IMG/VR virus record: IMGVR_UViG_3300037264_008423
Span: 124,001-188,000 of that record
Length of the DNA: 64,000 nt
Strand: one strand, 5' to 3'
A model generated the notes under the pieces. The model worked only from the letters and a program-made list of their open reading frames with translations, did no database searches and was not told the origin of the DNA. This document shows positions 1-64,000 of this stretch, in pieces. The translations under genes were made by a program, and so were the position numbers. How positions within the stretch are numbered: position 1 is the first letter of the stretch; the number at the start of each line of letters is the position of its first letter.

Positions 1-900
1 CGCCGCTTCATATTGCGTTCGGTGCCGCGCCAGTGACTTATTCGAGGAGCTGCGCGCAATCCACGGAAATTCCGCGTGCAGTTGGCGCAGGACTTCAACT
101 CGCGGGGCGTTTTCGGGCGCTTCCCGCCGGATGTCACCCAAGAAATGGCCGTCCGTCGTGCCCACCAGGTAGTAGCCTACCCAGTCGGGATCGGGCTGGT
201 AAAGAACGAAAGGGTCGTCCATGTCTTTGGGTTCAAAGTCCTCCTCCGCCTCGCGGAGGCCAGCGCGGGTGCGCGGGTCCCAGGAAACCTTGGAATAGCG
301 ACCGGCTTGGGACTGGTTGAGCAGCTTGCGCAGCTTTTCGTGCTTGGCCTTAAGCCGGTCCACCTGTTTATAGTCCGGCAAACCTACCGCTGTGCCGGTA
401 TCCGCAGTCGAGGGGGCCGGGGCGGAAGGTTCGCCATTGGTGCCGTCCGAAAAGTCGGAAGTGCTGTTACTGAGATACTCGGTGACCCGGCGCTTGCGCC
501 GTTTATTGCCGTGGTAAGTCCAGCCGGGAAACTGGCGGTGAAACGCGATTCGGCGGTCCATTTCCTCCCGGTCCTCAGCCCTTCTGCGTCGCAGGTAAGC
601 TTTGCGGCGGACTTCCTGCGCCCAGTAGGTCAAGGGTCTGCCCACCCGCACTCGTCCCCAGCGATCTTTGTAGATGGGCATGCTATCCGCTTCCCACCGG
701 TTTTTCTCCGCCCCCTGCTTGCCGAAAATTCCAGAATAGCTTTGACGGTCGTGGTGTTCAAGGGTGTCAAAGATCCAGGCGCGCGCTTCTGACTCGGACG
801 CGAAGTTTCGGCTACGGGCGTAGCGCGACCACCACTTCACCGTGTCCTCCGGGAGAATCGAATCCGGGTAAATTTCTTTAAAATCGTCTAGTTCGTCCAT
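1..900 (-). CDS. Hypothetical protein, 3'-truncated by the window edge; carries LRE-acidic-KD tag; probable head-associated protein
   Basis: Not in the ORF track. Manual translation from ATG at 900 (TAATG overlap with the upstream stop) is open to position 1: MDELDDFKEIYPD...GLREAEEDFEPKDMDDP... Confidence 0.8.
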   Translation of the reverse strand, partial: MDELDDFKEIYPDSILPEDTVKWWSRYARSRNFASESEARAWIFDTLEHHDRQSYSGIFGKQGAEKNRWEADSMPIYKDRWGRVRVGRPLTYWAQEVRRKAYLRRRRAEDREEMDRRIAFHRQFPGWTYHGNKRRKRRVTEYLSNSTSDFSDGTNGEPSAPAPSTADTGTAVGLPDYKQVDRLKAKHEKLRKLLNQSQAGRYSKVSWDPRTRAGLREAEEDFEPKDMDDPFVLYQPDPDWVGYYLVGTTDGHFLGDIRREAPENAPRVEVLRQLHAEFPWIARSSSNKSLARHRTQYEAA

Positions 901-1607
901 TATCCGGGTGGGTTAGGGGGTAGTTGCGGAATCTGCGGCGCTCGGCCCAGGTCGGGCACGGTTCCGCCGCCGCCAGGGGTGTCGGTAAAAGGACGGGCCG
1001 AGGCCAGTTCGTTGATATTGTCGATGGCACCCTGGACCTCATTACGCTTGTTGCGCATGGCACTATTGAGGACTTGGGTGTTGCTGCCGACCACGTTGCG
1101 GGTATAGTCGTCGAACTCCTTCTTGAAGTCGGTATCCGCGATTTCAGCCACAAAGTTCACCGCCTGCTCGGCGGAGCGACAGGCTTGCTGCAAGCATTGA
1201 AAATACTGCTCCCCCTGCGCCAAAATGTCGTTGACCCGACCCTGCACTTTATCGAGCTGCGCTTGGAGCTTGCCCATCCGCACCCAGGGGTGCTTTAAGA
1301 GTTGGTCGGTGAGCCGGGTGTAGGCGGCGGCAACCTGGGCCTGCAATCTCACAATGTCCTCGGTGGAGGGATTTTTGGGCAGGTTCAAAAACGGACACGC
1401 GCTGACTAAATTAGTATAGGCATCCAAGTTAACGAGGTATAGTGGAACTAAAGCGCCAATATCGGGAATAAATCCGCTCAGGTCGCCGATTTGCTCTAGC
1501 AGTTCAGCTAATCGACGCAGGGCATTAAACTTGCGGTTGATGAGCTTGACCGCTTCGTAGTAGTTATTGGCCAGGAAGTTGGTTAAAGCGCAGGGATTAA
1601 GAGCCAT
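900..1607 (-). CDS. Hypothetical helical protein
   Basis: 235-aa ORF, coupled by TAATG to the next gene. Confidence 0.8.
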   Translation of the reverse strand: MALNPCALTNFLANNYYEAVKLINRKFNALRRLAELLEQIGDLSGFIPDIGALVPLYLVNLDAYTNLVSACPFLNLPKNPSTEDIVRLQAQVAAAYTRLTDQLLKHPWVRMGKLQAQLDKVQGRVNDILAQGEQYFQCLQQACRSAEQAVNFVAEIADTDFKKEFDDYTRNVVGSNTQVLNSAMRNKRNEVQGAIDNINELASARPFTDTPGGGGTVPDLGRAPQIPQLPPNPPG

Positions 1608-1706
1608 AGGATAAATCGGCGAGCGCGGAATTAAGCCTATTCCAAGTTAGTAGCGGCATGCCCTTTTCTGCTTCAACGGGGCCGCGCTCGCCTAAATGTT
1701 TACAGT

Positions 1707-2162
1707 TTATTGCCATGTTCCTGGGTTTGTCAACACCATGCGATCAATGTAGGCCGTGACTGTGGCTGCGTCCGCGTCGATGGCATACTGCTCCAGGTAG
1801 GCTTGCATCCGGGACTCGGCCAGCCCTTGCTGGCGTAGCGTCCACCAGTTTTTGACCCAATCAAAGCGGCCTAGCTCGTTTTCGATGAAGTCATAGGCGA
1901 TGTCTTGCAGATCTTCCGGGTCGTCATCCTCCAGCAGGACTTCCACCAGGGATTGCGCCGCCTCCCGTATTGTCCGCGCCTCGGCGGCGCGGCGCATACG
2001 CTCAAACTTGTTGGCGAGCGCCTGCTCTTTAGCGAGCTGTCGGCGCAGCGCGGCCAGCCTGCCCTGGTAGTCCACGCCGCCGTGGCGGTTCTCGATTTCC
2101 TCGGCAGCCTGGGCCAGTTCCGCTTCAAGCCGCGAAACCCGTTCTGTGTAAGTGCTGGACAT
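1707..2162 (-). CDS. Hypothetical protein with LLE-acidic tag
   Basis: 151 aa; LVEVLLEDDDPEDLQDIA; GTATTTA 8 nt upstream of ATG. Confidence 0.8.
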   Translation of the reverse strand: MSSTYTERVSRLEAELAQAAEEIENRHGGVDYQGRLAALRRQLAKEQALANKFERMRRAAEARTIREAAQSLVEVLLEDDDPEDLQDIAYDFIENELGRFDWVKNWWTLRQQGLAESRMQAYLEQYAIDADAATVTAYIDRMVLTNPGTWQ

Positions 2163-2209
2163 AGCCAGTGTAAATACGTGTAGAAGAACTCAACCAAAGT
2201 TAAAAGTAT

Positions 2210-2707
2210 ATGAAGAACAATAAAATCCTCTCTCTCCTCCTGATCTTCCTTACGGCCTTGACTGTCCCTCTGGCGCTTACCGGCTGTAAAACCACGGAAA
2301 CAGGCACCAAAGTAGTGGACCCGGAGGTGGCGCGCCGGATCGCTCCGGCGATGCGCACGGCGGTTGCCGGTGCGGTCGTTTACGCCTACACCAAAGATGC
2401 CAATAGCGTTAAGTATATCGACGTGATCAAGACCGCGCTCCAGGAGTTTATTCTTTCAAACGATCTATCTCCCTCCAGTCTGCAAGCCAAGATTTACGCG
2501 CTCCCGGTTCGGGAATTGAAATCGGCTGAGGCCCAACTGATTATTACACCGCTATTGGCCGCCTATAAAGCGTTCGGAGAGGATTACGTCCGGGAGGGGC
2601 TGGGGGAACAAGAGGGGTGGAAGCTCTTAGTCAAGGCCCTCACGGACGGCATTGACGACGGTTTGCAGGGAGTGGACCAGATTAAGCAGGGCCGGTCCGG
2701 TAGCTAA
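2210..2707 (+). CDS. Putative lipoprotein
   Basis: Basic N-terminus, hydrophobic stretch and lipobox LTGC. Confidence 0.75.
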   Translation: MKNNKILSLLLIFLTALTVPLALTGCKTTETGTKVVDPEVARRIAPAMRTAVAGAVVYAYTKDANSVKYIDVIKTALQEFILSNDLSPSSLQAKIYALPVRELKSAEAQLIITPLLAAYKAFGEDYVREGLGEQEGWKLLVKALTDGIDDGLQGVDQIKQGRSGS

Positions 2708-2721
2708 GGTTGCTCCTGATT

Positions 2722-3138
2722 ATGATGCGTTTTTGGCTGGCAATTAGCTCTCTGCCGGTGCTGGCGGGGGCGGCGGCTTTGGAGATTACCAACGCCCCGG
2801 CTCCGGTCCCTTTGCCCGTGGCACCCCTGCTGCACAGCGGCTCGGAGCTGGTATCGTTTTGGAACGCTTTGATTGTGGCGGTGGTCCCTTTGGCTGTGGC
2901 CGGTATCCGCAGCGTGTTGCCACGTCTGCCCAAGCTGTTGTGGCCGGTTCTGGCGATGGTTTTTGGCGTGGCGGGGGAGTGGCTTTTGTCACAAAGCGGC
3001 GCGACCGGAGGTTCCTGGGAAGTAGGAGCCTTGTGCGGCGCGGCGGGAATTGGACTGCGCGAGATCACGAAGCAACTTTTGCCAGTTTTAATCCGATTAG
3101 ACGTGCCAAAAGGCAACGATCATAAAGAGTGTCTCTAG
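2722..3138 (+). CDS. Small multi-pass membrane protein (holin-like topology)
   Basis: Signal-like N-terminus and about 3 hydrophobic helices; follows the lipoprotein gene. Confidence 0.6.
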   Translation: MMRFWLAISSLPVLAGAAALEITNAPAPVPLPVAPLLHSGSELVSFWNALIVAVVPLAVAGIRSVLPRLPKLLWPVLAMVFGVAGEWLLSQSGATGGSWEVGALCGAAGIGLREITKQLLPVLIRLDVPKGNDHKECL

Positions 3139-3161
3139 CAGAGCTGGGGTCTTAACACGCG

Positions 3162-3196
3162 AAAGCCGACAGGGTATGGGTTCCCTGGCGGCTTTT
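3162..3196. terminator. Bidirectional intrinsic terminator
   Basis: AAAGCCG-A-CAGGG...CCCTG-G-CGGCTTTT hairpin between convergent genes. Confidence 0.65.
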
Positions 3197-3200
3197 AAAT

Positions 3201-4766
3201 TTATTGTGGCATGATGAGCAGATTAAAGCCCTGCCCCTGGAGCAGTATGCCGTTGGTGCCCAGCGGCACAGGCGTCGGCGGCGCGTTGGTGGTCGGCGGC
3301 GGGGTAGCCTCGCCTGGGCGCGACCTTAAAACGAAGGCATTGAACAGCGGTCCGGTGTGCGCGGGGGCGCTCGGCAGCCCATCAGGTTTGGCCGCCACGC
3401 GCCCACCCAGGGGCAGCGTGATGGGCTGACCCGTGTATTTGCCCGTAGCCACCGGACCGGCAAACCAATTTTGGGCGTCGCGAACCTCATAGTCCGAGTT
3501 GACGGGAATAGTGGACCCCAGGTTGATGGCGAGCTGCGGTTTAAGGTCCCAGTTGAATACCGCGAGGTTGGCTCGCCCCGTCTCGTAGCGATTGGGCCGG
3601 ATGAAGACCCGGCTGCCGGTTGGCTTACCCTTGGTGTAAACACTGGCGCTGTCGAAGCCCGTCGCGGCCCTCCAATTGGCATAAGTCAGTCCGCGCGACG
3701 CGTTGGTGTAAAACATAAAAGGCAGGTAGGGCGTTTCCAGGCTGTAGTAGGTGTTATAGTTCCAGGTGTGCCGGGTGGGCGACCACGGCAGTTGGGTTTG
3801 GTAGAACTCCAGCAGGTTTCCTGACCGGATAAACGTGTTGCCTATGGCGGTGATGCGCTCCCAGTCCGCGATGCGGCAGAAAACGTGGACAAAATTGTTG
3901 GAAAAGATCAGGTCCAGGCTGCGGCCCAGGACTTCGCCGCACTGGATTCCGCCCAAGGTGTCGTTCGGGAAGTAGAATATATTGTTTACAATCTTTATGT
4001 CCTGGGGCGGATCGCCGCCGTAGATGACAAATTCCCGCGCATTACCCGCGCGCGAAAGGCTGCCATTGTTAAAGGCAATATTGCCGTCCACCAGGTAGTG
4101 GCGCAGAAAAGCGGCGCTGGAGCCGTAAATCTGGATGCCATGATCGTAGCTGTTGAAGACGATGTTCTCCTCGATCTGTTTGCGCCCGGTGTTGTTTTGG
4201 GAATAAACTCCGTGCCCGTGTCCCCGGTCGGAACCTTGGAAGCCGTTATTGTAGATGACGCAGCCGTAAAGGAAGGAATCCGGGCCTTCCGTCCACAGGC
4301 ACGCGCCGTTGCCCAGCGTGTCGTGGATGATCAGGTTGACCAGGCCCACTCCGGGCGCTCTGATATTCAGGGCATCCAACGTTTTTAAATCGGAGGGCCA
4401 TGACCCTGGCTGGCTGGAAGTGTGGTTGGTTTGCCCACCCGCCACTTCAAAGTCGCGGTAGATGACATAGCCGCCTGAGTTTTGGGCAATGCCGCCCACC
4501 ACCCTGGCCCACTCGTTAGTGTGCGAGCGCACGGTAATAGGCAGGGAAGCGTTCCCGGCCAGCGTGCTGTAGAAAATGCCGGTGTAGGACCCGCTCCGCA
4601 GCCAGAGGGTATCGCCCGGCTTTAAACCGGCTTCGAGACCGGTTTGCAGCCCAAAAGGGGCGCTGACACTGCCGGTGCCCGTGCCGCCAGGGGCGGCGTA
4701 GAAATTGGCGGCCAGTGCCGTGCCTGCGCACGCCAGCCCCACGATCAGAGTTAAGATTGATTTCAT
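3201..4766 (-). CDS. Secreted right-handed beta-helix (pectin-lyase-like) protein
   Basis: Signal peptide ending ALA; PGDTLWLRSGSY; repeated N/G-rich beta-helix rungs (GHGVYSQN, NIVFN, GIQIY, NIAFNNG). Confidence 0.75.
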   Translation of the reverse strand: MKSILTLIVGLACAGTALAANFYAAPGGTGTGSVSAPFGLQTGLEAGLKPGDTLWLRSGSYTGIFYSTLAGNASLPITVRSHTNEWARVVGGIAQNSGGYVIYRDFEVAGGQTNHTSSQPGSWPSDLKTLDALNIRAPGVGLVNLIIHDTLGNGACLWTEGPDSFLYGCVIYNNGFQGSDRGHGHGVYSQNNTGRKQIEENIVFNSYDHGIQIYGSSAAFLRHYLVDGNIAFNNGSLSRAGNAREFVIYGGDPPQDIKIVNNIFYFPNDTLGGIQCGEVLGRSLDLIFSNNFVHVFCRIADWERITAIGNTFIRSGNLLEFYQTQLPWSPTRHTWNYNTYYSLETPYLPFMFYTNASRGLTYANWRAATGFDSASVYTKGKPTGSRVFIRPNRYETGRANLAVFNWDLKPQLAINLGSTIPVNSDYEVRDAQNWFAGPVATGKYTGQPITLPLGGRVAAKPDGLPSAPAHTGPLFNAFVLRSRPGEATPPPTTNAPPTPVPLGTNGILLQGQGFNLLIMPQ

Positions 4767-4828
4767 TTGGTTCTTTTCAGTATATTTGATTTTACTCGCG
4801 ATAACTACCAGTATATCTAATCTACACT

Positions 4829-5287
4829 ATGATTCCTAGGAATGATTTTTACGACCGCCTGGAGCACCACTGCCAGCCCTGTTCCGAGTGGGATGGCGTC
4901 TGCCTGCGGGGCCATGACCTGGCTAGTCCGACCGGCTGTCCCTTGCGCAAGTTCGCGCCCGTCCAGGCAGCCAGCTACGACCCGGACCGTGGCCGAGTCG
5001 TTCAGCCTCGGAATCAGCAGGGTTGCTCCGGCTGCGGAGCGGCCATTGACGCGGACGCGCTGCCGCCCATTACCTGGCCCCAGGTGATCGCTAATTTCGC
5101 CGCCTCGATGACCAACTGGATTAGAGCGGGGATGCCGCTGACCGACGCGAACGAGCATGGCCGCCGCTACGGAATTTGCACCCAGTGCCAGTCGCACTTT
5201 AAAGGCTACTACTGCAAGTTATGCCGGTGTGTCTGCTATATCAAAACCAAGCCGCAAACGGAGTATTGCCCCATCGGCAAATGGTGA
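4829..5287 (+). CDS. Cys-rich metal-binding protein (DUF6171-like C-terminus)
   Basis: RYGICTQC...CKLCRCVCYIKTK...CPIGKW, with a related N-terminal RLEHHCQPC...CPLRKF unit. Confidence 0.7.
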   Translation: MIPRNDFYDRLEHHCQPCSEWDGVCLRGHDLASPTGCPLRKFAPVQAASYDPDRGRVVQPRNQQGCSGCGAAIDADALPPITWPQVIANFAASMTNWIRAGMPLTDANEHGRRYGICTQCQSHFKGYYCKLCRCVCYIKTKPQTEYCPIGKW

Positions 5288-5995
5288 TCAAGCAAACCGG
5301 ATGACCGTGAAAGCGCACACTTCGAGCGTGGGCGTGGCGTAGCTCCAACTGAGAAAAGCGTGGTCTTGGGTCAAGGGCTGAGTCGCGCTAAAGGAAAGTC
5401 CGACTAAACGGGTCATATTGGTGATCGTTGTTAAGCCCTGTATCCGCTCGTAAAAGGTCGCCAGGTTTAAATCCAGTATTCCCGCCGCCGTGGTGGGCAG
5501 CCACAGGTCCACGGTAATGGGGGTGGGATTGCCGGTGACATAGGTGCCGCGCGCGATGTCCACAATAATCGGCGCGCGCTGGATCGCTGAGCTGCCGGGG
5601 ACAGGCAGCGCGGGAAGCAGGGCGGTCGATCCGCTGTTATATGACGTTGTAAATACGGAGCCAACTTTTTGAAACGTGGTCGCGCCGGGGGCAGCGGAGG
5701 TCAAGTAGTAGGCTCCGCCGCTGGTTTGAAAGGCCCAGTCCCAGGCGGTCCAACTGCCGGGTCCCGCGCCAATCGCGCTGGTTGTGGAGCCGAGAATCCC
5801 CGACGGTCCGGTCGCCATGCCTAGCGAAATGAGGGGCGCGCTCGTAGGCTGTCTCAAAAGGGAGGCGAGATTGACCTGAATGAGGGCGGCGATGCGGATG
5901 ACATTCCAGTTGCTTCCAAAAGTAACCGGGCGTAGCAGGTCTTCCCGGCCTAGTTGAAGCCGCTGCTCGGTTAAACGCTGAACGATGAAAGCCAT
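5288..5995 (-). CDS. Tandem paralogue 7 of 7, putative virion/receptor-binding beta protein
   Basis: MAFIVQRLTEQRLQLGREDLLRPVTFGSNWNVIRIA...SWSYATPTLEV...RFA. Confidence 0.8.
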   Translation of the reverse strand: MAFIVQRLTEQRLQLGREDLLRPVTFGSNWNVIRIAALIQVNLASLLRQPTSAPLISLGMATGPSGILGSTTSAIGAGPGSWTAWDWAFQTSGGAYYLTSAAPGATTFQKVGSVFTTSYNSGSTALLPALPVPGSSAIQRAPIIVDIARGTYVTGNPTPITVDLWLPTTAAGILDLNLATFYERIQGLTTITNMTRLVGLSFSATQPLTQDHAFLSWSYATPTLEVCAFTVIRFA

Positions 5996-5999
5996 ATGA

Positions 6000-6680
6000 T
6001 TATTGGAATCGAGAAAGGGTGATCTCCTTAACGTGTAAGACCGGCAAGGAACGGCTCCAGCCGATGAAGAAGTGGTCCCAGGCTTGGTTGCCGCTGAAAG
6101 CGAAATTTACTGTATTTACGCCTCCCGCGTTATATGGCGGAGTGGTGGTTTCCATGTTTATCATGTGCTGATAGGAGGTCAGATTGGTCATGACCGCGAG
6201 GTCCACGTGGGGCGAATAAGTGGTGAGTGTGGCTCCCGTGGCAGTTTTGATGAGGTCCAGGTAGAAGCCTGACACGTTGGGGCCGTGGGGTTGTGAAGCG
6301 ACGCGCAAAGCTAAAGAAGTGGTGGTGGTTTGGCTGTAAGCCGGGCCTACCTTTCTCCAAGCGGTAAATCCGGCAGAGTTACATGACTGATAGCGGTCGG
6401 GGCCGGAAGGGACCGTAATCCAGGTCATAGCGTGCGGGTTGGCGGTGCCCCAGGTGATGCCTAACGTGTCCACGCCATCATCCCGGCTTTTACTGTAAGG
6501 CCCCTCGCTGACTCCCAGGTTAAAATCACCGCCCGTAAAACTGGCGCGCGTGGCCATGAACAGGCGCACCCCGATGCGCAGCCAGGTCCAACCGGAACCG
6601 ATGGCCACTGGCCGGACAAAATCTTCCGCCGCCAGCTCCAGGCGTTGATCGCCGACTAAATTTTGAACAATGAAAGCCAT
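6000..6680 (-). CDS. Tandem paralogue 6 of 7
   Basis: Start reassigned to MAFIVQNLVGDQRLELAAEDFVRP...WTWLRIG by alignment to the paralogues. Confidence 0.8.
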   Translation of the reverse strand: MAFIVQNLVGDQRLELAAEDFVRPVAIGSGWTWLRIGVRLFMATRASFTGGDFNLGVSEGPYSKSRDDGVDTLGITWGTANPHAMTWITVPSGPDRYQSCNSAGFTAWRKVGPAYSQTTTTSLALRVASQPHGPNVSGFYLDLIKTATGATLTTYSPHVDLAVMTNLTSYQHMINMETTTPPYNAGGVNTVNFAFSGNQAWDHFFIGWSRSLPVLHVKEITLSRFQ

Positions 6681-6681
6681 G

Positions 6682-7365
6682 TTAATAAAAACGGGTGACG
6701 CAGACCTCACTGACATGCAGCGTCGGCACGCTGCGACCCCAGTGAAGGCAGACGCGGTTGAGGTTAAAGTTGCCGGGGTAGGCGGGAATGTTAATCGGAT
6801 TAAACGCAAGGGACACGGAAGTGGCGTCTTCGGCCTGCATGTCCGCCAGAAAGAGGGAGCGGTCCACGTGCGCGGCGGCGCTGCTGGAGGCTGCCATGCG
6901 CAGCGTAGCTGAGAGTGTCGCGCCGGGCCGACGCGAACTGAAATTGAAATCCACGTAAATCACGCCCAAGTCGGGGCTGAAAGGACCAGCAAGGAGGGTC
7001 GAGCCTCCTGTATAGGCGCTCTGCGTGGAACCCATCCGGTGATAAAGTGTGGAGGGATTGGAGGAGCAGCTCCAGTAGGTGGTGTTGTTAGTGATAGCGA
7101 TGTTGGTGGTAAAAAGCCGCAGGGAGACGGCTTCAATCGGGCTGGGATCAGTGTAGCCCGTGTCTTGGCACAGTCCGATAAAGATGCTGGCCGGGCGGTA
7201 GCAGACACGGCTTCCTCCCACCAGGCCGGAGGGCACGCTCAGGGTGTAGTGCAGGCCCACCCGTATTTTAAGCCACTGGTTGCCGAAGCTCATGGGCCGG
7301 ACAAATTCCTCCCGGCCCAGTTGCAGCGCGCCTTTTTCGATTAAAGATTGGGTGATGAATGCCAT
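6682..7365 (-). CDS. Tandem paralogue 5 of 7
   Basis: Start reassigned to MAFITQSLIEKGALQLGREEFVRPMSFGNQWLKIRVG. Confidence 0.8.
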   Translation of the reverse strand: MAFITQSLIEKGALQLGREEFVRPMSFGNQWLKIRVGLHYTLSVPSGLVGGSRVCYRPASIFIGLCQDTGYTDPSPIEAVSLRLFTTNIAITNNTTYWSCSSNPSTLYHRMGSTQSAYTGGSTLLAGPFSPDLGVIYVDFNFSSRRPGATLSATLRMAASSSAAAHVDRSLFLADMQAEDATSVSLAFNPINIPAYPGNFNLNRVCLHWGRSVPTLHVSEVCVTRFY

Positions 7366-7369
7366 AGAC

Positions 7370-8047
7370 TTATGCAAAACGAACGACCACCAGGTCAAAT
7401 ATCTCGATGGGCTGGGCATTGTCGTTCCAGGACACGGAGACCGAATCAAAGGGATACAGGCCGTTGTAGGGAATGCTCTGCACCGTGGCCCCATCAATGG
7501 CCCAACTGCCGGAGTAGGGGAGCTGGTCCACTTCCAGGAATCGGTAGAACAGGTCCAGGCTCAGATCGGTTTGGGCCTGGACGGCGCTGCCGGGATAGCT
7601 GGTAAGCGTTCCCACGTTATTGGCGGAGAAGTTTTTCATGATGTCCACGAAAAACAAGGACCGGTTGGGCAGAATGGGTCCATAGGCGGCACCGTAGTTG
7701 AAGTCCGAGATGGTGGATACACCGGCGATGCGCTTAATCCGTCGCGCGTATGCCGTGGAGAAATAGGGATTACCGCCTCCGGCGTTATAGGTCCAGGCCA
7801 CGGTCGCGTGGCTCATCTGCGCTCCGATAAACTCCACCGTGTTGGTGCTGCGATAGCCCTCGGCGGTGCCAGCGTTAACGCCTACGACAAATTGAGAGCT
7901 GGCAATGGTGGAACTCATGACCGCGCCCCAGCGCAAACCGATGCGGATGGACTGCCAGTCGGTGCCAAAGCTCAACTGGCGCAAAAATTCCTCATTGCCC
8001 AGTCGCAGCGACTTGCTTCCCACGATGGTTTCGACAATGCTCGCCAT
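7370..8047 (-). CDS. Tandem paralogue 4 of 7
   Basis: MASIVETIVGSKSLRLGNEEFLRQLSFGTDWQSIRIG. Confidence 0.8.
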   Translation of the reverse strand: MASIVETIVGSKSLRLGNEEFLRQLSFGTDWQSIRIGLRWGAVMSSTIASSQFVVGVNAGTAEGYRSTNTVEFIGAQMSHATVAWTYNAGGGNPYFSTAYARRIKRIAGVSTISDFNYGAAYGPILPNRSLFFVDIMKNFSANNVGTLTSYPGSAVQAQTDLSLDLFYRFLEVDQLPYSGSWAIDGATVQSIPYNGLYPFDSVSVSWNDNAQPIEIFDLVVVRFA

Positions 8048-8049
8048 AA

Positions 8050-9375
8050 TCAGTAAGAATAGAAGGTGCCGTAGCTCTGCCAGCCGGTGCCGCCGTCCAG
8101 CAGCGTAATGCTGCCCAGGCTGTAGGAATTAAAATTGTCCCACGGAAATCCGGCGCTGGTTCCGGCCAAGCCCACCTGCGCGGCTTCATTGGGATAGGTG
8201 GTTCCGGCAAAGTATCGGGCATAAAAGGGTCCTGACCAGTTGGTGCCAAGAGCCAGCATGGCCGCGCTGCCGCTTTGATACTGGTCAAAAGTGTCGTCAT
8301 TGCCCACGGTGGTGCCATACCAGTCGTTGGACATGCCCAGGACCGAGCTATTGCTGTAGGTGCCGCCTGACGCGAGCCACGGCCCCGACCAGTTGGTGCC
8401 GCCGTCCAAGCTTCCGCTGACCACGGTCCCCAGGCTATACTGGTCAAAGGAGTCATCCACGCCGGAGCTGGTTCCGGCCAAGCCATAAGTGGTCACCACG
8501 TTGGAGATGCCTTGCAGCACGTAAGGTCCGCTGAAACCGGAGCCGGAGTTTAGGAGCGTGACGGGACCCGGAGCCTGGGACAGAAAGTCATCGAAGCCTC
8601 CGGCCAGAAAGGGGTAGCTGGGTTGAGGAGTTCCCGCGTCCGTATAGACATTGGCGCACACGGCGTAAAGCTCAAGCGGATACGCCTGGTTAGACCAGAA
8701 GATGCTCAAGGTGTCCAGCGCCCCGGTCAATTCGGTTAGTGTCAGAACTTGCGCGGTAGGAGCCGTCCAAGTTTGGCCGGATATGACGGGCGTCCCCATC
8801 TGATCCACGGCGTCCAGGAGATGGTCGGCCCGGTAATCTTCCGTGGCGGCGTTGGCGGGAAAGAAAACCGAGAAGGTGCATTGTCCTGTGGTTGGGTTTT
8901 TGAGTATGTCCAGAACAATAGGGCTGCGACGCTTTTTGATGCCGACCCCCGCGACCGCGAAAATCGGGGTGCTGGCGTGGGTAACCACGGCGGTGGTGTC
9001 CACCCCGTTGGCTGGATTGCGCCAGCGCCGGTAAAAGTTGCCGCTCGCGGCGGGAGAAAAATAGGGGTTGCCCGATCCGGCGAAGTAAGTCCAACTGCGC
9101 CCCGTGCCGCCCACCACAGAGCCGCACACACTGAGGCCGAGGGCGTGCTCGCACAAAATTTTGGACATCGTGTTGGATCGGCCACTGGTTAGCCCCAGGG
9201 TCAGCATTCCGTCATGGAAGGTGGTTGCCGCCGTGCTGCGAAACGCGATCAGCATGCCGATGCGCAAGCGCATCCAGTCGCCCAAGTGACCCAGGGGGCG
9301 GAGCCATTCCTCGCCGCCCAGCAGCAAGGCTTTGTCTGGCACGTAGTTGAAAAATCGGGTGATGATCTGCGCCAT
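8050..9375 (-). CDS. Tandem paralogue 3 of 7 with C-terminal D-x-F-x-x-Y...G-T-x-W-S-G repeats
   Basis: MAQIITRFF...LLLGGEEWLRPL...WMRLRIG; four C-terminal repeats. Confidence 0.8.
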   Translation of the reverse strand: MAQIITRFFNYVPDKALLLGGEEWLRPLGHLGDWMRLRIGMLIAFRSTAATTFHDGMLTLGLTSGRSNTMSKILCEHALGLSVCGSVVGGTGRSWTYFAGSGNPYFSPAASGNFYRRWRNPANGVDTTAVVTHASTPIFAVAGVGIKKRRSPIVLDILKNPTTGQCTFSVFFPANAATEDYRADHLLDAVDQMGTPVISGQTWTAPTAQVLTLTELTGALDTLSIFWSNQAYPLELYAVCANVYTDAGTPQPSYPFLAGGFDDFLSQAPGPVTLLNSGSGFSGPYVLQGISNVVTTYGLAGTSSGVDDSFDQYSLGTVVSGSLDGGTNWSGPWLASGGTYSNSSVLGMSNDWYGTTVGNDDTFDQYQSGSAAMLALGTNWSGPFYARYFAGTTYPNEAAQVGLAGTSAGFPWDNFNSYSLGSITLLDGGTGWQSYGTFYSY

Positions 9376-9379
9376 AGGG

Positions 9380-10084
9380 TTAATATACTCGATACACGGC
9401 CACGCCGTAGATTTCCACAGCCACGTCAAATCGGGTCCAGGAGATCGCCAGAGCGTTGAGCACGCCGGTGCTCTCGTTGAAGGCTCCGGCTTGGGGGCCA
9501 GCCGAGCAGGCTGATAGCGAGACGCTCCCCACGCGGGGCGCGGCGCTATACTGGGCCACGGCTTCCAGCAGATTTTCGTAGGTGAAGTCCAGCACCACCA
9601 GGGAGGCGCTCAGCGATCCGAAGGCGCTGACCGTGTAGTTGGGGCTTCCTTTGGTGATATCAACGATCCAGATGGACCGGCGCGAGAGGCTGCCACTCGT
9701 GGCTGCCGTATAATTGGGATTGCCGTTACCAGCAATATGCGTGGAGATGGAACCTTTGCGGTAGCGGTAGTAAGCCGCGCTCTGGAAGTAAGGATTGCCG
9801 GAGCCAGCAATGTAGGCCAGGGAGTAGGCACCGGCTGGTCCAAAGCCAAAGCCCAGGTAGTTAGGGCAGTTCCAGGACAGCATGCCATAGGGATGGTTGC
9901 AAAGCCCAAAACAAAAGTCGGCGGCGGAAATGGTCGCATTAGCATCGAAAGCCATAAGCAATCCGATCCGCAGCCGAGTCCAGCCAGATCCCACCGTCAG
10001 GGGCCGGACATACTCATCGTTGCGCAGCGCCAGGCAGTGCTGGCTGTTGCCGCTGAAAAATTTTTGGCTGAGGATAAGTGACAT
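9380..10084 (-). CDS. Tandem paralogue 2 of 7
   Basis: LALRNDEYVRPLTVGSGWTRLRIG...FNESTG. Confidence 0.8.
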   Translation of the reverse strand: MSLILSQKFFSGNSQHCLALRNDEYVRPLTVGSGWTRLRIGLLMAFDANATISAADFCFGLCNHPYGMLSWNCPNYLGFGFGPAGAYSLAYIAGSGNPYFQSAAYYRYRKGSISTHIAGNGNPNYTAATSGSLSRRSIWIVDITKGSPNYTVSAFGSLSASLVVLDFTYENLLEAVAQYSAAPRVGSVSLSACSAGPQAGAFNESTGVLNALAISWTRFDVAVEIYGVAVYRVY

Positions 10085-10085
10085 G

Positions 10086-10820
10086 TCAGTTGGTAAGATC
10101 CTGCCAGGTTGCGTAAACGGCTATCCCATAAACCTCCAAGGGCACTGCCGCGTTGGACCAGTAGAGGCTGATACTGTCCACGGGTCCGGTGGATTCGTTG
10201 AAGGCCATAAGTCCGCTATTGTAGGCCACGGCGATCACACTGCCACGCAGAGTCAAGGTGTTTAGCCGCGTTTGATGCACTCCTTCCAGCAGGTCGCTCA
10301 TGCTGTATTCGGTCCGCGCCTCGGCGATGCTGGTGGGAAAGTAAACGGAAGTGGTCCAGTTGGGCGACCCTTTGTAAATGTCCGTAAACATGAATCCGCG
10401 AAATCCCTGTCCCGCCACGGGGTGGTAGCGTGTCCCCCCGTCCGCCCCCGCGTTAAATATCGTGCTACCGCGTCTGCTTGCCACTCCTTTGGCCGCGATG
10501 GAGTAATAGGGTGGAGGACCCGTGTTATACACGGCAGTCGCGGCCCCGTAGTATTCCGTGGCAAGGGTGCCCCCGATCCAGTTGGCGGTGCTGTTGGACT
10601 TCATGCCTTGGGTGTCGTCAATGGGCGAAGCGGACGCGCAGACCCCCAGGCCGTGGCGAGTGATGCTAAAGTTGCCGGAACCCTGGATGGCGTAAAGGAT
10701 GCCAATCCTGATCTTGTTCCAGCCGTTATCCCACTCCAGCTTGCGGACAAATTCCTCGTTGGTCAGGGTGAAGTAAGGATTCACCCCGTCACCAAACGTT
10801 CTGGTAGCAAACGATGACAT
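10086..10820 (-). CDS. Tandem paralogue 1 of 7
   Basis: FTLTNEEFVRKLEWDNGWNKIRIG...FNESTG. Confidence 0.8.
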   Translation of the reverse strand: MSSFATRTFGDGVNPYFTLTNEEFVRKLEWDNGWNKIRIGILYAIQGSGNFSITRHGLGVCASASPIDDTQGMKSNSTANWIGGTLATEYYGAATAVYNTGPPPYYSIAAKGVASRRGSTIFNAGADGGTRYHPVAGQGFRGFMFTDIYKGSPNWTTSVYFPTSIAEARTEYSMSDLLEGVHQTRLNTLTLRGSVIAVAYNSGLMAFNESTGPVDSISLYWSNAAVPLEVYGIAVYATWQDLTN

Positions 10821-10821
10821 A

Positions 10822-11736
10822 CTATAAAATAGCTCCTGTGCTGGACCAACCCGCTCCCGCGTCGATGTAACCGGGCGTTACCGATCCGTCCGCGTAGGCG
10901 ATCAGGCTGTCCTCGGCCTTGTGCAGAGCCACGGTTCCCGCCGTCCAGGCGGCGCTCCAGTAGGTGCCGCTGTTTAAGGTTCCAGGGGCCAATACCGGCC
11001 CATAGACAGTGCCATAAGTGGTGTAGGCTACCAGCGTGTCCGTGGCCACGAAGCTCAGGGGAGAGTTAAGCGGGTCAGACACCGGGCCGTTAATGCTGGC
11101 GGTGCCATACCAGTGGCTCATTAAGCCCAGTTCGCCTAGTCCACCGGTGGGTCCGTCCGCGTAGTGCTCAAATGTTTCGATGCCGTAGGCGGAGTCGCCA
11201 AAGGCGCAAATGAGACCGTTTTGGATTTGGACGGCCAGATCCGCCCGGTTGGAATTGGGAATTTGAGCCAGGTAAATCGTGTGCGTGCCCGTGCCAGCCA
11301 GCCCTAGCGTGGTGCCCAGCCAAGCCAGGACAAAGGAGTTGAGCAGCGTGCCTTGAACGGCCAGCGCGAAAGCGGCATTGGCCCCGGAAGTGCCGCTCGT
11401 AGCGATATGGTTGACCTGGCTGACGCCGGTGGTGCCGTTCCAGGCGGTTGTCAAGGCGGTGACGGCCACGTTATTGGTGGTGGGATCGAAGCTAGTGACC
11501 TCGGTCCAGTTGCCGTTGAGCGTTCCGCCCACCAGCCGAAACTCCTGCTGGGTGATCGAGACGTAGCAGGTCATGCCCTCGGCGCGGCGCTCGGCGGAAA
11601 TTCCATCGCGGTCCGCCAAGGTTTGGACTGTGTGGTGTCCGCCCCGGATCTCGCTTGTGTCCGCTACCGGAAACGTATTGACGGTGTTACCGGTGGTGAC
11701 TTTCGCTGCTAAAATTGTTCCAGGAATCGCGGCCAT
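10822..11736 (-). CDS. Tail-fibre-associated protein
   Basis: N-terminal RGGHHTV.TLADRDGI..ERR.EGM..YV module typical of phage fibre proteins; shares TAWNGT and GT.WS repeats with its neighbours. Confidence 0.65.
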   Translation of the reverse strand: MAAIPGTILAAKVTTGNTVNTFPVADTSEIRGGHHTVQTLADRDGISAERRAEGMTCYVSITQQEFRLVGGTLNGNWTEVTSFDPTTNNVAVTALTTAWNGTTGVSQVNHIATSGTSGANAAFALAVQGTLLNSFVLAWLGTTLGLAGTGTHTIYLAQIPNSNRADLAVQIQNGLICAFGDSAYGIETFEHYADGPTGGLGELGLMSHWYGTASINGPVSDPLNSPLSFVATDTLVAYTTYGTVYGPVLAPGTLNSGTYWSAAWTAGTVALHKAEDSLIAYADGSVTPGYIDAGAGWSSTGAIL

Positions 11737-11737
11737 A

Positions 11738-12778
11738 TCAGCTTACGACAATTTGATAAGTTCCGGTCAGCAGGTTATCGGACCGATACAGGTTATAGCT
11801 GCTTGCGTAACCGGAAGCATTGGTAAAGGAAATAACCGTCAAAGTCCAGGCGGTATTGGGCAGCCCGTTGACCGTGAACGTGGCCGCGCCCCAGGCCGCT
11901 GGATAAGCAAAGTAAACATACTCGGCGGCTGCTGTGAGGGTCCGGCTCTGGCTCCGGCTGCTGGCAAATTCGCCGTTCAGGGCGATGATTTGCGCGTCAT
12001 TCAAGGTGGATTGGTTGGAGACGCCCCAGTAACGCTTGTTACTGAAGCTGATGCTGGTATTGCCGTTGACGGGAGTGGTGCCATCCGTGGCGCTGAGTGT
12101 GTAGGTCCGGTTCGCGGTCCAGGTTCCCGCGTCCGCGTAGCTGCGCTGGGCTACAGGGAGCACCCCGATGCCCTGGTTGATCGACTGACCGGTGACATCC
12201 TTGTTGAACACCCAGTTGAGCGTGACACTGCTGACCGTTTGGCCAATTTCCACCGTGCCGACTGTATTTGTAAACGAAGTCAACTGGAGCGGCACGTAGA
12301 GCAGGTAATTGAGCGCGGCGGCCACGTTCGGGTAATCGAGGCTGGAATAAGGAACATCAACGGCGGAAATCTGGTTGGTTCCGGTGCCGAAGTCAACGTG
12401 GTTGAGATGGACGGTCCGGTCCTCGTCGCGGATGTAGTCCAGCGATCCGACCATCTGGTAAGTGGTCCAGGCCAAGTTGCTGCCGGAGACCGCGATGCTT
12501 TCCACGGCGGCGATCTCGGCCCGGATCTCGACAAAAGGATCGGCGGGTCCCTGGCTGATCATGGCCAGGGCGGACCAGTAGTCGGAATGGTTGCCTTCCG
12601 GGGCGGTGCCGGATACCGAGATTAAGGCAATGTATTTGGCTCCCTGGAAATCAATGGCATCGCGGGGACTATAGGTGCCTGAGTCGGCGTAGGTGCCGCG
12701 CAAGCGCAACTCGGACTCGGCCACGACGGTGCGCCGGTAAAGATGATCCGCGTATGCATATTGGTTTAGAGACGCCAT
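11738..12778 (-). CDS. Virion structural/tail-fibre-associated protein
   Basis: Start MASLNQY (GTAAGTA upstream); CBM5/12-like RGTY...Y...GAKYIAL...YW module; beta-rich C-terminus YVYFAYPAAWG. Confidence 0.65.
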   Translation of the reverse strand: MASLNQYAYADHLYRRTVVAESELRLRGTYADSGTYSPRDAIDFQGAKYIALISVSGTAPEGNHSDYWSALAMISQGPADPFVEIRAEIAAVESIAVSGSNLAWTTYQMVGSLDYIRDEDRTVHLNHVDFGTGTNQISAVDVPYSSLDYPNVAAALNYLLYVPLQLTSFTNTVGTVEIGQTVSSVTLNWVFNKDVTGQSINQGIGVLPVAQRSYADAGTWTANRTYTLSATDGTTPVNGNTSISFSNKRYWGVSNQSTLNDAQIIALNGEFASSRSQSRTLTAAAEYVYFAYPAAWGAATFTVNGLPNTAWTLTVISFTNASGYASSYNLYRSDNLLTGTYQIVVS

Positions 12779-12795
12779 CACTTTACTTACATGGA

Positions 12796-13533
12796 TTAAG
12801 GTGGTTGTGAAACCCTGCCGATGACCTGGCCTGTGCGTGTCTGAGTGAGTCCGCCCACGGTTTCTGTCCAAGCGCCCGTCAGAGCGCCGCCCGTGGGCGC
12901 GTCATTCATGGGGCAAAAGAGTAACAGGTTAGCGAGTTCAATGGTAGGAGGAAGATTTCTTGCGCCTGTGGCCAGGGAGAGGATTTGCGCGTCGGATAGC
13001 TGTTTATTCCAGATGGCAGCGTCGCACATGTAGCCGGAAAAATTAACAGTAGTGCTGCCGTTGTCCACGGCAATCCACCAATCATTGCCGCTTCCCCATA
13101 AGGTTGTAATGGGAGAGGGGGTGCCCTCTTGCGCGCCATTCACGTAAAGCCGCATCTGACCTCCATTTTTGGCGCTCACCGTCACATGATACCAGGTATT
13201 TACGGCGACTACAGTCGTGCCATAGACGTTCTTTACGCTGCCATCGTAGGTGTAGGCAATCCAGTTAGTCGCGCCGTTTTGGTGCATCGCGTGGGACCAC
13301 CCGCTGCTAGGGTCGCCCCCGCTGCGCGTAAAAATACCGGCATTATTCAAAACTTGGGCCGGTCTTAGCCACGCGGCCAGTGTGTATTCCGTGGGAGTGG
13401 CCGTCATACCGCCGCCGAAAAAGCGAGTGTAAACAGATCCACTAAAGTCATATACCCGGCTTTCGGCCACGGGCGCTGCTGCCGCTCTGGCCAGGGAGCC
13501 GACAAAAGAAGGATTACGCAGGCTTAAGCTCAT
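12796..13533 (-). CDS. LamG/concanavalin-A-like lectin domain protein
   Basis: YTLAAWLRP, NTWYHVTV, RLYVNG, FSGYMCDAAIWNKQLSDAQI. Confidence 0.85.
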   Translation of the reverse strand: MSLSLRNPSFVGSLARAAAAPVAESRVYDFSGSVYTRFFGGGMTATPTEYTLAAWLRPAQVLNNAGIFTRSGGDPSSGWSHAMHQNGATNWIAYTYDGSVKNVYGTTVVAVNTWYHVTVSAKNGGQMRLYVNGAQEGTPSPITTLWGSGNDWWIAVDNGSTTVNFSGYMCDAAIWNKQLSDAQILSLATGARNLPPTIELANLLLFCPMNDAPTGGALTGAWTETVGGLTQTRTGQVIGRVSQPP

Positions 13534-14957
13534 GCTTCGGACGTGGGAGCGCCAATTAAACTAACGGGAGCGTCATTGATACAGGTGAGCGCGAGGAGCA
13601 CGTCTTTAGTGTAAATCTGGCTGGGGGGAGTGGTTCCAAACCACTTGGTGGAGGCAATCTCTCCGCCCATGTAAAGCGGATGAACCACGTCATCCGCTTG
13701 CAGTATCACCGCGATTTCCGCGCCTTTACGGTAGTTTGTGCCGCTGACGGTCAGCGCGCCATTGACGCTCATCTGCTGGTAGGCGGGACCGGTAAAATTG
13801 GCGTAGAGGGTGCCAGCATACCCGGTGGTTCCCACGCCGACAATGGTATTGGGCACGACCAAGTTGCCGGTCATAGTGCCTCCCGCCGAGAAATTCGGCG
13901 AGCTGTTCTGACTGCTGTATGCCAGCCAGGCCAGGTTGCTGCCGGTGGTCGCTAGATTAAAAGCGTTGGTGCCCACGTTGGTGCCGATGGCGGCTAAGCT
14001 GTAGGCGGACTGGGCGAGACCGCGCGCGGTATTGTCCACGCCAGCCTCCGTTAGAGTGCCAATCCAGGTAATGGCCAGGTTTGCAAGCGCGGTTCCCGCC
14101 ACGGCTATGGGATGGGTCTGGTCCACGCCTGCGGTGCCAGATTGCGCCAGGTCATAGGCGCTCTGCGCCAGACTCAAAGCCGTTCCGCTGCCGCCACTGG
14201 CCGCCAGGGCATAGGCTTGTTCGGCGCGGTTACTGCCTGCTTCAGCCAGCACGTAGGCGGTGGTGCCCACGTTGGTGCCGATGGCCGCCAGATCATAGGC
14301 GCTCTGCGCCAAGGAGCGTGCCAGGCTGTCCACGCCGGAAGCGGCGAGGGTGCCGATCCAGGTGATCGCCAAGCCAGCCAGGTTTGTGCCGGTTTCCGCG
14401 ATAGGATACACCTGTTGAACGCCAGAAGTTCCATTCCAAGCCGTCTGGAGAGCCTGGTAGGCGGTTTGGTCGGCGGCTAGCGATGTGGTGAACGCTCCAT
14501 TGGCTAGGATTGTGGCGGTGTCGGCGCTGCTTTGGGCGTTGGTCCCGGCGTAGTAGGCGGCCAGCGCCAGGTTTGTTCCCGCTGCCGCGATCATCAGGGC
14601 GGTGTCGGCGGTTTCCGTGCCGGTTTGGGCCAGAGCCAGCGCCTCGTCCGCGACCGCTTGCGCCTCGGCGGCGGCGTTGGTTCCCGCTACGGCCAGCGCG
14701 TAGGCTTTTTCTTCGACGGTGGGAACGACCGTTTCTTTGAAGAGGACCAACTGCGCCCACATGCGCTGGCGCACAATGGCGCTGGGTGCGCTGTTGGTGC
14801 TGGCGACGATAGAAACGTAGTAGGCCCCGCCGTGAGATACCGATTCCCACGGTGGAGCGTAAAGAGTGCCTGGTGCCCACGTGCCGCGCCAGTTTAACTC
14901 TCCGTCAGACACATAAGTCGTGGTGCGACTTAAATTGCTATAGGCATAAACCGCCAT
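13530..14957 (-). CDS. Tail fibre protein with Ala/Gly/Thr repeats
   Basis: N-terminal WRGTW...Y...GGAYYVS module; repeated LAQSAYxLAxxGTN; GGTMTGNL fibre motif. Confidence 0.75.
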   Translation of the reverse strand: MAVYAYSNLSRTTTYVSDGELNWRGTWAPGTLYAPPWESVSHGGAYYVSIVASTNSAPSAIVRQRMWAQLVLFKETVVPTVEEKAYALAVAGTNAAAEAQAVADEALALAQTGTETADTALMIAAAGTNLALAAYYAGTNAQSSADTATILANGAFTTSLAADQTAYQALQTAWNGTSGVQQVYPIAETGTNLAGLAITWIGTLAASGVDSLARSLAQSAYDLAAIGTNVGTTAYVLAEAGSNRAEQAYALAASGGSGTALSLAQSAYDLAQSGTAGVDQTHPIAVAGTALANLAITWIGTLTEAGVDNTARGLAQSAYSLAAIGTNVGTNAFNLATTGSNLAWLAYSSQNSSPNFSAGGTMTGNLVVPNTIVGVGTTGYAGTLYANFTGPAYQQMSVNGALTVSGTNYRKGAEIAVILQADDVVHPLYMGGEIASTKWFGTTPPSQIYTKDVLLALTCINDAPVSLIGAPTSEA

Positions 14958-14977
14958 GCCCTAATTACGTTTCAATC

Positions 14978-15006
14978 CGCGCCCCGCATTTTTTGACCGG
15001 GGCGCG
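14978..15006. terminator. GC-rich hairpin, possible terminator
   Basis: CGCGCCCCG...CGGGGCGCG between the early block and the fibre operon; lacks a clear U-tract. Confidence 0.4.
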
Positions 15007-15007
15007 C

Positions 15008-15610
15008 TTACGGCGGGGAGGAAACGGTTAGGCTGGTGTCTGATTTAAGCTCGGCTTCCATGTGTTCCAACGCTAGGCTAAACTGCTCCGCCAAGTAGGG
15101 GACCTGGGCGTTGAAGATGGAAATCGGGTTTTCGGCTAGCGTGGAAAATTCGGCGCGGTCCGCCTTATTGACGTTGGGTTTGGCCTGAAGCTCCTTGGCG
15201 ATGGTCAGAAGCTTAACACACCCTTCGGTCAGATCGCACATTTGTAAACGAAACTTTTCCACGATCTCCTCACGTAAGGTGGTCTCCTGATCGTAAGGTT
15301 CAATTTGTTTGCCGTCGCGATGGTTGATGGTGCAGGGCACTCCGTTACCGTGGTTCAACGAGCAAAACAACTGGGCAAATTGCAGGGGGGTGAGCGTAAG
15401 ACTGAGAATGCGCTTGCGTTCGTGGTAATAGCGTTTCTTAGTCATAGGGTCTTGCACCATTTCCGCTTCGCTGATTTCCAACGAGACGCGACTGTGAACT
15501 GGCATGGTGCTGCCGAAAACCCGCTCGCTTGTGCCTGTGCTTCGGGCCACGGAAATGAGAGCGAAAGAGGGATGGCTAATGTTGTTGTCTTTTCCTTTGT
15601 CTTTTTTCAT
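15008..15610 (-). CDS. Hypothetical phage protein
   Basis: Start MKKDKG; HPSF...GVPCTI motif. Confidence 0.75.
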   Translation of the reverse strand: MKKDKGKDNNISHPSFALISVARSTGTSERVFGSTMPVHSRVSLEISEAEMVQDPMTKKRYYHERKRILSLTLTPLQFAQLFCSLNHGNGVPCTINHRDGKQIEPYDQETTLREEIVEKFRLQMCDLTEGCVKLLTIAKELQAKPNVNKADRAEFSTLAENPISIFNAQVPYLAEQFSLALEHMEAELKSDTSLTVSSPP

Positions 15611-15767
15611 AGTTTTGGTGTCTTTTTTCAAACTTGGCGCGCGGCAGGGCATCGGTGTCAGCCAGGGTCGAGCAAAGGACCACTTTTCCGGTGTGAAGCT
15701 GGACCGCGTAGGGGGCTTGGGAGGCGCTCAGGCCGTCCTTTCCTAGTTTGGGCAGGTCAAAGGGCAT
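15576..15767 (-). CDS. Small hypothetical protein
   Basis: 63-aa ORF filling a gap in a co-directional operon. Confidence 0.5.
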   Translation of the reverse strand: MPFDLPKLGKDGLSASQAPYAVQLHTGKVVLCSTLADTDALPRAKFEKRHQNYEKRQRKRQQH

Positions 15768-15794
15768 AGGTTTGTAATGTAAATAAGTTTAACT

Positions 15795-16163
15795 CTAATC
15801 CTGATCAGTGGATTCCTCCTGTTCGCTGACTTCTTCGGCACGACTCGCATGCCATTTGATCCAGCGATCAATCGCCCTGGGGCAGGCGGTGCCTTTGATT
15901 TGGTAGCAAATGCTCGGCACCCGGTTATAGATGAAGATGACCAGCTCGGCCAAACTGGCCAAAGCATCCTTGTCGGCTCTCCCCACCGCCTCAAACAGGT
16001 TATTGGACAGAACTGCGCGCAGAAAGTGGCCTGGTCCTGCGCCATGCTGGACGTAGTTGTAGAGTCCCCGCAGAACATGGACCGGGATGTGGCTATACTG
16101 CTCATGCCCGGTTGCGTGGATGTAGTCTATTTCAATTTCAATTTTAATGTCGGTGAGTTTCAT
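15795..16163 (-). CDS. Hypothetical phage protein
   Basis: GLYNYVQHG..PGHFLRAVLSNNLFEAVGRAD motif. Confidence 0.75.
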   Translation of the reverse strand: MKLTDIKIEIEIDYIHATGHEQYSHIPVHVLRGLYNYVQHGAGPGHFLRAVLSNNLFEAVGRADKDALASLAELVIFIYNRVPSICYQIKGTACPRAIDRWIKWHASRAEEVSEQEESTDQD

Positions 16164-16175
16164 GAGAGCGGCTGG

Positions 16176-16418
16176 CTAGCGGTAAACGATGACCACGGTG
16201 ACGGTATCAGGGTTGGCGGAACTGGCAATGCCCTGGTTGGCAATAGTGGATAGCGCCTCCAAGACCTGGAGTTTTTCCTCGCGGCTGAGGCAGTGGACCG
16301 TGCAAAAGATCTTGTCCGTCAGGGCTTCGTAAGTGACGTGAGGCTGGCAGTTCAGTGTGCCCAGGCTGGCCTGAACCAGCGCGATAGCGGCGAGCTGTTG
16401 GGGTGTGGCGTTTAACAT
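16176..16418 (-). CDS. Hypothetical protein
   Basis: 80-aa ORF in operon. Confidence 0.65.
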   Translation of the reverse strand: MLNATPQQLAAIALVQASLGTLNCQPHVTYEALTDKIFCTVHCLSREEKLQVLEALSTIANQGIASSANPDTVTVVIVYR

Positions 16419-16451
16419 AGTTCAATCGGGTGTTCGCAGTTTCTTTACATT

Positions 16452-16826
16452 TTAATTCGCGTTCCGTGTTTCTACGCGGAACGATTTCAGTTGACGACGC
16501 TCGCGCTCGCGCTCCCGTCGCCGGGCCTTTTGGACTTTGCGCAGGCGCGCTTTTTCCAAAAGTTGGCGCGCGACCGCGCCCCGGACCAGCCAGGCATAGA
16601 CGTGCTTGAGTTCAGCGGTGTAACGCTGGCGCGTGCCCAGCGCCCACATCTCCAGAACGTCCCCCGCTTTAAGGCGGACCACCAGCTTGCGGTTTTTATC
16701 GCAGCCGTAGTGCCCGTCCAGGGTGCCGCGCGTGCAGCGGGTTACCTCGGCGGCCACGGTTTTCGTGACAGGCTGCCCGTTCGCGTCCCGCTTGGGCTGG
16801 AACTGGCCTTGCAGGCGCTCGCGCAC
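16452..16826 (-). CDS. Basic hypothetical protein
   Basis: 124 aa, Arg-rich C-terminus. Confidence 0.65.
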   Translation of the reverse strand: MRERLQGQFQPKRDANGQPVTKTVAAEVTRCTRGTLDGHYGCDKNRKLVVRLKAGDVLEMWALGTRQRYTAELKHVYAWLVRGAVARQLLEKARLRKVQKARRRERERERRQLKSFRVETRNAN

Positions 16827-16898
16827 AATTATCGTTTTGCTTTTTCCAATTTAAATCATAGTGTTGATTATTAGAGCTAAGCCGACTGTCTGGTATAA

Positions 16899-16927
16899 AA
16901 TGTAAACTATTTTAAGTTTGGTGTAAA
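16899..16927 (-). promoter_or_regulatory. Sigma70-like promoter
   Basis: TTTACA-N17-TACATT in an AT-rich intergenic region. Confidence 0.55.
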
Positions 16928-17031
16928 GCTCTAAAATGTAAAATCGCGCATAAGCTTGATGGGAGCGGGGTTGGGCCGCTACCTCGACGGTTTAAAAAAG
17001 TTAGGGCTGCCAACAATGTAATTAAGCCAGA

Positions 17032-17352
17032 ATGTCAGAACACCGCATTCCAAGATATCAGGAACTCGAAAAACCGGAGTTCAAATCGGCCATTCCGCTA
17101 CACTTGGTTAACAAGCTGTCGGAACAGGAACAGTATTTGGTCGGCACGCTCTCCCGGATGGAGGCGCAGAACGAGTGGCTGATTCGGGCTGTGCTGGAGT
17201 CGAACCGCAGCATCATTGAGACGGATTTGCGCGTTCAGGATGTGCAGGACTGGAAGTCCATGATCAGCTCCAAATGGGCCGTGATCGTGGTCTTTATCCT
17301 GATGTGTATTCCAGTAGCTTTAAAGGCGCTCCTGGAGCGACTCTGGAAGTAG
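17032..17352 (+). CDS. Coiled-coil protein with C-terminal TM helix
   Basis: GTAATTA 7 nt upstream; C-terminal hydrophobic helix. Confidence 0.75.
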   Translation: MSEHRIPRYQELEKPEFKSAIPLHLVNKLSEQEQYLVGTLSRMEAQNEWLIRAVLESNRSIIETDLRVQDVQDWKSMISSKWAVIVVFILMCIPVALKALLERLWK

Positions 17353-17635
17353 CCGTGATCAGGGCGGCAGCGAGCACATACCAGCGGTAAAGGGCTTGCC
17401 AGTGCCGGATACGGCGGTCCCACAGGGAACGGTAATGGAGCAGCGTCCAGGCGTGAGTGACTCCATTTATGAGCAGGAGAAAAACCAGAAGCTCGTCGGC
17501 GTAAAAATTACAGGTCAGCAGCGCGCCGCTGAGGATCGCGGAGACGAGCACCAGGCAGTTGTCGATGTGGCGCTGGCGCTCGCAACGGACGATACTCACT
17601 AAAGCATGGTATCTCAATTCGTCCATGTCGTTCAC
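17294..17635 (-). CDS. Membrane protein
   Basis: Two or three hydrophobic segments. Confidence 0.5.
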   Translation of the reverse strand: MNDMDELRYHALVSIVRCERQRHIDNCLVLVSAILSGALLTCNFYADELLVFLLLINGVTHAWTLLHYRSLWDRRIRHWQALYRWYVLAAALITATSRVAPGAPLKLLEYTSG

Positions 17636-17689
17636 GTTATAGGAGCTGTAGTTGATAAACTATAGCGTGTTTGAGGTTAAGGGCAAGCT

Positions 17690-18106
17690 TCAAGGCACGG
17701 CTCTGTTGGTTTCTGCCTGGATTCTGTAAAACATCAGCGGCGTTAAGTTAGCGGTCCCGTCCAAAATAATCAGGGTGTTGGTTAAGGGATCGGCGCTGGA
17801 TTGAACCGTGCTGCCCAGCGTGCGCCAGTCTATCAGGTTGGTGCTGGACTGCAAGACAAAGTGGGTGCTCAGAAAAGGAGGCCACTCCACGTGAACCACT
17901 CGTGTCAATTGGCCGCCGATTTCCAGGACTTCCGTCCAGCCCCGCGCGCCGCTGGGGGCGGTCGAAAAACTGAGACTTTGGGCCGGGACCAAACCCTGGA
18001 CGGCGACACGCCGGGCTTTGAGCGCCGGGGGCAGCGGCGGAGGGGGCACGTTTTTAAACTGGCAGCCGACCCATCCAAGCAGGGCAATAAAGCAGAGATA
18101 CCTCAT
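17690..18106 (-). CDS. Exported/lipoprotein with LQSSTNL..W...FYR C-terminal domain
   Basis: Lipobox-like WVGC; FVLQSSTNLIDWRTL...MFYRIQ; GTAGTTA 8 nt upstream. Confidence 0.75.
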   Translation of the reverse strand: MRYLCFIALLGWVGCQFKNVPPPPLPPALKARRVAVQGLVPAQSLSFSTAPSGARGWTEVLEIGGQLTRVVHVEWPPFLSTHFVLQSSTNLIDWRTLGSTVQSSADPLTNTLIILDGTANLTPLMFYRIQAETNRAVP

Positions 18107-18117
18107 AACGAGAATAA

Positions 18118-18405
18118 CTACGGAAGGATCAAGCTTATCGGAATGCCCATGACGTTGAGCATCCGCTGGCGCAAACGGTCAATCTCCTGCTCGACATCAG
18201 TAAAGTGCGCGCCGTCAGGCATTGTCTTAAAGTCAAGTGTGATGTAGTTGGCGGGTGCCTCCACCACCCGCATGGCAAGCAGCCCTACGTGTGATTCAGT
18301 CGCTAAGTCAAAGGACTTGGCCCACCGGTCCAACCATTCTTGACTGTGCTCGATGAGTCCGGGCGGCGGGTAATCATCAGACATGAGTTCAAGGGATTCG
18401 TTCAT
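18118..18405 (-). CDS. Hypothetical protein
   Basis: 95-aa ORF in operon. Confidence 0.65.
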   Translation of the reverse strand: MNESLELMSDDYPPPGLIEHSQEWLDRWAKSFDLATESHVGLLAMRVVEAPANYITLDFKTMPDGAHFTDVEQEIDRLRQRMLNVMGIPISLILP

Positions 18406-18559
18406 GGTCGTGGTGCTTTAAGTGGCAGATGACGGTCAGGAGCATCAAGAGCGCGAGGGCCATAAAGGGAAAGTAGATGTGGATACCGTGCAGTTGAATG
18501 ACGCGGGTAAACAAAATTCCCACCAAGGTCCCCGCCAGTAAAAAAGTTATATGGATCAT
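18389..18559 (-). CDS. Small two-TM membrane protein
   Basis: Start MIHITFLLAG, ATGA-coupled to the upstream micro-ORF. Confidence 0.6.
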   Translation of the reverse strand: MIHITFLLAGTLVGILFTRVIQLHGIHIYFPFMALALLMLLTVICHLKHHDHERIP

Positions 18560-18624
18560 CCTTGCCCCCGGCTGTATTCGTCCCACATCCAGTCCCAATA
18601 AGACTTATACTCGTCCCAGCACAT
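18556..18624 (-). CDS. 22-aa Trp/Asp/Tyr-rich micropeptide MCWDEYKSYWDWMWDEYSRGQG
   Basis: GTTCT 7 nt upstream of ATG; stop overlaps the next ATG (ATGA); not in the ORF track. Confidence 0.5.
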   Translation of the reverse strand: MCWDEYKSYWDWMWDEYSRGQG

Positions 18625-18770
18625 AGGACATAGAACGGGATCGACGTTTAGTTTTTTTGTCCGTGTAAGCGGTCTGGCAGGGAATTGCGTGAACCTCCGG
18701 GCCGAGGACGCCGCAGCGTTCGCAGGCTTCCCAGGTCATCTCCAACATGAGGCTTTTCAGGTCTTCCGAA

Positions 18771-19055
18771 TCACATGCCAGGCTGGAAATCGTCTCGCTT
18801 CTGGCGGGGTTCCCAGGTGCGCCGCTCGATGGCGTCCCACACTCTTTTACAGGCGGGGAAGGCCATGCCGAGGGCGCGCCAGAGGGTTCTCCAGAAGGAG
18901 TAATCCTCGACGAAGATCCGCTCGCCGGTGAAGGTCCAGTAAGAACGGAAGCCCGACACCGCCCGAACGCGCCGGGGGCGAGCACTGTGACTTTCCCAAA
19001 ACCAGCAGGCGCTCCAGCATAAGAGGCGATTCTTTGAGGCATGGCGATTTTTCAT
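18771..19055 (-). CDS. Hypothetical Trp-rich protein
   Basis: 94-aa ORF in operon. Confidence 0.5.
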   Translation of the reverse strand: MKNRHASKNRLLCWSACWFWESHSARPRRVRAVSGFRSYWTFTGERIFVEDYSFWRTLWRALGMAFPACKRVWDAIERRTWEPRQKRDDFQPGM

Positions 19056-19069
19056 GGTTCGGTGCGCCG

Positions 19070-19411
19070 TTATCGGTCCTTTGATCGGAGCACTTTGAGT
19101 TCCTCTTCTGTAAATTCCCGATTGCCAAAATTTTTAATGACGGGAAAGACCCACTTAGCGAAATTGCCTACGGGCCGCTGTTTGGCTTTTTGCTCGGCGG
19201 CGCGCTTCTCAAGGGCAGCGTCTTCACGCTGGTTGAGGCTGCTTTCCTGGTCCTCGGTAAGCGAGGGGCAGCGAGGATCGTGCTCACAGGGAAAAGTGGA
19301 AAAGTGGCCGCAACGCTGGTTATAGTCCATCGCTTCCACCAGCCGGGTAAAACATTGTTCGTCCCCAAGACCGGCTTTAGAGACCAGGCAGTGTGATATA
19401 GGTATGCTCAT
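19070..19411 (-). CDS. Hypothetical protein
   Basis: 113-aa ORF downstream of the palindrome. Confidence 0.65.
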   Translation of the reverse strand: MSIPISHCLVSKAGLGDEQCFTRLVEAMDYNQRCGHFSTFPCEHDPRCPSLTEDQESSLNQREDAALEKRAAEQKAKQRPVGNFAKWVFPVIKNFGNREFTEEELKVLRSKDR

Positions 19412-19423
19412 GTCTCAGCAATA

Positions 19424-19455
19424 TCCACTTGAAATTGTAAACAATTTCAAGTGGA
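19424..19455. promoter_or_regulatory. Perfect 15-bp inverted repeat, putative operator or terminator
   Basis: TCCACTTGAAATTGT-AA-ACAATTTCAAGTGGA, 12 nt upstream of ATG 19411. Confidence 0.6.
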
Positions 19456-19489
19456 AAAACAATTCCACCCAGGAGACAGAACGGCTCTT

Positions 19490-20101
19490 TTAAAGGGCGA
19501 TGTTTTCGAGGTCGGCCAGCTTAATAGGACCGGCTGCGGTTACTTCCGCTGCCGGTTCCGAAAGGCTCTCCGCATCCGGGTAAAAATGAATGGAACTGCG
19601 GCTGCCGTGTTCCATCGTGTAGCCTAAGCCGCGCGCGGTCAGGTCTAACTCGTCAAGCAGCTTGGAGTTTTCTTCCAGGTGATCGGCCAGCAGTCCGCTC
19701 AGGGTCATGGAGAACGCGGCGTTTTGCGCGTATTCCGGGTAGGGTCCCCGATAAGCTCCCTGGGGCCACACCTTGAACTCGCCGGACAGCCCCTTGTTAT
19801 TCATGAACTCGGTAATGCTTTGGACCGCTTGGTCGGGCTGAAGCGAGCCGGTGTAGTCCTTGGGGTCCAGATCATCGATTTCCGCTTCTCCGATGTCCTG
19901 AAGCAACTTGTGAAGCTGGTAGAGCTGACCCGCGCGCTGGCGCGAAACATTGAGCTGCCTGCCGATGGTCCGGTAGGGCAGCTTGAGTTTGTCGCGCATG
20001 CGCGCGACGTAGGCGGCGCGCTCCCGCCGCACCGGATTGTCCGCTTCCGTCAGCAGGTCCACGACCGCGCTGATTAACCAGTTGTTATGCTCGTCCGCCA
20101 T
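19490..20101 (-). CDS. HTH-containing protein with acidic-KD tag
   Basis: Sigma-region-4-like YRTIGRQLNVSRQRAGQL; VVDLLTEAD and IGEAEIDDLDPKDY; GTAGTTA 6 nt upstream. Confidence 0.75.
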   Translation of the reverse strand: MADEHNNWLISAVVDLLTEADNPVRRERAAYVARMRDKLKLPYRTIGRQLNVSRQRAGQLYQLHKLLQDIGEAEIDDLDPKDYTGSLQPDQAVQSITEFMNNKGLSGEFKVWPQGAYRGPYPEYAQNAAFSMTLSGLLADHLEENSKLLDELDLTARGLGYTMEHGSRSSIHFYPDAESLSEPAAEVTAAGPIKLADLENIAL

Positions 20102-20110
20102 CAAGGCTAA

Positions 20111-20524
20111 CTACTCCACCCAGGGCACCTTGGCCGTGGCCAGCCGATGGGCATCGTCATTTTTAACGGTGCCAGCCGAATCTTCGGTAAGAACCTGGAG
20201 CTGGCCTTCGGCAAATCCCAGGCGCACGCCTGGGGGACAGTTGCGCGCCAGGCGCTTCAAGGCGCTGATCCAAAGGCGCACGGGCGGCGGCGGCGGGTCT
20301 TGGAGCCGATACTTGAGCTGGACCTTGGCGCTTTCCAGGAAGTCCCGGCCTCGCGCGCTAAGCTGAAATCGCTCCACTTGGTCGGGCGCGGCCAGCGCGC
20401 CCTGATGGTCCACCGGCTGGATAAAGGCCCGGTAGCGCATCATTTTGAGATAGTTGGCGCTCGTGGGCTGAAGGCGGCCATCGGCAACCGTTTGCAGCAA
20501 AGAGACAGGCGGGGTTCGGGTCAT
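20111..20524 (-). CDS. Hypothetical protein
   Basis: 137 aa, ATGA-coupled. Confidence 0.65.
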   Translation of the reverse strand: MTRTPPVSLLQTVADGRLQPTSANYLKMMRYRAFIQPVDHQGALAAPDQVERFQLSARGRDFLESAKVQLKYRLQDPPPPPVRLWISALKRLARNCPPGVRLGFAEGQLQVLTEDSAGTVKNDDAHRLATAKVPWVE

Positions 20525-20712
20525 GGCCGTAAAGCGCGCCGGGGGCTGACCACGGGCAGATGGGCAGGCAGGGGCGGTTGGGGACGGAGCACCGTTCCCG
20601 GTTCCTGGTTGCAGACCGGGCAGCGCAGGACACCTTGTGTAAGCTGCAACCGACCACGGCAGAAAGCGCAGGGGTCTCCCGCTTTTGCATTATTTTTGTT
20701 TACTTTAGACAT
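20521..20712 (-). CDS. Small zinc-ribbon protein
   Basis: CAFC...CPVC. Confidence 0.6.
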   Translation of the reverse strand: MSKVNKNNAKAGDPCAFCRGRLQLTQGVLRCPVCNQEPGTVLRPQPPLPAHLPVVSPRRALRP

Positions 20713-20781
20713 AACGACAAGGCCGTAAGGGTGCATAAAGCCAAGACCCAGCCGAGGACGCTGGCCTGCAAGTGACCGGGG

Positions 20782-21213
20782 TTAGCCTGGGCGCACCAGG
20801 ATTTCAGGGTTAAAAGCAGCGGGTCCGTGTGGCGGGGGCGGCGCGACGGGAAGCAGCGGAGCATGAGCCACAGGGGCAGCAGGACCAGCATCCTTAAACA
20901 CTGTTTGTTCAGAGATTCGCCAGCGGATATAGGCGCGGTCCTGGCTAAGCCGGGCAAACGGCTTTCGGCTGAGGTCATTGCGCAGTCGCCGCAAAAATTT
21001 GGCGTGCCCCGCCTCAGTGTCGAAGCAAAAGGCCGCGCCTTTATCCAAAGACTGGACCAATTCGGTGTAGGTGAGGCGCACCGCCTGGTGCTGAAGGCTA
21101 CAGACGACTTGCGCGTCACTCTGTTTCTCGAATATTCGGGCAGCATGATCTTTACCTTCCAACAGGTAGCCGTTGTTGCTGTTAACTACAAGCCAACCTA
21201 GATTATCACTCAT
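20782..21213 (-). CDS. Hypothetical protein
   Basis: Start MSDNLGW via TAATG overlap. Confidence 0.7.
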   Translation of the reverse strand: MSDNLGWLVVNSNNGYLLEGKDHAARIFEKQSDAQVVCSLQHQAVRLTYTELVQSLDKGAAFCFDTEAGHAKFLRRLRNDLSRKPFARLSQDRAYIRWRISEQTVFKDAGPAAPVAHAPLLPVAPPPPHGPAAFNPEILVRPG

Positions 21214-21602
21214 TAATGTTCCTTTCGCATCTGTGCCAGGAGTTTTTGAAAATTGTCCAAAAGCCACTTCACCATGCGCTTCACCCGGTGGGTCCCGCCA
21301 AAGTCACGGCACTCCGTAAGCGCCGGTAGTCCATTGACGTAGTAGTCGGCCTGATAGCCGTGCCCGACCAGCCACATATCCACCCGGAAATCAGGCTGGT
21401 GCTTGGAGAGCAGGATTTGAATCTGGCGCGCGGGGACGCGCACGCGTTTGGGCACACCGGCTAAAGTGAGAATGACGTTCTCGGTGCGGTTGTCCGGGTC
21501 TTCCTCGATCAAGCGGCAAGTCTTGATTTCGTCCTCGCTGAAGGACACGTAGCCGCTTTTTTCATTGCCAGCCGTGAGATGGTTAAGAAATATAATTTTC
21601 AC
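21213..21602 (-). CDS. Hypothetical protein
   Basis: 129 aa, coupled overlaps at both ends. Confidence 0.7.
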   Translation of the reverse strand: MKIIFLNHLTAGNEKSGYVSFSEDEIKTCRLIEEDPDNRTENVILTLAGVPKRVRVPARQIQILLSKHQPDFRVDMWLVGHGYQADYYVNGLPALTECRDFGGTHRVKRMVKWLLDNFQKLLAQMRKEH

Positions 21603-22258
21603 GTGAGGAGCAGGTTAATCCGTTCAAGCAAACTTTCAACTTGACCAGGCTGAACCAGCTCGCTAATGCGCTGGTTTAAGATGTCATACTTGGCCTTGAG
21701 TATGCCGAGGGACGCCAGGTAACTTTCCTTGTAGGGCAGGACGTGGACGCAATCCTTGTCGAAGCAGAACCCATGCAGTAGCTCGCAGGGCCTGGTGTAG
21801 TAGAGGCCCGTGTCCGGCGTGCCTTTGAGCCGGTAGTAGCTCGCGGCTTGTTCCGCAGGCGTGTAATCAAAAGTCATGTCCACGGCGGGTTCCCGGTTGC
21901 TCTCAAATATCGAATCACCCTGGCTGCCCTTTACTTTAAAGCCGACAATGATTACGGGATGCCAGTCCAGGTGCAGCAGTTCCCGGATTTGTTCCTCGCA
22001 CATTTTGCGCAAGTGATTGATATTGGCGTGCGCCAGGTGTGTGAAGGTAAACGCGGCGGATTTTATACCCGCTTTGTTCAAGTCACCGTGGTTTAGCGCC
22101 GCGTAAAAGCTAATCTTGGGGTCGGCGTTACTTGCGTTAGCCTGGGCATCGCGAGGACGTTCCAGGTAGATTTCATAGCGCACTATAAACTGGTTAAATT
22201 TAAAGTGCCAGGTGTCAATGAGCTTGCGGACGGGAGTGCTAATGCGCGAGGGATTCAT
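21599..22258 (-). CDS. Hypothetical protein
   Basis: 219 aa, coupled overlaps. Confidence 0.75.
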   Translation of the reverse strand: MNPSRISTPVRKLIDTWHFKFNQFIVRYEIYLERPRDAQANASNADPKISFYAALNHGDLNKAGIKSAAFTFTHLAHANINHLRKMCEEQIRELLHLDWHPVIIVGFKVKGSQGDSIFESNREPAVDMTFDYTPAEQAASYYRLKGTPDTGLYYTRPCELLHGFCFDKDCVHVLPYKESYLASLGILKAKYDILNQRISELVQPGQVESLLERINLLLT

Positions 22259-22842
22259 AGCGTGCGGGTTTGATAGCGCCGCTGTTCCTCGACCCAGGTC
22301 ATCCGGTCAGCCAGGCTGGGGGAAGTATAAGCGCGCCGATGCACCAGCTCATAGGCGGGTCCTAGGTCAAGCGCGCCGCTGAAGTCTAGCGTGCCGACGA
22401 CTCCGGCAGTTCCCTGGCGATTTTTGACGAGAGTCCAGCGGTTGCTGTGAAGAACGAGGACGACCTCCGCCAGGTTTTGGAGCCTGGCGGTGTTGTAGCA
22501 ATGAATCGAATGGCATACCGGGAGCAGGGCATATTTGGCGTGGCCCGTTACACAGACGACGGCAGGAACTTGAAGCCGGTCGGCTTGATGGATCATGCGC
22601 AGCAGCCGACCGTTATCATCATCAAATGGCACGGCATACTCGTCCAGATAGAGCAGTTTATGGCCGAGAGCGAGCGTCAGCGCGGCCAGCAGCGCGGTCT
22701 TGCCCGACTTGGGTCCGCCCGTGATCAGCCACAGGCCCCGAGGAGCCAGGCGGGAGAGAAGCGGGGCGACCTGGTAGTCCACGGAACCCGCGCTCGTCAT
22801 GTCCAGCGCGAGCTGCTTAAATTCCAGGTCCTCGTCGGTCAT
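22255..22842 (-). CDS. Small RecA/DnaB-like P-loop NTPase
   Basis: LWLITGGPKSGKT Walker A; LYLDE Walker B; AEVVLVL...LVKNRQG DnaB-like C-terminus. Confidence 0.65.
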   Translation of the reverse strand: MTDEDLEFKQLALDMTSAGSVDYQVAPLLSRLAPRGLWLITGGPKSGKTALLAALTLALGHKLLYLDEYAVPFDDDNGRLLRMIHQADRLQVPAVVCVTGHAKYALLPVCHSIHCYNTARLQNLAEVVLVLHSNRWTLVKNRQGTAGVVGTLDFSGALDLGPAYELVHRRAYTSPSLADRMTWVEEQRRYQTRTL

Positions 22843-23036
22843 GGTTCCGAGCGTTGTTTTCGGGCGCTGTAGCCGGAGCGGATTAGCTCATTGACCCGGC
22901 GATTGGCTTCTTTGGCCGGGATGTTTTCCACTTGGGTGCTGATGCTGCTTCCCACGCCGACAGTTACTTCGGCGTTTTCCTCGTCCGTGAAGCGGATGCG
23001 GATGCGGCTTTTGCCTTTGGTCAGGGTATAGGTCAT
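22839..23036 (-). CDS. Small hypothetical protein
   Basis: 65 aa, ATGA-coupled. Confidence 0.65.
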   Translation of the reverse strand: MTYTLTKGKSRIRIRFTDEENAEVTVGVGSSISTQVENIPAKEANRRVNELIRSGYSARKQRSEP

Positions 23037-23039
23037 AGC

Positions 23040-23723
23040 TTAGGATTCCATTGTCAATGGGTTAGCGCGGTTTAGCATGTGTTGAATCAGTTTGCGCGCC
23101 ACAGCCAGGCGCTCAAAATTAGACCCGGCACTGGCATGCTCCTTCAGGAGGTCATCGGGCCGTCCCGCGCGCGCCTCCGCAGCGGTAAACCCGCTGGCCG
23201 TAATCCGCAAGCAGTAGGTGCCGTCCTCGTTACGCTGGCGGCTAAAGCCCATCAGCGTGGGCGCGGGATCGCCGTAGGGGCCGGGGGCGATAGGCAGGGG
23301 CACTTCCTGCTGGGCCAGGTCTGCCAGATCCTCCTGCGCCTTTCTGTTTTTGAGCACCGACACGTTGCCTGCCAGGCGCGAGTCCAGCTCGGCCAGGTGG
23401 TATTGCACGATCTTATCCCAGGGAAAATCCTGCCATTCGGCGTGGGACCGGTTAAAGGTGATGGGATGCCGCGTGCGCTCCACCTGCACCTGAATCCGGG
23501 TGTAAGTCCGGGTGTAGCGGCTGCCGCGCGGCACAATCGTAACCCTGGCCTCGGCCACGCAGCCGGTGGGAAGGTCTTTGGCGCGCGTAACGACAGCGTA
23601 GTGCTCCACCGCGCTCTCACGCCCTAGAGCACGCAGCAGGCCCACCAGGCGCACCACCGCCTCGCCGCACTTTTTGGCGTAGTGGCTGTTATTCGCCTGC
23701 GTATCGTCTTTGTCTTCGTTCAT
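23040..23723 (-). CDS. Hypothetical early protein
   Basis: 227 aa, directly behind a sigma70-like promoter. Confidence 0.75.
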   Translation of the reverse strand: MNEDKDDTQANNSHYAKKCGEAVVRLVGLLRALGRESAVEHYAVVTRAKDLPTGCVAEARVTIVPRGSRYTRTYTRIQVQVERTRHPITFNRSHAEWQDFPWDKIVQYHLAELDSRLAGNVSVLKNRKAQEDLADLAQQEVPLPIAPGPYGDPAPTLMGFSRQRNEDGTYCLRITASGFTAAEARAGRPDDLLKEHASAGSNFERLAVARKLIQHMLNRANPLTMES

Positions 23724-23729
23724 AGCGAA

Positions 23730-23757
23730 AATGTAAACAAAATAAACTCCGCGTCAA
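23730..23757 (-). promoter_or_regulatory. Sigma70-like promoter (leaderless)
   Basis: TTGACG-N16-TACATT, 6 nt before ATG 23723. Confidence 0.7.
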
Positions 23758-23790
23758 GCCCAAATGCTAACTATTTCGTGGTTTAGCGGG

Positions 23791-24150
23791 TCACCAGATC
23801 TTCGTAGCCACGTTTTGGCGCGCGCTGTCCCGCCATTCCACGCAGAATTTCTGGCCGAACGTCAGCAGCAGGCCATCGTCCGAGCAGCCCGGCTCGCCAG
23901 CCAGTTGGATGTAGAGGCCGGTCTCCGCGTCCGTGCAGGCAGCGACCACCAGACTTTGATCCGTAAGCCGCGAGCGCCAAATGGTCTGGTCCTGGAACAG
24001 GCCGGGGCTGGGCTGGGACTCGTAAAAAAGCTTTTTAGCTTCCCGGTAAAGGATAGTGACTCGGTTGCCATCGAGTTTGGATCGGTTACCCAGGAGCGCC
24101 GCGTTCAGGGAGGGCAGGTGCTTGGGACTGATTAGGTGTGGATTTAGCAT
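23791..24150 (-). CDS. Hypothetical protein
   Basis: 119-aa ORF. Confidence 0.6.
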   Translation of the reverse strand: MLNPHLISPKHLPSLNAALLGNRSKLDGNRVTILYREAKKLFYESQPSPGLFQDQTIWRSRLTDQSLVVAACTDAETGLYIQLAGEPGCSDDGLLLTFGQKFCVEWRDSARQNVATKIW

Positions 24151-24670
24151 AAAGTATTTTAACCTGGACCCTGGCTTCCTCGGCCCGGCACCAGTATTTG
24201 GCCGTCAAGCCCAGCCAGATGGAGGAATCCTGCGCGAAAAGTGCGTCGCTTACCGCTTTGCCGATGTTGTCCCAGTCCGGTGTCTGCCGACAGGGCTGGC
24301 CCTGCATTTGCCCCTTCTTTTTGCCGGACCACGAGGGCGGCATGGGCACGTGCGCGGTCACCAGGAGGATATCCGGCGCGCCCGGCAGCGATCCCGCCGC
24401 CTCGCGCAGGCCGTCCGCGAAGGCCCGGTAGCGCATCACACAGGGACGGTGCAGGAACTTGTCCCGGCGCGTCATGCGGGGCTTGCCCACGGGTGTGCCC
24501 CGGCAGCAAAACTCCCGCACCGTGAACCGAGCCAGCGCCAGAACCGGCCACAGCTCTTTTTCATCCGCCGTGGTCGGGGGAGGGGCCACGGAGGGTGGCC
24601 CCAACGGCGCTAACCGCTGGGTATTGACCCTGGCGGCCATCGCTCTAAACTCTTGGGGTGTGATGCCCAT
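24086..24670 (-). CDS. rusA: RusA-family Holliday junction resolvase
   Basis: PVGKPRMTRRD, PDWDNIGKAVSDALF..DSSIW...KYW. Confidence 0.85.
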   Translation of the reverse strand: MGITPQEFRAMAARVNTQRLAPLGPPSVAPPPTTADEKELWPVLALARFTVREFCCRGTPVGKPRMTRRDKFLHRPCVMRYRAFADGLREAAGSLPGAPDILLVTAHVPMPPSWSGKKKGQMQGQPCRQTPDWDNIGKAVSDALFAQDSSIWLGLTAKYWCRAEEARVQVKILYAKSTPNQSQAPALPERGAPG

Positions 24671-24741
24671 GTTTACATTTTATTTTACAAGTTGTGAACC
24701 GGCGCTATCCTGCTCCCCAAGAGAACGTATTTAAAGTTGCT

Positions 24742-26481
24742 ATGCCGGATCAAGTTGAACCAGTGGGCCAGGCTCCCGTCGCCGAGACACCGCCAGCCAA
24801 GCCAGCGCGAAAACCGAAAGTTTCTCCCCTGGAGAAGCTGAAGCAGAAGTATCGGCTGGACGATACGGTGCGCATTTTGGAAGCGGGACCCGATGGCAGG
24901 CCGCTGGGATCGGGGCCGCTGCTGGACCCGGAGGTCTTCAACCGGTTTGCCGCGCTGGACCCCTCCAAGGATAAGCGTTACCTGGACTGGATGCTGTTTC
25001 AAGTTGGGGGCGGCGTGGCGGCTTTTAAGCGGAGCATGGAGCAGTGGGGCGTGGATATTCCCGAAGTCCAGCCCGACGATTTAATCCGGCGATTTAACAC
25101 CGAGATCACGAACCGGCTCTCCACGGTGGATTTGAATGAGATTGCCAGGTCAACGGGCATACCGCAGCTTCCCCGCCTGTCCGCCGAGATCAGCCAGGCC
25201 ATGACTCCCCGTGATCCGGTCGCATCCTACCAGAGCTTATTGGCTTTGCTCCAGCAGCGCCAGCTCCGTCCGGGCAAGGAGGAAAAGCTGGCCATGGAGC
25301 TGGTCAGCCACAAGCTGAAGAAGTGGATCAAAGACCAGAGCGACGTGCGCGTGCGCGACCGGGTTCACATCATGACGGTGTGGAGCCGCACGCTGCGAGG
25401 CATGACCCGCGAACAGGCCGAGGCCGAGTGGCAGCGGATCATGCCCACCCGGATGCGGGAGTATATGCTGGGCGACCAGGATAGCTCCAAGCGGACGCTC
25501 TTCGGATTCAATCGGCACTGGCCGGGCCGGGAAAGCCGTTACGAAACCGTTCACGACGAAATGAAGACCTTTCTGCAAAACGCGGAGCGGGTCAAGCGGC
25601 GCAACGATCAGTTGGAAAAGTATAACGCGCAGATCGCGATCAAGAACGCGCAGCTTCCCCCGGAGCGCCAGTTGCCGCTGCGGGAACCCATCGAGGTTGA
25701 CTTGAATATCGGGAAAGTGACGCTAGACGAGAAAAACATGGTTCTGAGCTATCGCGGCCCTTATCCCACGGTGCAGGAATTGTCCAAGGCGAATGAGGCG
25801 ATTTCGGAAATGCCGCTGCGGGATCGAGTCCGGGCGGATGTGCGCTACGCGGGTCCGCAGGGAAAAGAAGGCCCCGGAGAGAAACTTTACTCCGACGAAA
25901 ACCTGGATGTGTTTGTGCCTTTGACGATGGCGGCCAGTGTGCAGTCAGGCCATCCCGGTTGGGAGATCAGCGATCCAGCGCAGTATCAAAGCATTAAGGC
26001 CAAAAGCCAAGGCCACAGCATGACCGCTTGGACGGCCAATTACTCCGGGCTGGATGTGGTCGGTGATGAGGGTGGAGGGGGTCGCGATTACATGCGCGTG
26101 CCCATCATCTTCCATTTAAAGAGAGCGGTTAAACCGGAGTTTAGTCGGCTCCTGCTGGCCACGCCTATTGACGAGTTGGTGGAGCTGAGTCCTCCCTACT
26201 TAGGCTTAAAGTTCCGCATGGGAGAGACCAGAGAAGTGATCCTCAAAGATCTGGTGCAGCAAATGAAGAGCACCCTGCCGCGCGACGTGTATCTGTCCAC
26301 GCTGCGCAGCGTGCGCGACGCCATCCGCTTTATTCAAAAGTGGGCCGGAGGTTTTGATCCGGGCCGCGTCGTGGCTGATCCCACCGCCTATCACCTGCGA
26401 CGCATGGGCGGTCCCGCGCGCAGCTTCAAGGAGGAGATCGAGCTGAGAGCGCGCCAAACCATGAATTTGCTTATCGCATGA
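24742..26481 (+). CDS. Large hypothetical, probably virion-associated protein
   Basis: Start MPDQVEP 8 nt after GTATTTA; DPSKDKRYLDW and KLYSD...VPLT.AAS motifs, recalled from large-phage proteins. Confidence 0.8.
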   Translation: MPDQVEPVGQAPVAETPPAKPARKPKVSPLEKLKQKYRLDDTVRILEAGPDGRPLGSGPLLDPEVFNRFAALDPSKDKRYLDWMLFQVGGGVAAFKRSMEQWGVDIPEVQPDDLIRRFNTEITNRLSTVDLNEIARSTGIPQLPRLSAEISQAMTPRDPVASYQSLLALLQQRQLRPGKEEKLAMELVSHKLKKWIKDQSDVRVRDRVHIMTVWSRTLRGMTREQAEAEWQRIMPTRMREYMLGDQDSSKRTLFGFNRHWPGRESRYETVHDEMKTFLQNAERVKRRNDQLEKYNAQIAIKNAQLPPERQLPLREPIEVDLNIGKVTLDEKNMVLSYRGPYPTVQELSKANEAISEMPLRDRVRADVRYAGPQGKEGPGEKLYSDENLDVFVPLTMAASVQSGHPGWEISDPAQYQSIKAKSQGHSMTAWTANYSGLDVVGDEGGGGRDYMRVPIIFHLKRAVKPEFSRLLLATPIDELVELSPPYLGLKFRMGETREVILKDLVQQMKSTLPRDVYLSTLRSVRDAIRFIQKWAGGFDPGRVVADPTAYHLRRMGGPARSFKEEIELRARQTMNLLIA

Positions 26482-27143
26482 GAGCCGAAACGCTAGCCCT
26501 GGTCCCCCCCATCCTCGGTCACCTGCTGGAGGACAACGACGAGGACGACTTCGACATGAAGGATCTGGCGGAGCTGGGTACCGAGGACATGTGGATTCAG
26601 ATTGATGGCGACTTTGGCGATCCCTGGGAATACGGGGGCGACTGGTATAACTCCGTGACCAACGAGGTTATCCACTGGGACGGCATGGAGATGGAAACCG
26701 AGGGGCCGGACGCGCCCACGGACCCGGACGATGTGGAGGTTCCGGCCAGCATGACCGCCGCGTTGGACCGGCGTTTCCCCTTGGACTACATGGACCCGGA
26801 TGGAGACGAGGAGTGGACGCGGCGCGTGCGGGACGACAATGAGCGCGAGCGCGAGCGTTTAATCGGCCAGTATCAGTATGCGCGCGCGGCCTATTTGGAC
26901 GCGCGCAAACCTCACACGGTGTTTATTATTGACATCAATCCCGATGGCGTGCTGGACCACTGGCTGCAAGGCAGGGTGGAAGATGCCGCGCGGACAATGG
27001 GCATGCCCGTGGCGGATTTCACGGCCATGCCCTTAGCCAGCCAGATGGTGGAGTTTGGCCGCTATCTTGGATACAGCGACCTCGGTTATTCGGAAAGAAT
27101 GTCCAAAATTGAGCTGGCGCGCCAGCTCAACACCACGCTTTAG
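26478..27143 (+). CDS. Acidic protein with LLE-acidic-KD tag
   Basis: ILGHLLEDNDEDDFDMKDLA. Confidence 0.8.
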   Translation: MRAETLALVPPILGHLLEDNDEDDFDMKDLAELGTEDMWIQIDGDFGDPWEYGGDWYNSVTNEVIHWDGMEMETEGPDAPTDPDDVEVPASMTAALDRRFPLDYMDPDGDEEWTRRVRDDNERERERLIGQYQYARAAYLDARKPHTVFIIDINPDGVLDHWLQGRVEDAARTMGMPVADFTAMPLASQMVEFGRYLGYSDLGYSERMSKIELARQLNTTL

Positions 27144-27835
27144 CGCAGGCCGTTGAGTAGGTCCCGCACTAGCTCGTGCGCGGCCTCCGCCACACTGGAC
27201 TCGGTAATACCCTGAGTGCCGCAGATCCAATCCGCCAGCGCCGCCCCGAAGTCCTCGAAAATTTCCTGGGAAGAGTAGGCGGAGATCAAGGGAACCAGCG
27301 GGTGATAGCGGCGCAGATTGGCGTAAGCCTGAGTGGCTCCCCACTTGCGCAGGTTCACGTTTTGTGATTGCGCGTAGGGCACGCCGTTAGCGATCATGGC
27401 GTTGGCCAGGTTGAGGGCCACGTAGCGGTCCATTGCCGTTTTAAACGACTCCACCATGTCCCGGTAACTTTTAAAGTCCGGGGTCAGCTTGCGCTGAACG
27501 GCGTCGATCTGCTCGGACTTGGGCAGGCAGAGCTTATTGGTCCAGCGCCGCTTAAGGGGCGTCTTAGCCTGAGCGTAAAGCAGATGGCCGAACTCCCGGA
27601 TCAGGGCGTAGCAACCGGCTTGGCTGGATTTTTCCAGCAGGGAGGGGTAAAGGGAAATGCGGTGCGAGCCGTCCCGCGCCACTTCCGTATCGCTGGTCAC
27701 CCGCTGCTCCTCCATCTTGTTCCAGACGATCTCGCTCCACAGCCGATTCACGTGGCTCAGCTCGGCGACGGGACCGTCCTTCAAGAGTGTCCCCGCCGCT
27801 TGAATCAGGCTATCGTAGCGGGTTTCCGCTGGCAT
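27140..27835 (-). CDS. Zincin-like fold protein with degenerate HExxH
   Basis: ISLYP...LIREFGHLLY...SAYSSQEIFEDFG; start MPAETRY. Confidence 0.6.
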   Translation of the reverse strand: MPAETRYDSLIQAAGTLLKDGPVAELSHVNRLWSEIVWNKMEEQRVTSDTEVARDGSHRISLYPSLLEKSSQAGCYALIREFGHLLYAQAKTPLKRRWTNKLCLPKSEQIDAVQRKLTPDFKSYRDMVESFKTAMDRYVALNLANAMIANGVPYAQSQNVNLRKWGATQAYANLRRYHPLVPLISAYSSQEIFEDFGAALADWICGTQGITESSVAEAAHELVRDLLNGLR

Positions 27836-28793
27836 CGACGGGGATGCTGCTGAACTCGCGCGCGTTAGCTTGGGTGATATAAAGGTTCTGATAAAGTCCG
27901 TATTTGACGGGGAGTTTAAATTCATTGGGTCTTGTTTTCCAGGTTTTGCACTTTCCGCTGACGCGCACCCGCTTGGGTTGCCCGGTGGTGTAGCGTTCCG
28001 TGCGGCTATAAAATTCCTGCCCGTAATGGGCGCTCATGCAGACGAGTTTGGTCACTTCCCCAGGGTAGGTGGGTTCGTCGGTTGAGAGGGTGCCGCCCAG
28101 GATGTCTTTGATGGATTCGTCGTCATCATCCAGTGACTCAACCAAGTCTCCAAGAAATATCGGGTGCGACAGCTTATGGATCTTCGCTTTCCGGCCCCAA
28201 CGCCGATAGGAGCCGTGGTCATAGTCCAATGGATAGCCTTGCAGGGCTTCTCCCGCGTTCAGGCGGTATTTTATTTCCCGCCAGGGACCAAAGCGCCTTG
28301 CGCTCCGGGTCGGATAGAGTCCCATAAGTCGCCAGGACTTGTCAAAAGAGCTGCCGTGCTTATTACCTTGGCGGCCAATTTCCCCCTCCTCCGTCACGGG
28401 GAAGTATTCGCTGCCATCGTAGATTTCATAGGCGATCTGGCGCGCGCGGGGAGCGACGCCGGAGATGTCCTTCAGGTCATAGTCTTCCTCCTCCTCGTCC
28501 TCTCTTAGCGCAGGCTTCTTAAGTGGATGCTTGAAGATGTCTTTCTGCGGATCGGGATCGTTTACTTTCTCAACCTCTTTTTTCAGGCGTTCAATCTCGT
28601 GACGGTTGCAGGTGACGCATTTGCGGTTGACTTCGGCCTCGCCGTAGCTGCGGAAAGCGCCGTGCAGGGTGCTGCAACCGGGGCAGCGGCAGGTGTAGAT
28701 GGGTCCGTTGCGCAGGCGCTTGACAAAGATGCCCGTGCCCTTTTCCTCCAGGGTGCCCAGCAGATTTTCAATGATGATGTCGGCGGCGCTCAT
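27810..28793 (-). CDS. Multi-module protein with two internal acidic-KD tags and an N-terminal Zn finger
   Basis: IIENLLGTLEE; CRCPGC..CVTC; LREDEEEEDYDLKDIS; LVESLDDDDESIKDIL. Confidence 0.8.
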   Translation of the reverse strand: MSAADIIIENLLGTLEEKGTGIFVKRLRNGPIYTCRCPGCSTLHGAFRSYGEAEVNRKCVTCNRHEIERLKKEVEKVNDPDPQKDIFKHPLKKPALREDEEEEDYDLKDISGVAPRARQIAYEIYDGSEYFPVTEEGEIGRQGNKHGSSFDKSWRLMGLYPTRSARRFGPWREIKYRLNAGEALQGYPLDYDHGSYRRWGRKAKIHKLSHPIFLGDLVESLDDDDESIKDILGGTLSTDEPTYPGEVTKLVCMSAHYGQEFYSRTERYTTGQPKRVRVSGKCKTWKTRPNEFKLPVKYGLYQNLYITQANAREFSSIPVDASGNPLR

Positions 28794-29569
28794 TCGTTCC
28801 AAATGGTTTTGCCGGTGAGTCCGTCTAAGAGCGCCACGTAGTCTCCATTCTGGTTGGTGACGACAACATACTGGCTGCCTTTAGGCATGCGTTCCCCCTG
28901 GACCATCGACTGGAGCTTGTCCGTGTCCTCGTAGCGCAAGTCGTCGTCCAGAGCCTCGGTCGCGACCCAAACGCCATAGTCGCTGCCATCGCCTGGATGC
29001 GAGCCGACGTAGGTGTAAGGCGGAGTGTGCTCTTCCAGCGCACTGATCAGGGTTTCCCAGCAAAACTCCGGGTCGGATTGCGCGATTTCCTCGGTGTAGT
29101 TCTGGCGCAGTTCCTCGGCTTCCTGGGGGGCGACCGATTCCAAGGCATCCAGAAAGGCGGGGATCAGGTCCTCTTCATGCATCGTGGCGTGGCTGATGGT
29201 GCCCAAGGGTAGATACCGTTTTTCCACGTAGTCCGGCAGGATGTCTTTGATATCATCCTCGTCCTCGACGCTCTCCACCAACTGCCAGCCGTGAGTGGGG
29301 TGTTGATAGAGCAGCGTGGCCATAACGCGGCGCGGTTCGCGGCTGCCGAACTGGCCATAGATGTAGGTTTCACCCTGGGGATTGGTGTGCTGAAAAGTGC
29401 CGGTGCAGCACAGGCCCAGGTGTTTAAATTTGCGCTCGATGGCCTGGTCAAGCATCTGGTTTTTCGTGAACTCGGCCCCGGCTTCGTCCGGCGCGGACAG
29501 ATCTTTCAGATCAAAGTCATCATCGTCGGATTCAAGTAGCGCCCGGAGAATTTCATTAATCCGTTTCAT
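28790..29569 (-). CDS. Two-module protein with acidic-KD tags
   Basis: MKRINEILRALLESDDDDFDLKDLS; LVESVEDEDDIKDIL; C-terminal LGTISHATM..EDLIPAF...GSHPGDGSDYGVW module. Confidence 0.8.
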   Translation of the reverse strand: MKRINEILRALLESDDDDFDLKDLSAPDEAGAEFTKNQMLDQAIERKFKHLGLCCTGTFQHTNPQGETYIYGQFGSREPRRVMATLLYQHPTHGWQLVESVEDEDDIKDILPDYVEKRYLPLGTISHATMHEEDLIPAFLDALESVAPQEAEELRQNYTEEIAQSDPEFCWETLISALEEHTPPYTYVGSHPGDGSDYGVWVATEALDDDLRYEDTDKLQSMVQGERMPKGSQYVVVTNQNGDYVALLDGLTGKTIWNE

Positions 29570-30248
29570 GGGGGTCTTGACTCCGATAATCACTTTGCTG
29601 CCAGGCCCAAAACTCAGGATCGTCCGGGTCAAAGTCCTGGAAGAAGGAAGCGTAAGGGTCGGAGCCGAAGCCCGTGGGGCGTGGCAACCCCTGTTCGCCG
29701 GAATCTTTGTGCTTGAGATGACCGGAGCGATAGTGTCGCGCACGCTCTTGGCCTACGGAGCCAGCGCGCATCTTGGGGTCCACGTGATACAGGCGGCGCT
29801 TGGCAGCCGAACTGATCTTCATGCTGTGCAGGAGCTGACGAAAGAGGGCGGATATTTCAGATTGGCGCTTGCGCTGAAAGTGGGGATAAGTGACATATTT
29901 ACCTTCCGGGTCATGCTCGCTGGGCCGGTAGTTATCAGGGTTTTCCTTCCATTCTGGCGATTTCCAGATCATGCCCCGCCAGTCCCGTATATGACCATTC
30001 GTCGTCGGAGACCACTGTTTTTTTGTCTCGTAGTAAACTCCCAGGCTTTTGTCCAAGTAGGCAACCGGCGTCAAAAACGAGATGAGGAAGGTGTAGCCCG
30101 GCATGTCCACCAGCTTCCAACGGCCAAACCGCTTGACCTGGGTTTTACCGGCAATGGGTGCCGCCTCCGGCTCGGCGATGTCCTTAACGCTGAAATCATC
30201 CTCGTCCGCCTCCAACAGGCGATTAATAATGGAGACGCAGAAGTGCAT
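29556..30248 (-). CDS. Tagged protein with S(F/Y)LTPVA domain
   Basis: IINRLLEADEDDFSVKDIA; ISFLTPVA...WSPTTNGHI. Confidence 0.8.
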   Translation of the reverse strand: MHFCVSIINRLLEADEDDFSVKDIAEPEAAPIAGKTQVKRFGRWKLVDMPGYTFLISFLTPVAYLDKSLGVYYETKKQWSPTTNGHIRDWRGMIWKSPEWKENPDNYRPSEHDPEGKYVTYPHFQRKRQSEISALFRQLLHSMKISSAAKRRLYHVDPKMRAGSVGQERARHYRSGHLKHKDSGEQGLPRPTGFGSDPYASFFQDFDPDDPEFWAWQQSDYRSQDPHETD

Positions 30249-30757
30249 TAAAAGTCGGAGGAGCTAATGCGCTCGTCGCTGGCTGATTTGCAAAACGGCA
30301 TTTTGTTCCAGGGCACCCTGGTCGCGGCGGACGCTTGGCGTTTCGACCAGCGCACGTGCTGGGCCAGCTCCTTGAACCGCTGCAAAAGTTCGTCCTGGGG
30401 CATCCGGGGATAGCGGGGTTCCACTTCGCTCCAGCGGCGGTAGCCGCCTGCGGGTCCCATGCCAATCTCATTGAGCCACTTGACCACGTGCCGCCAGGTC
30501 GCGTTGGACCAGTAGCGGTCCGTGATGACCACGCCTTTGCCCGGCTCATACATGGCCACGGGGGTCAGGTAGGAGACGCAGAATTGGCGCTGGCCGATGG
30601 TCACGTTGGCCCACCGGTCGAAGCGTTCCACGCGGCCTTCCTCGTGCGAAGGCTCAGGCGGCTCGTTGGGATCACCGCCGAGGATGTCCTTAATCGTCTC
30701 CTCATCCTCGCCGTTGTCTTCCAACAGCGCCTCAACCAGATCCTCGATCTCTTTCAT
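30248..30757 (-). CDS. Tagged protein with S(F/Y)LTPVA domain (paralogue of neighbour)
   Basis: LVEALLEDNGEDEETIKDILGG; VSYLTPVA...WSNATWRHV. Confidence 0.8.
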   Translation of the reverse strand: MKEIEDLVEALLEDNGEDEETIKDILGGDPNEPPEPSHEEGRVERFDRWANVTIGQRQFCVSYLTPVAMYEPGKGVVITDRYWSNATWRHVVKWLNEIGMGPAGGYRRWSEVEPRYPRMPQDELLQRFKELAQHVRWSKRQASAATRVPWNKMPFCKSASDERISSSDF

Positions 30758-31365
30758 CTTACGGCGGTGACCGGCACGGGTGTCCGCTGCGGATTCTGTG
30801 GCACCAGGCCCAGTTCTTCTTGGGAGTAAACGCTGTCACCCTGGGGTTTCTGCTGGTCGGGCGCGAAGCCCACTTGAAACCGGCCATCGGGCATTCGCTT
30901 CTCGATGACGCCATTGGCTTTAACGCCCTGGCGCGCCACAGTCACCGGCACTCCCACCGCGTAGGGTTCAGGCGGTTGGCCGCTGGCGGGATTGGGCATG
31001 GCGATGCTGATCAAACCCGGCGCGGGTTTTCCCGTGGCGGGAGCGGCCACTTCACTCAGGACGTGGCGGCGGCGGGTGTGCAGCACGGCCAAGTCATGGC
31101 TCTCCGCGACGGGCAGCGCCTCCGGCGTGTATTGCTCCGGTTTGACCTGGGCCAGTTGGCGCATGGACTCAATGACACCCAGGTCATTGGTCACCCGCAG
31201 GAAACCGGAATCTTCCAAGTCGGGCAGCAGCCAGCGCCGTTTAAGGGCCTCCGCCACGCCTTCCACCCCGATGGCTGACCGAATTTCTCCAGGCAGAACA
31301 ATGGGGTTCATGCGGTTGCGCCGATCCAACAGGGATTTGGCGATTTCAGGGGGTGTCATATTCAT
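30754..31365 (-). CDS. Hypothetical protein
   Basis: 203 aa, ATGA-coupled. Confidence 0.75.
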   Translation of the reverse strand: MNMTPPEIAKSLLDRRNRMNPIVLPGEIRSAIGVEGVAEALKRRWLLPDLEDSGFLRVTNDLGVIESMRQLAQVKPEQYTPEALPVAESHDLAVLHTRRRHVLSEVAAPATGKPAPGLISIAMPNPASGQPPEPYAVGVPVTVARQGVKANGVIEKRMPDGRFQVGFAPDQQKPQGDSVYSQEELGLVPQNPQRTPVPVTAVR

Positions 31366-31371
31366 ACTTAT

Positions 31372-31962
31372 CTATACTTTTCGCGCTAGCTCTTTGTCTA
31401 TGGCTTTGTCCGCGCCCAGGTCTTCTTCCGCTTCCGATCCAAGATCGCCTGCCAGCCCCTCCTCGGATTCCGCGTCCAGCGCGCCGGGAGCGTCCTCTTC
31501 CGGCCCGAAATCAGGACTCATGGGCGGAGCGCCCCGGCCCAGTCCACCGGCCATCGGGTCCAGTTGGTTGGTATCGATGCCACGGGGTAGTTCCTCTTCG
31601 GAGGCAATGAGTCGCCGTAGCTGGTTCAGCAGGGAGGAAAAATAGTTGCGCAACGGCCACTTGGCGGAAGATTGCTGCTCGGCGGCGGCTTTTAGAGGTT
31701 CCAACTCGTCGATGTTGATGGAACCGGTAATCTCGTTGTCCCGCCAGGTGTTTAAAAAAGCCCGGATGCGGTCGGCGTTCTCGAAATTTCGGGCGGCTTC
31801 TTGATCGTCGAGCTTTTGTTGAAGCTGGTTTTCGATGGTGCCATACCAGGAAACTATCGCCTGGCCGGAGAATGCTTCCAGCAGGGGCGGCAGCACATTC
31901 TCCAACGTCCTGAGCGTGCCCAGGCTCTCGTAATCATGGTAGGTTTTCATTAGGGTCATCAT
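31372..31962 (-). CDS. Hypothetical protein with acidic C-terminus
   Basis: 196-aa ORF. Confidence 0.75.
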   Translation of the reverse strand: MMTLMKTYHDYESLGTLRTLENVLPPLLEAFSGQAIVSWYGTIENQLQQKLDDQEAARNFENADRIRAFLNTWRDNEITGSINIDELEPLKAAAEQQSSAKWPLRNYFSSLLNQLRRLIASEEELPRGIDTNQLDPMAGGLGRGAPPMSPDFGPEEDAPGALDAESEEGLAGDLGSEAEEDLGADKAIDKELARKV

Positions 31963-33139
31963 CGTCAGGCAACGGAGGTAGCGCAGGTAATCCCGTTTTA
32001 GGAGCGGGTAAACCGTTAGGGTTTTCCCGGTGCCAGCGTTCCCGCTCGGAGGCGCTCATGCCCAGGTAGGTCATGGGCGCGAATTTGCGTCCCGAAGGCG
32101 CAGCGGGGGGTGGCTCGCTCAAAAACTCTTCAGCAGACCCCGCCTGGCCTCCCTGCGCGCTCGCACCAAAGGCTTCACTCTGAACGCGGCGCTTGACTTG
32201 CTTGTTGACAATGGGCTGCTTGACGGTCCATTGCTTGGGCATGGCAAATTTAGTGCCCCTGCCGTAGGGCGCTGGTTTCTTAATAATGCCAGCTCCCGCG
32301 ATCCCCTGGGGTCCGCCGTCCACGGTGCCCATGCTGCCCGTGGTGGTCATCTCCTGGAGGCCCCCTTCCTTGATACCCATCTTTTTTAGAAACTTAGCTT
32401 TTTTTCCCTGATATTGAGCACGGTCTTGGGACTTGTTCACAGCGGCCAGGGAGCCGCGTTTAAAGGTGCCTTTTTTAACGGGCTGCATCGCCTGCTTGTC
32501 GGCTTGAGCTTCGGGCAAGTCGAGCAAGTCATCCACGTTGACATCATCCATTTTTAGGCTGTCGTGGATGGCTTTCTCCGGCGTCTCGCCCTGTTTGGGT
32601 TTGCCGACCCCCGCTTGGCGCTGGCCCATTTCACCATCGTCGGTTTCGACCGGATTCAGCTCGTCGCTGCGGTCCAGCGGTTCGGTCGCAAATTCTCTCG
32701 CCTGCTGGTTGATGGCCTTGACCTTTTGGTCCGGTTTGTCCTTGTCGCCCGTGTCCACGGTGGTGATTTCCAGAAAACGAACTCGATATTCGGCAGGTTC
32801 GCTGGTCATGGCGGCATCGCCAGGCTTGGTGACCACCCAGCCCATCTCCGCCAGCTTATGCATGGCTTCGGCGGTGCCCAGGACGGTCAGGATGTCGCTG
32901 TAACGTTCGCGGTTATCCGTGCAAAGGCAGAATCCCTCCGGGTCCATCTGGAGATCGGAGTCACTGATGCCGAACTCGCTCAGGGCCTTGGCTAAAGGCG
33001 TTTTCTTGGCCTTCAACTCGCCTTCCACTTCATCGGCGGCGGCCTCGAACAATTGCTCCAGGTTTTCCGCCAGATTCGTTTCCACCGAATCCGACTCAGC
33101 CGACTCCAGGAACAGGAAGCTTAGCAAATTCTTTTTCAT
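31934..33139 (-). CDS. Acidic/low-complexity protein, possible prohead core or scaffold-like
   Basis: Start MKKNLLSFLFLES after GTAGTTA; multiple hydrophobic-x-E sites (FLES, LFEA, LQEM). Confidence 0.7.
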   Translation of the reverse strand: MKKNLLSFLFLESAESDSVETNLAENLEQLFEAAADEVEGELKAKKTPLAKALSEFGISDSDLQMDPEGFCLCTDNRERYSDILTVLGTAEAMHKLAEMGWVVTKPGDAAMTSEPAEYRVRFLEITTVDTGDKDKPDQKVKAINQQAREFATEPLDRSDELNPVETDDGEMGQRQAGVGKPKQGETPEKAIHDSLKMDDVNVDDLLDLPEAQADKQAMQPVKKGTFKRGSLAAVNKSQDRAQYQGKKAKFLKKMGIKEGGLQEMTTTGSMGTVDGGPQGIAGAGIIKKPAPYGRGTKFAMPKQWTVKQPIVNKQVKRRVQSEAFGASAQGGQAGSAEEFLSEPPPAAPSGRKFAPMTYLGMSASERERWHRENPNGLPAPKTGLPALPPLPDDDDPNENLP

Positions 33140-33252
33140 GCCTTTAACTGTCGTAACTACAATCTGCCCCGCCCTGCCATCGGCGCTCGGTTTTGTAAAC
33201 AATTAGCGGCTTGCTTTGTGCCTACAAGCATATGGATGCTGTTTTGGATTTA

Positions 33253-33281
33253 TTGACAGGTATTATACGCTCTGGTAGATC
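33253..33281 (+). promoter_or_regulatory. Sigma70-like promoter of the HNH gene
   Basis: TTGACA-N17-TAGATC, 9 nt before ATG; weak -10. Confidence 0.4.
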
Positions 33282-33290
33282 ATATAGTAT

Positions 33291-33860
33291 ATGCAAGCCA
33301 CTAAGCTGACGTTTGTGAAATCGCTCGGTGTCAACAACTATCATCAAAGGGTGTCCCTTTGGCGTTGTGAGTGTGGGCGAGAAAAAGCGATTATCCACAG
33401 CCGGGCGGTTAGAGGTGCGACTAAGAGCTGCGGCTGTCTTCAGCGCGAAGCTCTGGCCAAAACAGTTGCGATTTATCGCAGGAAACCTTACGGCGAATCC
33501 TGTTTCAATAGTCTGTTTGGACTTTACCGGGCAGGAGCTAAAAGGCGCGGCTTCTGCTTTGATCTTACTCCGAATGAGTTTGCGAAACTTGTAGCGCAAC
33601 CGTGCTTTTACTGCGGGTGCCAGCCCAGTTCCAAACACCGTAGAAGTAGCTGCTACGGAGAATTTGTTTACAGCGGCATTGACAGAGTGAAAAACACGGT
33701 CGGTTATACCTTGGAAAATTGCGTTCCGTGCTGCCAGATTTGCAACAATGCGAAACGGACTCTCAGCTTGGTAGAATTTGTAGAATGGATTACGCGGATA
33801 CACAGGCACATTAATAGGTCCGGCGTCTTGGAAAAATTAAAGCATCTGACCACCACCTAG
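33291..33860 (+). mobile_element. Free-standing HNH homing endonuclease
   Basis: WRCECG...TKSCGC N-terminus; CFYCG; GIDRVKNTVGYTLENCVPCCQICNNAK; AT-richer, antisense to its neighbours. Confidence 0.85.
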
Positions 33861-35463
33861 GAAACATATGACTGCACCTGTCATAAAGTGATAGGAAATC
33901 AGAATCTAGGATATACGTTTGACCAACATCAGTGTCGCTTCTTACTATTCTACCGCAGGCTTGAATGATACTTTTAACGGCTTCCATGTCATACCAACTG
34001 GCGTCCATCTCTTTTTTGGCGGCGACTTGCCGGTCGCCCAGGTAGGGGTAAGGAACCTTGGCAATGATCTGCCAGCGCGCCAATTCCTCGGCAAAATCAA
34101 AGCCCTCGGTCATGGAGGGGCTGATGATGACCGTGGGTTCGTCGATGAACTTGTGCTGGCGAAAGGCGCTGTCCCGGTCGTCCGAACTGGTGGGAAAAAT
34201 CAGGCGGGGGCCGTGAGGCGTGGACCGGAGCGCCTGGTATATGACTTGGCCCAGCTCGTAGCTGTTGCAGTGGATGATGCCCTTGGTGTCAGGGTGACAT
34301 TCGAGGATTTTTTGAGAGAATCGGAGGAAGGCAGGCAGGGTCTCGCTGCGATTGCGACGGCTCATGGAGCCGATTGTGGTCAGGAAGATGGGCCGATTGG
34401 CAATCGGGAACGTGCTATTCAGATTAAGCCAGGCCACATCGTTAGGGTCAAGACCCAAGCTTCGGCAAAACACGGGCTTACTGCCGGGATAGGCGCTCAT
34501 AAATACGCGGATATGGCCCATCTCCAGGATCAGTTTTTGGCTAAAGGGGGCGGCGTCCAGGGGCTTCGCTATCGCTTCCATAGCGCCGTGCCGGTTCGGT
34601 TCCTGCCAGAATACCCAGTTACCAGGGTCGTCGTGGATCAGCTTGGCTCCCTGTAAAGTCTTGCCGTAGTGCGTTTCCAGATCCAGCTTCTCTTGGGCGA
34701 TTTTGCGGTCTTCCGGCGAGTCCGCGGTCGGTTCCCAACCGGCGAGCGCCTCCAACCGGGTGCTCAGGATGGGCAGATACCGGGCGAGAAGCCATTCGGA
34801 AAAGTGAATGACACTATCAAAGCCAGGCACCGACTTAATCGTGGGGGTCCACCGGCCCAAAGTTTCCTGGGTGAGGCTAACCTCCGCAAACTTAAGGATT
34901 TGCCTCTCCAGGGAATGGCACTCATCCAGGACCAGGACTTTGCGCGGCAGCATCCGGCCCACATTTTGGTGCTCGGTGAACAAGTAGGGGTAGTTGGTGA
35001 CCGACATCGTGGCTTTGGACCAGGCGTTGCGCGCCCGGATGTAGGCGCAGGAACCGTCCCGCACGCAGGCGCATTTGGTCTTGCGGCTGAGTCCATAGGC
35101 GCAAGTGCCGAAGTTCAGGCACTTATACTCCGAGGAGGACTTGATCGACCGGCACAGCAGATCCGCATGGGGGACGATATAGCGGCTGATATCGTTTTGC
35201 ATCTGGTCCTGGAGCATTTTTTGCGTGACCAGGTAGTAGCCGCCGTTATCGCCGGGGACCTCCTGGGTCTGCGCCCAAAAGCAGCACGTAGCCCCGATAG
35301 CGGACTTGCCGATCCCAGTGGGAGCGGCGATGACGATGTTCAGGAAGCCCTCGCTGACCTTGCGCTCAATATACTCCAGGGAGGAAACCTGCTTGGCACG
35401 CGGTTCTCTGAGCACAAAGTGCCGCATGATTTCGGAAGCGGTTGCTGGTGCGTTTACATTCAC
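33811..35463 (-). CDS. DinG/XPD-like superfamily 2 helicase
   Basis: APTGIGKS, VLDECH, MSA, SPSMTEGFDF, KVPYP, QACGRIVRS; GTG start 8 nt after GTTCT. Confidence 0.9.
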   Translation of the reverse strand: MNVNAPATASEIMRHFVLREPRAKQVSSLEYIERKVSEGFLNIVIAAPTGIGKSAIGATCCFWAQTQEVPGDNGGYYLVTQKMLQDQMQNDISRYIVPHADLLCRSIKSSSEYKCLNFGTCAYGLSRKTKCACVRDGSCAYIRARNAWSKATMSVTNYPYLFTEHQNVGRMLPRKVLVLDECHSLERQILKFAEVSLTQETLGRWTPTIKSVPGFDSVIHFSEWLLARYLPILSTRLEALAGWEPTADSPEDRKIAQEKLDLETHYGKTLQGAKLIHDDPGNWVFWQEPNRHGAMEAIAKPLDAAPFSQKLILEMGHIRVFMSAYPGSKPVFCRSLGLDPNDVAWLNLNSTFPIANRPIFLTTIGSMSRRNRSETLPAFLRFSQKILECHPDTKGIIHCNSYELGQVIYQALRSTPHGPRLIFPTSSDDRDSAFRQHKFIDEPTVIISPSMTEGFDFAEELARWQIIAKVPYPYLGDRQVAAKKEMDASWYDMEAVKSIIQACGRIVRSDTDVGQTYILDSDFLSLYDRCSHMFPRWWSDALIFPRRRTY

Positions 35464-35514
35464 AGGCAGACAGAACGGGTTTTTCGTAAGCAATTTTAAT
35501 CTGGTATGTAGTTT

Positions 35515-35922
35515 ATGGCGAATATTCGATTTAGCTATGCCAATGAGCGTTTTTTAAGCGGACAGCTCAATTGGCTGGCGCAGACCTTCCGAGTGGTGAT
35601 GGTCGATACCACCATTTACCAGGTCCAGGCTACGGTTCACCGGCATTTGGCCGACGTGCCGCTGACCGCTCGAATCCACGTCTCTCCCCCCTTGACGGGA
35701 ATGACCGCGACCGGGGGCCGGGCGATGGCGGATAACGTAACCACCAGCGTCGTGATCGGTCCCACGGTGCAGGCTGTGATCATTTTTCATGACACCGGCG
35801 ACGCAAGCACTTCCGAGCTGATCGTTTACCTGGACACATTGTATGGGCTGCCTTACCACCCGCAGGGCGAACCCGTGGTTATCCACTGGGATACCGGACC
35901 CAACGGGATCTTCCTACTATAG
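35515..35922 (+). CDS. Virion structural (tail-associated) protein
   Basis: FLSGQLNW...DTG..STSELIVYLD...GLP..P.G..V.I.WD.G.NGIF.L pattern typical of phage tail proteins. Confidence 0.7.
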   Translation: MANIRFSYANERFLSGQLNWLAQTFRVVMVDTTIYQVQATVHRHLADVPLTARIHVSPPLTGMTATGGRAMADNVTTSVVIGPTVQAVIIFHDTGDASTSELIVYLDTLYGLPYHPQGEPVVIHWDTGPNGIFLL

Positions 35923-35939
35923 CCGGTAAAGCCCCGATT

Positions 35940-36137
35940 ATGAAGCTTAAATATCCTTTACGGGTTGGATCGAGCCTGCTGGCGGCTGGCACGGAATTGC
36001 GCCCGGCCTCGCTGGAGGAAACACAAAAAGTCTGGCCTGGGATCAGCTATCAACCGGGGAGCAAGCAAGTGGCGGCTTGGCTTCCCCTGGAAACAGACCA
36101 TCCCATTATTTTGCACCGGATACAGGTTGACTTATGA
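35940..36137 (+). CDS. Small hypothetical protein
   Basis: 65 aa, ATGA-coupled to the baseplate gene. Confidence 0.6.
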   Translation: MKLKYPLRVGSSLLAAGTELRPASLEETQKVWPGISYQPGSKQVAAWLPLETDHPIILHRIQVDL

Positions 36138-38461
36138 ACACTGAAAACACACTGCGGTATATCCGCACGGATTACCAGGCGCACAAAGACGCGCTTTTGC
36201 AGCGGGTGCGCGCCCGTTACCCCAGGGTTTGGAACGATTTTTTAAACAACTCCTTCGGCATTTTGCTGGTGGACCTGATTGCCTGGGCCACGGCGACCCT
36301 GGCTTTTCTGATCAACCGGGTTGCGGGAGAGCAGTTTGTCAATACCATGACCCTGCGGGAGTCGGCGGTCAATATCGGCAGTTTTACCGCTTATCAACTG
36401 CGTGGACCGACCGCCGCGACGGTGTTCTGCGAGGCGCGGATCAGCGCGGCGCAACCCGTGGCCACAGTCACCATCAGCCAGGGAACCGTTATTCGCAGCT
36501 CCGAAAACTCCCTGTCTTACGAAGTGGTCAGGGACTACTACATTCTGCCAGGCGATACGACACCGGTAACGCCCATCGTCAACATTTCGCCGTTTTTATC
36601 CGGCGCGCAAGTATTGTCCACCTACGCGCTGGTCACGCCCGGCTCCAGCAATGTGGATCTGCTGGATACGACCATTAACTTGCGGGACTACCTTCAGGCT
36701 GGCCAGGTCTTCAGGGTGGAGGGGGAATCGGAAGGCTATGTCATCCAGGATATTCAAGCCTCGCCGGGCGCGGTCAGCAATAATCGAATTGTATTGACTA
36801 CTCCCTACAGCGGCGCGGTCCAGGCCAGTCTGGCCGCCCTGGCCTACGATCAGCGCATCGAGTGCGTGCAGGGCTTAACCGTTCGGGATGGCTTTGCTTC
36901 TCCGCCCGATCAGGCGCTCTCCTACGTGTTAAAGTTGAGCGCGACGCCGGTGATCGAAGGTTCGGTTTCCGTGGCGGTAAATGGCGCGCCTTGGGCGCGT
37001 GTTACCAGCTTTGCCCGTTCGACCGGTGACGCGCAGGTCTATATGTTCAAAGTGACGGCCTCCGGTCAGCCTTTGGTGATTTTTGGCGATGGCACGCTGG
37101 GCGCGGTTATTCCCACGGAAGCGACTATCCCGGTGACCTACCGGGTGGGCGGCGGGTCCGAGGGCAATCTGTCCCTGAATGCCATCGACACTTCAGTAAC
37201 CGGGCTGCTGGCCTCCGCCAACAATCCGATTACCGTCGCGATTACGAACCAGACTTCCGAGGGAATCGGGGGCCGGGACGCTGAAACGCTCGAAGAGGCG
37301 CGCATTGGCATTCCTGCCGCCACGCGCGCCAATGACCGGGCCGTAACGCTGGACGATTACCAGACTATCGCCATGACCTACCCCAGCGTGGCGTTTGCCC
37401 GGTCGGCGGTGCGCCCGGAAAACGCGCTTTTAGAAGGCAATGTGGTTTTTGTTTACGCCTGGGCCAGGGGGCCTTTAGGCACGCTGGTGAACCTGTCTCC
37501 CGCGCTGAAGCTAGGTCTGGAAGACTACATGCAGACCAAAGCTATCGGCACTGATTTGGTGCGGATTGGCGATGGCACCGCCCGGCCCATGCCGGTGAGT
37601 CTGCGCTTTCGGGTCCTGCATGGCTTCAGCGTCACGGATACGACGCTGTTGGTGCAGGATACGCTCAATCAGCACGTGGACGTTTTGCGACCCGGACAGC
37701 CCGTGCTTTACTCCAACCTGGTGCGCGCCCTGGATGAGGTTTATGGCGTGGATACCGTCACAATGGCCGCGCCCACGAGCGACCTTTTTCCCTCTAATTC
37801 CCTGGAGCTTTTTACCCGGCCTGACGCCAACTACGCTTACGCCCTGGATAAAAATGGCGTGGGCACCCCCACTTTCAGCGCGGTGGACGGGGTAGTGGTT
37901 AGCCAATATCTCGCCCAGTTGCCTGTTTATCCGCTGCAAGCCTGGTCCCTGCGCCTGTTCCTGGGCGTGCGCGAGTTGACGATCCAGCCGGGGATTCTGC
38001 CCGGCTCGGCCCAGCTTTTCGGAGACAATCTGAGCGCGGACCTGGCTTTTCCCTCCACCGTGAATCTGTTGACTGGATCGGTTACCCTGTTTATCAAGGG
38101 CGCGCCGGGTGACCTAGCCCTGAAGCTCGTTCCGGTAAAAGGCTACGCCACGGAGAAGAATATTAACATCTACGTGGGCTATTCCGGCAATACCTCGCAA
38201 ACGAAGCGCCGCGAAATTCGTTCCGCGATCCGGTCCTATGGCGAGGGTCTCGCGGTGGGCGCGCCCCTTTACGCTTCCCAGGTATCCGGCATTGTCGGTT
38301 CCAAGTCCAACTTGACCGAGGTTATCCGCGCGATTAGCGGGGTCACGGCGGTGAATCGGGTCGCGTTGGACGTGCCGGGCAATACCGAGGCCGTGCTCAA
38401 TACGGTGGAGACCGAGTTGCTGCGAATCAAGGACGTGATTCTCAATAACGACGTGGATTAG
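36134..38461 (+). CDS. Baseplate wedge protein (T4 gp6 / baseplate-J-like)
   Basis: Y..TDY...K..L, WNDF, IFGDG..G..P, YRVGGGSEGN, GGRDAETLEEAR, RAVTLDDY. Confidence 0.9.
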   Translation: MNTENTLRYIRTDYQAHKDALLQRVRARYPRVWNDFLNNSFGILLVDLIAWATATLAFLINRVAGEQFVNTMTLRESAVNIGSFTAYQLRGPTAATVFCEARISAAQPVATVTISQGTVIRSSENSLSYEVVRDYYILPGDTTPVTPIVNISPFLSGAQVLSTYALVTPGSSNVDLLDTTINLRDYLQAGQVFRVEGESEGYVIQDIQASPGAVSNNRIVLTTPYSGAVQASLAALAYDQRIECVQGLTVRDGFASPPDQALSYVLKLSATPVIEGSVSVAVNGAPWARVTSFARSTGDAQVYMFKVTASGQPLVIFGDGTLGAVIPTEATIPVTYRVGGGSEGNLSLNAIDTSVTGLLASANNPITVAITNQTSEGIGGRDAETLEEARIGIPAATRANDRAVTLDDYQTIAMTYPSVAFARSAVRPENALLEGNVVFVYAWARGPLGTLVNLSPALKLGLEDYMQTKAIGTDLVRIGDGTARPMPVSLRFRVLHGFSVTDTTLLVQDTLNQHVDVLRPGQPVLYSNLVRALDEVYGVDTVTMAAPTSDLFPSNSLELFTRPDANYAYALDKNGVGTPTFSAVDGVVVSQYLAQLPVYPLQAWSLRLFLGVRELTIQPGILPGSAQLFGDNLSADLAFPSTVNLLTGSVTLFIKGAPGDLALKLVPVKGYATEKNINIYVGYSGNTSQTKRREIRSAIRSYGEGLAVGAPLYASQVSGIVGSKSNLTEVIRAISGVTAVNRVALDVPGNTEAVLNTVETELLRIKDVILNNDVD

Positions 38462-38482
38462 GTTTTCGGTTCTTGGGTGCGT

Positions 38483-39229
38483 ATGGCAAAAACCAAAGCA
38501 CCCGATGTCAGCACCCTGTGCGAAGCGGCCTATCAAAAAGGACTGGCGCTCGGCCAGGCGCAATGCGCCCAGCTTCAGATAGAAAAGATGTCCCTGGTTC
38601 AGCAAGTCAACGGGCTGAACGTGCGCTGCCTGGACCTGCTGCTCGATGTGGACAAACTGCGGTCCAAAGTGGGGCTGCCGTTTCGACGGCGACTGCCGGA
38701 CACGCGCCGGTCCGTTACGCACAAGTTCACCGTGGGCGGCCACGAGGGCTACATGTCGGTCGGCATGTTTGACGATGGCGCTCCGGGCGAGCTTTTCATC
38801 ACGATGGCCAAGGAAGGCTCGACGATTGGCGGCCTCATGGACACGATTGGCACGCTTACCAGCCTGTGCTTGCAGTATGGGGTGGGCATTGAAGTGCTGT
38901 CGGACAAGTTCAGCTACCAGAGATTTGAGCCTTCCGGCTGGACCGGCAACGCGGAAATTCGCAATGCTACGTCCATCATCGATTATGTTTTCCGCTGGCT
39001 CCAGTTTCAGTTTGTCGCGGTCCGTGCCGTCGCGCCTCCCGAAACCGTAAAGGCGCTTGTTGTCGCCACGCCGAAACCGCAGCGGGAGATGGCTTTGGCC
39101 TTGTCCGCAGCGGCGATCAACGAAGTGCAGAACGATAATCCGCCTTGCCCCAAGTGCGGCCACATTACCGAGCGCGCGGGAAAATGCCATCGGTGCCCCA
39201 ACTGCGGCGAACAAACCGGCTGCTCTTAA
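38483..39229 (+). CDS. Stand-alone class II ribonucleotide reductase C-terminal (TSCPD-like) domain with Zn ribbon
   Basis: RRRLPDTRRSVTHKF.VGGHEGY, PGELFI.MAKEGST, RFEPSG, SIIDY.FRWL, CPKCG...C.NCG..TGCS. Confidence 0.85.
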   Translation: MAKTKAPDVSTLCEAAYQKGLALGQAQCAQLQIEKMSLVQQVNGLNVRCLDLLLDVDKLRSKVGLPFRRRLPDTRRSVTHKFTVGGHEGYMSVGMFDDGAPGELFITMAKEGSTIGGLMDTIGTLTSLCLQYGVGIEVLSDKFSYQRFEPSGWTGNAEIRNATSIIDYVFRWLQFQFVAVRAVAPPETVKALVVATPKPQREMALALSAAAINEVQNDNPPCPKCGHITERAGKCHRCPNCGEQTGCS

Positions 39230-39232
39230 GCT

Positions 39233-40225
39233 ATGGAAGCGAGAATTGTTTTTACCACCATCTATCCGCCCACGGCCAGCCTGATGAGCTGGCAAGCGAC
39301 CGGCTTGAAAATGTTCGGGATCGGGGACCGCAAAACACCAGCGGACTGGTCCCTGCCGGGCTGCTGTTTTACGTCGGCTCACGAGCAGGACCTTATGAGC
39401 CACGCTTTTGCGAGCAAGCTGCCCTGGAACCATTACGCGCGAAAAAACCTCGGTTACGTGATGGCGCTCAAGGACGGCGCGGACGCCATTGTGGATGTGG
39501 ACGATGATACCGCGCCCAAACCAAGCTGGTCCCTGCCTGATTTCAGTTTTTACGGGCGCGTGGTTGGCACAGACACCGGTTGGCTTAATGCTTATCGTAT
39601 TTTCATGGATCAATTTGTTTATGTTTGGCCCAGGGGCTTTCCCCTGAGTCAGGTCAGTCGTTCCAGGGATGAGCCGACTGTGTGTTCCATCCAGCGTGTT
39701 AAAGTGGGAGTCTGGCAGGGCTTGGTGGACGTAAACCCGGATGTGGACGCGATTCACCGGCTGATTTTTCCCTTTGATTTTAATTTTGCGGAACGCGCGC
39801 CCATCGCGTTGAACGCAGGCAGCGTTTGTCCTTTCAATTCACAAAATACGGTGATCTGCCGCGCGCTGTTTCCTCTGCTGTATCTGCCGACCACCGTGAG
39901 CTTTCGCTACACGGACATTCTGCGCGGCCTGGTTGCCCAGCCCATTATGTGGAAATATGACTACCGGTTGGCATTCGCGCCGCCCAACGCCATCCAGTGC
40001 CGCAATCCGCATGACTTGATGGCGGATTTCCGGTCGGAAGTGCCCATGTATCTTTCAGCGGAGAGTGTCCCGGCGCTGGTGGGGGAAGCCATTAAAAACG
40101 GTAAAAATATGCTGGACTGCCTGACGCTAGCTTACTACGAACTGGCGCGTAGAAGTATCGTGGAACTCTCGGAGTTGACGCCGCTCTGCGAGTGGTGTGA
40201 AATCATGAAACCTCATTACCTATGA
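39233..40225 (+). CDS. STELLO-like (DUF288) glycosyltransferase
   Basis: GDRKTP.DW, YARKNLGY, DVDDD, WPRGFPL, PDVDAIHRL, PFNSQNT, SFRYTDILRG. Confidence 0.85.
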   Translation: MEARIVFTTIYPPTASLMSWQATGLKMFGIGDRKTPADWSLPGCCFTSAHEQDLMSHAFASKLPWNHYARKNLGYVMALKDGADAIVDVDDDTAPKPSWSLPDFSFYGRVVGTDTGWLNAYRIFMDQFVYVWPRGFPLSQVSRSRDEPTVCSIQRVKVGVWQGLVDVNPDVDAIHRLIFPFDFNFAERAPIALNAGSVCPFNSQNTVICRALFPLLYLPTTVSFRYTDILRGLVAQPIMWKYDYRLAFAPPNAIQCRNPHDLMADFRSEVPMYLSAESVPALVGEAIKNGKNMLDCLTLAYYELARRSIVELSELTPLCEWCEIMKPHYL

Positions 40226-41013
40226 AATACAAATATCTGGCGGTTATCCTGGCGATTAAAAATGACTTCTGTCTGGAGGAAACCATCCGCGAGCTGCGGA
40301 ACCAGGACGTGGCCGATGTGCTTATTATTTCACCGCGCTACTATTGGTCGGATCACGCGCCTCAGTCGGAGGCGGACCTGGAGGAAATCATGGCCATCGC
40401 GCGGCGCGGCGACGCGTCTGTTGTCCAGGCGGACCTGCTCGCCAGCCATAAAACCAACCAGGCGATTTACACCGAGGCCCTTTACCGGAATTATGGCGGT
40501 AAGCTGGCCGCCAAGCGCGGCGCTCAGTATGTCTTGACGGTGGACGCGGACGAGCTGTGGCTGCCCGGCACCCTGGAGGAGATTGACGCGCTGGCCACGG
40601 CGGAGCCGGTGACCGTCTGCCTCCCCGCCATTCCCGTGCTGGGTGTGCCGGGGCTGCCGGTCTTGGGGGCGAAGGACACGATTCTAGTGGCCAGCGCGGT
40701 GGACATCCGGTTTGAGTGGGGACGCGCGACCACGGGACCGCGCGTAATGGGAACGACCCCGGTCCTGCACTTTAGCGCCACGCGGCGCTCCCTCCAGGAA
40801 GTGATTGACAAAAGCCGCAAGTCCGCGCATTACCCCGATCCCACTTATGATTTTGAGGGTTGGATCAGGGATACTCTTCCCCAGGTTCGGGTGGGCATGA
40901 AAAACGTCCACATGTATAAGTCCCCGGACAACATCTGGCCGGAAGTGCGCGCCTGGACCCAAACGGAGCTGGAGCTAATTCCCACCAGCCTGCATCCGTA
41001 TCTTAAGCGGTAA
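40222..41013 (+). CDS. GT-A fold (GT2-like) glycosyltransferase
   Basis: RN.G...YVLTVDADELW DxD motif; LHFS. Confidence 0.7.
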   Translation: MKYKYLAVILAIKNDFCLEETIRELRNQDVADVLIISPRYYWSDHAPQSEADLEEIMAIARRGDASVVQADLLASHKTNQAIYTEALYRNYGGKLAAKRGAQYVLTVDADELWLPGTLEEIDALATAEPVTVCLPAIPVLGVPGLPVLGAKDTILVASAVDIRFEWGRATTGPRVMGTTPVLHFSATRRSLQEVIDKSRKSAHYPDPTYDFEGWIRDTLPQVRVGMKNVHMYKSPDNIWPEVRAWTQTELELIPTSLHPYLKR

Positions 41014-41638
41014 GCACGCTATTCGAGCAAATTTCCAGAAACCCGTCCAGGGTGACAAAAGGACCGGGATGCTCCTTTTGCATCACGGCGCAGACCTCCC
41101 AGCCATCAATCGCGTTGCCCACGGCAGGCGCTTCAAAGACGGCCAAGACCCGGTATTTGCAGGCTTCGGCCAGCCGGTAGTAGTGATGGCAGGTAAAGTA
41201 GTGGTAGCCGTGCCGGGGCCAACTGCCCGTTTTGGGATTATTGAAAAAGAGCAAGCCGTCTGCGCGGCACCAACGATGGCAGTTGGCGCGGCACTGGCAG
41301 TTGGCGCGGCACTGGTAAAGGCGGGGCAAGCCCGGACCCACGTGCTCGCTGGTGCCGAAGTCCGTCACTACGTCAAAGGCATCGTTCCATTCGGATCGGT
41401 TGATAGGTTCCGCCAGGTCAAGGGCAACGGAATCCCGCTCCCCGTTCAGGTCCACGGACGTGTGGTAAGCGCCGTGGGCTTCAAACCACGCTTTGGCGGA
41501 ATAGCCTTCCGGCACGGTGCCGTGGCAATACATCTGCTGCGAACCCAGCTCCATGATCTTCAGGCCGATCCAGTTGCGATTCAACGCTCTTCGGATTTGT
41601 TTTTGAAGGCTATCCAGGCTGAACGGAACCACTCCCAT
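41003..41638 (-). CDS. Class I SAM-dependent methyltransferase-like protein
   Basis: IMELGSQ, SVDLNG, FDVVTDFGTSEHV. Confidence 0.75.
   Translation of the reverse strand: MGVVPFSLDSLQKQIRRALNRNWIGLKIMELGSQQMYCHGTVPEGYSAKAWFEAHGAYHTSVDLNGERDSVALDLAEPINRSEWNDAFDVVTDFGTSEHVGPGLPRLYQCRANCQCRANCHRWCRADGLLFFNNPKTGSWPRHGYHYFTCHHYYRLAEACKYRVLAVFEAPAVGNAIDGWEVCAVMQKEHPGPFVTLDGFLEICSNSVLTA
41277..41315. repeat. Exact 18-bp in-frame tandem duplication
   Basis: TGGCAGTTGGCGCGGCAC x2, giving QCRANC-QCRANC. Confidence 0.9.
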
Positions 41639-41643
41639 AGATT

Positions 41644-42186
41644 TTATTTCCTTTCCAGCACGGTTAAACCGTGGCAGCGACTAAATCGCTCTTTAATTTT
41701 CCATTCTTCAGCCTGGGCAGTAAACTCCTCAATAGCCTGCCACAGTCCTGGTTTAAGGCCACACTGGTCCACGTCGCCAAAAGTGGTGGTATCATGCAGT
41801 AGAATGTAAGTTTTTACCTGTTTGGCGTGCCGGTCTAGCTCAACTTTTAAGTGATCGTAGGTATGGTATGAGTCGATAAAGAGCAAATTCGTAGGTTCAA
41901 TACTAACTTCGGCGGTATTACCGAGCAAGAACTGAAAATCAATCCCCGCCGCCGTCGCGCACGCTTCTACCTCGTCCACTTCAAGTCGCCGGATTACGTC
42001 ATATGAGCGCATGCGCCGGGGATAACCGGCAAGCAGCGCCCAGGTGGAAGTGCAGTCATAGACGCCAAATTCGGTTATGAGCGCGCACTGGCGCGCGTAG
42101 TCGCGGATGACGCGCATGTGGCCCACCATGTCGGTGGGGGCTAGCACTTGTTCTTCAAATTTGCGCTCAAGGGTTGGACAGGTCAT
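41644..42186 (-). CDS. Class I SAM methyltransferase (Methyltransf_24-like)
   Basis: EFGV...ST, LLFIDSYHTYDHL..EL, ILLHDT; start MTCPT. Confidence 0.85.
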   Translation of the reverse strand: MTCPTLERKFEEQVLAPTDMVGHMRVIRDYARQCALITEFGVYDCTSTWALLAGYPRRMRSYDVIRRLEVDEVEACATAAGIDFQFLLGNTAEVSIEPTNLLFIDSYHTYDHLKVELDRHAKQVKTYILLHDTTTFGDVDQCGLKPGLWQAIEEFTAQAEEWKIKERFSRCHGLTVLERK

Positions 42187-42923
42187 GGCGCGCCATGTCC
42201 CTTCTGCCATTCGCGCAGCGATTCCGCGTCTTTTACCGGGTGCCAGATTCCAGGCTTATCCGGTGTAACCGGGTTTGCGTATTGGTAATGAATGCCGGGT
42301 CCTTTCGGGCCGTTGAAGCTCTCCGGTTCAAATCCCGCTACCGCCGCCAGCGATCCGAATCGCAGCTCTGGAGAGCCGGGTGCCTGGCACCAGGGGTTTG
42401 ACTTGAAAGCTTCGGCGATGCCGCTGAGGCATCGCCGGGAAAAGAGGCAGACAATGGGCATCATGCCGCGCAGGCAGTGCGCCAGGCCGTGGTCTCGAAA
42501 TTCCTGATGGCCCGGCGTGTTCTTAAACCAGTAGTCAAAGGTGTTTCCCGCTGGCATGGTCGCTTGGGGTTGACGGGCGTCCATGACACAGGCGGCTACC
42601 GCGTCCCGGTCGTAGCTGGCCCCGTAAAATAATTTGGGGTGCAAGGTAAACCATGTATCATACTCCACGACCATGTAGCGATCAAAATCGATTCGGGCTT
42701 CGGAAAACCACCACTCATAAACTAGGTGGTCCATATGACCCCAGCGCCAACGCGCGTAACCGCTGTAGGTTTCCGGTGTTTGTCCAGGGGGCGGAGGCCG
42801 CTCGCCAAAAGAAAGCGGAATAGCGGTTAGTCCGAGGTCTGCAATGGCGGCCAGGTGTTTGGTGACCAGGGGGTTGTCTAAGGGTTGGTGGTGCAGGAAA
42901 AGCACGCCACATTCTTTATTCAT
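42183..42923 (-). CDS. Putative glycosyltransferase-like protein
   Basis: FDRYMVVEYD DxD-like motif; C-terminal WHPVK; cluster context. Confidence 0.5.
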   Translation of the reverse strand: MNKECGVLFLHHQPLDNPLVTKHLAAIADLGLTAIPLSFGERPPPPGQTPETYSGYARWRWGHMDHLVYEWWFSEARIDFDRYMVVEYDTWFTLHPKLFYGASYDRDAVAACVMDARQPQATMPAGNTFDYWFKNTPGHQEFRDHGLAHCLRGMMPIVCLFSRRCLSGIAEAFKSNPWCQAPGSPELRFGSLAAVAGFEPESFNGPKGPGIHYQYANPVTPDKPGIWHPVKDAESLREWQKGHGAP

Positions 42924-42931
42924 AGGTTTGA

Positions 42932-43504
42932 TTATTTAATGACTACTAATACGTCGTCAAATCGATTTTTGGCGTAGCGGAGATCAACAATGCGCACCGT
43001 GCGCTGCGGATCGAGTGCCTTGAACAGTTCTCGGTCGCGGTCGATGTTTTCAATATCCTCGATGATGTAAATGCCTCCCGGTGCCAGCCGGTGCCGGAAA
43101 TTTTGGTAAATGGCCAGTTGGTCGGCGACCGCGTGGCTGGCATCCTCGATGATGACGTTGAAGAGCAAGCCGCTGAGGTGCTGTTCGACTTGGGCGGGAT
43201 CAACCGCGTTAAAGAGCAGGATACGATGCGTGCCCTCGTCGATCACGGGCCGTAGATTAACCAAGCCCAACGGGTGGTCATTTAAGTCAACGCCATAGAC
43301 GCTGCCATCACTGAAATACTCCTCCAGCGCCCTGAGCGAGGAACCGGTTAATATCCCGATCTCCAGCACACGAGCGCCGGGTAGGCGGTAAGGTGCCAGG
43401 AGTATCTCGTAGGCGTCCACGAAGCTATGGACGGTTGCTTTATCGGAGCCGGAATGACAATCCGGGCCGCCATAACGGCGGAAAATTTCCGCGAGTGTTT
43501 TCAT
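42932..43504 (-). CDS. Class I SAM-dependent (sugar O-)methyltransferase
   Basis: SDK..VH, VLEIGI..GSSL, IIEDASH, GGIYIIEDI. Confidence 0.85.
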   Translation of the reverse strand: MKTLAEIFRRYGGPDCHSGSDKATVHSFVDAYEILLAPYRLPGARVLEIGILTGSSLRALEEYFSDGSVYGVDLNDHPLGLVNLRPVIDEGTHRILLFNAVDPAQVEQHLSGLLFNVIIEDASHAVADQLAIYQNFRHRLAPGGIYIIEDIENIDRDRELFKALDPQRTVRIVDLRYAKNRFDDVLVVIK

Positions 43505-44415
43505 GCGTCTTCCAAGAGCTGCCGCAATTGGCCTGAGTCAGGTCGGCGCAGGTCCAGCAGCGTGCCTTTAATCTCGACCCTGGTAAGATCAAAACTGTAG
43601 CCCAGGTTCTCCGGGTGCGCCAGATTGATGATGGTTCCGCTGGATAACCAGCTCGCCACGCCACCCGAACTGGACCTGTTCTTGACGTAATATTTGCACT
43701 TGGAAAATAGCCAAACCATGAGCGCCGGTTGCAGTCCGCGCTCGAATCCGCTGACGGGTGTGAAGCGTTCCGGGTTTTGCAGGCAGCCAGCGGGTGAGGA
43801 GAGAAATTCCTGGATCATGAAGGCGGAGGGATAGCGCCTCAACAGGGGCAGGAGCACGCCGGTCTCCTCGGCGGTTGCCATAATTCTCAAATTTGGTTCC
43901 CGTGCCAGGATCGCGTCCAGGTAGGGGTAATAGGTTTCGATGGGCAGACGTGGGCGGCCATCGGTCACGCAATCGGTTCCGCGCCAGGTCAAGCCAATTA
44001 GCTGGCTAAAATTCAGGTTGTATTTTTGAACCAGGGCCTCGCCGCGCAAGTTTACCGAATCGCTGAAGATCAAGTTTTTTCGGTAGTAGGCTTTAATCTC
44101 TGTCAAAGGCAACCCCATCAGGCTATGCTGCCCGGCCTCCGGGCAGTTTTCCCACAGCCAGGTAAGATCGCACGGCGGCGGCGGGGCTTTCCGAAATACA
44201 GGTTGAACAAAATACCAGTCATACATGTTGGGACACCCCTTGAACATGGCGGGGTCCTGGTAGGGCTGCAACGAGCGGTTGGGCGCTTGCGGCCAATGAA
44301 GGTAGCCTTGATGGCCCATTTTTTCGGCGGCGTAAAGCTGCCATAGACCACAATAGACCCACGTGGTCAGCGTAGCGCCGGTGTCGGATTTTTCCAAGTA
44401 AACGGTTTTCGTCAT
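43501..44415 (-). CDS. NodZ/fucosyltransferase-like GT-B protein
   Basis: N.YDWYF.QP, IGLTWRGTD, ATAEE, LFSKC...SS; start MTKTVYL. Confidence 0.65.
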   Translation of the reverse strand: MTKTVYLEKSDTGATLTTWVYCGLWQLYAAEKMGHQGYLHWPQAPNRSLQPYQDPAMFKGCPNMYDWYFVQPVFRKAPPPPCDLTWLWENCPEAGQHSLMGLPLTEIKAYYRKNLIFSDSVNLRGEALVQKYNLNFSQLIGLTWRGTDCVTDGRPRLPIETYYPYLDAILAREPNLRIMATAEETGVLLPLLRRYPSAFMIQEFLSSPAGCLQNPERFTPVSGFERGLQPALMVWLFSKCKYYVKNRSSSGGVASWLSSGTIINLAHPENLGYSFDLTRVEIKGTLLDLRRPDSGQLRQLLEDA

Positions 44416-44416
44416 A

Positions 44417-45070
44417 TTAAGGGTCAAAATGTTTGGACAGGTAGGGCCAGAATCCGTGGAATCCGAAGGTCTGAGCAACAAAAAGCCAGGGATTTCCGCC
44501 GTAGGCGTAGCGCATGGCTTGATCCGGGGTTCCGAAGCACAGTCCACTTTGGACCAGTTGCTCGCGCAAATGACAGCTAATCACGCCGTCCTCGTGGCTC
44601 CAATTGTTTCCGGGTGTTCCGTCATAGGAGTGCTGGCCGTCTTTGGGCGGCAATAGCTCCGCCACGCGGTCGAGCAGCGCCTTGGACCGCAGGGAAAAGC
44701 CTCCGCTGCCCACGGAGCTGGACATTAGAGTCTGGTGCTGGATAAATAGGGGACCCAGGTAGTCGCAGAGCAGCCATTTCGGGTCCCATTGGCTGGTGTC
44801 GATGATCCATCCGTCATGCTGCACCACCTGCACGTGGCTGGTATGGATGTGACCGGCGAGGTCTTTGAGCATAAATGCCGAGTAGCCGTTTAGTCCGTCA
44901 AAATGCTGAATGGCCACTTTGTGCGCGTAAGCGGTAGGCAGTGACGTGAAGAGCTTTATGTCTGCAAAGTCGCAGAGCGATTTGCACTTTTCGATTACTC
45001 TTATGGCGCGCTCTACGTTGAAACAGTCCGCGCAGACGAGGGTGACAGAGGCTAGATTAAGTTTGTTCAC
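44417..45070 (-). CDS. DUF5672-like putative glycosyltransferase
   Basis: VQHDGWII..W...DYLG, VGSGGFSLRSK, HED, FGFHG. Confidence 0.8.
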   Translation of the reverse strand: MNKLNLASVTLVCADCFNVERAIRVIEKCKSLCDFADIKLFTSLPTAYAHKVAIQHFDGLNGYSAFMLKDLAGHIHTSHVQVVQHDGWIIDTSQWDPKWLLCDYLGPLFIQHQTLMSSSVGSGGFSLRSKALLDRVAELLPPKDGQHSYDGTPGNNWSHEDGVISCHLREQLVQSGLCFGTPDQAMRYAYGGNPWLFVAQTFGFHGFWPYLSKHFDP

Positions 45071-45795
45071 GAGTTCATGCCTTGGGCAAGCAGAATTACA
45101 CTATCAGAGATGCCGGTCATGTCGTTGGTTTCGCCATATTTATACATACCATTGTTAAAATAGTGGAGATAAACAGGTTCAGAAGTGAGTGTCATGCCGA
45201 GTTTATAGGCCAGGATGCTGGCCACAGACTGGTCATGGCGATGACCCAGGCACCGTTCGTCCTGAGATTCGGCGCGAGTCTGGTTGTCCCACCCGCCGCG
45301 CACGCAATCGGTGTTTAGCACGTAGTGGTTAAACTGCTTCAGGAACTCACGCGCCTGGGGGTGGGATAGACACAGGCCGAAGCAGATGGCCATCAACATG
45401 GGCATCTGTTGCGCCGCGTCCCGGCTGACACCCAAAATATCGAGCGCGCGGTCGTTGGTCCACTGGGCGCAGTTCCAACCCGCAGGGAGAAAGAGGTAGC
45501 CCTTTTCTTCGATCCGGTCAAAGAGGGGTTCCAATGGCTTGATCGCGAAAACGGAAGCGTCAGCCCAAAGCAGGGTGACCATGCGCAAGCTGGCGGCCCG
45601 GTTGAGCGCCGCCACTTTAAACGCGTAGGGTCGGTCCGCGTGGGTGGGGCAGTCCAGTTGGTATTCATCCTGGAAACAAAGAGTGTGCCCGGACCACCGG
45701 TGATCCTCCAGACTGCGGCGCAGCCGGGCCTGTCCACGGGGATACCAGAGGTTAGGCCAGTTGCCGGGCTTGGCAAAATTTAAAACGCATCTCAT
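45067..45795 (-). CDS. Putative glycosyltransferase (GT-A-like)
   Basis: YAFK, LLWADAS, HRHDQSVASIL. Confidence 0.7.
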   Translation of the reverse strand: MRCVLNFAKPGNWPNLWYPRGQARLRRSLEDHRWSGHTLCFQDEYQLDCPTHADRPYAFKVAALNRAASLRMVTLLWADASVFAIKPLEPLFDRIEEKGYLFLPAGWNCAQWTNDRALDILGVSRDAAQQMPMLMAICFGLCLSHPQAREFLKQFNHYVLNTDCVRGGWDNQTRAESQDERCLGHRHDQSVASILAYKLGMTLTSEPVYLHYFNNGMYKYGETNDMTGISDSVILLAQGMNS

Positions 45796-46415
45796 CGGCG
45801 CGCCAGAATCAGATTTTCGCCGTTCATGTGAATCTTTTTAAAACCGTGGGAGGCAACCAGATTTTCCATCGGCTGGGCGCAGCCGTCGTGCTCCACGCAG
45901 ATGACGGCGGTTTCAGTGAGGTAATCCCACGGGAAGTTGGAAAACAGGTCCCAATTGCAGCTTTCCACATCCAGGTTGATGAACTCGAACCGCTTGCCAA
46001 AACGGTTAAACAGCTCCTCCAGAGACACGGATTTCAGCGTGTAGTTTCTGAATTTCACCCCACCGGCACCCGCCGACCACTTCTTCACGTGTTCCGGGTT
46101 GGAAGAGGAAACCGCGTCGCCGCCAGCATCCCAAAAGTCCAGCCAGCCGCCTTCCACGGTGATGGCGGCGTTCACGCAAATGACATTGGGGTTACCCCGG
46201 TGGACCTGGAGCAGGCCGGAGAAGGGCAGGGGTGACGGTTCCACGCAGATCCCCGACCAGCCCATCTCGGCCAGGCGCAGGGTATTGCTAAAGGTTTTGC
46301 CGTCATACGCGCCGATGTCCAGGAAATGGCCTGCGGATGCTTTTTCGGTCAGGAAACCGGCTTGCCGGAGCAGGTCGAGGATGACCGATTCCTCGTTGTT
46401 TTGACTGTAGCTCAT
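45792..46415 (-). CDS. FkbM-family methyltransferase
   Basis: YSQNNEE, FLDIGAYDG..FSNT, GWSGICVEP, INLDVE, ICVEH. Confidence 0.9.
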   Translation of the reverse strand: MSYSQNNEESVILDLLRQAGFLTEKASAGHFLDIGAYDGKTFSNTLRLAEMGWSGICVEPSPLPFSGLLQVHRGNPNVICVNAAITVEGGWLDFWDAGGDAVSSSNPEHVKKWSAGAGGVKFRNYTLKSVSLEELFNRFGKRFEFINLDVESCNWDLFSNFPWDYLTETAVICVEHDGCAQPMENLVASHGFKKIHMNGENLILARR

Positions 46416-46491
46416 AGTATCATCTTTTCCCAAAAGAACGGGCTGGACGGGGGTCCTTTTTGGAAAAAGTAAAAAATATGCATTTTGCCTA

Positions 46492-46520
46492 TTGACGGCT
46501 AACTATAAATTGTTTACCTT
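46492..46520 (+). promoter_or_regulatory. Sigma70-like promoter
   Basis: TTGACG-N17-TACCTT, 9 nt before ATG 46530. Confidence 0.7.
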
Positions 46521-46529
46521 TTCTACCTA

Positions 46530-47441
46530 ATGAACAAGAAACTGCTAAAAGAGTTGCTGCGGATTCCCTCGCACGTGCGCGAGGAAAACCTTCTTACGGA
46601 TTGGCTTATGGCTTATTTTAACAGTCGTCACGACTGCGCGGTCCGGCGCGATAAGATGGGAAATGTTTACGTTACTAAGGGCATCCAGCCGCCCTACCCC
46701 TGTGTGTGCGCTCACCTGGACACTGTTCACCCCTTGACGAACTACCTGATTCAAGAGGAGGGGGACACGCTTTACGCCGTGGATTGGACGGAACAGCGAG
46801 TGGGCTGCGGCGGAGACGATAAGGCCGGAGTTTATCTGTGCCTGCGCATGCTGGACCGCTACCCCAGCCTGAAAGCGGCCTTTTTCGTGCAGGAGGAAAT
46901 CGGCTGTCAAGGGTCAAGAGCTGCGGACCCTCAGTTTTTCACCGATGTGGGCTATGTGATCGAATTTGACTCACCCTGCGATGATATTCTAAGCTTCACT
47001 TGCGACGGGGTGCGCTTGTTCCCGCTAGAGGGTCCCTTCTACGAGGCGGTCTATCCGCAGTTGCAGAAATTTGGAGTGCTCAATTGGCAGCACCACCCCT
47101 ACACGGATGTATCCATTTTGAAGCGGCGCTTTCCTTTTCCCTGTTTGAACCTTCCCGCAGGCTATTTCCGCATGCATTCCTCCCTGGAGTATGTGCAGAT
47201 GGCGGCGGTGGAAAACACAGAGCAATTGGCCGTGTCGCTGATCGATGCCCTGGGATGCTGCGTTTACTCTTTTCGGGTCATCGAGAATGGCGCAGCGGAC
47301 CACAAATCGCCCGTGCTGGTGACTTACCTTAAGACGCACGATTATGAGAAGCGCGTTCCTGTCCCGCCCAGCACGGAGGGCGCGCGGGGATCAATCGAAA
47401 ACCGACTGAGAAAACTGGGAGCATCCCAACCCAAGCCATGA
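46530..47441 (+). CDS. M20/M28/M42-type zinc peptidase
   Basis: AHLDTVH, GGDDKAG, EEIGC, YTD, GY..MH. Confidence 0.85.
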   Translation: MNKKLLKELLRIPSHVREENLLTDWLMAYFNSRHDCAVRRDKMGNVYVTKGIQPPYPCVCAHLDTVHPLTNYLIQEEGDTLYAVDWTEQRVGCGGDDKAGVYLCLRMLDRYPSLKAAFFVQEEIGCQGSRAADPQFFTDVGYVIEFDSPCDDILSFTCDGVRLFPLEGPFYEAVYPQLQKFGVLNWQHHPYTDVSILKRRFPFPCLNLPAGYFRMHSSLEYVQMAAVENTEQLAVSLIDALGCCVYSFRVIENGAADHKSPVLVTYLKTHDYEKRVPVPPSTEGARGSIENRLRKLGASQPKP

Positions 47442-47560
47442 TCACACCCGAAGACAACCCGGTGAACGAGAAAATGCTGCGCCGCCATGCGCGGCAAGTG
47501 CAGACCAAACTCAAAAGGATGTTTGGCACAGATGAAAGCGGCGAACCGCGCGCCGCTTAA
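47438..47560 (+). CDS. 40-aa hypothetical peptide
   Basis: MITPEDNPVNEKMLRRHARQVQTKLKRMFGTDESGEPRAA; ATGA-coupled; not in the track. Confidence 0.45.
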   Translation: MITPEDNPVNEKMLRRHARQVQTKLKRMFGTDESGEPRAA

Positions 47561-50004
47561 TCCTCGATCCGGTCCAAGGGGGGGCGCTGGCGACGGCGGC
47601 GCAGGCGGTGTCCTGGCCGCTCGCCGCCTTGGTCTTCCTCTGGCCGCCATTCCAGCTTCTCCAGAATGCTCATGGTCATGCTGCGCGGTTCCACGTTGCC
47701 CCGGAAGTGCTGATAGGCGGTCCCATGCCGATTCAGAAATACGAAGTAACGGATGATGTTTTGGGCATACTCGTCGTCCGTGGCGCACAGGCCAATGGCC
47801 ACGTCCACAATTCCCGCCTTCTCAAACGATCCCTGGAAGCTCTTCATGCTGGGCACCGCCAGGTCCACCGTTTCCTTGTTGCACCGGTCGGGCAGGATGA
47901 CCGGGCAGCCAAATTCGGAACCCAGGGCGCGCGCTTCCAGATAAATCTCACCCTGGGCGCGCCACTCGCTGGTCCGCTTGGGATCGGAACTGGGCTTTAC
48001 GGTTTCGGCGAAGTCGATGATGATGGCCTTGGGTTTGACGCCGAAGCGCGCGCTGGCAGTCAGCGCATGGGAGCGGATGTCGCCGCTAATCGTGGCCGCG
48101 CGCGAGGGAAAGCCTTTGATCAGCAGGGTGGAATTAAGCCTTTCGTTGGCCATTTGCAAGGCTTTTTCCGTAAACGTTTTCTTGTTCTGGTAGATCATGT
48201 CAAACGGCAGATCGGTCAGATTGCAGAGACAGCGCACGGCGGCAAGCTCCTGGCTGATCTCGCAGGGATAGTAGAACACGGGGGAGCCGGTGTTCTCGAT
48301 CATGTTCATGGCCAGGTTGATGCAGAAGGCGGTGTTATGGGTGACCGTGAAGTCGCTGTGCAGGTAGCGGCGATTTCCGTCGATTTCTATGCCAAACCAC
48401 TCTTGGTTGCCTACTGGCGCTACTTTTATCGTTGTTCTGTCCGAGGCTTTTTTAGAATCGGTTCCGTGCTTCCTGGCAACCTTGGTTGGAATTTCGCTGA
48501 TTCGGCCCTGAACATAAGTTCTATAGGCGATTGAGAATATCTTTTTTCCTTTTACGATGCATTGGCTGCGAAACGGGCGTATGAAGCTTTTAAAGCCTAA
48601 ACTTCTAGCAAGCCAGCAAGTATCTTCGCATAGCAGTCGGTTTGTGTCTGTAAAAATGAATCCACGGTTATTGGCGTGGCTACCGTCACTGTCAATTAGT
48701 CCGGCCAACAGTCGCAGGCGTGTGGCTTGGCTATTTATTTTGTAAACAAATGGGATATGCTTGTTGCGCAGGAGATTTAAAGCGCGCAGTCCGTTTATGA
48801 TCGGATTTTGGCCTTTGCCCTGTCCAACGAGAGACACCTGCGTGCAGCGCGTTTTCTTTCTATAGGTGGTTACGCGTAACCCTGCCTTAGTGGCAAAGTC
48901 GTGTAGAAAAGGCGTAATTTCCGGGTCATCGTCCCCTACGCTTATAGAAGCTTCATGCGAACTGCCATCCCCAAGCCAAAGACCAAGAAAATAAGGATCT
49001 AACGGCACGCTCACTGCGGGGAAGTCAACTCTGACTTTGTAACCTTTCCAATCTCGGTGGAAGTTTGCTGATTTTTTCGCATAGTCTTCAGCCGTAATCT
49101 CCAGAATTTCACCCAAGTGATACCTGTCTGTAAACCTTCCAACCGGCACCGTGCCCGGTGGTCTTTTCACACAGAGAATGTGGTCGTGGGTGACCGTATA
49201 GCTGTCGCCGTTTGCTTGGGTGACCCGATACATAGGGGCGCAGCCCCGGCCACAACTAAGCACGTTGCGGGGTGTTCCGTCGTCTCCCATGATTTTATCT
49301 CCGGGAGCAAGCTGGCAAATTTGTTTAATGGTGCCGTCAAACATTAGTATCTGCGTGTCAGGGCTTTCACATTTATATCTTTTAGGCGGAGCTAAAATTG
49401 CAATGAGCCAGCCGGGACCCCAGCCAAAGGGCCAGATGCGGTCCAGATCTCCAAAGCCAGTCTGGATGCCGTAGTCGCGCTTGGTCACGGTGTCCAGGAC
49501 CAGTTGGATGTCGCTCTCCCCGGATTTGATGCGGTAGCCAATGTCTTTGAGGTTCTGCCCCACTTTGAGCGCGTCCTCGAACAGTTTGGTAAACCCACCA
49601 GGGGGAGCCTCACCGGTTTTGTGGTAATTGATGGCTTTGTCGCAGGCGATGTAGAGGGCGCGCTCCCGCGCGAACTCCACGGTCTTTTCCACCGCGTAAT
49701 CCACGTCCGACGTGTCCAGCGTGGTGATCTTGCGCACAAAGGCCATGATGTTGCCTTCCTCCTTGGCGTCGGAGGACCGCAAGATGGCGTCGTAAACAAT
49801 TTGGCTGAGGGCTTCAGGCTGAGGGAAACGTCCGTTTTTATTCCAGTAGGCGAAGAGCGCGCGCGCTGTGGCCACACGCGGCACGCTGGTAAAATAGGCG
49901 GAGTTCAACGTTCCCGCGTTGTGCATGAACCTTTCCGGGTGCGCGATAATCGACGCCAGGAGCAGGTCTTGGAACGAACCGTCGTATGAGTATTTTTCAA
50001 ACAT
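47557..50004 (-). CDS. Replicative DnaB/gp41-like helicase, intein-containing
   Basis: TGFGDLD, APPKRYK/T P-loop, IKGFP, IIIDFAE, SFEKAGIVD, NRHG. Confidence 0.85.
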   Translation of the reverse strand: MFEKYSYDGSFQDLLLASIIAHPERFMHNAGTLNSAYFTSVPRVATARALFAYWNKNGRFPQPEALSQIVYDAILRSSDAKEEGNIMAFVRKITTLDTSDVDYAVEKTVEFARERALYIACDKAINYHKTGEAPPGGFTKLFEDALKVGQNLKDIGYRIKSGESDIQLVLDTVTKRDYGIQTGFGDLDRIWPFGWGPGWLIAILAPPKRYKCESPDTQILMFDGTIKQICQLAPGDKIMGDDGTPRNVLSCGRGCAPMYRVTQANGDSYTVTHDHILCVKRPPGTVPVGRFTDRYHLGEILEITAEDYAKKSANFHRDWKGYKVRVDFPAVSVPLDPYFLGLWLGDGSSHEASISVGDDDPEITPFLHDFATKAGLRVTTYRKKTRCTQVSLVGQGKGQNPIINGLRALNLLRNKHIPFVYKINSQATRLRLLAGLIDSDGSHANNRGFIFTDTNRLLCEDTCWLARSLGFKSFIRPFRSQCIVKGKKIFSIAYRTYVQGRISEIPTKVARKHGTDSKKASDRTTIKVAPVGNQEWFGIEIDGNRRYLHSDFTVTHNTAFCINLAMNMIENTGSPVFYYPCEISQELAAVRCLCNLTDLPFDMIYQNKKTFTEKALQMANERLNSTLLIKGFPSRAATISGDIRSHALTASARFGVKPKAIIIDFAETVKPSSDPKRTSEWRAQGEIYLEARALGSEFGCPVILPDRCNKETVDLAVPSMKSFQGSFEKAGIVDVAIGLCATDDEYAQNIIRYFVFLNRHGTAYQHFRGNVEPRSMTMSILEKLEWRPEEDQGGERPGHRLRRRRQRPPLDRIED
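48334..49371 (-). mobile_element. Intein (346 aa) with LAGLIDADG homing endonuclease
   Basis: Begins CESPDTQILMFDG, block B TVTHDH, LGLWLGDG and LLAGLIDSDG, ends VTHN followed by Thr; AT-richer than the extein. Confidence 0.95.
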
Positions 50005-50026
50005 AGCCAGGCCACACAGAACGAAA

Positions 50027-51055
50027 TCAACCAGGTCGATGGTCGTAGAGGGATGGATAGCCTTGGACCAGGTTCAGGCACTCGTAGTGCTGAATAGCGG
50101 CGGCCAGCCAGATCCAGACCTTAACGGGATCGGTAAACGTGGTTGCGCTGTCGGCCAGGAAGTCGTCCGTTTGAAACCCGCGCAGGGCCAGGACGCGCGT
50201 AACGGCTTCCGGGAAAACTCTCTGGCGCATGTGGAACAGGGCTACCGCCTGCGTGGGGTGGGTTTTAAGCTTGCCCAGGATGTGCGCCACTTGCCAGCGA
50301 TGCCGCCGAAAAACTTCGGGGACCTCTTTTTGTTTTCGCTCCAAGTGCGCGGACAGCACATCGTGGAAGTAGGAAGGCTCCAGCGCCAGCCAGCAGGGGT
50401 GCAGTTGAAGCTCCCTGGATTGGTAAAGCTGCCCGGTGATCTGGCCCGACCGGAACAGCTTATAGCCGATAATCCAGGAGCCTGCGGTGATTTCAGAGCT
50501 AAGGAGCAAGCTTTCAAAATCCTGCTTGGCGATCTCTGTTCCCATCATCCGGTCAAGGCTGCGGATGTCAAACGTTCCGTATTGACGCTGACAGGCCGCC
50601 GCGAAGACTTTGACCTGGCGCACGGCATGCTCCGTGGTCAAGACTCTGGCGTGGAAATTTTCATCGGGCCGGGACTGCGCCCAGCCGGTCATGTTGGCCA
50701 GGATAAACAGTTTAACAGAAGTGCCACTCTGGCGCGCCCTGGCCAGGACCAGATCGCGCTGGCGGCCCACCCGACCGGGCGCTCGGTGCTCGAAGACCCA
50801 TTCGTGGCATAGCGCGTAAACATGTTCCAGGTCCGCCGCGTCGGGGTCCAGGCTGTAAACATCTCCGTGCTCGTAGCGATGCAGGGTATAGGGCACAAAG
50901 TTAAACTCGGCCCGGTGGAGGGGCACGCGCCGCGCCAAGTGGCCCATGAGTTCCGCGCAGGCGGCGCGATGGGGGCATACGGGACAGGCGGGGTTATCCC
51001 GGTTTTGTTCCAGCCCGAAGCAGGGCAGCGGCGGATCGTAGGCTTGTCTTTCCAC
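50027..51055 (-). CDS. Hypothetical replication-region protein with N-terminal Cys cluster
   Basis: GTG start 8 nt after GTTCT; PCFG...CPVCPHRAAC. Confidence 0.75.
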   Translation of the reverse strand: MERQAYDPPLPCFGLEQNRDNPACPVCPHRAACAELMGHLARRVPLHRAEFNFVPYTLHRYEHGDVYSLDPDAADLEHVYALCHEWVFEHRAPGRVGRQRDLVLARARQSGTSVKLFILANMTGWAQSRPDENFHARVLTTEHAVRQVKVFAAACQRQYGTFDIRSLDRMMGTEIAKQDFESLLLSSEITAGSWIIGYKLFRSGQITGQLYQSRELQLHPCWLALEPSYFHDVLSAHLERKQKEVPEVFRRHRWQVAHILGKLKTHPTQAVALFHMRQRVFPEAVTRVLALRGFQTDDFLADSATTFTDPVKVWIWLAAAIQHYECLNLVQGYPSLYDHRPG

Positions 51056-51086
51056 AGCCTTAAAGAACGATTTGGTTCTAGCCCTC

Positions 51087-54000
51087 ATGCCAGAAAATGA
51101 GCAAGTCGATGCGGAGACCAAAAAACCACGGGCACCCCTGCGGGTTTTTCGCACCCACGCGGGTGAGCCGGTCAGCTACACGGGGGTCAAAAAGTTTTTT
51201 AAGGACATCATCACCTACCACAACGGCTCCCGGATGGAGGGCAAGCGCGAGCTGGTGGAGCTGGCGGACCCCAACCTGCCGTTAGGCGACCGTCCGCTGA
51301 TACCCGGCAGGCACAGCCCGGTGTGCGCCGCGTGCGGCCTGGACCAGATGGGAGCCAAGCGGCCCTACCTGGAATATGCGGGGCCAGACCGACCGGTGGT
51401 CACGATCCTGGTGGAATGCGTGTCTAAAAGGGACGATGATCGGGGACAGATCGGGGTGGGCAACCCTATCGCCTACCTGTCCAGCCTCATCTACCGGCTG
51501 GAATCGGTCCATAAGGTAAGCCTGGGCGAGATCCGCTGGGTTCCCATCACACGGTGCGCCTACCGGGAGGGAAAACCTCCCAACTACAAAACGAAAGGCA
51601 ATTGGTGCCGTTACCACGCCATCCAAGACCTGATCCTCCATCCGCCCAAAGTGGTCATTCCCGTGGGCACGGACGTGCTGGGCCTTCTATCCCACAAAAG
51701 CAACGCCCAAGACTGGAGCGGACGGCTTTTAACCTGGCGGGGCTGGCCTGATGACTGGCTCACGGAACCGGACTACATACTGGACCGGACCGATCCCGCG
51801 CACAAGGAAGGCACGGTGCGCGGACACCCTATCTTTGGACCGGCCCCCCAGGTAAGGATACCAATGGTGCCACTGCAAAGTCAGCGAATCGTGCTGGCCG
51901 CGCAGAACGAAGTGGTCACCCGGCGCTGGGTGGACCATTTGATTTACGCGCTTAAGGTGGGAAAAATGGAAATCCCGCCTCCCGACTATATCCGGCCCTG
52001 GTATCACCTTAGCCTCGATCCGCAGGAGATTATCCAAATCTTGCAGACGGTGATTCAGTATGCTAATGCGCACCCGCCCTTTCGCGTGGCTTACGACACC
52101 GAAACTACCGGGTTGAAGGCATGGGCTTACTATAAGCGCGTGAGCGCCGATGAGGTCACCCGCTCCGCTGATCCCCGCATTGTGTTCATGATGTTCCGCT
52201 GGGTTAACCCGGAAACACAGCAGCCGGAATCGCTGGGCTTTCCCTGGGACTACCCGGAGAGCGAGCTGAAGCCGTTTTTACAGGCCATCACACCCTACGT
52301 GGTCGAACTGCTGGCCACGGCCAGCATCGTGGGCCACAACTTGACCTTCGATGAATTGTTCACCATCGCGACGGTGGGCACCGAGCCAGCCGAGCACGAG
52401 CCTTTTACGCCGGACGGCGCGCTCAATCCATCCTGGCTGTGGCTGCAAGACCGAATTAACCTGCTCGCAAGCGCGATGGGCTGGGATACCTGGCACATGG
52501 CTTTCACCGTTCAGAAGCGACGCGGGAGCTTGGGTCTGGAAGTCATTACTTATGGCTACGCCCCTGATTTGGCCGGTTACGAGGAGGACATGACCCTGCT
52601 GATTGATCTGCATGGCGATCTGATGAACCCCGCCAATAATAAGGGAGGCCACTACGCCAATTGTCCCAAGCCTCTGTGGGAGACTCACTTAAAACCCTAC
52701 GTGATGGGCGACGTGGAAGCGACCTATCGGGCCAGGGACGCGCTGGCCGTGGAACTGAGCCAGACCCAAGGCTACCGTATCCCGATGGCCAAGCCAGGGG
52801 TTCCCGGACGCTTCCGCTACTACACCTGTCCCAACCGGGAGTGGGTTTACCAAAATATCATGGTCCCCGCCTCGCGAACGCTCACCAAAATAATGGCCAG
52901 GGGTATGCACATCGACGCCGAGGAACTGATCACCCAGGAACAGGTTTACCCCGAACGCGTGGAAGCCGCCAAGCGCGAATTGCGCGACGTGGACCCGGCC
53001 ATTAGCGCCTGGTGCCAGACCAAACTGAGCGAATCCCAGCAGGTGAAAGAGGGCCAGTCCTCCGAGGATCGGGTGCTGTGGGAACTGGATCTGGAAAATA
53101 AAAGTCAGTTGAAGGAGCTGCTGTTCCAGGTCTTAAAGTGTCCCATCCAACGCATGACAAAGAGCGGACGTAAAATTTATGGCGATGAACTCGCTGGCTG
53201 GGAACACCTGGAATGCGCGATCAAGCTCGAATACGCGGCAGTGGACAAATACACCCTGAACCGGCTAGCCGTGGATCACCCCAACCTGCGTCCGCTCCAG
53301 CAATATCGTAAAGAGTTCAAGCTCTATTCCACCTATGTGCGGCCTTTGCGCAACATGATGGCCGAGCGCCTGGACAAAAAGCAGCGGGTCAAGGAGCCAC
53401 ACCTGTCCGTGGACCACTGCATTCATGCTCAATTTATGCTGACCGGGACACGGGGAGGGCGTCTGTCCTGCCGCGACCCCAACCTGCAACAGCTTCCGAA
53501 TGACGGCAAGGTGAAGCGCCTTTTTAGTTCCCGATTTGGCTCTCGTGGCTGTATCTATGCCGCCGATCTCAGCCAGATCGAGCTGCGCCTTATGGCGGCG
53601 GCCTGTGGTGACGCGTCAATGGTTGGCGCGTATTTGAACGATGTTGATCTTCACTCCTTGACCGCCAGCAAAATCGCCTGGAGCGACGGTAAGATCTCCT
53701 ACGAGGAGTTCACGAAGAAGCACATGGAGAAGCTCCAGCACGAGGGCCACGCGGACCAGGCCAAGGATTTGGAACTGAAGCGTAAGATCGCAAAAACCGT
53801 AAACTTTTTAACGGGTTACGGCGGCGGTGCTTTTGGTTTACAAAATGTTCTTGCGAACAACCAGGTTTACATTACGCTGGAAGAGTGCGAGCACATTATC
53901 GACTCGTTCTTTGAAGCTTATCCCGCGCTTCAGCGTTTCCTGGGGGTTTACAAGGATTTCATCTTAACCAACGCGTGCGCCGTGTCGCTCTTTGGCCGGG

Positions 54001-54419
54001 TGCGCTTTTTCGAGGAAGTCCGGGGCGAAGACCAGGAGGCGACCAGCAAGGCGCTTCGCGCTGGCTGCAACCACCTGATTCAAAGCACGGCCAGCGACAT
54101 GATGCTGCTGTGCCTGATCACTATCGAGGCGCTCATGCGCGATGCCGGATTAAATTCCCTGCTGGTTTCCACGGTCCACGACAGCTTGGTTGTGGATGCG
54201 CTGCGCGAAGAGTTGCCGCAGATCCATGACATCGCGTATGGGGTGATGAACGACATCCCCACGGTCATTCAGTCCATGCTGCCTGGCTACGATACGTCCT
54301 GGATGATTGTGCCGCTGGCCGGGGATAGCGAAGTGGGCTTGAACTACCTGGAAACCAATAAAATATCCGGGTCCAACCCGGACTGGGAGGCTCTGCTGCA
54401 ACCCTGGAAGAAGGGATAG
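51087..54419 (+). CDS. polA: Family A DNA polymerase with N-terminal uracil-DNA-glycosylase-like domain and 3'-5' exonuclease
   Basis: CAACGL...TRC...WC...PKVVIPVG UDG-like; YDTETTGL, GHNLTFD exonuclease; GRLS..PNLQQ, DLSQIELR, AKTVNF..GYG, TVHDS. Confidence 0.95.
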   Translation: MPENEQVDAETKKPRAPLRVFRTHAGEPVSYTGVKKFFKDIITYHNGSRMEGKRELVELADPNLPLGDRPLIPGRHSPVCAACGLDQMGAKRPYLEYAGPDRPVVTILVECVSKRDDDRGQIGVGNPIAYLSSLIYRLESVHKVSLGEIRWVPITRCAYREGKPPNYKTKGNWCRYHAIQDLILHPPKVVIPVGTDVLGLLSHKSNAQDWSGRLLTWRGWPDDWLTEPDYILDRTDPAHKEGTVRGHPIFGPAPQVRIPMVPLQSQRIVLAAQNEVVTRRWVDHLIYALKVGKMEIPPPDYIRPWYHLSLDPQEIIQILQTVIQYANAHPPFRVAYDTETTGLKAWAYYKRVSADEVTRSADPRIVFMMFRWVNPETQQPESLGFPWDYPESELKPFLQAITPYVVELLATASIVGHNLTFDELFTIATVGTEPAEHEPFTPDGALNPSWLWLQDRINLLASAMGWDTWHMAFTVQKRRGSLGLEVITYGYAPDLAGYEEDMTLLIDLHGDLMNPANNKGGHYANCPKPLWETHLKPYVMGDVEATYRARDALAVELSQTQGYRIPMAKPGVPGRFRYYTCPNREWVYQNIMVPASRTLTKIMARGMHIDAEELITQEQVYPERVEAAKRELRDVDPAISAWCQTKLSESQQVKEGQSSEDRVLWELDLENKSQLKELLFQVLKCPIQRMTKSGRKIYGDELAGWEHLECAIKLEYAAVDKYTLNRLAVDHPNLRPLQQYRKEFKLYSTYVRPLRNMMAERLDKKQRVKEPHLSVDHCIHAQFMLTGTRGGRLSCRDPNLQQLPNDGKVKRLFSSRFGSRGCIYAADLSQIELRLMAAACGDASMVGAYLNDVDLHSLTASKIAWSDGKISYEEFTKKHMEKLQHEGHADQAKDLELKRKIAKTVNFLTGYGGGAFGLQNVLANNQVYITLEECEHIIDSFFEAYPALQRFLGVYKDFILTNACAVSLFGRVRFFEEVRGEDQEATSKALRAGCNHLIQSTASDMMLLCLITIEALMRDAGLNSLLVSTVHDSLVVDALREELPQIHDIAYGVMNDIPTVIQSMLPGYDTSWMIVPLAGDSEVGLNYLETNKISGSNPDWEALLQPWKKG

Positions 54420-54429
54420 TAATTAGAGT

Positions 54430-55344
54430 GTGAATGCGAGATTGATCATCGAAAAGTTGGCGGCTCTGGATGAAGCACCGGTCGCACCAGAAGTTGAGCC
54501 GGATGTGAAACCGGGAGTGGAGCCAGATGCGCCTCCCGCGCCGTCACGTCCCAGGCGGACTGAACCGGCGCGGCCCACGCGCCCTTCCCCCAGCCCGTGG
54601 ACGGTGCCCCCGGACTACGAGCCGGGCACTTTTCCGAGGCCCAAGGCGGAGGACGAATCCGAATCGATTGAATCCTGGCTGGAAGTGACCCAGCAGCCGA
54701 TCCGCGATTGGGAGTGGGATGGCAATCATCTGCGATTGATCATGCTGGACGGCTCCGTGGAGACCTACACCCGCGATCAACTGTCTGAATTTGGCGTGTT
54801 TGACTCCGGGGAAAGCCAGGCTTTCGCGGAGAGCCAGGACGACGATGATGACGACGCTGGCCAGGCGGAGGCAGAAGAGGATGATACCGAGGATGAAGAG
54901 GGCGCTGCCGAGAGTCCTTTTGGCGATGAGGGAGAGAGCTTAGATTCCTGCCCTTGTCCCGCTGGAGCGCCTTCCGGGCCGGACAGCACCATCCAGAGCA
55001 TTCTAGGGGGTGAGGACACGCAAGTTATCACCGGCGAGCCAGCCGAGCGCCTCGCCTCGGCGGTGAGTGACGTAGTTTCGGCGATTATCGGATTGGTCAC
55101 CGGCGACAGTCCGCCTGCGGGTGATCCCACAGGTGATTCCGCCTGCGGCGCGGCTTCAGGAGAATTAGATTTGGCCGCCTCGGATCAGCGGCCCGACGAG
55201 GATTACGACCAGGGCCAACTGGCCCAAGGCGTCGAAGTGGAGCAGGAGCACACCCAGGACATGGACGAGGCCAAAAAGATCGCCAAAGACCACCTGGACG
55301 AGGACCCGCGTTACTACACCAAACTTAACCAGATGGAGGGCTGA
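54430..55344 (+). CDS. Acidic protein with C-terminal DUF5661-like domain
   Basis: GVEVEQEHT.D...AKKIAKDHLDEDPRYYTKL; GTAATTA 4 nt upstream. Confidence 0.8.
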   Translation: MNARLIIEKLAALDEAPVAPEVEPDVKPGVEPDAPPAPSRPRRTEPARPTRPSPSPWTVPPDYEPGTFPRPKAEDESESIESWLEVTQQPIRDWEWDGNHLRLIMLDGSVETYTRDQLSEFGVFDSGESQAFAESQDDDDDDAGQAEAEEDDTEDEEGAAESPFGDEGESLDSCPCPAGAPSGPDSTIQSILGGEDTQVITGEPAERLASAVSDVVSAIIGLVTGDSPPAGDPTGDSACGAASGELDLAASDQRPDEDYDQGQLAQGVEVEQEHTQDMDEAKKIAKDHLDEDPRYYTKLNQMEG

Positions 55345-56585
55345 TGCGCGCTTGGGAAATCATCGAGGCCATCGACGACCCCAGCGGCCTGATCCACCCG
55401 GAAAAGCATCAGGCCATCGGCGGTCGCACCCACCCGCTGGGCAGGCACCCCGCTTACCCGGAGCACACGCCTGGACCCGAGGAGCGCACGACCAACTACG
55501 AGGAAGTGCTGGCCAGCCGTCAATGGCAGAAGATTTTGCAAAAGGGCCAGCGTTACCTGGGGGTTCCCTTGACGCGGCAAGCGTTGCCGGTTATCCAGCG
55601 CAAGCTGATCCAGGCCATGCAGTTGATTGCCCAGGCGGAGGCCGAGCATAAGGAGGAGCTGGAAGCCCTGGCCATCGAGCTGGTGTTCGAGCTGCCGGAG
55701 TTTAAAAGCGCCCGGCAAGCGTATGAGTCCAACCAGATTGTCATTGACGCTCAACTGACCGATGAACCCAGTCTGGAGGGGACCCTGACGAGCGACGAGC
55801 CGGAGGCTCAGGCTCCCCTGCACCAAGAGCGAACGCCTGCTGAAAAAGAGTGGATCAACAAGATGATCCAGCGGCGGCACTTTACCAACGCCATGATCCA
55901 AGGCTCCGCTGTCTCCAACAACTACCTGTTCGAGTTGGCTGGGCAAGCCCTGGACCGCATTCATCCTCAACTGCGCCAAGCCTATGGCACGCTCATGGTC
56001 GCCACGGAGACCGGCTACTGGATGTTCCCGCAAAGCGCCGTCATTCAAGGGGCGCGCGCTCAAACTCAGGTAGGTTCCACCAAAGTGGATTTTACGGACG
56101 AGCAGGAAATGGACCAGGACGAGCCGGAGGCTACCCCCGCCCAGCGCCGACCTAAAGTAAGCGCCCAGGCGCTTCATTTTCCCGTTTTGATTCAGGAAAT
56201 CATCAAAGGCTTGACGGAATTAGCCTCGCTGCCCAGCCTGCCGCGTGACCCGGATGAACGCCAGGAAGTCATGAACAAAGCCGACCTGGTGGACATGGAG
56301 GCGTGGCACATGATCCTGGGTCCACAGCTTTGGGACCAGTTCGTGGCCGCTACGGACGCCGAAAACGAGCGCGAGCTGACTTTTCACCTTTATCGCTATA
56401 TCCAACAGATGGATGTGGACCAGTTCAACTCTTTCATGCGCGAAATCTACGCCAAGACACCCAGGGGCATCCAATTGTTGCGCCAACTGGCGCAGCGGGT
56501 AAAGGCGGATCTACAGGCGTACGAGGAGGGCCAGGCAGGCATGGGTGAGTCCGTGCGCTGGCTGATTCGCGCGCTCATTGATTAA
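55344..56585 (+). CDS. Hypothetical large-phage protein, probably virion-associated
   Basis: 413 aa; E..HKEELE.LAIELV, RRHFTNAMIQG, FPVLIQEIIKG, GPQLW. Confidence 0.8.
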   Translation: MRAWEIIEAIDDPSGLIHPEKHQAIGGRTHPLGRHPAYPEHTPGPEERTTNYEEVLASRQWQKILQKGQRYLGVPLTRQALPVIQRKLIQAMQLIAQAEAEHKEELEALAIELVFELPEFKSARQAYESNQIVIDAQLTDEPSLEGTLTSDEPEAQAPLHQERTPAEKEWINKMIQRRHFTNAMIQGSAVSNNYLFELAGQALDRIHPQLRQAYGTLMVATETGYWMFPQSAVIQGARAQTQVGSTKVDFTDEQEMDQDEPEATPAQRRPKVSAQALHFPVLIQEIIKGLTELASLPSLPRDPDERQEVMNKADLVDMEAWHMILGPQLWDQFVAATDAENERELTFHLYRYIQQMDVDQFNSFMREIYAKTPRGIQLLRQLAQRVKADLQAYEEGQAGMGESVRWLIRALID

Positions 56586-56980
56586 ACTTTGACCTCCACT
56601 ACCGCGCCACAGTGTTCGCATTTGTAGCGCATTTCCGTTTTACCGTTCGCCGATTGCACGCGGGTCGCCGCGCTCTTAATGCTTTTCCGGCACGCGCCGC
56701 AAAGCAGGACAAAATCCGCAGGAATTTCCGGCTGCGGCTTGGGGGGTGGGGCCGGGCTGGGTTCCGGTTCTAGCGGGGGTAGGACTTGAGCGGCGGGAGC
56801 ATTAATCGAAATCGAGGAAGTGGTGACAGGCTCAGCCGGGTTCATCCAGACATGTGTCTGCGTCGCGGACCGGCTGCCCCGCACGAAGTCGTAAGCCAAT
56901 TTTAGCAGGACCACGGTCAAGGTCAATAGCCAGGCTGCGCCGCAGATCCAAAAAGTTTGAGCGCAAATATTTTTAAGCAT
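56582..56980 (-). CDS. Membrane-anchored zinc-ribbon protein
   Basis: N-terminal TM, Pro-rich linker, CGAC...CEHC. Confidence 0.7.
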   Translation of the reverse strand: MLKNICAQTFWICGAAWLLTLTVVLLKLAYDFVRGSRSATQTHVWMNPAEPVTTSSISINAPAAQVLPPLEPEPSPAPPPKPQPEIPADFVLLCGACRKSIKSAATRVQSANGKTEMRYKCEHCGAVVEVKV

Positions 56981-57021
56981 AATTATTTTTGTTTACAAAT
57001 TCTACCCCATGCATCATCTTA

Positions 57022-59109
57022 ATGGAAAGAACCGAATATATGACCATAACTGACGCCCAACGGATCGTGGCTCTTAGAACTGAACTCACTGACCACGCCT
57101 ATCGCTATTACATCGCCAACTCGCCTTTTATTTCCGATGACGAGTATGACCTGAAGTTTAAACAGCTCGTGGAAATGGAGAATCAGCACCCCGAAATGTT
57201 CGACCCCAATTCGCCCACTCAGCGCGTTGGTTCGCCAATTCCCGGAGAGCAGCGCAAAATGCATCACCGGGTGCGTATGCTGTCGCTGGATAACACGAAC
57301 AGTCTTGACGAAGCGATGGATTTTCTGTCGGGTCAAGAGGGGAGAGAAGTGACTTTGGAGATGAAAATTGACGGCCTGAGCCTGCACCTGGACTACGAAA
57401 AAGGCAGGCTGGTCCGCGCCATCACGCGCGGCGATGGATCGGATGGCCAGGACGTGACGGAAAACGCGCGCACCATCCATACCCTCCCCCTGGTGCTGCG
57501 CCGACCCGTGGACATTTCAGTGCGCGGCGAGGTTTATTGGAGTCTGACCCAGTTTGAAAAGTATAACACGACGGTCGCCGAGGGAGACCGGTTTGCCAAT
57601 CCGCGCAATGGGGCTTCCGGCAGTCTTCAGCTCAAGGATTCCAGGGAAGTGGCGCGCCGCCACTTGAGTTTTGTGGCCTACAGCGTCCCCACGGATCTTC
57701 CCCCAGCCGTTACCACCCAGGAGGCCCTGCTGGAATATCTGGAAAGCCTGGGATTTATCAGCACCATGACGCTGCCGGTGCGCGCGGACATGGCCGGGCT
57801 GCCCTACTTGACCAGCGTGATTCAGCGGGAGGAGTTAGAGCGCGCGATTGGGTTTCTGAAAGAGTATCGGGCAAGCTTGGACCTGGAGACCGATGGCCTG
57901 GTGATTAAGCTTTCCTCCCTGGCGCTTCAGCGCGATTTAGGCGAGGGCACGCGCGCGCCTAAATGGGCGGCGGCCTACAAATTTCCCCCGGAGAGCAAAG
58001 AGGCGCTGCTCCTGTCCATCGCTCCGCAACTAGGTCGAACGGGACAAATTACGCCCGTAGCTAAAATCGAACCTGTGACGCTGGATGGCGTGGTGGTTCA
58101 GAGCGTGTCCCTGTGCAATCAGGACGAACTGGACCGGCTGGGCATTGATATCGGCGACTATGTTCAGGTCCAGCGCAGCGGCAAAGTGATTCCCAAGATC
58201 GTGGGCCTGGCGCGGCCCTCTCCTTCCAAGTCCAGCCCCCATCAGAGTTTTCAACTTCCCAAAACCTGTCCGTGTTGCGCCACAACTTTGATCCGCCCCC
58301 AGGGCATGGTCCACCTATACTGCCCCAACCCGGACTGCCCGGATCAGGTTTACGCTCGCCTGGTTTACGCCCTGGGCAAAGAGGCGCTGGACATTGACGG
58401 TTGCGGGGACATTACCGTGCGCTTGCTGGTGGAAAAAGCAGGTGTGAAGAAACTGTCCGATCTGTTCGCTTTAACCGAGTTTGGATTCATTAAGGGCGCG
58501 GCCCAGCGCAAGCTGAAGGAGGGTATCGAGGCCGCCAAGAAAGCTCCGCTTTGGCGCAAGTTGGCGGCGCTCAGCATCGAAGAAGTGGGCAGGGTCAAGT
58601 GCCAGGACTTGGCCACTAAATTCAGCCAACCGGTGCCTGCGGATGAATTACAAAAAGAGGAGACGGCGGAAAAGCCGGAAGACCAGCTCAACCCCATCCT
58701 GCGCATGATGAACTACTCCGGGCAGGTCGAACGCCTGATCGGCGCATCAGCTAAAGACCAGCTTATCAACTATCTGTATGACCATATCGACGAGCTGGAG
58801 CGCCTGGCCGATCACGGTTTTATTTTCAGCGCGGACGCCCGGTCTGCCGGTCCGCTCAGTGGCAAGACTTTTTGCATCACGGGCACGCTCATGAGCGGCA
58901 AGCGGGATGAAGTTAGCGCCTTGATCGAGAAGCTAGGCGGTGTGGTCAAGGGCGAGGTCACCAAGAACGTCGGGTTTTTAATTCAGGGGATGGGCGGGGG
59001 CAATAAAAAGGCGGCAGGCGCGCTCAAACACGGCACCCGGACGATCACTGAGGAGGAACTTTATCAGATGATGGGTGTCCCTATGCCGATCATGGGAAAA
59101 ATTGAGTAA
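57022..59109 (+). CDS. ligA: NAD-dependent DNA ligase
   Basis: YRYY, MLSLDN, EMKIDG, TRGDG, RGE, NPRN, DGLVIK, GRTG.ITPVA, Zn finger, C-terminal BRCT. Confidence 0.97.
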   Translation: MERTEYMTITDAQRIVALRTELTDHAYRYYIANSPFISDDEYDLKFKQLVEMENQHPEMFDPNSPTQRVGSPIPGEQRKMHHRVRMLSLDNTNSLDEAMDFLSGQEGREVTLEMKIDGLSLHLDYEKGRLVRAITRGDGSDGQDVTENARTIHTLPLVLRRPVDISVRGEVYWSLTQFEKYNTTVAEGDRFANPRNGASGSLQLKDSREVARRHLSFVAYSVPTDLPPAVTTQEALLEYLESLGFISTMTLPVRADMAGLPYLTSVIQREELERAIGFLKEYRASLDLETDGLVIKLSSLALQRDLGEGTRAPKWAAAYKFPPESKEALLLSIAPQLGRTGQITPVAKIEPVTLDGVVVQSVSLCNQDELDRLGIDIGDYVQVQRSGKVIPKIVGLARPSPSKSSPHQSFQLPKTCPCCATTLIRPQGMVHLYCPNPDCPDQVYARLVYALGKEALDIDGCGDITVRLLVEKAGVKKLSDLFALTEFGFIKGAAQRKLKEGIEAAKKAPLWRKLAALSIEEVGRVKCQDLATKFSQPVPADELQKEETAEKPEDQLNPILRMMNYSGQVERLIGASAKDQLINYLYDHIDELERLADHGFIFSADARSAGPLSGKTFCITGTLMSGKRDEVSALIEKLGGVVKGEVTKNVGFLIQGMGGGNKKAAGALKHGTRTITEEELYQMMGVPMPIMGKIE

Positions 59110-59169
59110 GCTGTAAAGGGTTGGCTGGCATGACTTTGCGTTGTCCGTAAAAATATTTTCATTTTTAAT

Positions 59170-59198
59170 TTGCATTGTTTACGAAAATAATTTAGTTT
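59170..59198 (+). promoter_or_regulatory. Sigma70-like promoter of the tRNA-array leader
   Basis: TTGCAT-N17-TAGTTT with AT-rich upstream sequence; 10 nt before ATG 59209. Confidence 0.55.
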
Positions 59199-59208
59199 CT
59201 GCTTGTCA

Positions 59209-59397
59209 ATGAGACGTAATGTCTTTACGGTGAAAGTGCAAATCAGAATGAACTTAGAGCGTCACATGTCAGTCAATTTAAAACCCGCCAATTCGGGACG
59301 GCATTATGCTGCCCTGATTCAAGGGTGGGATAGTGCCGCCGTGTTGTGCTTTAGCGCCCGTAGCACACGCGAACCAGGTCAGGAGGTAGCAGGATAG
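59209..59397 (+). CDS. Putative attenuator leader peptide (62 aa; alternative start 59248)
   Basis: Last codons GAG GTA GCA GGA TAG coincide with the antiterminator strand; contains all 20 amino acids. Confidence 0.55.
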   Translation: MRRNVFTVKVQIRMNLERHMSVNLKPANSGRHYAALIQGWDSAAVLCFSARSTREPGQEVAG

Positions 59398-59460
59398 GGT
59401 CGCACTCCAAAGAATTTTCATCCTGCTACCTCGAAAGAAGTCAGCAGGATTTTTCATTTT
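59383..59460 (+). promoter_or_regulatory. Antiterminator/terminator switch
   Basis: 59383-59395 pairs perfectly (13 bp) with 59420-59432; alternatively 59420-59450 forms a GAAA-capped hairpin followed by TTTTCATTTT. Confidence 0.75.
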
Positions 59461-59570
59461 ATGCCCCAGTGGGGACGAGAGCCAGGCCGTTAATCTGGTA
59501 AACGCCACAGTTAAAGACCCGTGGGTTCAACTCAGACTTGAGATCGTAGGTGTGTGTTCTTTGTTGAAAG

Positions 59571-59621
59571 GCCCCACGGCCTGTAGCCGCAAGCCGGTGA
59601 CCGCCGTGGGGCTTTTATTTT
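59571..59621 (+). terminator. Second terminator-like hairpin
   Basis: GCCCCACGGC-N22-GCCGTGGGGC followed by TTTTATTTT. Confidence 0.55.
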
Positions 59622-59696
59622 AAACCGTATTTAGAGAAAGAAAATTATGCCGACGCGCCAAGCCGAATCACAGAAGATCGCAGCCGCCGCGCGCAC

Positions 59697-59770
59697 GCGG
59701 GTATGGTCTAACAGCAGAACGAGGCGGTGCCAGCGCTTAGGTGGGGGTGCGATTCCCCCTACCCGCTCCA
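59697..59770 (+). tRNA. tRNA-Gly(GCC)
   Basis: GCGGGTA/TACCCGC acceptor, U73, CCA; anticodon loop GTGCCAG; T-loop TGCGATT. Confidence 0.9.
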
Positions 59771-59779
59771 AATTTAGAA

Positions 59780-59850
59780 TGCTACCGGTCTCAACGGTGA
59801 CGTGATTCAGACCACTGAGTCATCCGAGTTCTATCCTCGGCGGCTGCACC
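59780..59850 (+). pseudogene. tRNA-like element or degenerate tRNA
   Basis: T-arm CCGAG-TTCTATC-CTCGG, stem TGATTCAG/CTGAGTCA, imperfect acceptor stem. Confidence 0.35.
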
Positions 59851-59852
59851 GT

Positions 59853-59928
59853 GGGGGCGCATGTTCCGTAGCGGCGAGATTGCCTTGCAAGCAAACTGGG
59901 TCGGGTGCGACTCCCGTCACCTCCACCA
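59853..59928 (+). tRNA. tRNA-Ala(TGC)
   Basis: G3-U70, A73, CCA; loop CTTGCAA; T-loop TGCGACT; atypical D arm. Confidence 0.8.
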
Positions 59929-59934
59929 AATCTT

Positions 59935-59963
59935 TTGACAGATTTTTTTGCGCGCGGTAAGGT
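59935..59963 (+). promoter_or_regulatory. Sigma70-like promoter (leaderless)
   Basis: TTGACA-N17-TAAGGT, 5 nt before ATG 59969. Confidence 0.75.
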
Positions 59964-59968
59964 CAAGT

Positions 59969-60157
59969 ATGAAACGTAAACACTTTCTATATGGCCTGCT
60001 CGCAGGCGCGGCGTCCACTTTAATGCTGGTCTTGTTCCTAGGCGCGGCAGATCCCACTTGGCTGGACATCGCAAGCAGCCTGAAGCGGATCGCCCATTCC
60101 CTGGAGATGATCTCCGGCCAGCGGCCCGGTTGGAAAATTCCATACGCGGGTAAATGA
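59969..60157 (+). CDS. Small exported/membrane protein inside the tRNA array
   Basis: MKRKHFLYGLLAGAASTLMLVLFLGAA signal-like N-terminus. Confidence 0.7.
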   Translation: MKRKHFLYGLLAGAASTLMLVLFLGAADPTWLDIASSLKRIAHSLEMISGQRPGWKIPYAGK

Positions 60158-60162
60158 CCTTC

Positions 60163-60236
60163 GGGGCCATAGCTCAATAGCAGAGCGGGTCGTTCGCAAC
60201 GACTAGATCGGGGTGCGACTCCCCGTGGTTCCACCA
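60163..60236 (+). tRNA. tRNA-Ala(CGC)
   Basis: GGGGCCA/TGGTTCC, G3-U70, loop TTCGCAA, CCA. Confidence 0.9.
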
Positions 60237-60241
60237 GATTT

Positions 60242-60316
60242 CGGCTGCGTAGCTCAATAGCAGAGCGTGCGCGTCACATGCACAAGGAACCCGTGCGATT
60301 CGGGCGTGGCCGACCA
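60242..60316 (+). tRNA. tRNA-Val(CAC), apparent 8/4 fold
   Basis: CGGCTGCG/CGTGGCCG acceptor, CCCG/CGGG T-stem, loop GTCACAT, A73, CCA. Confidence 0.75.
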
Positions 60317-60332
60317 TTTTGTTCTAAAGCTT

Positions 60333-60776
60333 GTGATCAATAGTAAACAAATCAAAGCTGAATTAGCCGTCATAAAGGTGCAGGAAGCGGCACTTAAAAT
60401 GGGCCGGATATGCAGCAAACCTGTCATTGAAGGGACGCGCTACGATTTGATAGTTGATGACGGTAAGCGTCTTATGCGCGTTCAAGTCAAATACTGTGGT
60501 GGTTATTACGATGGCGTTGTTGCGGTTAAACTTAAAAGTTATGGTAGGCAGGGGGCAGACCGTAGCTATTGCGCCAGTGAAATCGACGCCGTTATAGCCT
60601 ATTCTGATGTGAATGACCGGCTTTATTGTCTGCCGATTACTATGCTAGCGGACAAAACAACCATCCGCTTGCGCCATGCTCGTCCTAGAAACAATCAAAA
60701 GCAGCGGATTTGGCAGGCAGAAGACTTTATATGGGGCTGTAGCTCAAATAGGCAGAGCAGCACGATGGCATCGTGA
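60333..60776 (+). CDS. PD-(D/E)XK homing-type endonuclease (group I intron-associated family)
   Basis: KAELAV, RYDLIVD, RVQVK, Y..SEID; GTG start 7 nt after GTTCT; 3' end overlaps tRNA-Ala(GGC). Confidence 0.85.
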   Translation: MINSKQIKAELAVIKVQEAALKMGRICSKPVIEGTRYDLIVDDGKRLMRVQVKYCGGYYDGVVAVKLKSYGRQGADRSYCASEIDAVIAYSDVNDRLYCLPITMLADKTTIRLRHARPRNNQKQRIWQAEDFIWGCSSNRQSSTMAS

Positions 60777-60809
60777 AGGTTGAGGGTGCGATTCCCTTCG
60801 GTTCCACCA
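60733..60809 (+). tRNA. tRNA-Ala(GGC)
   Basis: GGGGCTG/CGGTTCC, loop ATGGCAT, T-loop TGCGATT, ACCA. Confidence 0.85.
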
Positions 60810-60815
60810 ATTTTT

Positions 60816-61031
60816 GCCAATAAGCTGGGCGGTTGATCGAGACTTCCGTCTGGCCGAACGCGGTTACGATCAGCCGGGGGAACCGGTAAAACCTACGGCT
60901 GTTGGGAGCGAGGCTTGCCGAGCAGCAGGCCGCTTTGGCAGTATTTCACGGCACCCAACGTGGGACGGCGGCAGGCCGGTCGTGCGGTCTGTAAACGCGA
61001 CTCCGCCCGTCAGCGTAAAACAGGTGCCGTG
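60816..61031 (+). ncRNA. Structured ncRNA candidate (two multi-stem domains)
   Basis: CGGTTGATCG/CGATCAGCCG, GGCTTGC/GCAGGCC, CACGGCACC/GGTGCCGTG, CAGGCCG/CGGTCTG; lies between tRNAs. Confidence 0.55.
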
Positions 61032-61034
61032 TTT

Positions 61035-61110
61035 ACGGCAGTAGCTCAATTAGCAGAGCGGCGGTCTCCAAAACCGTTGGTTGGGGGTGCGAGTCCTCCC
61101 TGCCGTGCCA
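61035..61110 (+). tRNA. tRNA-Trp(CCA)
   Basis: ACGGCAG/CTGCCGT, loop CTCCAAA, G73, CCA. Confidence 0.92.
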
Positions 61111-61113
61111 TTT

Positions 61114-61353
61114 TTAGCGCGCGGGTTTTACTTTGCGCCGGGCGCGCGCCTTGCTTTTAGCAATGGGCGCTTGTTGGACATAACTCGGACACTTCGGGTT
61201 TTCGCAGTGACCGCCTTTTTTCACCAACCAGCCGCAAGCGCATTGGCTGAAGCAGTCACATTTTAAGAATCCCTGGGTGCCGCACGTGGGACAGACCACC
61301 GTGGCATCGATCAGGCGCTCAATGGCGCTCAAAGGTTTAGTTTGCATCGGCAT
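61114..61353 (-). CDS. Small Cys-rich protein antisense to the tRNA array
   Basis: CPTC..CDC..CACG..CENPKC. Confidence 0.6.
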   Translation of the reverse strand: MPMQTKPLSAIERLIDATVVCPTCGTQGFLKCDCFSQCACGWLVKKGGHCENPKCPSYVQQAPIAKSKARARRKVKPAR

Positions 61354-61378
61354 ACACTAAGTCATAGAATCAATTTTA

Positions 61379-61463
61379 CCCACAGTCCAGAAAGAGTGGA
61401 GGAAGGTCCCTACGCGCCACAGCGGAAGTAACGGGGCCAGGACCACAGTGGTTTGGACTGGGG
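61379..61463 (+). ncRNA. Rod-like hairpin RNA candidate
   Basis: CAGTCCAGA/TTTGGACTG, GTGG/CCAC, GGTCCC/GGGGCC nested stems with purine-rich internal loops. Confidence 0.45.
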
Positions 61464-61468
61464 TGAAC

Positions 61469-61556
61469 GGGCGTGTGACCGGAGCAGCAATCGGCACGGG
61501 CTGTAAACCCGTCGGCCTAAAAACCTACGCAGGTGCGAGTCCTGCCACGCCCCCCA
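61469..61556 (+). tRNA. tRNA-Tyr(GTA)
   Basis: GGGCGTG/CACGCCC, loop CTGTAAA, long variable arm, unusual C73, CCA. Confidence 0.88.
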
Positions 61557-61561
61557 TTTTA

Positions 61562-61650
61562 AGCGCCGTAGCTCAGAGGCAGAGCAAACCCAAAGCCTGT
61601 AACCAGGTGAGCGGTGGGGATGAGAGGTTCGAGTCCAATCCGGCGCACCA
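61562..61650 (+). ncRNA. tRNA-like RNA with expanded anticodon arm
   Basis: GCGCCG/CGGCGC-ACCA, canonical D arm and GGTTCGAGTCC, but a 24-nt insert in place of the anticodon loop. Confidence 0.6.
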
Positions 61651-61679
61651 TTCTTCCGTCTGGCGGTGTAATTAAAGGC

Positions 61680-62102
61680 ATGAACAGCAAGATTATCGGG
61701 GATATTTCCGAAGCATCCGTAATTGCGGCTCTTTTAAAATCGGGTTTGAACGTGTTAATGCCTTTCGGTGACAGGAACAGGTATGATATCGTGATTGAAC
61801 ATGACGGAAAATTTGAACGTGTGCAGATAAAAACAGGTAGGCAGCGCGGGAGAGTTATAGTCTATAATACACAGAGTTCAACTCGCGTTAACGGCAAACG
61901 GTGTGAATTAGGCTACCAAGGCCAAGTTGAAACTTTTGCGGTTTATCACCGTGAGCTGGATCGGGTCTATATGGTTCCTGTCGGTAAAGCAGCTACCGGT
62001 AAAGGGAGTTTGCGCTTGGGGCCTAAAGGCGGTTCTGGTGTAGGACCAAGATGCCTTTACGCTGATGACTATATTTTAAGGAGCGTTAGCTCAGTCCAGT
62101 AG
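61680..62102 (+). CDS. PD-(D/E)XK homing-type endonuclease (group I intron-associated family)
   Basis: GDISEA, PFGDRNRYDIVIE, RVQIKTG; GTAATTA 5 nt upstream; 3' end overlaps tRNA-Asp. Confidence 0.88.
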   Translation: MNSKIIGDISEASVIAALLKSGLNVLMPFGDRNRYDIVIEHDGKFERVQIKTGRQRGRVIVYNTQSSTRVNGKRCELGYQGQVETFAVYHRELDRVYMVPVGKAATGKGSLRLGPKGGSGVGPRCLYADDYILRSVSSVQ

Positions 62103-62156
62103 AGCAATCGACTGTCTATCGAAAGGTCAGGGGAGCAAAGCCCCTACGCTCCGCCA
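62080..62156 (+). tRNA. tRNA-Asp(GTC)
   Basis: GGAGCGT/ACGCTCC, loop CTGTCTA, G73, CCA; aberrant T-loop AGCAAAG. Confidence 0.85.
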
Positions 62157-62159
62157 TTT

Positions 62160-62268
62160 TTGCTTCCACAGCGCCGCCCCTGAAAGCGGCGACTGTTACG
62201 ATCCAGACAGGACAGATCGAGCCGGTTAAATAGAGTCCTTCTTTAATTGGCGGACAGCATGGAAGCAA
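62160..62268 (+). ncRNA. Four-way-junction RNA candidate with loop-loop pairing
   Basis: TTGCTTCCA/TGGAAGCAA closes three hairpins; loops contain complementary AGGAC/GTCCT. Confidence 0.6.
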
Positions 62269-62284
62269 TTTGTTCTTACGCGGT

Positions 62285-62899
62285 ATGACGAAACAGGAAC
62301 AGCTACAGGCCCTTTCTTACCGCGTGATCCGCTGCCGCCAGTGTCCGCACCTGGTCCTATCCAGGACGCAGACCGTGTTTGGCACCGGTAATCCCGACGC
62401 GGAGTTCATGTTCGTAGGAGAGGCACCCGGCAAAGATGAAGACCGGATCGGCGAGCCGTTTGTTGGCCGCGCCGGGAAATTTTTAACCAGCTTGATCCGC
62501 CTGATGGGATTTACCCGCGATCAGGTTTACATCGCCAACGTGCTCAAGTGCCGCCCGGACGCGGAATCAGGCAATCGCAAGCCGGAAGCGGAGGAGATGG
62601 AAAACTGCCTGCCGTTTTTAAAGGAGCAGATCCAGATCATCCAGCCCAAAGTTTTAATCGCCCTGGGCGCGACCGCCCTGGAGGGCTTGAAGGGCAAAAT
62701 CGCGCCCATCAGCCAAGTGCGCGGCCACATCTATGACTTTCACGGCACGCCCCTGGTGCCCACGTTTCACCCGGCCTACGTGCTGCGCAATTCGGCCACG
62801 GAAGTCCGCAGCCTGGTCTGGCGGGATTGCTGCCGCGCAATGGACTTGGCCGGTTATGACACCCTGGACCGGCGCGAATGGGTGCCGGACATGGCTTAG
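62285..62899 (+). CDS. Uracil-DNA glycosylase family 4
   Basis: CRQC.L, VGEAPG..ED..GEPFVGRAG, ANVLKCRP, PTFHPAY; GTTCT 8 nt upstream. Confidence 0.95.
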   Translation: MTKQEQLQALSYRVIRCRQCPHLVLSRTQTVFGTGNPDAEFMFVGEAPGKDEDRIGEPFVGRAGKFLTSLIRLMGFTRDQVYIANVLKCRPDAESGNRKPEAEEMENCLPFLKEQIQIIQPKVLIALGATALEGLKGKIAPISQVRGHIYDFHGTPLVPTFHPAYVLRNSATEVRSLVWRDCCRAMDLAGYDTLDRREWVPDMA

Positions 62900-64000
62900 G
62901 ATTGAGCGATGAAATTAAGGCTGGCGTAAATGGTTTCCCCAGCGCCAGTGAGCCTTTGCGCGCAGAGCCATAGCTCGTCGCGCCTGCCGCCGATGGACAT
63001 GCCCAGCCCAAAAAAGCCCGTCATTCCAATGTTGGCCAGGCTGGTGCTGGCAATCGCGTAAGCGGCCATAACCTCCGTGCCGCTGACACACGTGTTCGTG
63101 TTGGTCGTCGCGGCGGCATACTCCACGGCGCTGTTCGGGATGGGCACCCAGGAAATCGCGCCTGCGCCGTTGATGGTTGGGTTGACCACCAGGGAGCACC
63201 GCAGCGCGGCGTTGCTGGTGCAGGCGGCGGATAAGCCCGTGGGGCTGACCGTGGCGTGGGTGCCGCTCGTCGTGAGGCGGAGGCCCAGGACCGCGTATAA
63301 ATTCGCGTCGTTGCCGGTGGCAAAAGGATTAGTTCCCCGGCTCACCGCGCGCGGGTAGCCCGTATTGATAATGCCGCCCTCGCTAATGACCGTGGAGCAG
63401 ATGCAGCTCAGCGTGGCCGCCGCCCCCGCGCCGCTGCTGGCGAGTTCGTAGCGCAGCGGCAAATTCGGTGAGGAGGTATAAACGTCGGTGGACTGGTTGG
63501 AGTGGTGCGCGTCATGGACCCGGACCATGTGATGGCCAAGGATAAACCCGAAATGGACCGTGCCCACCCCTAGCCACTCAAAGTCGATAAACATGATTTG
63601 CGCTTTGGACAGATCCAGCGTAATCCCGGAGGGTCCGGTCCCGTCCAGCCGGTCCATGTTCCAATCCGCCTGAGCAAACGTTTCCGCCGCCAAGCCGTTT
63701 TTCCGCAGCACAAAGGCTGGTCCGCTGGCCGTCTGCTCCAATAAAAATCCGTTGAAATCGTCGAAGTAGCCGACACGCCGGGTAATGCCGGTGGAGGCGG
63801 CTCCCATCACGAAGGTCATCATGACCAACTGCGATTTTCCGGGTTGATAATTGAATCGGCGATAGGTCTGCCGGACGCGCGTGCCAGCAGTGCTGGCCGA
63901 GACCCCCAGCAGGACTTTGGCATTGGTCCGATCATGGGTGCTGGAGGTTCCCGTGCCGCTGGTCGGCTGGTCGTCCCACAGGTGGGGCGCGGCGTCCATG
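62896..64000 (-). CDS. Virion structural protein (5' end probably outside the window)
   Basis: RQT.RRFNYQPGKSQL, Q.DWN.DRLDGTGPSG, IDFEWLGVG.V.FG, PNLPLRYE pattern of large-phage structural proteins. Confidence 0.8.
   Translation of the reverse strand, partial: MDAAPHLWDDQPTSGTGTSSTHDRTNAKVLLGVSASTAGTRVRQTYRRFNYQPGKSQLVMMTFVMGAASTGITRRVGYFDDFNGFLLEQTASGPAFVLRKNGLAAETFAQADWNMDRLDGTGPSGITLDLSKAQIMFIDFEWLGVGTVHFGFILGHHMVRVHDAHHSNQSTDVYTSSPNLPLRYELASSGAGAAATLSCICSTVISEGGIINTGYPRAVSRGTNPFATGNDANLYAVLGLRLTTSGTHATVSPTGLSAACTSNAALRCSLVVNPTINGAGAISWVPIPNSAVEYAAATTNTNTCVSGTEVMAAYAIASTSLANIGMTGFFGLGMSIGGRRDELWLCAQRLTGAGETIYASLNFIAQS

What the first reader, a model, noticed from the sequence alone, without database searches (positions are those of the whole stretch)
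2171..61674. GTANTTA: candidate late promoter placed directly on start codons
Seen, with spacer to start codon: 2171-2177(-) 8 nt; 14962-14968(-) 4; 17018-17024(+) 7; 18115-18121(-) 8; 20108-20114(-) 6; 24727-24733(+) 8; 33154-33160(-) 14; 54419-54425(+) 4; 61668-61674(+) 5. It also occurs at 4802-4808(-) and 59627-59633(+), with variants GTAAGTA 12784-12790(-) and GTATGTA 35504-35510(+). Most targets are structural or tagged genes. I see no shared -35 element or SD sequence. Established: T4 late promoters are a lone -10 element (TATAAATA) read by gp55. Inference: a phage sigma factor makes leaderless or near-leaderless late mRNAs.
Basis: partly seen in the sequence, partly recalled or inferred. 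Interest (0 to 1): 0.7.

Follow-up and report, generated by a model that had tools for sequence, protein, structure and literature searches.

The report
Phage promoter-like motif abutting start codons
A 7-base signal, GTA(A/G/T)TTA, sits 4-8 bases in front of the start codons of about 35 mostly virion genes in an uncultured 238-kb phage and its relatives; it looks like a minimal promoter making mRNAs with almost no leader, but no transcript ends could be mapped and no phage sigma factor was found.

Summary
All coordinates and spacers check out. The motif's total count is only modestly raised (19 in the window against about 10 expected), but its position is far from chance. Genome-wide, 32 of 54 copies are followed within 15 nt by an ATG or GTG that opens a long ORF, against 15% for 300 composition-matched control motifs. 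Six related metagenomic phage contigs show the same pattern. Orthologous genes keep the motif while flanks, spacer length and start codon change.

There is no -35 element and no Shine-Dalgarno use anywhere in the genome. Two further motif classes also abut start codons: GTTCTA, and a canonical TTGAC-N17-TACATT sigma-70-type promoter. Leaderless or near-leaderless architecture is therefore a property of the whole phage, not only of this motif.

Genes behind GTADTTA are mostly virion genes (baseplate hub, tail fibres, portal) and homing-type endonucleases. Genes behind GTTCTA include the DNA polymerase, methyltransferases and tRNAs.

A promoter is the best reading. The motif occurs in 22-nt divergent gaps, after terminator hairpins, 38 nt before one portal gene and 63 nt before a tRNA. 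No transcription start could be mapped. No gp55-like, sigma-70-like, T7-like or multisubunit polymerase gene was found.

Verdict: a new variant of a known kind, of moderate interest.

The parts
2171..2177 (-). GTATTTA, 8 nt before ATG 2162 (gene 1707-2162, 151 aa, unknown function). It lies in a 47-nt divergent gap.
4802..4808 (-). GTAGTTA, 35 nt before ATG 4766 (gene 3201-4766, 521 aa). It lies in a 62-nt divergent gap with an A-rich spacer. Possible longer-leader case.
12784..12790 (-). Variant GTAAGTA (position 5 is G), 2 nt before GTG 12781 and 5 nt before ATG 12778 (gene 11738-12778). Position 5 is the only tolerant core position.
14962..14968 (-). GTAATTA, 4 nt before ATG 14957 (gene 13530-14957, 475 aa, tail-fibre-like as a lead only). 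A GC-rich hairpin lies just upstream.
17018..17024 (+). GTAATTA, 7 nt before ATG 17032 (gene 17032-17352, 106 aa). Divergent gap.
18115..18121 (-). GTAGTTA, 8 nt before ATG 18106 (gene 17690-18106, 138 aa). The TAG at motif positions 2-4 is the stop codon of the upstream gene 18118-18405.
20108..20114 (-). GTAGTTA, 6 nt before ATG 20101 (gene 19490-20101, 203 aa, N-terminal HTH). The motif's TAG is the stop codon of the upstream gene 20111-20524.
24727..24733 (+). GTATTTA, 8 nt before ATG 24742 (ORF to 26481, 579 aa). Two TTTACA-type -10-like elements lie 40-55 nt further upstream (24672, 24684).
33154..33160 (-). GTAGTTA, 14 nt before ATG 33139 (gene 31934-33139, 401 aa). A TGTTTACAA element lies 34 nt further upstream (33194-33199).
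35504..35510 (+). Variant GTATGTA, 4 nt before ATG 35515 (gene 35515-35922, 135 aa).
54419..54425 (+). GTAATTA, 4 nt before GTG 54430 (ORF 54430-55344, 304 aa). It starts on the last base of the DNA polymerase stop codon (gene 51087-54419).
59627..59633 (+). GTATTTA directly after a hairpin plus T-run, 63 nt before tRNA-Gly (59697-59770) at the head of a tRNA cluster.
61668..61674 (+). GTAATTA, 5 nt before ATG 61680 (ORF 61680-62102, 140 aa). The ORF resembles, by eye only (not run against Pfam), the PD-(D/E)XK endonuclease at 60333-60776.

Best explanation
GTA(A/G/T)TTA is the core of a minimal, -35-independent promoter. It acts as a -10-like element and is used by an uncultured clade of roughly 235-250-kb tailed phages, mainly for virion genes and homing-type endonuclease genes.

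It is most probably read by the host's RNA polymerase after a phage-encoded specificity factor or sigma-remodelling factor redirects it. That factor has not been identified.

Transcription would start a few bases downstream, at or just before the ATG or GTG 4-8 nt away. The mRNAs would then be leaderless or have leaders of only a few bases, and would be translated without a Shine-Dalgarno sequence.

Shown:
- the motif, its placement and its conservation;
- the lack of a -35 element and of SD use;
- the same placement for the phage's canonical sigma-70-type promoters.

Inferred:
- that transcription starts there;
- the late timing;
- the identity of the polymerase and factor.
For: Positional enrichment:
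- 32 of 54 copies are start-linked, against 15% for controls.
- 23 observed against 1.2 expected in shuffled upstream regions.

Independent replication in relatives from other samples:
- 10/18, 6/6, 10/15 and 3/8 copies start-linked, against about 16% for controls.
- 4/4 and 5/7 in two more distant contigs. About six of those nine start codons match the sources' own gene calls.

Conservation:
- In eight orthologous gene families the 7-mer is kept while upstream flanks diverge, the spacer changes (4 to 14 nt) and ATG swaps with GTG.
- No upstream element is conserved in 61 sites.

Contexts that a translation signal does not explain:
- 8 of 32 sites lie in divergent gaps. One ortholog family has only about 22 nt between two divergent start codons.
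- Some sites directly follow a hairpin plus T-run: window 59627, genome positions 72225 and 212873, and the portal genes of relatives.
- The portal gene keeps the motif at 7, 7 and 9 nt in relatives but at 38 nt in this genome.
- One site heads a tRNA cluster.
- Only about 35 of about 300 genes carry the motif. The rest have neither it nor an SD.

Internal calibration:
- TTGAC-N16-18-TAnnnT promoters number 28, against 8.2 +/- 2.6 expected. About ten end 5-10 nt before an ATG.
- GTTCTA sits a modal 6 nt before start codons.
- In their modal spacings all three elements begin at -11/-12 relative to the first base of the start codon. That is where a -10 element sits relative to a transcription start.

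Other support:
- The base before the start codon is a pyrimidine in 49 of 60 sites, and the codon starts with a purine. This matches the usual Y(-1)R(+1) start-site preference (established knowledge).
- Targets with a function are baseplate hub, tail-fibre-like proteins, portal, sheath (in one relative), giant ORFs and endonucleases.
- GTTCTA targets are the DNA polymerase, methyltransferases, a GroES-like protein and tRNAs.
- No phage RNA polymerase was detected, and host-type promoters are present. Both favour the host enzyme.

Precedents:
- A -10 element adjacent to ORFs gives leaderless mRNA in Deinococcus-Thermus (PMC12340547).
- A 5'-terminal ATG or GTG is sufficient for leaderless translation in mycobacteria (PMC4633059).
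- The -35-independent late promoter of Thermus phage P23-45 is read by host polymerase remodelled by gp39 (PMC4124052).
Against: - No 5' end was mapped. Two RNA libraries hold only a few short contigs of this phage, none ending near a motif.
- No sigma or gp55 homologue was found.
- The only sigma-region-4-like hits are N-terminal HTHs. One sits in a clade-conserved double-HTH protein whose predicted fold is not a sigma fold.
- 11 of 32 sites sit on tight same-strand gene junctions, where the motif itself supplies the upstream stop codon. In the motif-blind gene calls, 9 of 23 motif-bearing genes are at such junctions, more than for the other two classes. This also fits a translational coupling element.
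- The modal 4-nt spacer is shorter than the 6-7 nt usual between a -10 hexamer and the start site.
- The sequence does not resemble TAnnnT.
- The tRNA case is a single instance.
- Virion genes are not exclusive to this motif. The sheath gene of four genomes has a TGTTTACAA element instead.
Confidence: 0.55

Rival explanations
1. It is a promoter, but it is read by a phage-encoded RNA polymerase too divergent to recognise by sequence. The polymerase could be hidden among the many large ORFans of 750-1982 aa. Host polymerase plus a phage factor would not be involved.
For: - The motif is short and lacks a -35, as with promoters of some phage polymerases. phiKZ nvRNAP uses TATG and AR9 uses AACA-N6-TA/G (PMC5312081).
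- Most large proteins of the genome match no PHROG family.
- No sigma was found.
Against: - No match to the T7-like RNA polymerase family or to Rpb1 domain 2. The T7-family search had no positive control.
- No DxDGD-type catalytic motif occurs in any large ORF.
- The genome carries good host-type -35/-10 promoters.
- The motif sits where a -10 element would sit relative to the start codon.
Confidence: 0.15
2. It acts at the RNA level as a translation initiation or termination-reinitiation element in a system without Shine-Dalgarno sequences. It would stop upstream ribosomes through TAA/TAG in two frames and hand them, or a bound factor, to the ATG or GTG a few bases on.
For: - The distance to the start codon is tight, mostly 4-8 nt.
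- 11 of 32 sites overlap the upstream gene's stop codon. 9 of 23 motif-bearing genes are at tight same-strand junctions.
- No SD is used anywhere, so some other aid to initiation is plausible.
Against: - 8 of 32 sites are in divergent gaps with no upstream same-strand gene. One conserved case has 22 nt between opposed start codons.
- Some sites lie directly after terminators, where little upstream transcript is expected.
- The portal orthologues keep the motif at 7-9 nt or at 38 nt.
- One site precedes a tRNA.
- About 260 other genes are translated without it. 33 junctions use ATGA overlaps instead.
- The overlap with stop codons is forced. The motif carries stops in two of three frames and so cannot sit further inside an ORF.
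Confidence: 0.15
3. It is the binding site of a phage-encoded DNA-binding regulator (activator or repressor) that overlaps the real, weakly conserved core promoters. It would not be the polymerase recognition element itself.
For: - The motif is a short invariant word on one strand near start sites.
- The clade encodes a conserved double-HTH protein (genome 70310-70885) and other HTH proteins of unknown role.
Against: - No second conserved element that could serve as the core promoter is present around the 61 sites.
- The motif is not palindromic or repeated, as most operator sites are.
- Its position relative to the start codon matches that of the -10 hexamer of the phage's canonical promoters.
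Confidence: 0.1
4. It is a chance or compositional artefact, for example an AT-rich word that simply marks intergenic DNA or stop codons.
For: Total abundance in the window is only about twice the expectation. Eight of the 19 window copies lie away from any start codon, mostly inside genes, and look like background.
Against: - None of 300 composition-matched permuted motifs reaches its start-linkage.
- Shuffled upstream regions give 1.2 against 23 observed.
- The pattern is replicated in six related contigs and kept at orthologous sites.
- Single mismatches at positions 1-3, 6 and 7 drop to background.
Confidence: 0.01

Closest known systems
T4-type late promoters (TATAAATA read by gp55, with gp33 and the gp45 clamp)
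   Same: A lone, short, AT-rich -10-like element with no -35. There are many copies, often one per late gene and inside gene clusters, in front of virion genes of a large myovirus.
   Different: - The consensus is different (GTADTTA).
- No gp55 homologue is detectable.
- T4 late mRNAs have leaders with Shine-Dalgarno sites. Here the start codon follows 4-8 nt after the motif and no SD exists.
- The replication module differs: a PolA-type polymerase and a DnaB-like helicase.
Leaderless-gene architecture of Deinococcus-Thermus and Actinobacteria: a -10 element adjacent to the ORF (PMC12340547, PMC4633059)
   Same: - A -10-type element lies a few bases before an ATG or GTG start.
- There is no ribosome-binding site.
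- Only ATG or GTG starts are seen.
- The phage's own TTGAC-N17-TACATT promoters fit this pattern exactly.
   Different: - Those elements are TAnnnT, read by the primary sigma. GTADTTA does not fit TAnnnT and has no -35.
- In those hosts, leadered and internal genes still use SD. This phage shows none.
- The host is unknown.
Thermus phage late transcription (P23-45: -35-independent extended -10 late promoter read by host polymerase remodelled by gp39; PMC4124052, PMC3950348)
   Same: Host polymerase is switched from -10/-35 promoters to -35-independent promoters by a small phage protein, without any phage sigma. This is a realistic model for the missing factor here.
   Different: - No TG extension or TAnnnT lies next to GTADTTA; positions -1 and -2 are unconserved.
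- A gp39 homologue was not searched for.
- From my own recollection, not checked here, phiYS40 middle and late transcripts are leaderless.
Minimal promoters of jumbo-phage non-virion RNA polymerases (phiKZ TATG; AR9 AACA-N6-TA/G; PMC5312081)
   Same: Very short consensus, no -35, jumbo phage, many copies before late genes.
   Different: - No split beta/beta' genes were detected.
- AR9 5' UTRs are 26-491 nt. Here the spacer is 4-8 nt.

Membership tests
T4-type late promoter / gp55 system | Single -10-like element sufficient, with no -35 element | tested here: met
   Information content is flat from -50 to -1 of the motif in 32 sites and in 61 sites from five genomes.
T4-type late promoter / gp55 system | Consensus TATAAATA | tested here: not met
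   The consensus is GTA[AGT]TTA. Positions 1-3, 6 and 7 do not tolerate change.
T4-type late promoter / gp55 system | Phage encodes a gp55-family sigma | tested here: not met
   T4 gp55 protein, phrog_234 and phrog_12791 all gave no match in the 238-kb genome at E up to 1-10. Sigma70_r2 gave none. A very divergent factor cannot be excluded.
T4-type late promoter / gp55 system | Drives late (virion) genes | tested here: inconclusive
   - Targets with a function are baseplate hub, tail-fibre-like proteins, portal, sheath (one relative) and endonucleases.
- Most targets are ORFans and no time course exists.
- The sheath gene of four genomes uses a different element.
T4-type late promoter / gp55 system | Transcription starts a few nt downstream of the element | not testable with these tools
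   Only sparse 150-216-nt contigs are present in two RNA runs, and none ends at a motif.
Leaderless-gene promoter architecture (-10 adjacent to ORF) | -10-type element about 5-10 nt upstream of an ATG or GTG start | tested here: met
   Spacers in 61 sites: 4 nt (23), 5 (8), 7 (12), 8 (8). GTTCTA has a mode of 6 nt. The TACATT hexamer sits 5-10 nt upstream.
Leaderless-gene promoter architecture (-10 adjacent to ORF) | Element is the primary-sigma TAnnnT hexamer | tested here: not met
   GTADTTA has A where the invariant final T of TAnnnT would be. The feature is met only by the separate TTGAC-N17-TACATT class.
Leaderless-gene promoter architecture (-10 adjacent to ORF) | No Shine-Dalgarno sequence before the start codon | tested here: met
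   SD-like 4-mers occur in -20..-4 of 33 of 233 genes (14%), against 18% in in-gene controls.
Leaderless-gene promoter architecture (-10 adjacent to ORF) | mRNA 5' end coincides with the start codon | not testable with these tools
   No usable 5'-end data.
Canonical sigma-70 -35/-10 promoter | TTGACA-like -35 element 16-18 bp upstream of the -10 | tested here: not met
   No enriched word or conserved column upstream of GTADTTA.
Shine-Dalgarno ribosome-binding site | Purine-rich GGAGG-like core 5-10 nt before the start codon | tested here: not met
   The motif is not complementary to the anti-SD core. The RRGY spacer bias leaves at most 1-2 nt between any AGG and the start codon.

The most novel reading that the evidence does not exclude
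A whole clade of uncultured phages of roughly 235-250 kb runs its entire programme on leaderless or near-leaderless mRNAs, with no Shine-Dalgarno use at all. It uses three promoter classes that all abut start codons. Two of them, GTADTTA and GTTCTA, would be read through specificity factors, or a polymerase, of families that no current profile recognises.
Probability: 0.3. Interest if true: 0.65.

Novelty: new variant of a known kind. Interest (0 to 1): 0.5.

Why it matters
If the motif is a promoter, it gives a ready-made regulatory map of a phage clade known only from metagenomes: three promoter classes with distinct gene sets.

It improves start-codon calling. Several pipeline or coding-potential calls differ from the motif-linked start.

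It flags a host-phage system in which translation appears to be entirely independent of Shine-Dalgarno pairing.

It also defines a concrete search problem: find the factor that reads a 7-bp element without a -35 and without any recognisable sigma.

The general principles are known already: minimal late promoters, leaderless phage mRNAs, and -10 elements adjacent to ORFs. The advance would be a new instance and a new consensus, not a new concept.

Tried and rejected
- **RNA evidence.** One search found only a DNA run, probably the source sample. A second found two RNA runs. Laying them on window 13400-19390 and on genome 41700-47690 gave a handful of 150-216-nt contigs and no 5' ends at motifs. 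This is uninformative, not negative.
- **Specificity factor.** Sigma70_r2, T7-type RNA polymerase, Rpb1 domain 2, T4 gp55 protein, phrog_234 and phrog_12791 all gave no match. The T7-family search had no positive control. A pattern search for DxDGD found nothing in large ORFs. Sigma70_r4 gave two sub-threshold HTH hits.
- **The better HTH hit.** This 191-aa protein (genome 70310-70885) is conserved in the clade. It models as two HTHs plus a small beta-barrel (pLDDT 78) with no significant PDB match. The best matches are NusG/KOW and the paired domain at E 0.02-0.05. It is not filed as a sigma factor. The two HTH proteins are not paralogues.
- **Early-promoter-driven ORFs.** Pfam and PHROG scans showed no sigma-like domain.
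- **Closer relatives through two window proteins.** Nothing was found. No relative is in the cultured-phage collection.
- **Host identification through the NAD ligase.** Only about 35%-identical Clostridia and other hits came back, driven by the search's peptide patterns. The host stays unknown.
- **My own terminator scan.** It was too permissive to give a usable statistic. Only individual hairpin plus T-run cases read directly from the sequence are cited.
- **Major capsid protein.** It could not be identified.
- **Complex prediction with DNA.** Not run. It gives no verdict for DNA partners, and no candidate factor justified it.

Full report
**Source.** The window is bases 124,001-188,000 of a single 238,436-bp IMG/VR virus record (linear, 96% complete by CheckV, GC 57%). 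A sediment metagenome run holds it in full. PHROG matches show a tailed phage: a baseplate wedge protein, tail sheath, baseplate hub and portal. It also has a PolA-type DNA polymerase, a DnaB-like helicase, an NAD-dependent ligase and a UvsX-like recombinase. ARAGORN finds 23 tRNA genes and Rfam adds two more in the window. No cultured phage is close to it.

**The observation.** The window holds 19 exact GTANTTA matches, against 9.8 +/- 3.2 in shuffles, so abundance alone is weak. They look like background.

The real signal is positional:
- In the whole genome, 32 of 54 copies are followed within 15 nt by an ATG or GTG that opens at least 50 codons. The mean for 300 permuted motifs of identical composition is 15.4%, and none beats the real motif.
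- I called genes from coding potential alone, blind to the motif. Under those calls, 23 of 262 genes carry the motif in -25..-1. Shuffled upstream regions give 1.16 +/- 1.07.
- 43 of 54 copies lie in the 16.7% of the genome that is non-coding or at a gene edge.

**Anatomy.**
- The variable base is A, G or T, never C.
- Single mismatches at positions 1-3, 6 and 7 fall to background.
- Nothing upstream is conserved in 61 sites from five genomes, so there is no -35.
- Spacers cluster at 4-5 nt and at 7-8 nt.
- The base before the start codon is a pyrimidine in 49 of 60 sites.
- The start codon is ATG in 41 sites and GTG in 20. That is twice the genome's GTG share.

**Conservation.** The tail sheath protein found four related IMG/VR contigs with 38-66% identity, which I fetched whole.
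- The motif is start-linked there in 10/18, 6/6, 10/15 and 3/8 copies, against about 16% for controls.
- Two more distant relatives, a 235-kb and a 147-kb contig from other samples, were reached through a conserved HTH protein. They show 4/4 and 5/7, and about six of those nine start codons coincide with the sources' own gene calls.
- In eight orthologous gene families the 7-mer is kept while upstream flanks diverge, spacers vary from 4 to 14 nt, and ATG alternates with GTG.

**Context in the genome.**
- Shine-Dalgarno-like words are not enriched before genes: 14%, against 18% inside genes.
- Unbiased k-mer enrichment upstream of starts returned three classes, not one: GTA[GT]TTA, GTTCTA and TTTACAT.
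- GTTCTA has a weak A/T-rich 5' extension and sits a modal 6 nt before start codons.
- TTTACAT proved to be the -10 part of a textbook promoter, TTGAC-N17-TACATT. There are 28 matches to TTGAC-N16-18-TAnnnT, against 8.2 +/- 2.6 expected. About ten have the hexamer ending 5-10 nt before an ATG.
- So even promoters that any bacterial primary sigma would recognise are placed so that transcription should begin at or within a few bases of the start codon. In the modal spacings, all three elements begin at -11/-12 relative to the first base of the start codon. This is the strongest internal support for the leaderless reading. It also shows that the arrangement belongs to the phage-host system as a whole.

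**Promoter or translation signal?**

For a translation or reinitiation element:
- The distance to the start codon is tight.
- 11 of 32 sites overlap the stop codon of the upstream same-strand gene. The stop codon is TA[AG] at motif positions 2-4 or 6-8.
- 9 of 23 motif-bearing genes are at tight junctions.

Against it:
- The overlap is forced, because the motif carries stops in two frames.
- 8 of 32 sites lie in divergent gaps. One conserved family has only about 22 nt between opposed start codons.
- Several sites directly follow hairpin plus T-run terminators.
- The portal gene keeps the motif at 7, 7 and 9 nt in relatives but at 38 nt here, with an A/T-rich leader.
- The sheath gene of one relative has it at 17 nt.
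- One site heads a tRNA cluster.
- About 260 genes are translated without the motif. 33 junctions use ATGA overlaps.

One mechanism, a promoter, covers all of these cases.

**Which genes?**
- GTADTTA precedes the baseplate hub and its divergent neighbour, tail-fibre-like proteins, the portal and the gene before it, and giant ORFs of 1102-1982 aa. It also precedes HNH and endonuclease VII genes, and an ORF that resembles by eye a PD-(D/E)XK endonuclease.
- GTTCTA precedes the DNA polymerase, two methyltransferases, a GroES-like protein, a PD-(D/E)XK endonuclease and two tRNAs.
- This partition fits a late class against an early or middle class. It is inference from function only. The sheath gene of four genomes uses a conserved TGTTTACAA element with a roughly 58-nt leader instead.

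**Who reads it?**
- No T7-like or Rpb1-type polymerase, no DxDGD motif, no sigma-70 region 2 and no gp55 family member were found.
- Two sub-threshold sigma region 4-like HTHs turned up. One is in a clade-conserved 191-aa protein. It models as two HTHs plus a KOW-like barrel and has no significant structural match. It is a possible regulator, not a demonstrated sigma.
- Host-type promoters are present and no phage polymerase was seen. Host RNA polymerase with an unrecognised phage specificity or remodelling factor is therefore the most economical model. T4 gp55 and P23-45 gp39 (PMC4124052) are precedents. This step is inferred.

**Comparison with known systems.** The element works like a T4 late promoter: it stands alone, has no -35, occurs in many copies and precedes virion genes. 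It fails the family's sequence and gp55 tests. The placement matches the '-10 adjacent to ORF' leaderless pattern described for Deinococcus-Thermus (PMC12340547). It also matches the rule from mycobacteria that a 5'-terminal ATG or GTG suffices for leaderless translation (PMC4633059). The word itself, however, is not TAnnnT. It differs from the minimal promoters of phiKZ and AR9 non-virion polymerases, whose leaders are long and whose polymerase genes are recognisable (PMC5312081).

**Verdict.** A promoter-like, near-leaderless element is the best reading. 'Late' is plausible, and 'phage sigma factor' is unsupported. It is a new variant of a known kind, of moderate interest (0.5). Transcript 5'-end mapping is the missing decisive evidence.

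Noticed in passing
window 51075-51080(+) and 60321-60326(+); genome-wide 57 copies: A second start-proximal motif, GTTCTA, often has an A/T-rich 5' flank and sits a modal 6 nt before ATG or GTG. In the window it precedes the DNA polymerase (ATG 51087) and a PD-(D/E)XK endonuclease (GTG 60333). Elsewhere it precedes methyltransferases, a GroES-like protein and two tRNAs. It looks like a separate promoter class, early or middle.
   Followed up: partly
window 23730-23757(-), 46492-46520(+); also 24670-24689(+), 56990-56999(+), 19434-19443(-): Canonical sigma-70-type promoters of the form TTGAC-N17-TACATT, often seen as W4-TG-TTTACA-W. The -10 hexamer ends 5-10 nt before the ATG (23723, 46530). 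Genome-wide there are 28 matches, against 8.2 expected. Some copies lack the -35 and have longer leaders, such as the NAD ligase and the sheath gene.
   Followed up: partly
whole genome (upstream of 233 confident genes): There is no Shine-Dalgarno enrichment at all. T occurs at -1 in 47% of genes and C at -2 in 36%. 33 same-strand junctions are 4-nt ATGA-type overlaps. The host is unidentified but presumably initiates translation without SD pairing.
   Followed up: partly
genome 31374-31384 (L002:16374-16384): The 11-mer GTAGTTAGAAC carries GTAGTTA on one strand and GTTCTA on the other, in a short gap between two divergent genes. This would be two overlapping back-to-back promoters of different classes. 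A relative (G003) keeps it.
   Followed up: no
L001:14564-14640 and the orthologous regions of L015, L016, L017: The region upstream of the tail sheath gene is conserved in four genomes. It has TGTTTACAA, then about 35 variable nt, then TAGATAnAGAGAAAGA, 9-10 nt before the ATG. This is a leadered gene with a purine-rich conserved block of unknown role. In this genome a GTAGTTA at 14467 opens a 49-codon ORF that runs across the region.
   Followed up: no
genome 70310-70885 (L013:1462-2037): A 191-aa protein is conserved in 20 or more metagenomic relatives at 39-63% identity. It has two HTH motifs, the second sigma region 4.2-like, plus a C-terminal KOW/SH3-like barrel. It has no significant PDB match. 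It is a candidate clade-specific DNA-binding regulator.
   Followed up: partly
window 59697-62153: A tRNA cluster is interleaved with two ORFs that look like paralogues (60333-60776 and 61680-62102); only the first was matched to the PD-(D/E)XK family. The ORF ends overlap tRNAs that only Rfam called (60733-60806, 62080-62153). A tRNA-like stretch with a long insert at about 61562-61650 ends in ...GGTTCGAGTCCAATCCGGCGCACCA and is called by neither tool.
   Followed up: partly
window 13921-14311: In the DNA run, a second contig at 90-95% identity joins 13952 to 14256, skipping 303 nt with 30 other letters between. The contig breaks fall inside the tail-fibre-like gene 13530-14957. This suggests a strain-variable segment of that gene.
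   Followed up: no
genome 100466-101389 (L007:10466-11389): A 308-aa ORF driven by a sigma-70-type promoter carries a Hint (intein / homing endonuclease-associated) domain. Several HNH-AP2 and endonuclease VII genes are scattered through the genome, some behind GTADTTA.
   Followed up: no

What the first reader, a model, noticed from the sequence alone, without database searches (positions are those of the whole stretch)
5288..10820. Seven tandem, highly diverged paralogues at the end of the tail-fibre operon
Seen: seven genes 1-4 nt apart share the N-terminal pattern L.L..E(E/D)(F/Y/W/L)(V/L)R.....W..(I/L)R(I/V)(G/A), a central hydrophobic-D-hydrophobic strand, and a C-terminal W......(L/I/V)(E/H)(V/I/L) pattern. 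The middles are variable and rich in G/S/T and aromatics. Neighbours resemble each other most (FNESTG in 1-2, GNPYF in 2-4, MAFI in 5-7), which suggests serial duplication. They follow fibre and LamG genes. Inference: an unannotated family of lectin-like beta-sandwich tips, giving either a multi-receptor repertoire or a hetero-oligomeric appendage.
Basis: partly seen in the sequence, partly recalled or inferred. Interest (0 to 1): 0.68.

Follow-up and report, generated by a model that had tools for sequence, protein, structure and literature searches.

The report
Tandem lectin-fold genes behind phage tail fibres
An uncultured 238-kb sediment phage carries seven old, diverged copies of an unnamed lectin-fold protein directly behind its tail-fibre genes, most likely add-on sugar-binding heads for the fibres, and the same unannotated family forms arrays of 6 to 13 or more genes in related metagenomic phages.

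Summary
Seven minus-strand genes (5288-10820), 1-4 nt apart, are true paralogues: 15-30% identity, E 4e-7 to 7e-15, and no other copies in the 238-kb phage genome. No Pfam, PHROG or NCBIfam model matches them. A profile search found about 1,800 cluster representatives, so this is a large unnamed family. AlphaFold2 gives a confident beta-sandwich (pLDDT 89) of the concanavalin A-like lectin/glucanase fold (Z 10-12 to L-type lectins, CBM66 and alginate lyases, also phage baseplate and receptor-binding domains).

- Gene 3 is twice as long. Its C-terminal ~50-aa repeats also end the fibre protein encoded just upstream.
- The seven copies have one-to-one orthologues in two relatives (33-51% identity), so the duplications are old and each copy is kept.
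- Copies fall into three classes in a fixed order: fibre, B copies, one long A copy, C copies.

One relative fuses a collagen-like stalk, one repeat and the domain in a single protein.

Best reading: stand-alone lectin-fold heads mounted on repeat-bearing fibre ends. Virion location, sugar binding and docking are inferred, not shown. The single complex prediction gave no verdict.

The parts
10086..10820 (-). g1, 244 aa, class B copy of the lectin-fold family
   Evidence: ORF; family HMM E 3e-68; orthologues in L008 and L015
9380..10084 (-). g2, 234 aa, class B copy
8635..9375 (-). g3 core (residues 1-247), class A copy of the family domain
   Evidence: The AF2 model of full g3 gives the same beta-sandwich for residues 1-245. 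Class A has SH-aLRT 99.
8050..8634 (-). g3 C-terminal extension (residues 248-441): one weak and three strong repeats of about 50 aa, motif D.F..Y..G(T/S)...G..W
   Evidence: Repeat HMM, domain E 5e-16 to 7e-10. Not folded as a monomer, pLDDT under 50. No Pfam or PDB match.
7370..8047 (-). g4, 225 aa, class C copy; this is the modelled protein
   Evidence: AF2 pLDDT 88.9, pTM 0.88; fold searches
6682..7365 (-). g5, 227 aa, class C copy
6000..6680 (-). g6, 226 aa, class C copy
   Evidence: Short metatranscriptome contigs lie here.
5288..5995 (-). g7, 235 aa, class C copy and last gene of the array
10822..11736 (-). f304, a 304-aa fibre-like protein directly upstream of g1. Its last ~120 residues (10825-11178) hold three copies of the same repeat found in the g3 extension.
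   Evidence: N-terminal end matches PHROG tail and virion proteins weakly. Repeats. The C-terminal part is 45% identical to the end of the 716-aa fibre of L008.
11738..12778 (-). f346, a fibre-like protein (ATG at 12778; the longer TTG frame reaches 12871)
   Evidence: PHROG 5073 tail fibre, E 1e-4. Its N-terminal end is 58% identical to that of L008_716. Start codon.
12796..13533 (-). LamG-domain protein, 245 aa
   Evidence: PF13385 Laminin_G_3, E 2e-22. No profile similarity to the seven-copy family.
13530..14957 (-). f475, a fibre-like protein with an alanine- and glycine-rich repeated shaft
   Evidence: 37% identical over 379 aa to L008_716; shaft repeats

Best explanation
The seven genes encode stand-alone domains of about 230 aa with the concanavalin A-like (lectin/glucanase) beta-sandwich fold. 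They belong to a large, unnamed, phage-borne family. I propose that they are late-expressed virion proteins mounted on the distal ends of the tail fibres, where they act as accessory host-adhesion (sugar-binding) heads. In this reading the conserved N- and C-terminal strands form the common framework and mounting face. The variable middle gives each copy its own stable specificity. The proposed mounting sites are the ~50-aa D.F..Y..G...G..W repeats that end the fibre protein f304 and the long copy g3. The order fibre, B copies, A copy, C copies would then describe a two-tier, branched adhesin. What is shown: paralogy, fold, family size, old one-to-one orthology, class order, the shared repeat and the collagen-repeat-domain fusion in a relative. 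What is inferred: virion location, carbohydrate binding, and docking on the repeats. The docking step alone I put at about 0.3.
For: Paralogy and exact gene structure are established. The fold is supported by the AF2 model of g4 (pLDDT 88.9, pTM 0.88) and by the same sandwich in the g3 core. VIA-align gives Z 10-12 over 160-180 residues to L-type lectins (5zbt, 1r1z) and CBM66. It also matches phage host-recognition parts: mycobacteriophage Douge baseplate 8zdo (Z 11.0), TM4 gp23 receptor-binding domain 9n6a (Z 10.4) and phage J-1 Dit CBM2 5ly8 (Z 9.4). Foldseek hits are lectins and galectins. The context is a fibre module: the array directly follows three fibre-like genes and a LamG gene. In seven other loci, family genes likewise lie directly behind a long fibre-like protein, and in L018 the run is followed by a weak holin match. 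In L012 a single polypeptide carries 15 Gly-X-Y triplets, one repeat and then the domain at its C-terminal end, that is, a collagen-like stalk with this domain as its head. The repeat occurs in only two proteins of the 238-kb genome, f304 and g3, and each directly precedes family genes. The same adjacency holds in L008, L011, L014, L015, L016 and L017. All seven copies have orthologues in L008 and L015 at 33-51% identity. Orthologues share 37% identity in the variable middle, against 19% for paralogues. They evolve at the pace of the fibres (37-58%) and faster than flanking genes (62-73%).
Against: There is no direct evidence that any copy is in the virion, and no cultured relative exists (best PolA identity 27%). 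The fold is shared with polysaccharide lyases and glycosidases at equal Z, and no sugar-binding site was identified. The f304 C-end plus g1 complex prediction gave no verdict. The repeat region does not fold as a monomer, so it may simply be a trimeric shaft. The number of repeats does not match the number of following copies in general: L017 has 3 repeats and at least 8 copies, and the L011 fibre has 3 repeats and 5 copies. Class order along the array is also what plain tandem duplication would leave. In L018 the proteins preceding family genes show no detectable repeat.
Confidence: 0.5

Rival explanations
1. They are virion-borne or secreted polysaccharide-degrading enzymes of the beta-jelly-roll type (like PL7, PL14 or PL18 lyases, or GH16). 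Seven depolymerases with different substrate clefts would clear capsule or biofilm matrix.
For: Alginate lyases (3a0n, 5gmt, 6kcv, 2cws, 1vav) and GH16 enzymes match the model at Z 9-11, as well as lectins do. Several charged residues are conserved across 168 members: E19, E20, R23, R35, R129, D135, D161, D201, E215 and R223.
Against: No lyase or glycosidase profile matches any copy (Pfam, NCBIfam). By my knowledge of PL7 the catalytic set needs His, Gln and Tyr. No His or Gln is conserved in the family, and the two conserved Tyr reach only 75-78%. The conserved residues sit in the terminal framework strands, not in the variable middle, where a cleft would be tuned. A separate beta-helix protein that could serve as a depolymerase lies nearby.
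Confidence: 0.12
2. They are structural or assembly parts with no ligand binding of their own. They could be building blocks of a hetero-oligomeric fibre segment or knob, or fibre-folding chaperones that may not stay in the virion.
For: They lie immediately downstream of fibre genes with coupled starts, as tail-fibre assembly genes usually do. All seven are retained one-to-one in relatives, as expected for fixed parts of one assembly. The very N-terminus (M1, A2, I4) is conserved in over 80% of members, which would suit strand insertion into a neighbour.
Against: No match to known fibre chaperone families. Copy number varies from 1 to at least 13 between loci, which is hard to fit with a fixed stoichiometric structure. 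The L012 fusion puts the domain at the distal end of a collagen-like stalk, the usual place of a binding head.
Confidence: 0.2
3. They are not virion-related. They could be intracellular or cell-surface proteins of the infected host, for example for superinfection exclusion or surface remodelling, that merely sit beside the fibre genes.
For: No proteomic evidence places them in the virion. One single copy lies near an integrase in a bacterial MAG contig (L014).
Against: There is no signal peptide-like or membrane segment in the sequences (read directly). They have the same strand and coupled starts as the fibre genes. They share a repeat with the fibre's C-terminal end. One relative fuses the domain to a collagen-like stalk.
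Confidence: 0.07

Closest known systems
Carbohydrate-binding modules of siphophage adhesion devices (evolved Dit and Tal insertions, accessory BppA; PDB 5ly8; reviews PMC7291167, PMC7533335)
   Same: Beta-sandwich modules of the same fold class that add saccharide binding to the phage host-recognition apparatus. Phage J-1 Dit CBM2 matches the model at Z 9.4, the Douge baseplate chain at Z 11.0 and the TM4 gp23 receptor-binding domain at Z 10.4.
   Different: Apart from BppA, those modules are insertions or domains within baseplate proteins of small siphophages of Gram-positive hosts and mycobacteria. Here the domains are stand-alone proteins in arrays of 7 to 13 or more genes behind the fibres of a jumbo phage. 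There is no sequence similarity.
Branched multi-RBP complexes (Ackermannviridae TSP1-4, PMC11414711; Alcyoneusvirus RaK2/phiK64-1, PMC10253068; KP32-type branching domain plus docking peptide, PMC13352976)
   Same: Several receptor-binding proteins encoded side by side. Some carry sites on which the next ones dock, so one virion shows many specificities. The long copy g3 (a domain plus a fibre-like repeat end) would play the role of a branching adaptor.
   Different: Those systems use large trimeric beta-helix tailspikes with enzymatic activity and defined N-terminal anchor domains. Here the units are ~230-aa lectin-fold domains, and docking is only hypothesised. The complex prediction gave no verdict.
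L-type (legume-like) lectins, ERGIC-53/VIP36/Emp47p, and galectins
   Same: These are the best structural matches: 5zbt Z 12.1, 1r1z Z 11.7, 2a6z Z 10.8, galectins Z 9-10. Size and strand order are the same.
   Different: Sequence identity is 5-12% and there is no profile match. The Ca2+ and sugar-binding residues were not identified. Membership as homologues is untested.
Pfam Laminin_G_3 (PF13385) proteins of phage tails, including the window's own LamG gene 12796-13533
   Same: Same superfamily fold, same fibre module. In L015 a LamG protein carries the same C-terminal repeats and is followed by a family copy.
   Different: No Pfam hit for any of the seven, and profile-profile comparison with the neighbouring LamG proteins finds nothing (probability 0.1).

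Membership tests
Concanavalin A-like lectin/glucanase fold (superfamily level) | Two-sheet curved beta-sandwich (jelly roll) of about 200-240 residues with adjacent N- and C-terminal strands | tested here: met
   The AF2 model has pLDDT 88.9. VIA-align gives Z 10-12 over 160-180 residues with rmsd about 3 A to many members. Foldseek probability is 1.0 but TM only 0.40-0.45. ESM Atlas TM is 0.5-0.65.
Pfam Laminin_G_3 (PF13385) | Score above the Pfam gathering threshold, or profile-profile similarity | tested here: not met
   No hit at E up to 1 for any of the seven copies. hhalign against the neighbouring LamG proteins gives probability 0.1.
L-type lectins (legume lectin, ERGIC-53) | Conserved Ca2+/Mn2+ ligands and the Asp/Asn/Gly sugar-binding triad in the concave sheet | not tested
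Only fold-level similarity is shown.
Polysaccharide lyases PL7/PL14 and GH16 | Conserved catalytic residues (PL7: Arg, Gln, His, Tyr; GH16: E.D..E), recalled from my own knowledge | tested here: inconclusive
   No conserved His or Gln, and no E.D..E motif, among the residues conserved in at least 70% of 168 members. No family profile hit. No structural superposition of active sites was done.
Branched phage RBP systems | A conserved docking segment on secondary RBPs that binds a branching site on a primary RBP | tested here: inconclusive
   A conserved N-terminus (M1, A2, I4 in over 80% of members) and a repeat-bearing fibre end next to the genes fit the pattern. The complex prediction scored 0.28 against a mark of 0.32, which is no verdict.
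Branched phage RBP systems | Presence of all units in the virion | not testable with these tools
   The phage is uncultured and no proteome exists.
Tail-fibre assembly chaperones (Tfa, gp38-like) | Sequence family membership | tested here: not met
   No Pfam, PHROG or NCBIfam match.
Collagen-like phage fibre with globular C-terminal head (applies to relative L012 only) | A run of Gly-X-Y triplets N-terminal to the head domain | tested here: met
   15 consecutive Gly-X-Y triplets at residues about 44-88 of the 372-aa protein. The Pfam Collagen match is E 3e-4, below the gathering score. The family domain lies at residues 145-373.

The most novel reading that the evidence does not exclude
The ~50-aa D.F..Y..G...G..W repeats are docking modules, and the ~230-aa lectin-fold proteins are plug-in heads. 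Fibre ends, and the long class A copies that carry a new set of repeats, would recruit stand-alone heads. The phage would then build a tiered, branched multi-lectin adhesin whose size grows by duplicating repeats and genes: 1 copy in small elements, 7 here, at least 13 in relatives. This would be a new assembly principle for phage host recognition, carried by a family of about 1,800 clusters with no annotation.
Probability: 0.2. Interest if true: 0.75.

Novelty: new variant of a known kind. Interest (0 to 1): 0.55.

Why it matters
Host recognition is the least predictable part of uncultured phage genomes. This work defines a large lectin-fold family that no annotation library names, about 1,800 clusters at 50% identity. 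It marks the end of the fibre module in a lineage of sediment jumbo phages and comes in ordered arrays of up to 13 or more genes. If the copies are sugar-binding heads, each genome carries a readable list of distinct and stable glycan specificities. The shared repeat would then be a new handle for working out how multi-headed adhesins are assembled. A profile for the family and for the repeat would improve annotation of thousands of metagenomic proteins at once.

Tried and rejected
- **Named families and solved structures.** Pfam, PHROGs and NCBIfam gave no match for the seven proteins. The PDB profile search gave only a chance-level hit (E 2.3). The repeat region has no PDB match. Neither the extensions of the long copies nor the long upstream proteins of L008, L011 and L012 have a Pfam match.
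- **Cultured phages.** Neither DNA nor protein similarity was found.
- **IMG/VR scans.** The seven-copy alignment was too diverged to make patterns. The orthologue alignment found no confirmed relative.
- **Atlas searches.** These gave nothing usable for g4 or for the g3 extension.
- **Homology to the neighbouring LamG proteins.** Rejected (hhalign probability 0.1).
- **The repeat as a copy of the family's N-terminal hairpin.** Not supported (8 columns, E 0.12).
- **One repeat docks one copy.** The counts match in the window (3 repeats then 3 copies; 4 then 4) and in several other places. They fail in L017 (3 repeats, at least 8 copies), the L011 fibre (3, 5), L015 (6, 4) and L016 (3, 2). Rejected as a rule.
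- **Complex prediction of the f304 C-terminal end with g1.** No verdict (ipSAE 0.34, 0.28, 0.23 against a mark of 0.32). This is not evidence either way.
- **AF2 of full-length g3.** The extension is unfolded as a monomer, so its fold stays unknown.
- **Recent gene conversion or a diversity-generating element.** There are no long DNA repeats in 4800-15000.
- **Promoter and terminator scan.** Nothing above shuffled expectation.
- **Tandem Repeats Finder.** Nothing relevant.
- **Conduct of the work.** Only genetic code 11 was used.
Full report
**Setting.** The window is bases 124001-188000 of a 238,436-bp IMG/VR virus record that CheckV rates 96% complete. The source is a sediment metagenome. 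The window also holds a family A DNA polymerase, an NAD-dependent ligase, a DnaB-like helicase with an intein and a baseplate J-like gene. The phage is far from every cultured phage: the best PolA identity is 27%, and neither the fibre region nor g4 gives any hit.

**Observation.** Seven minus-strand genes fill 5288-10820:
- g1 10086-10820 (244 aa)
- g2 9380-10084 (234 aa)
- g3 8050-9375 (441 aa)
- g4 7370-8047 (225 aa)
- g5 6682-7365 (227 aa)
- g6 6000-6680 (226 aa)
- g7 5288-5995 (235 aa)

Each starts with ATG, 1-4 nt after the previous stop, and none has a recognisable Shine-Dalgarno motif. Pairwise identity is 15-30%. With g4 as query, the other six are found in the whole genome at E 7e-15 to 4e-7, and nothing else is found. 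A family HMM gives the same seven. No long DNA repeats link the copies. The main omission is that g3 is twice the length of the others.

**Fold.** No Pfam, PHROG or NCBIfam model matches any copy. I built a 35-sequence alignment of the seven copies and their metagenomic relatives. With it, AlphaFold2 gives g4 a confident all-beta model (pLDDT 88.9, pTM 0.88). The core of g3 folds the same way. VIA-align against 48,161 PDB representatives gives Z 10-12 over 160-180 residues. The matches are L-type lectins (5zbt, ERGIC-53 1r1z, Emp47p), CBM66, the Aap lectin domain, galectins, and PL14/PL7 alginate lyases. Three phage host-recognition parts also match: the Douge baseplate (8zdo, Z 11.0), the TM4 gp23 receptor-binding domain (9n6a, Z 10.4) and phage J-1 Dit CBM2 (5ly8, Z 9.4). 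Foldseek agrees, though with low TM-scores of 0.40-0.45. In BFVD one unnamed viral protein matches at TM 0.84 and is a true family member. The fold is thus the concanavalin A-like lectin/glucanase sandwich. Sequence-level kinship to the neighbouring LamG proteins is not detectable.

**Family size.** The word-based search found only 11 relatives outside the window's own genome. The exhaustive profile search found 1,794 representatives of 50%-identity clusters at E up to 1e-3, of which 1,474 are at 1e-10 or better and 491 at 1e-30 or better. Among the best 150, most are stand-alone proteins of 208-254 aa. A minority are 335-696 aa with the domain at the very N-terminus. The few that carry a source name are called hypothetical.

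**Arrays in relatives.**
- L008 and L015 carry the same seven genes in the same order behind a fibre of about 710 aa, with the third copy long (490 and 548 aa).
- An ENA contig has two short copies, a 696-aa copy and then seven more of family size.
- L011 has 13 copies, three of them long.
- L016, L017 and L018 have 6, at least 13, and 6 copies.
- L014, a bacterial MAG contig with an integrase, has a single copy.
- L012 has a single copy fused behind other modules.

**Old duplications and fixed classes.** In a 36-row maximum-likelihood tree, each window copy pairs with one L008 copy at 99-100% bootstrap. A 61-row tree puts all nine long copies into one clade, class A (SH-aLRT 99). Every copy lying between the fibre and a long copy falls on the B side (89). 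Every copy downstream of a long copy falls into class C (91). The window reads fibre, B, B, A, C, C, C, C. L011 reads B x4 followed by (A, C, C) x3. Orthologues among the window, L008 and L015 are 33-51% identical. Their terminal strands share 56% identity and their middles 37%, against 33% and 19% for paralogues. Each copy is therefore kept with its own conserved middle. They diverge about as fast as the fibres (37-58%) and faster than flanking genes (62-73%).

**The repeat.**
- *What it is.* The g3 extension (residues 248-441) consists of one weak and three strong repeats of about 50 aa, with the motif D.F..Y..G(T/S)...G..W.
- *Where it occurs.* The same repeat occurs three times at the C-terminal end of f304, the fibre-like protein encoded directly upstream of g1. 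In the whole genome only these two proteins have it.
- *Same pattern in relatives.* In the relatives whose DNA I could read, the same pattern recurs, with one exception. Fibre ends carry three repeats (L008, L011, L015, L016, L017) and every long copy carries 2-9. An L015 LamG protein ends with two repeats and is followed by an extra family copy. The 128-aa protein before the single L014 copy ends with one repeat. The exception is L018, where the proteins preceding family genes show no detectable repeat.
- *The L012 fusion.* In L012 one polypeptide carries 15 Gly-X-Y triplets, one weakly scoring repeat (E 0.014) and then the domain at its C-terminal end.
- *What is unknown.* The repeat region has no match in Pfam or PDB and does not fold as a monomer (pLDDT under 50).

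**Interpretation.**
- *What points to fibre heads.* The fold, the position at the end of the fibre module, the coupled starts, the fibre-like rate of change and the L012 fusion together point to virion-borne accessory adhesion heads with lectin-like function. In the L012 fusion a trimer-forming stalk carries the domain where a binding head normally sits.
- *The mounting idea.* Repeat-bearing ends are tightly associated with family genes, and the very N-terminus and a set of charged residues in the terminal strands are conserved. This suggests that all copies share one mounting mode and that the repeats may be the mounting sites. The long class A copy would then act as a second-tier adaptor.
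- *Limits of the docking step.* This part is a hypothesis. The only complex prediction allowed (f304 C-terminal end with g1) gave no verdict. A simple rule of one repeat per copy fails in several loci. The repeats could equally be an ordinary trimeric shaft.
- *Rivals not excluded.* The fold also fits enzymes. The conserved residues include no His or Gln, and no lyase or glycosidase profile matches, which lowers that rival but does not exclude it. A purely structural or chaperone role, or a non-virion role, cannot be excluded without proteomics.

**Expression hint.** A sediment metatranscriptome from a different study holds short contigs at 96-100% identity on g6, g4 and g1/g2. This shows that the phage or a close relative occurs there. 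It does not prove transcription, since DNA can contaminate such libraries and contigs carry no strand or level.

**Comparison and novelty.** The closest known systems are the carbohydrate-binding modules of siphophage adhesion devices (PMC7291167, PMC7533335) and branched multi-RBP complexes (PMC11414711, PMC10253068, PMC13352976). The present case shares with them the fold class and the logic of many binding units on one apparatus. It differs in four ways: the units are stand-alone ~230-aa lectin-fold proteins, they form ordered arrays of three old classes, they are associated with a novel repeat, and they belong to a large family that no library names. I rate it a new variant of a known kind, of moderate interest. 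It would be of high interest if the repeat-docking model proves true.

Noticed in passing
window 47557-50004 (-): A DnaB-like helicase gene is interrupted by an intein, with Hint domain PF05203 and LAGLIDADG homing endonuclease PF05204/PF14528.
   Followed up: no
window 3201-4766 (-): A 521-aa protein has weak right-handed beta-helix and pectate-lyase PelN-like matches at its N-terminal end. It may be a depolymerase tailspike just beyond the array. Relatives L008 and L015 carry a sigma-54 activator gene at the corresponding place.
   Followed up: partly
window 4829-5287 (+): A 152-aa gene converges on the end of the array. In L008 and L011 it is confirmed by sequence (62% and 47% identity). 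Genes of matching size (147-153 aa) sit at or near the array's end in L008, L011, L015 and the ENA contig. Only a PHROG of unknown function matches.
   Followed up: partly
window 5288-14957: None of the 11 genes has a Shine-Dalgarno-like motif in the 30 nt before its start. In the seven-copy array, starts follow the previous stop by 1-4 nt, which suggests coupled translation or a host with weak SD use.
   Followed up: no
window 13530-14957 and 10822-11736; L008:3086-5236: The fibre-like proteins share a second, alanine/glycine-rich shaft repeat (about 42 aa, motif TAWNGT.GV.QV..IA..GTN). The single 716-aa fibre of L008 corresponds to parts of three separate window genes (f475, f346, f304), so the window's fibre set arose by duplication or splitting.
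   Followed up: partly
L015:4699-6365 and L018:4597-6240: In two relatives a LamG protein is followed at once by a basal, separate copy of the family. The L015 LamG protein ends with two of the fibre-end repeats, whereas the window's LamG protein has no repeat and no such copy behind it.
   Followed up: partly
P0108 (ENA contig, 696 aa), residues 462-541: Two adjacent repeats are identical over their 29-aa core, which indicates a very recent repeat expansion in that lineage.
   Followed up: no
window 6014-6445, 7435-7842, 9985-10643: Short contigs of a sediment metatranscriptome from a second study match these places at 96-100% identity. This shows that a near-identical phage occurs elsewhere. 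Transcription is not proven.
   Followed up: partly

What the first reader, a model, noticed from the sequence alone, without database searches (positions are those of the whole stretch)
18632..62276. GTTCT: second start-proximal motif marking DNA-metabolism genes (candidate middle promoter)
Seen 7-9 nt before the starts of the DinG helicase (35472-35476 -), NrdJ domain (38469-38473 +), 51055 gene (51064-51068 -), PolA (51075-51079 +), endonuclease (60321-60325 +), UDG (62272-62276 +) and micropeptide (18632-18636 -). It lies 13 nt before the DnaB-like helicase (50018-50022 -) and 19 nt before the FkbM operon (46435-46439 -). A 5-mer is common by chance, but the fixed spacing and functional coherence are not. 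It also corrects several start codons. With GTANTTA and the sigma70-like promoters it suggests a three-tier programme.
Basis: partly seen in the sequence, partly recalled or inferred. Interest (0 to 1): 0.65.

Follow-up and report, generated by a model that had tools for sequence, protein, structure and literature searches.

The report
Leaderless-type GTTCT promoter element in phage
A five-base motif, GTTCT, sits 7-8 bases before the start codons of about one gene in nine in this uncultured 238-kb phage and four relatives, and is most likely the core of a phage-specific promoter that starts the mRNA at the start codon itself.

Summary
All nine sites lie at the stated coordinates with the stated spacings.

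- **Enrichment.** The window is part of a 238-kb IMG/VR myovirus. GTTCT is the most enriched 5-mer in the 25 nt before motif-independent gene starts (24 genes against 3.2 expected). It ranks 1-5 of 1024 in four related genomes whose PolA is 46-52% identical.
- **Spacing.** The distance to the start codon has a hard minimum: 7 nt (33), 8 nt (23), then a tail to about 12.
- **Leaderless clade.** There is no Shine-Dalgarno signal. Canonical sigma70-like promoters end their -10 hexamer 6-7 nt before ATG. GTTCTN has the same geometry.
- **Other support.** Position -1 is a pyrimidine in 44 of 47 sites. TTG starts are avoided. Divergent operon heads are enriched (OR 3). Back-to-back copies have variable spacing. 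Orthologues tend to keep the motif (OR 4.7).

Best reading: a -35-independent, -10-position promoter element for leaderless mRNAs of replication, repair, DNA-modification and homing-endonuclease genes. "Middle" timing is untested, there is no TSS evidence, and no sigma factor or RNA polymerase was found. It is a new variant of a kind known from Thermus phages.

The parts
35472..35476 (-). GTTCT, 8 nt before GTG 35463 of the DinG-like helicase gene (33811-35463). This gene heads a divergent unit.
   Evidence: Helicase_C_2, DEAD_2. Orthologues in G001 and G003 also carry GTTCT.
38469..38473 (+). GTTCT, 9 nt before ATG 38483 of a TSCPD-domain protein (38483-39229). It lies in the 21-nt gap after the upstream gene.
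51064..51068 (-). GTTCT, 8 nt before GTG 51055 of a 342-aa protein with no family match (50027-51055). It stands back-to-back with the PolA copy (AGAAC-N6-GTTCT on the + strand).
   Evidence: The orthologue in G001 carries GTTCT.
51075..51079 (+). GTTCT, 7 nt before ATG 51087 of family-A DNA polymerase (51087-54419), with C at -1.
   Evidence: GTTCT lies 8-16 nt upstream of the PolA start in relatives L002/L007, L004, L006 and L008.
60321..60325 (+). GTTCT, 7 nt before GTG 60333 of a PD-(D/E)XK endonuclease (60333-60776) inside the tRNA region.
62272..62276 (+). GTTCT, 8 nt before ATG 62285 of uracil-DNA glycosylase (62285-62899).
50018..50022 (-). GTTCT, 13 nt before ATG 50004 of a DnaB-like helicase that carries an intein (47557-50004). 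The spacing is in the tail of the distribution.
   Evidence: Orthologues in G001, G003 and G004 carry GTTCT at 9-11 nt.
46435..46439 (-). GTTCT, 19 nt before ATG 46415 of the FkbM-type methyltransferase (45792-46415). This is outside the main spacing range. An ATG 11 nt after the motif opens a 3-codon mini-ORF whose stop overlaps the real ATG. Doubtful member.
   Evidence: read directly from the sequence shown
18632..18636 (-). GTTCT, 7 nt before ATG 18624, which opens only a 22-codon ORF. The motif geometry fits but the gene is doubtful.

Best explanation
GTTCT (weakly extended as A/T-rich, then GTTCT, then a base that is rarely C or G) is the core of a compact promoter class that needs no -35 element. 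It occupies the -10 position.

The hexamer GTTCTN ends 6-7 nt before the A or G of the start codon. Transcription would therefore begin at or 1-5 nt before the start codon, giving leaderless or near-leaderless mRNAs.

The reader of the motif is probably host RNA polymerase re-targeted by an unidentified phage factor, or an unrecognised phage polymerase. The canonical host sigma is unlikely, because the motif lacks the A(-11) and T(-7) of a sigma70 -10 box.

The motif drives a conserved set of genes for replication, repair and DNA modification, plus free-standing endonuclease genes. Two other start-proximal promoter classes exist in the same phages: sigma70-like, and GTANTTA.

**Shown:** position, enrichment, conservation, and geometry shared with bona fide -10 boxes in the same genomes.

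**Inferred:** that it is read on DNA by a polymerase, where the transcript starts, and the timing.
For: 1. **Enrichment.** GTTCT is the top-ranked 5-mer upstream of motif-independent starts in G000, and ranks 1-5 of 1024 in four relatives with PolA 46-52% identical. A permutation control excludes a compositional cause.
2. **Spacing.** The spacer has a hard lower bound at 7 nt and a tail to about 12 nt (counts 33, 23, 11, 8, 6, 7; only 4 at 6 nt and none at 5 nt). This is expected if the start codon may lie at or after a fixed transcription start but never before it.
3. **Leaderless clade.**
   - No Shine-Dalgarno signal.
   - Canonical promoters (T-rich stretch, TTTACA/TTGACA, 16-18 nt, TAnnnT) end 6-7 nt before the start codon in 22 cases and 9-10 nt in 10 cases, against a background of 0-2 per position.
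   - GTTCTN has the same distance.
4. **Start-site signature.** At 7-nt sites, position -1 is C or T in 44 of 47 (p 2e-7 against 60% in other genes) and +1 is A or G in 46 of 47. TTG starts are 2 of 138 against 116 of 1154 (p 2e-4).
5. **Divergent heads.** GTTCT genes head divergent transcription units in 53 of 138 cases against 197 of 1154 (OR 3.0, p 4e-8). In two G000 pairs, divergent start codons only 31-34 nt apart each have their own GTTCT.
6. **Not a palindromic operator.** Back-to-back copies are separated by 2, 3, 6 or 7 nt in different loci, while each keeps its distance to its own start codon.
7. **Conservation.** Orthologues at 22-52% identity share the motif state (OR 4.7, p 3e-9).
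8. **Strand asymmetry.** Inside genes the antisense copy is more depleted (0.61 of expectation, rank 39 of 1024) than the sense copy (0.84, rank 305).
9. **Selfish genes carry it.** Free-standing ORFs that look like HNH homing endonucleases (from their N-terminal sequences only; not scanned against any family library) and a PD-(D/E)XK endonuclease (Pfam) have their own copy.
10. **Precedent.**
   - Thermus phages YS40 and Lalka27a make leaderless transcripts that begin at the A or G of the initiator codon. Their late class has its own -10 element, TAGGGT (bioRxiv 10.64898/2026.04.20.719267).
   - The AR9 late promoter is AACA-N6-T-A/G(+1) (PMC5312081).
   - Promoter-like signals about 10 nt before start codons are an accepted sign of leaderless genes (PMC3160421).
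Against: - No transcription start was mapped. The one RNA run that holds this phage gave only two short contigs inside genes.
- No sigma factor, T7-type polymerase, multisubunit polymerase domain or T4 gp55 relative was found.
- About 36% of sites (50 of 138) lie less than 40 nt behind a co-directional gene. There a promoter is not strictly needed.
- Spacers of 9-13 nt imply 2-6 nt leaders without any ribosome-binding motif.
- Three of the nine window sites use GTG, a poor leaderless start in some bacteria.
- None of the 23 tRNA genes has the motif close upstream.
- The antisense depletion is notable but not extreme.
- Gene calls come from my own ad hoc caller.
Confidence: 0.7

Rival explanations
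1. GTTCT acts in the mRNA. It would be a Shine-Dalgarno-independent translation initiation signal, or the operator of a phage translational regulator (as T4 RegA binds initiation regions of replication-gene mRNAs).
For: - The 7-8 nt distance to the start codon resembles Shine-Dalgarno spacing.
- About a third of sites are operon-internal.
- These phages lack any other ribosome-binding motif.
- The gene set overlaps the kind of genes RegA controls (T4 regA annotation).
Against: - GUUCU cannot pair with the universal CCUCC anti-SD tail (established knowledge; the host 16S is not available).
- Only about 11% of genes carry it, so it is not the general initiation signal.
- The spacing has a hard minimum with a one-sided tail, not a symmetric optimum.
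- The Y(-1)/R(+1) rule and TTG avoidance fit a transcription start.
- It is enriched at divergent unit heads.
- The stronger depletion is on the antisense strand, which is not in the mRNA.
- Real -10 boxes in the same genomes give the same positional picture.
Confidence: 0.13
2. GTTCT is a half-site for a dimeric DNA-binding repressor or activator (a LexA- or Cheo-box-like GAAC/GTTC operator) that overlaps promoters defined by other sequences.
For: - Inverted pairs AGAAC-Nx-GTTCT occur between divergent genes at window 51064-51079, at genome 209129-209145, and in L002 and L004.
- A wHTH protein gene carries the motif itself.
Against: - The half-site spacing is 2, 3, 6 or 7 nt, so there is no fixed operator geometry.
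- Most of the roughly 140 sites are single copies.
- Each copy keeps a fixed distance and orientation to its own start codon.
- No other conserved promoter sequence accompanies it.
Confidence: 0.08
3. GTTCT marks an RNA processing site. An endoribonuclease would cut polycistronic RNA just before the start codon and create the leaderless ends.
For: - In G000 the motif often follows a T-run, and in the tRNA region it follows CCA-TTTT ends.
- Some sites are operon-internal.
Against: - It is enriched at divergent heads, where no upstream co-transcript exists.
- There is no shared secondary structure or terminator upstream.
- The T-rich flank is weak once the relatives are pooled.
- Depletion is stronger on the antisense strand.
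Confidence: 0.05

Closest known systems
Leaderless middle/late promoters of Thermus phages (phiYS40, Lalka27a; P23-45 has -35-less middle/late promoters)
   Same: - A class-specific -10-region element sits directly before the start codon.
- The transcript begins at the A or G of the initiator codon.
- The authors infer that host polymerase is re-targeted by a phage factor. The Lalka27a late class uses TAGGGT.
- P23-45 middle/late promoters do without a -35 box.
   Different: - The consensus GTTCT has no TA dinucleotide and no resemblance to TAnnnT.
- The phages are uncultured 200-240 kb myoviruses from environmental metagenomes (the window's source is a sediment sample), with an unknown host.
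- No transcript mapping exists.
Non-virion RNA polymerase promoters of jumbo phages (AR9 late AACA-N6-T-A/G; phiKZ late TATG)
   Same: - A very short conserved element.
- The same layout as the 7-nt class here: motif, six free bases, a pyrimidine, then a purine at +1.
- No -35 element.
   Different: - AR9 leaders are 26-491 nt, not leaderless.
- No split beta/beta' genes were detected here.
- The sequence differs.
T4 late promoter TATAAATA, read by gp55 with gp33 and the clamp gp45
   Same: - A promoter with only a -10 element, read by host polymerase with a minimal phage sigma (own knowledge; T4 annotation).
- The tail sheath is distantly T4-like.
   Different: - Different sequence.
- T4 late mRNAs have leaders and Shine-Dalgarno sites (own knowledge).
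- No gp55 relative was found with a single-sequence search.
Canonical sigma70 -10 hexamer of leaderless genes ('TA-led' genes)
   Same: The same distance to the start codon as the bona fide TAnnnT boxes in these genomes. This positional signal is the accepted mark of leaderless genes.
   Different: - GTTCTN lacks A(-11) and T(-7).
- No -35 box at 16-18 nt.
Shine-Dalgarno sequence
   Same: Start-proximal, oriented, 7-8 nt spacer.
   Different: - No complementarity to the anti-SD.
- Present on only about 11% of genes.
- One-sided spacing distribution.

Membership tests
sigma70-type -10 promoter element | Hexamer ending about 6-7 nt before the transcription start (here the start codon of a leaderless gene) | tested here: met
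   GTTCTN ends 6-7 nt before the start codon in 56 of 93 motif-independent cases. TAnnnT boxes paired with a -35 box in the same genomes end 6-7 nt before it.
sigma70-type -10 promoter element | Consensus TAnnnT (A at -11, T at -7) | tested here: not met
   The invariant core is G-T-T-C-T. The second position is T, not A, and the sixth is A/T/G without preference for T.
sigma70-type -10 promoter element | -35 box 16-18 nt upstream, or a TGn extension | tested here: not met
   TTGAC-like words show no peak at any fixed distance from GTTCT. The logo is flat from -7 to -25 (to -60 in G000).
Leaderless phage promoter classes (Thermus-phage type) | Class-specific element directly upstream of an initiator codon that starts with A or G | tested here: met
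   ATG 118, GTG 18, TTG 2. Spacing as. Three distinct start-proximal classes exist in the clade.
Leaderless phage promoter classes (Thermus-phage type) | Mapped primary 5' end at the first base of the start codon | not testable with these tools
   Only Logan contigs of one metatranscriptome were available. Two short contigs lie inside genes and no ends can be read.
Jumbo-phage non-virion RNA polymerase promoters (AR9, phiKZ) | Phage-encoded split beta/beta'-like polymerase | tested here: not met
   No Rpb2_6 or Rpb1_2 match at E<=1 in six frames, with positive controls in 14 genomes. Large proteins have no PHROG or Pfam polymerase match. Very diverged polymerases could still escape.
T4-type late promoter | gp55-like sigma and TATAAATA consensus | tested here: not met
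   T4 gp55 finds nothing in the genome at E<=10 (single sequence, no positive control). The consensus differs.
Shine-Dalgarno site | Complementarity to the CCUCC 3' tail of 16S rRNA | tested here: not met
   GUUCU has no pairing register with CCUCC (read from the sequence). No GGAG-type signal appears in the clade either. The host 16S itself is not available.
Palindromic operator (LexA/Cheo-box-like GAAC-N4-GTTC) | Two inverted half-sites at a fixed spacing | tested here: not met
   Inverted pairs occur with 2, 3, 6 and 7 nt between halves. Most sites are single.
ECF sigma promoter | Conserved -35 (GGAAC-like) 16-17 nt upstream of a CGTC-like -10 | tested here: not met
   No conserved upstream element. 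Sigma70_r2 finds nothing. The sigma70-ECF and Sigma70_r4_2 models find only sub-threshold HTH fragments, in proteins without orthologues in the relatives.

The most novel reading that the evidence does not exclude
GTTCT is read in the RNA, not the DNA. It would be a Shine-Dalgarno-independent signal through which a phage factor recruits or gates ribosomes on a chosen set of mRNAs, in a host that barely uses Shine-Dalgarno pairing. A less radical novel reading, which I hold at about 0.3, is that it is a promoter read by a new sigma-like factor or polymerase with no detectable homologue.
Probability: 0.1. Interest if true: 0.85.

Novelty: new variant of a known kind. Interest (0 to 1): 0.55.

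Why it matters
- **Annotation.** It gives a simple rule for calling starts and transcription units in a clade of uncultured 200-240 kb phages that standard Shine-Dalgarno-based gene callers will mis-start.
- **Gene expression.** It shows a whole phage lineage built around leaderless expression, with at least three promoter classes.
- **An unidentified factor.** The phage must have some factor, with no detectable homologue, that redirects transcription to a -10-position element unlike TAnnnT. Finding it would add a new way of re-targeting RNA polymerase.
- **Synthetic biology.** The 12-nt promoter-plus-start unit could also be a compact expression part.

Tried and rejected
- **RNA evidence.** One metatranscriptome holds the phage, but only as two short contigs at window 46220-46398 and 47624-47889. 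No 5' ends can be read.
- **Sigma or polymerase hunt.**
  - Sigma70_r2, T7-type RNA_pol (whose control rang in no genome), Rpb2_6, Rpb1_2 and T4 gp55 found nothing. TIGR02937 and Sigma70_r4_2 gave only sub-threshold HTH hits.
  - Those hits lie in two proteins that have no orthologues in the relatives, so they cannot be the conserved factor.
  - PHROGs and Pfam on 21 large or early proteins showed no transcription protein.
- **Candidate early factor.** A 227-aa protein (G000 69603-70286) conserved in four of the five relatives, with an early-type promoter in two of them, was folded (pLDDT 75). It has no PDB match at E<=0.001.
- **Terminator-promoter idea.** Hairpins upstream of GTTCT are no more frequent than at other genes.
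- **tRNA promoters.** None of the 23 tRNA genes has GTTCT close upstream.
- **-35 partner.** None at a fixed distance.
- **Cultured relatives.** None closer than about 27% identity for PolA or about 30% for the tail sheath.
- **Chance or composition.** Rejected by the permutation control.


Full report
**What the window is.** The window is bases 124001-188000 of a 238,436-bp IMG/VR virus record, 96% complete, 57% G+C. It has a tail sheath and a portal, so it is a myovirus. No cultured phage comes closer than about 27% identity in PolA or about 30% in the sheath, and the sheath is distantly T4-like. It carries 23 tRNA genes. The DNA comes from a sediment metagenome.

**Checking the observation.** The 5-mer is not over-represented overall: 72 copies in the window against 92 expected. 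Only position can matter.

I wrote a gene caller that picks ORFs and starts from coding potential alone, without any upstream motif. With those starts:
- GTTCT is the most enriched of all 1024 5-mers in the 25 nt before starts across the whole genome (24 of 251 genes against 3.2 expected, p 4e-14).
- The extended motif is short: an A/T-rich stretch 3-5 nt upstream, then GTTCT, then a base that is never C in G000 and rarely C or G once relatives are pooled.

**Independent replication.** A PolA search of IMG/VR found seven related loci at 42-52% identity. I fetched five of those genomes in full.
- In the four large ones, GTTCT again ranks 1st to 5th of 1024 upstream of starts (p 4e-7 to 2e-13).
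- Pooled over the six genomes, the spacer to the start codon is 7 nt (33 cases), 8 (23), 9 (11), 10 (8), 11 (6) and 12 (7). There are only 4 cases at 6 nt and none at 5 nt, against a baseline near 2 per position.
- Of the 20 permutations of the same five letters, GTTCT has one of the lowest genome counts (third-lowest of 20). It still gives 93 start-linked cases, against at most 20 for any other.
- Upstream of PolA itself the motif is kept in L002/L007, L004, L006 and L008.
- Across reciprocal-best orthologues at 22-52% identity, the motif state is concordant (OR 4.7, p 3e-9).

**What the surroundings say.** These phages show no Shine-Dalgarno signal at all. They do carry textbook sigma70-type promoters: a T-rich stretch, TTTACA or TTGACA, 16-18 nt, then TAnnnT. 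The -10 hexamer of these promoters ends 6-7 nt before the start codon in 22 cases and 9-10 nt in 10 cases, against 0-2 at any other distance. That is the arrangement of leaderless mRNAs: the transcript starts at the A or G of the start codon.

GTTCT plus one base is a hexamer that ends at exactly the same 6-7 nt. A second motif, GTANTTA, sits 4 nt before ATG or GTG with the same kind of hard lower bound. In G000 it precedes several very large genes without family matches.

**Promoter or translation signal?** Several independent features favour a DNA-level promoter.
- **Transcription-start signature.** At 7-nt sites, position -1 is a pyrimidine in 44 of 47 (p 2e-7 against 60% in other genes) and +1 is a purine in 46 of 47. 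This is the usual preference at transcription starts.
- **Start codon choice.** TTG starts are almost absent (2 of 138 against 116 of 1154, p 2e-4). In the GTANTTA class, GTG is as common as ATG. That makes sense if the first base only has to be a purine.
- **Unit heads.** GTTCT genes head divergent units three times more often than other genes (53 of 138 against 197 of 1154, p 4e-8).
- **Tight divergent pairs.** At window 51055/51087 and genome 209118/209153, divergent start codons lie only 31-34 nt apart, and each has its own GTTCT.
- **Variable pair spacing.** Back-to-back copies are 2, 3, 6 or 7 nt apart in different loci, while each keeps its distance to its own start. This rules out a fixed palindromic operator.
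- **Strand asymmetry.** Inside genes, the antisense copy is depleted to 0.61 of a codon-shuffle expectation (rank 39 of 1024). The sense copy is at 0.84 (rank 305).
- **Selfish genes.** Free-standing ORFs that look like HNH endonucleases, and a PD-(D/E)XK endonuclease, bring their own copy, as selfish genes usually bring a promoter. The HNH reading rests on their N-terminal sequences only; I did not scan those ORFs against a family library.
- **No -35 partner.** There is none at a fixed distance, and no shared hairpin upstream.
- **No anti-SD pairing.** GUUCU cannot pair with the CCUCC tail of 16S rRNA.
- **Coverage.** Only about 11% of genes have the motif, so it is not the general ribosome-binding signal.

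**Which genes carry it.** In G000 the class holds:
- a DinG-like helicase, a TSCPD-domain protein, a DnaB-like helicase with an intein, PolA, uracil-DNA glycosylase and a PD-(D/E)XK nuclease;
- a calcineurin-like phosphoesterase, a Dam-type methyltransferase and three other methyltransferases (four with the doubtful FkbM site), a glycosyltransferase and a wHTH protein;
- several free-standing endonuclease genes;
- but also a Cpn10-like protein, an Ig-domain protein and an 896-aa protein with a weak (below-cut-off) carbohydrate-binding-module match.

Fourteen of the 27 genes lie between 160 and 212 kb. 'Middle' timing fits such functions but was not tested.

**What reads the motif.** This is unknown.
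- No sigma region 2, T7-type polymerase, beta/beta' domain or T4 gp55 relative was found.
- Two sub-threshold region-4-like helix-turn-helix hits lie in proteins with no orthologues in the relatives.
- Large proteins and early-promoter proteins gave no transcription-related family.
- A conserved 227-aa protein, which has an early-type promoter in two relatives, folds with fair confidence but matches nothing in the PDB.

**Comparison with what is known.**
- The closest precedent is the Thermus phages. In YS40 and Lalka27a most transcripts are leaderless and begin at the A or G of the initiator codon. The Lalka27a late class has its own -10 element, TAGGGT, which the authors take as a sign of a phage factor changing polymerase specificity.
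- The 7-nt layout (motif, six free bases, pyrimidine, purine at +1) also mirrors the AR9 late promoter AACA-N6-T-A/G. AR9, however, has long leaders and its own polymerase.
- Promoter-like signals about 10 nt before start codons are an accepted mark of leaderless genes.
- GTTCT fails the sequence definition of a sigma70 -10 box. It also fails the tests for a T4 late promoter, an ECF promoter, a LexA-type box and a Shine-Dalgarno site (see the membership table).

**Limits.**
- There is no mapped 5' end. The one metatranscriptome that holds the phage yields two short contigs inside genes.
- Gene calls are my own. The count of 138 sites uses motif-assisted start choice; the motif-independent count is 93. 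The permutation control suggests roughly 10-30% chance assignments.
- About a third of sites are operon-internal, and spacers of 9-13 nt would leave 2-6 nt leaders whose translation is unexplained.
- The FkbM site (19 nt) and the 22-codon 'micropeptide' are doubtful members.

**Verdict.** The promoter reading is the best explanation (about 0.7). An RNA-level translation signal is the main rival (about 0.13). It is a new variant of a known kind, of moderate interest.

Noticed in passing
window 46492-46529 (before ATG 46530); window 23724-23765 (before the gene starting at 23723, - strand); many loci in G001-G004, e.g. L009-L020: Canonical sigma70-like promoters (T-rich stretch, TTGACG or TTTACA, 16-18 nt, TAnnnT) end 6-10 nt before start codons. 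The whole clade therefore appears to express early genes as leaderless mRNAs. No Shine-Dalgarno signal is seen anywhere.
   Followed up: yes
window 33140-33160 (- strand, before ATG 33139) and about 20 other G000 genes; pooled over six genomes: A second motif, GTANTTA (mostly GTAGTTA), lies exactly 4 nt before ATG or GTG in 37 cases, with a tail to 8 nt. In the AGTTA-defined class, GTG and ATG are used about equally. In G000 the motif precedes several very large proteins (1102, 1145 and 1982 aa) that have no family match.
   Followed up: partly
whole genomes G000-G005, coding regions: Every 5-mer containing GTAC is strongly avoided (0.36-0.56 of a codon-shuffle expectation, among the most depleted of 1024). 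This suggests avoidance of a GTAC-cutting restriction enzyme in the host.
   Followed up: no
window 47557-50004 (-): The DnaB-like helicase is interrupted by an intein (Hint domain plus a LAGLIDADG homing endonuclease). Another Hint-bearing protein lies at G000 100463-101389.
   Followed up: no
window 36134-38458 (+): The 775-aa protein upstream of the TSCPD-domain gene gave no ribonucleotide reductase match in Pfam, only a weak Baseplate_J hit (E 2e-5). Its identity as NrdJ is not confirmed.
   Followed up: no
window 59697-61556 and G000 188249-212177: 23 tRNA genes, all on the + strand. Many encode the CCA end and are followed by TTTT(A) before the next tRNA or gene. Several CCA-TTTT ends have no tRNA called upstream.
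   Followed up: partly
window 46413-46423 (-): Between GTTCT and the FkbM start there is a 3-codon mini-ORF (ATG ATA CTA TGA). Its stop overlaps the real ATG.
   Followed up: no
G000 41760 (-), 50616 (+), 203664 (+), 121294 (+): Free-standing ORFs of 149-204 aa lie in gaps my caller left empty, and each has GTTCT 7-9 nt before its ATG. Two share an N-terminal sequence typical of HNH/AP2-type homing endonucleases (judged by eye, not scanned).
   Followed up: partly
window 46220-46398 and 47624-47889: Two short contigs, with no mismatches to the window, occur in a sediment metatranscriptome from a different study than the DNA source. The phage, or a near-identical one, is present there, possibly as RNA.
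   Followed up: partly
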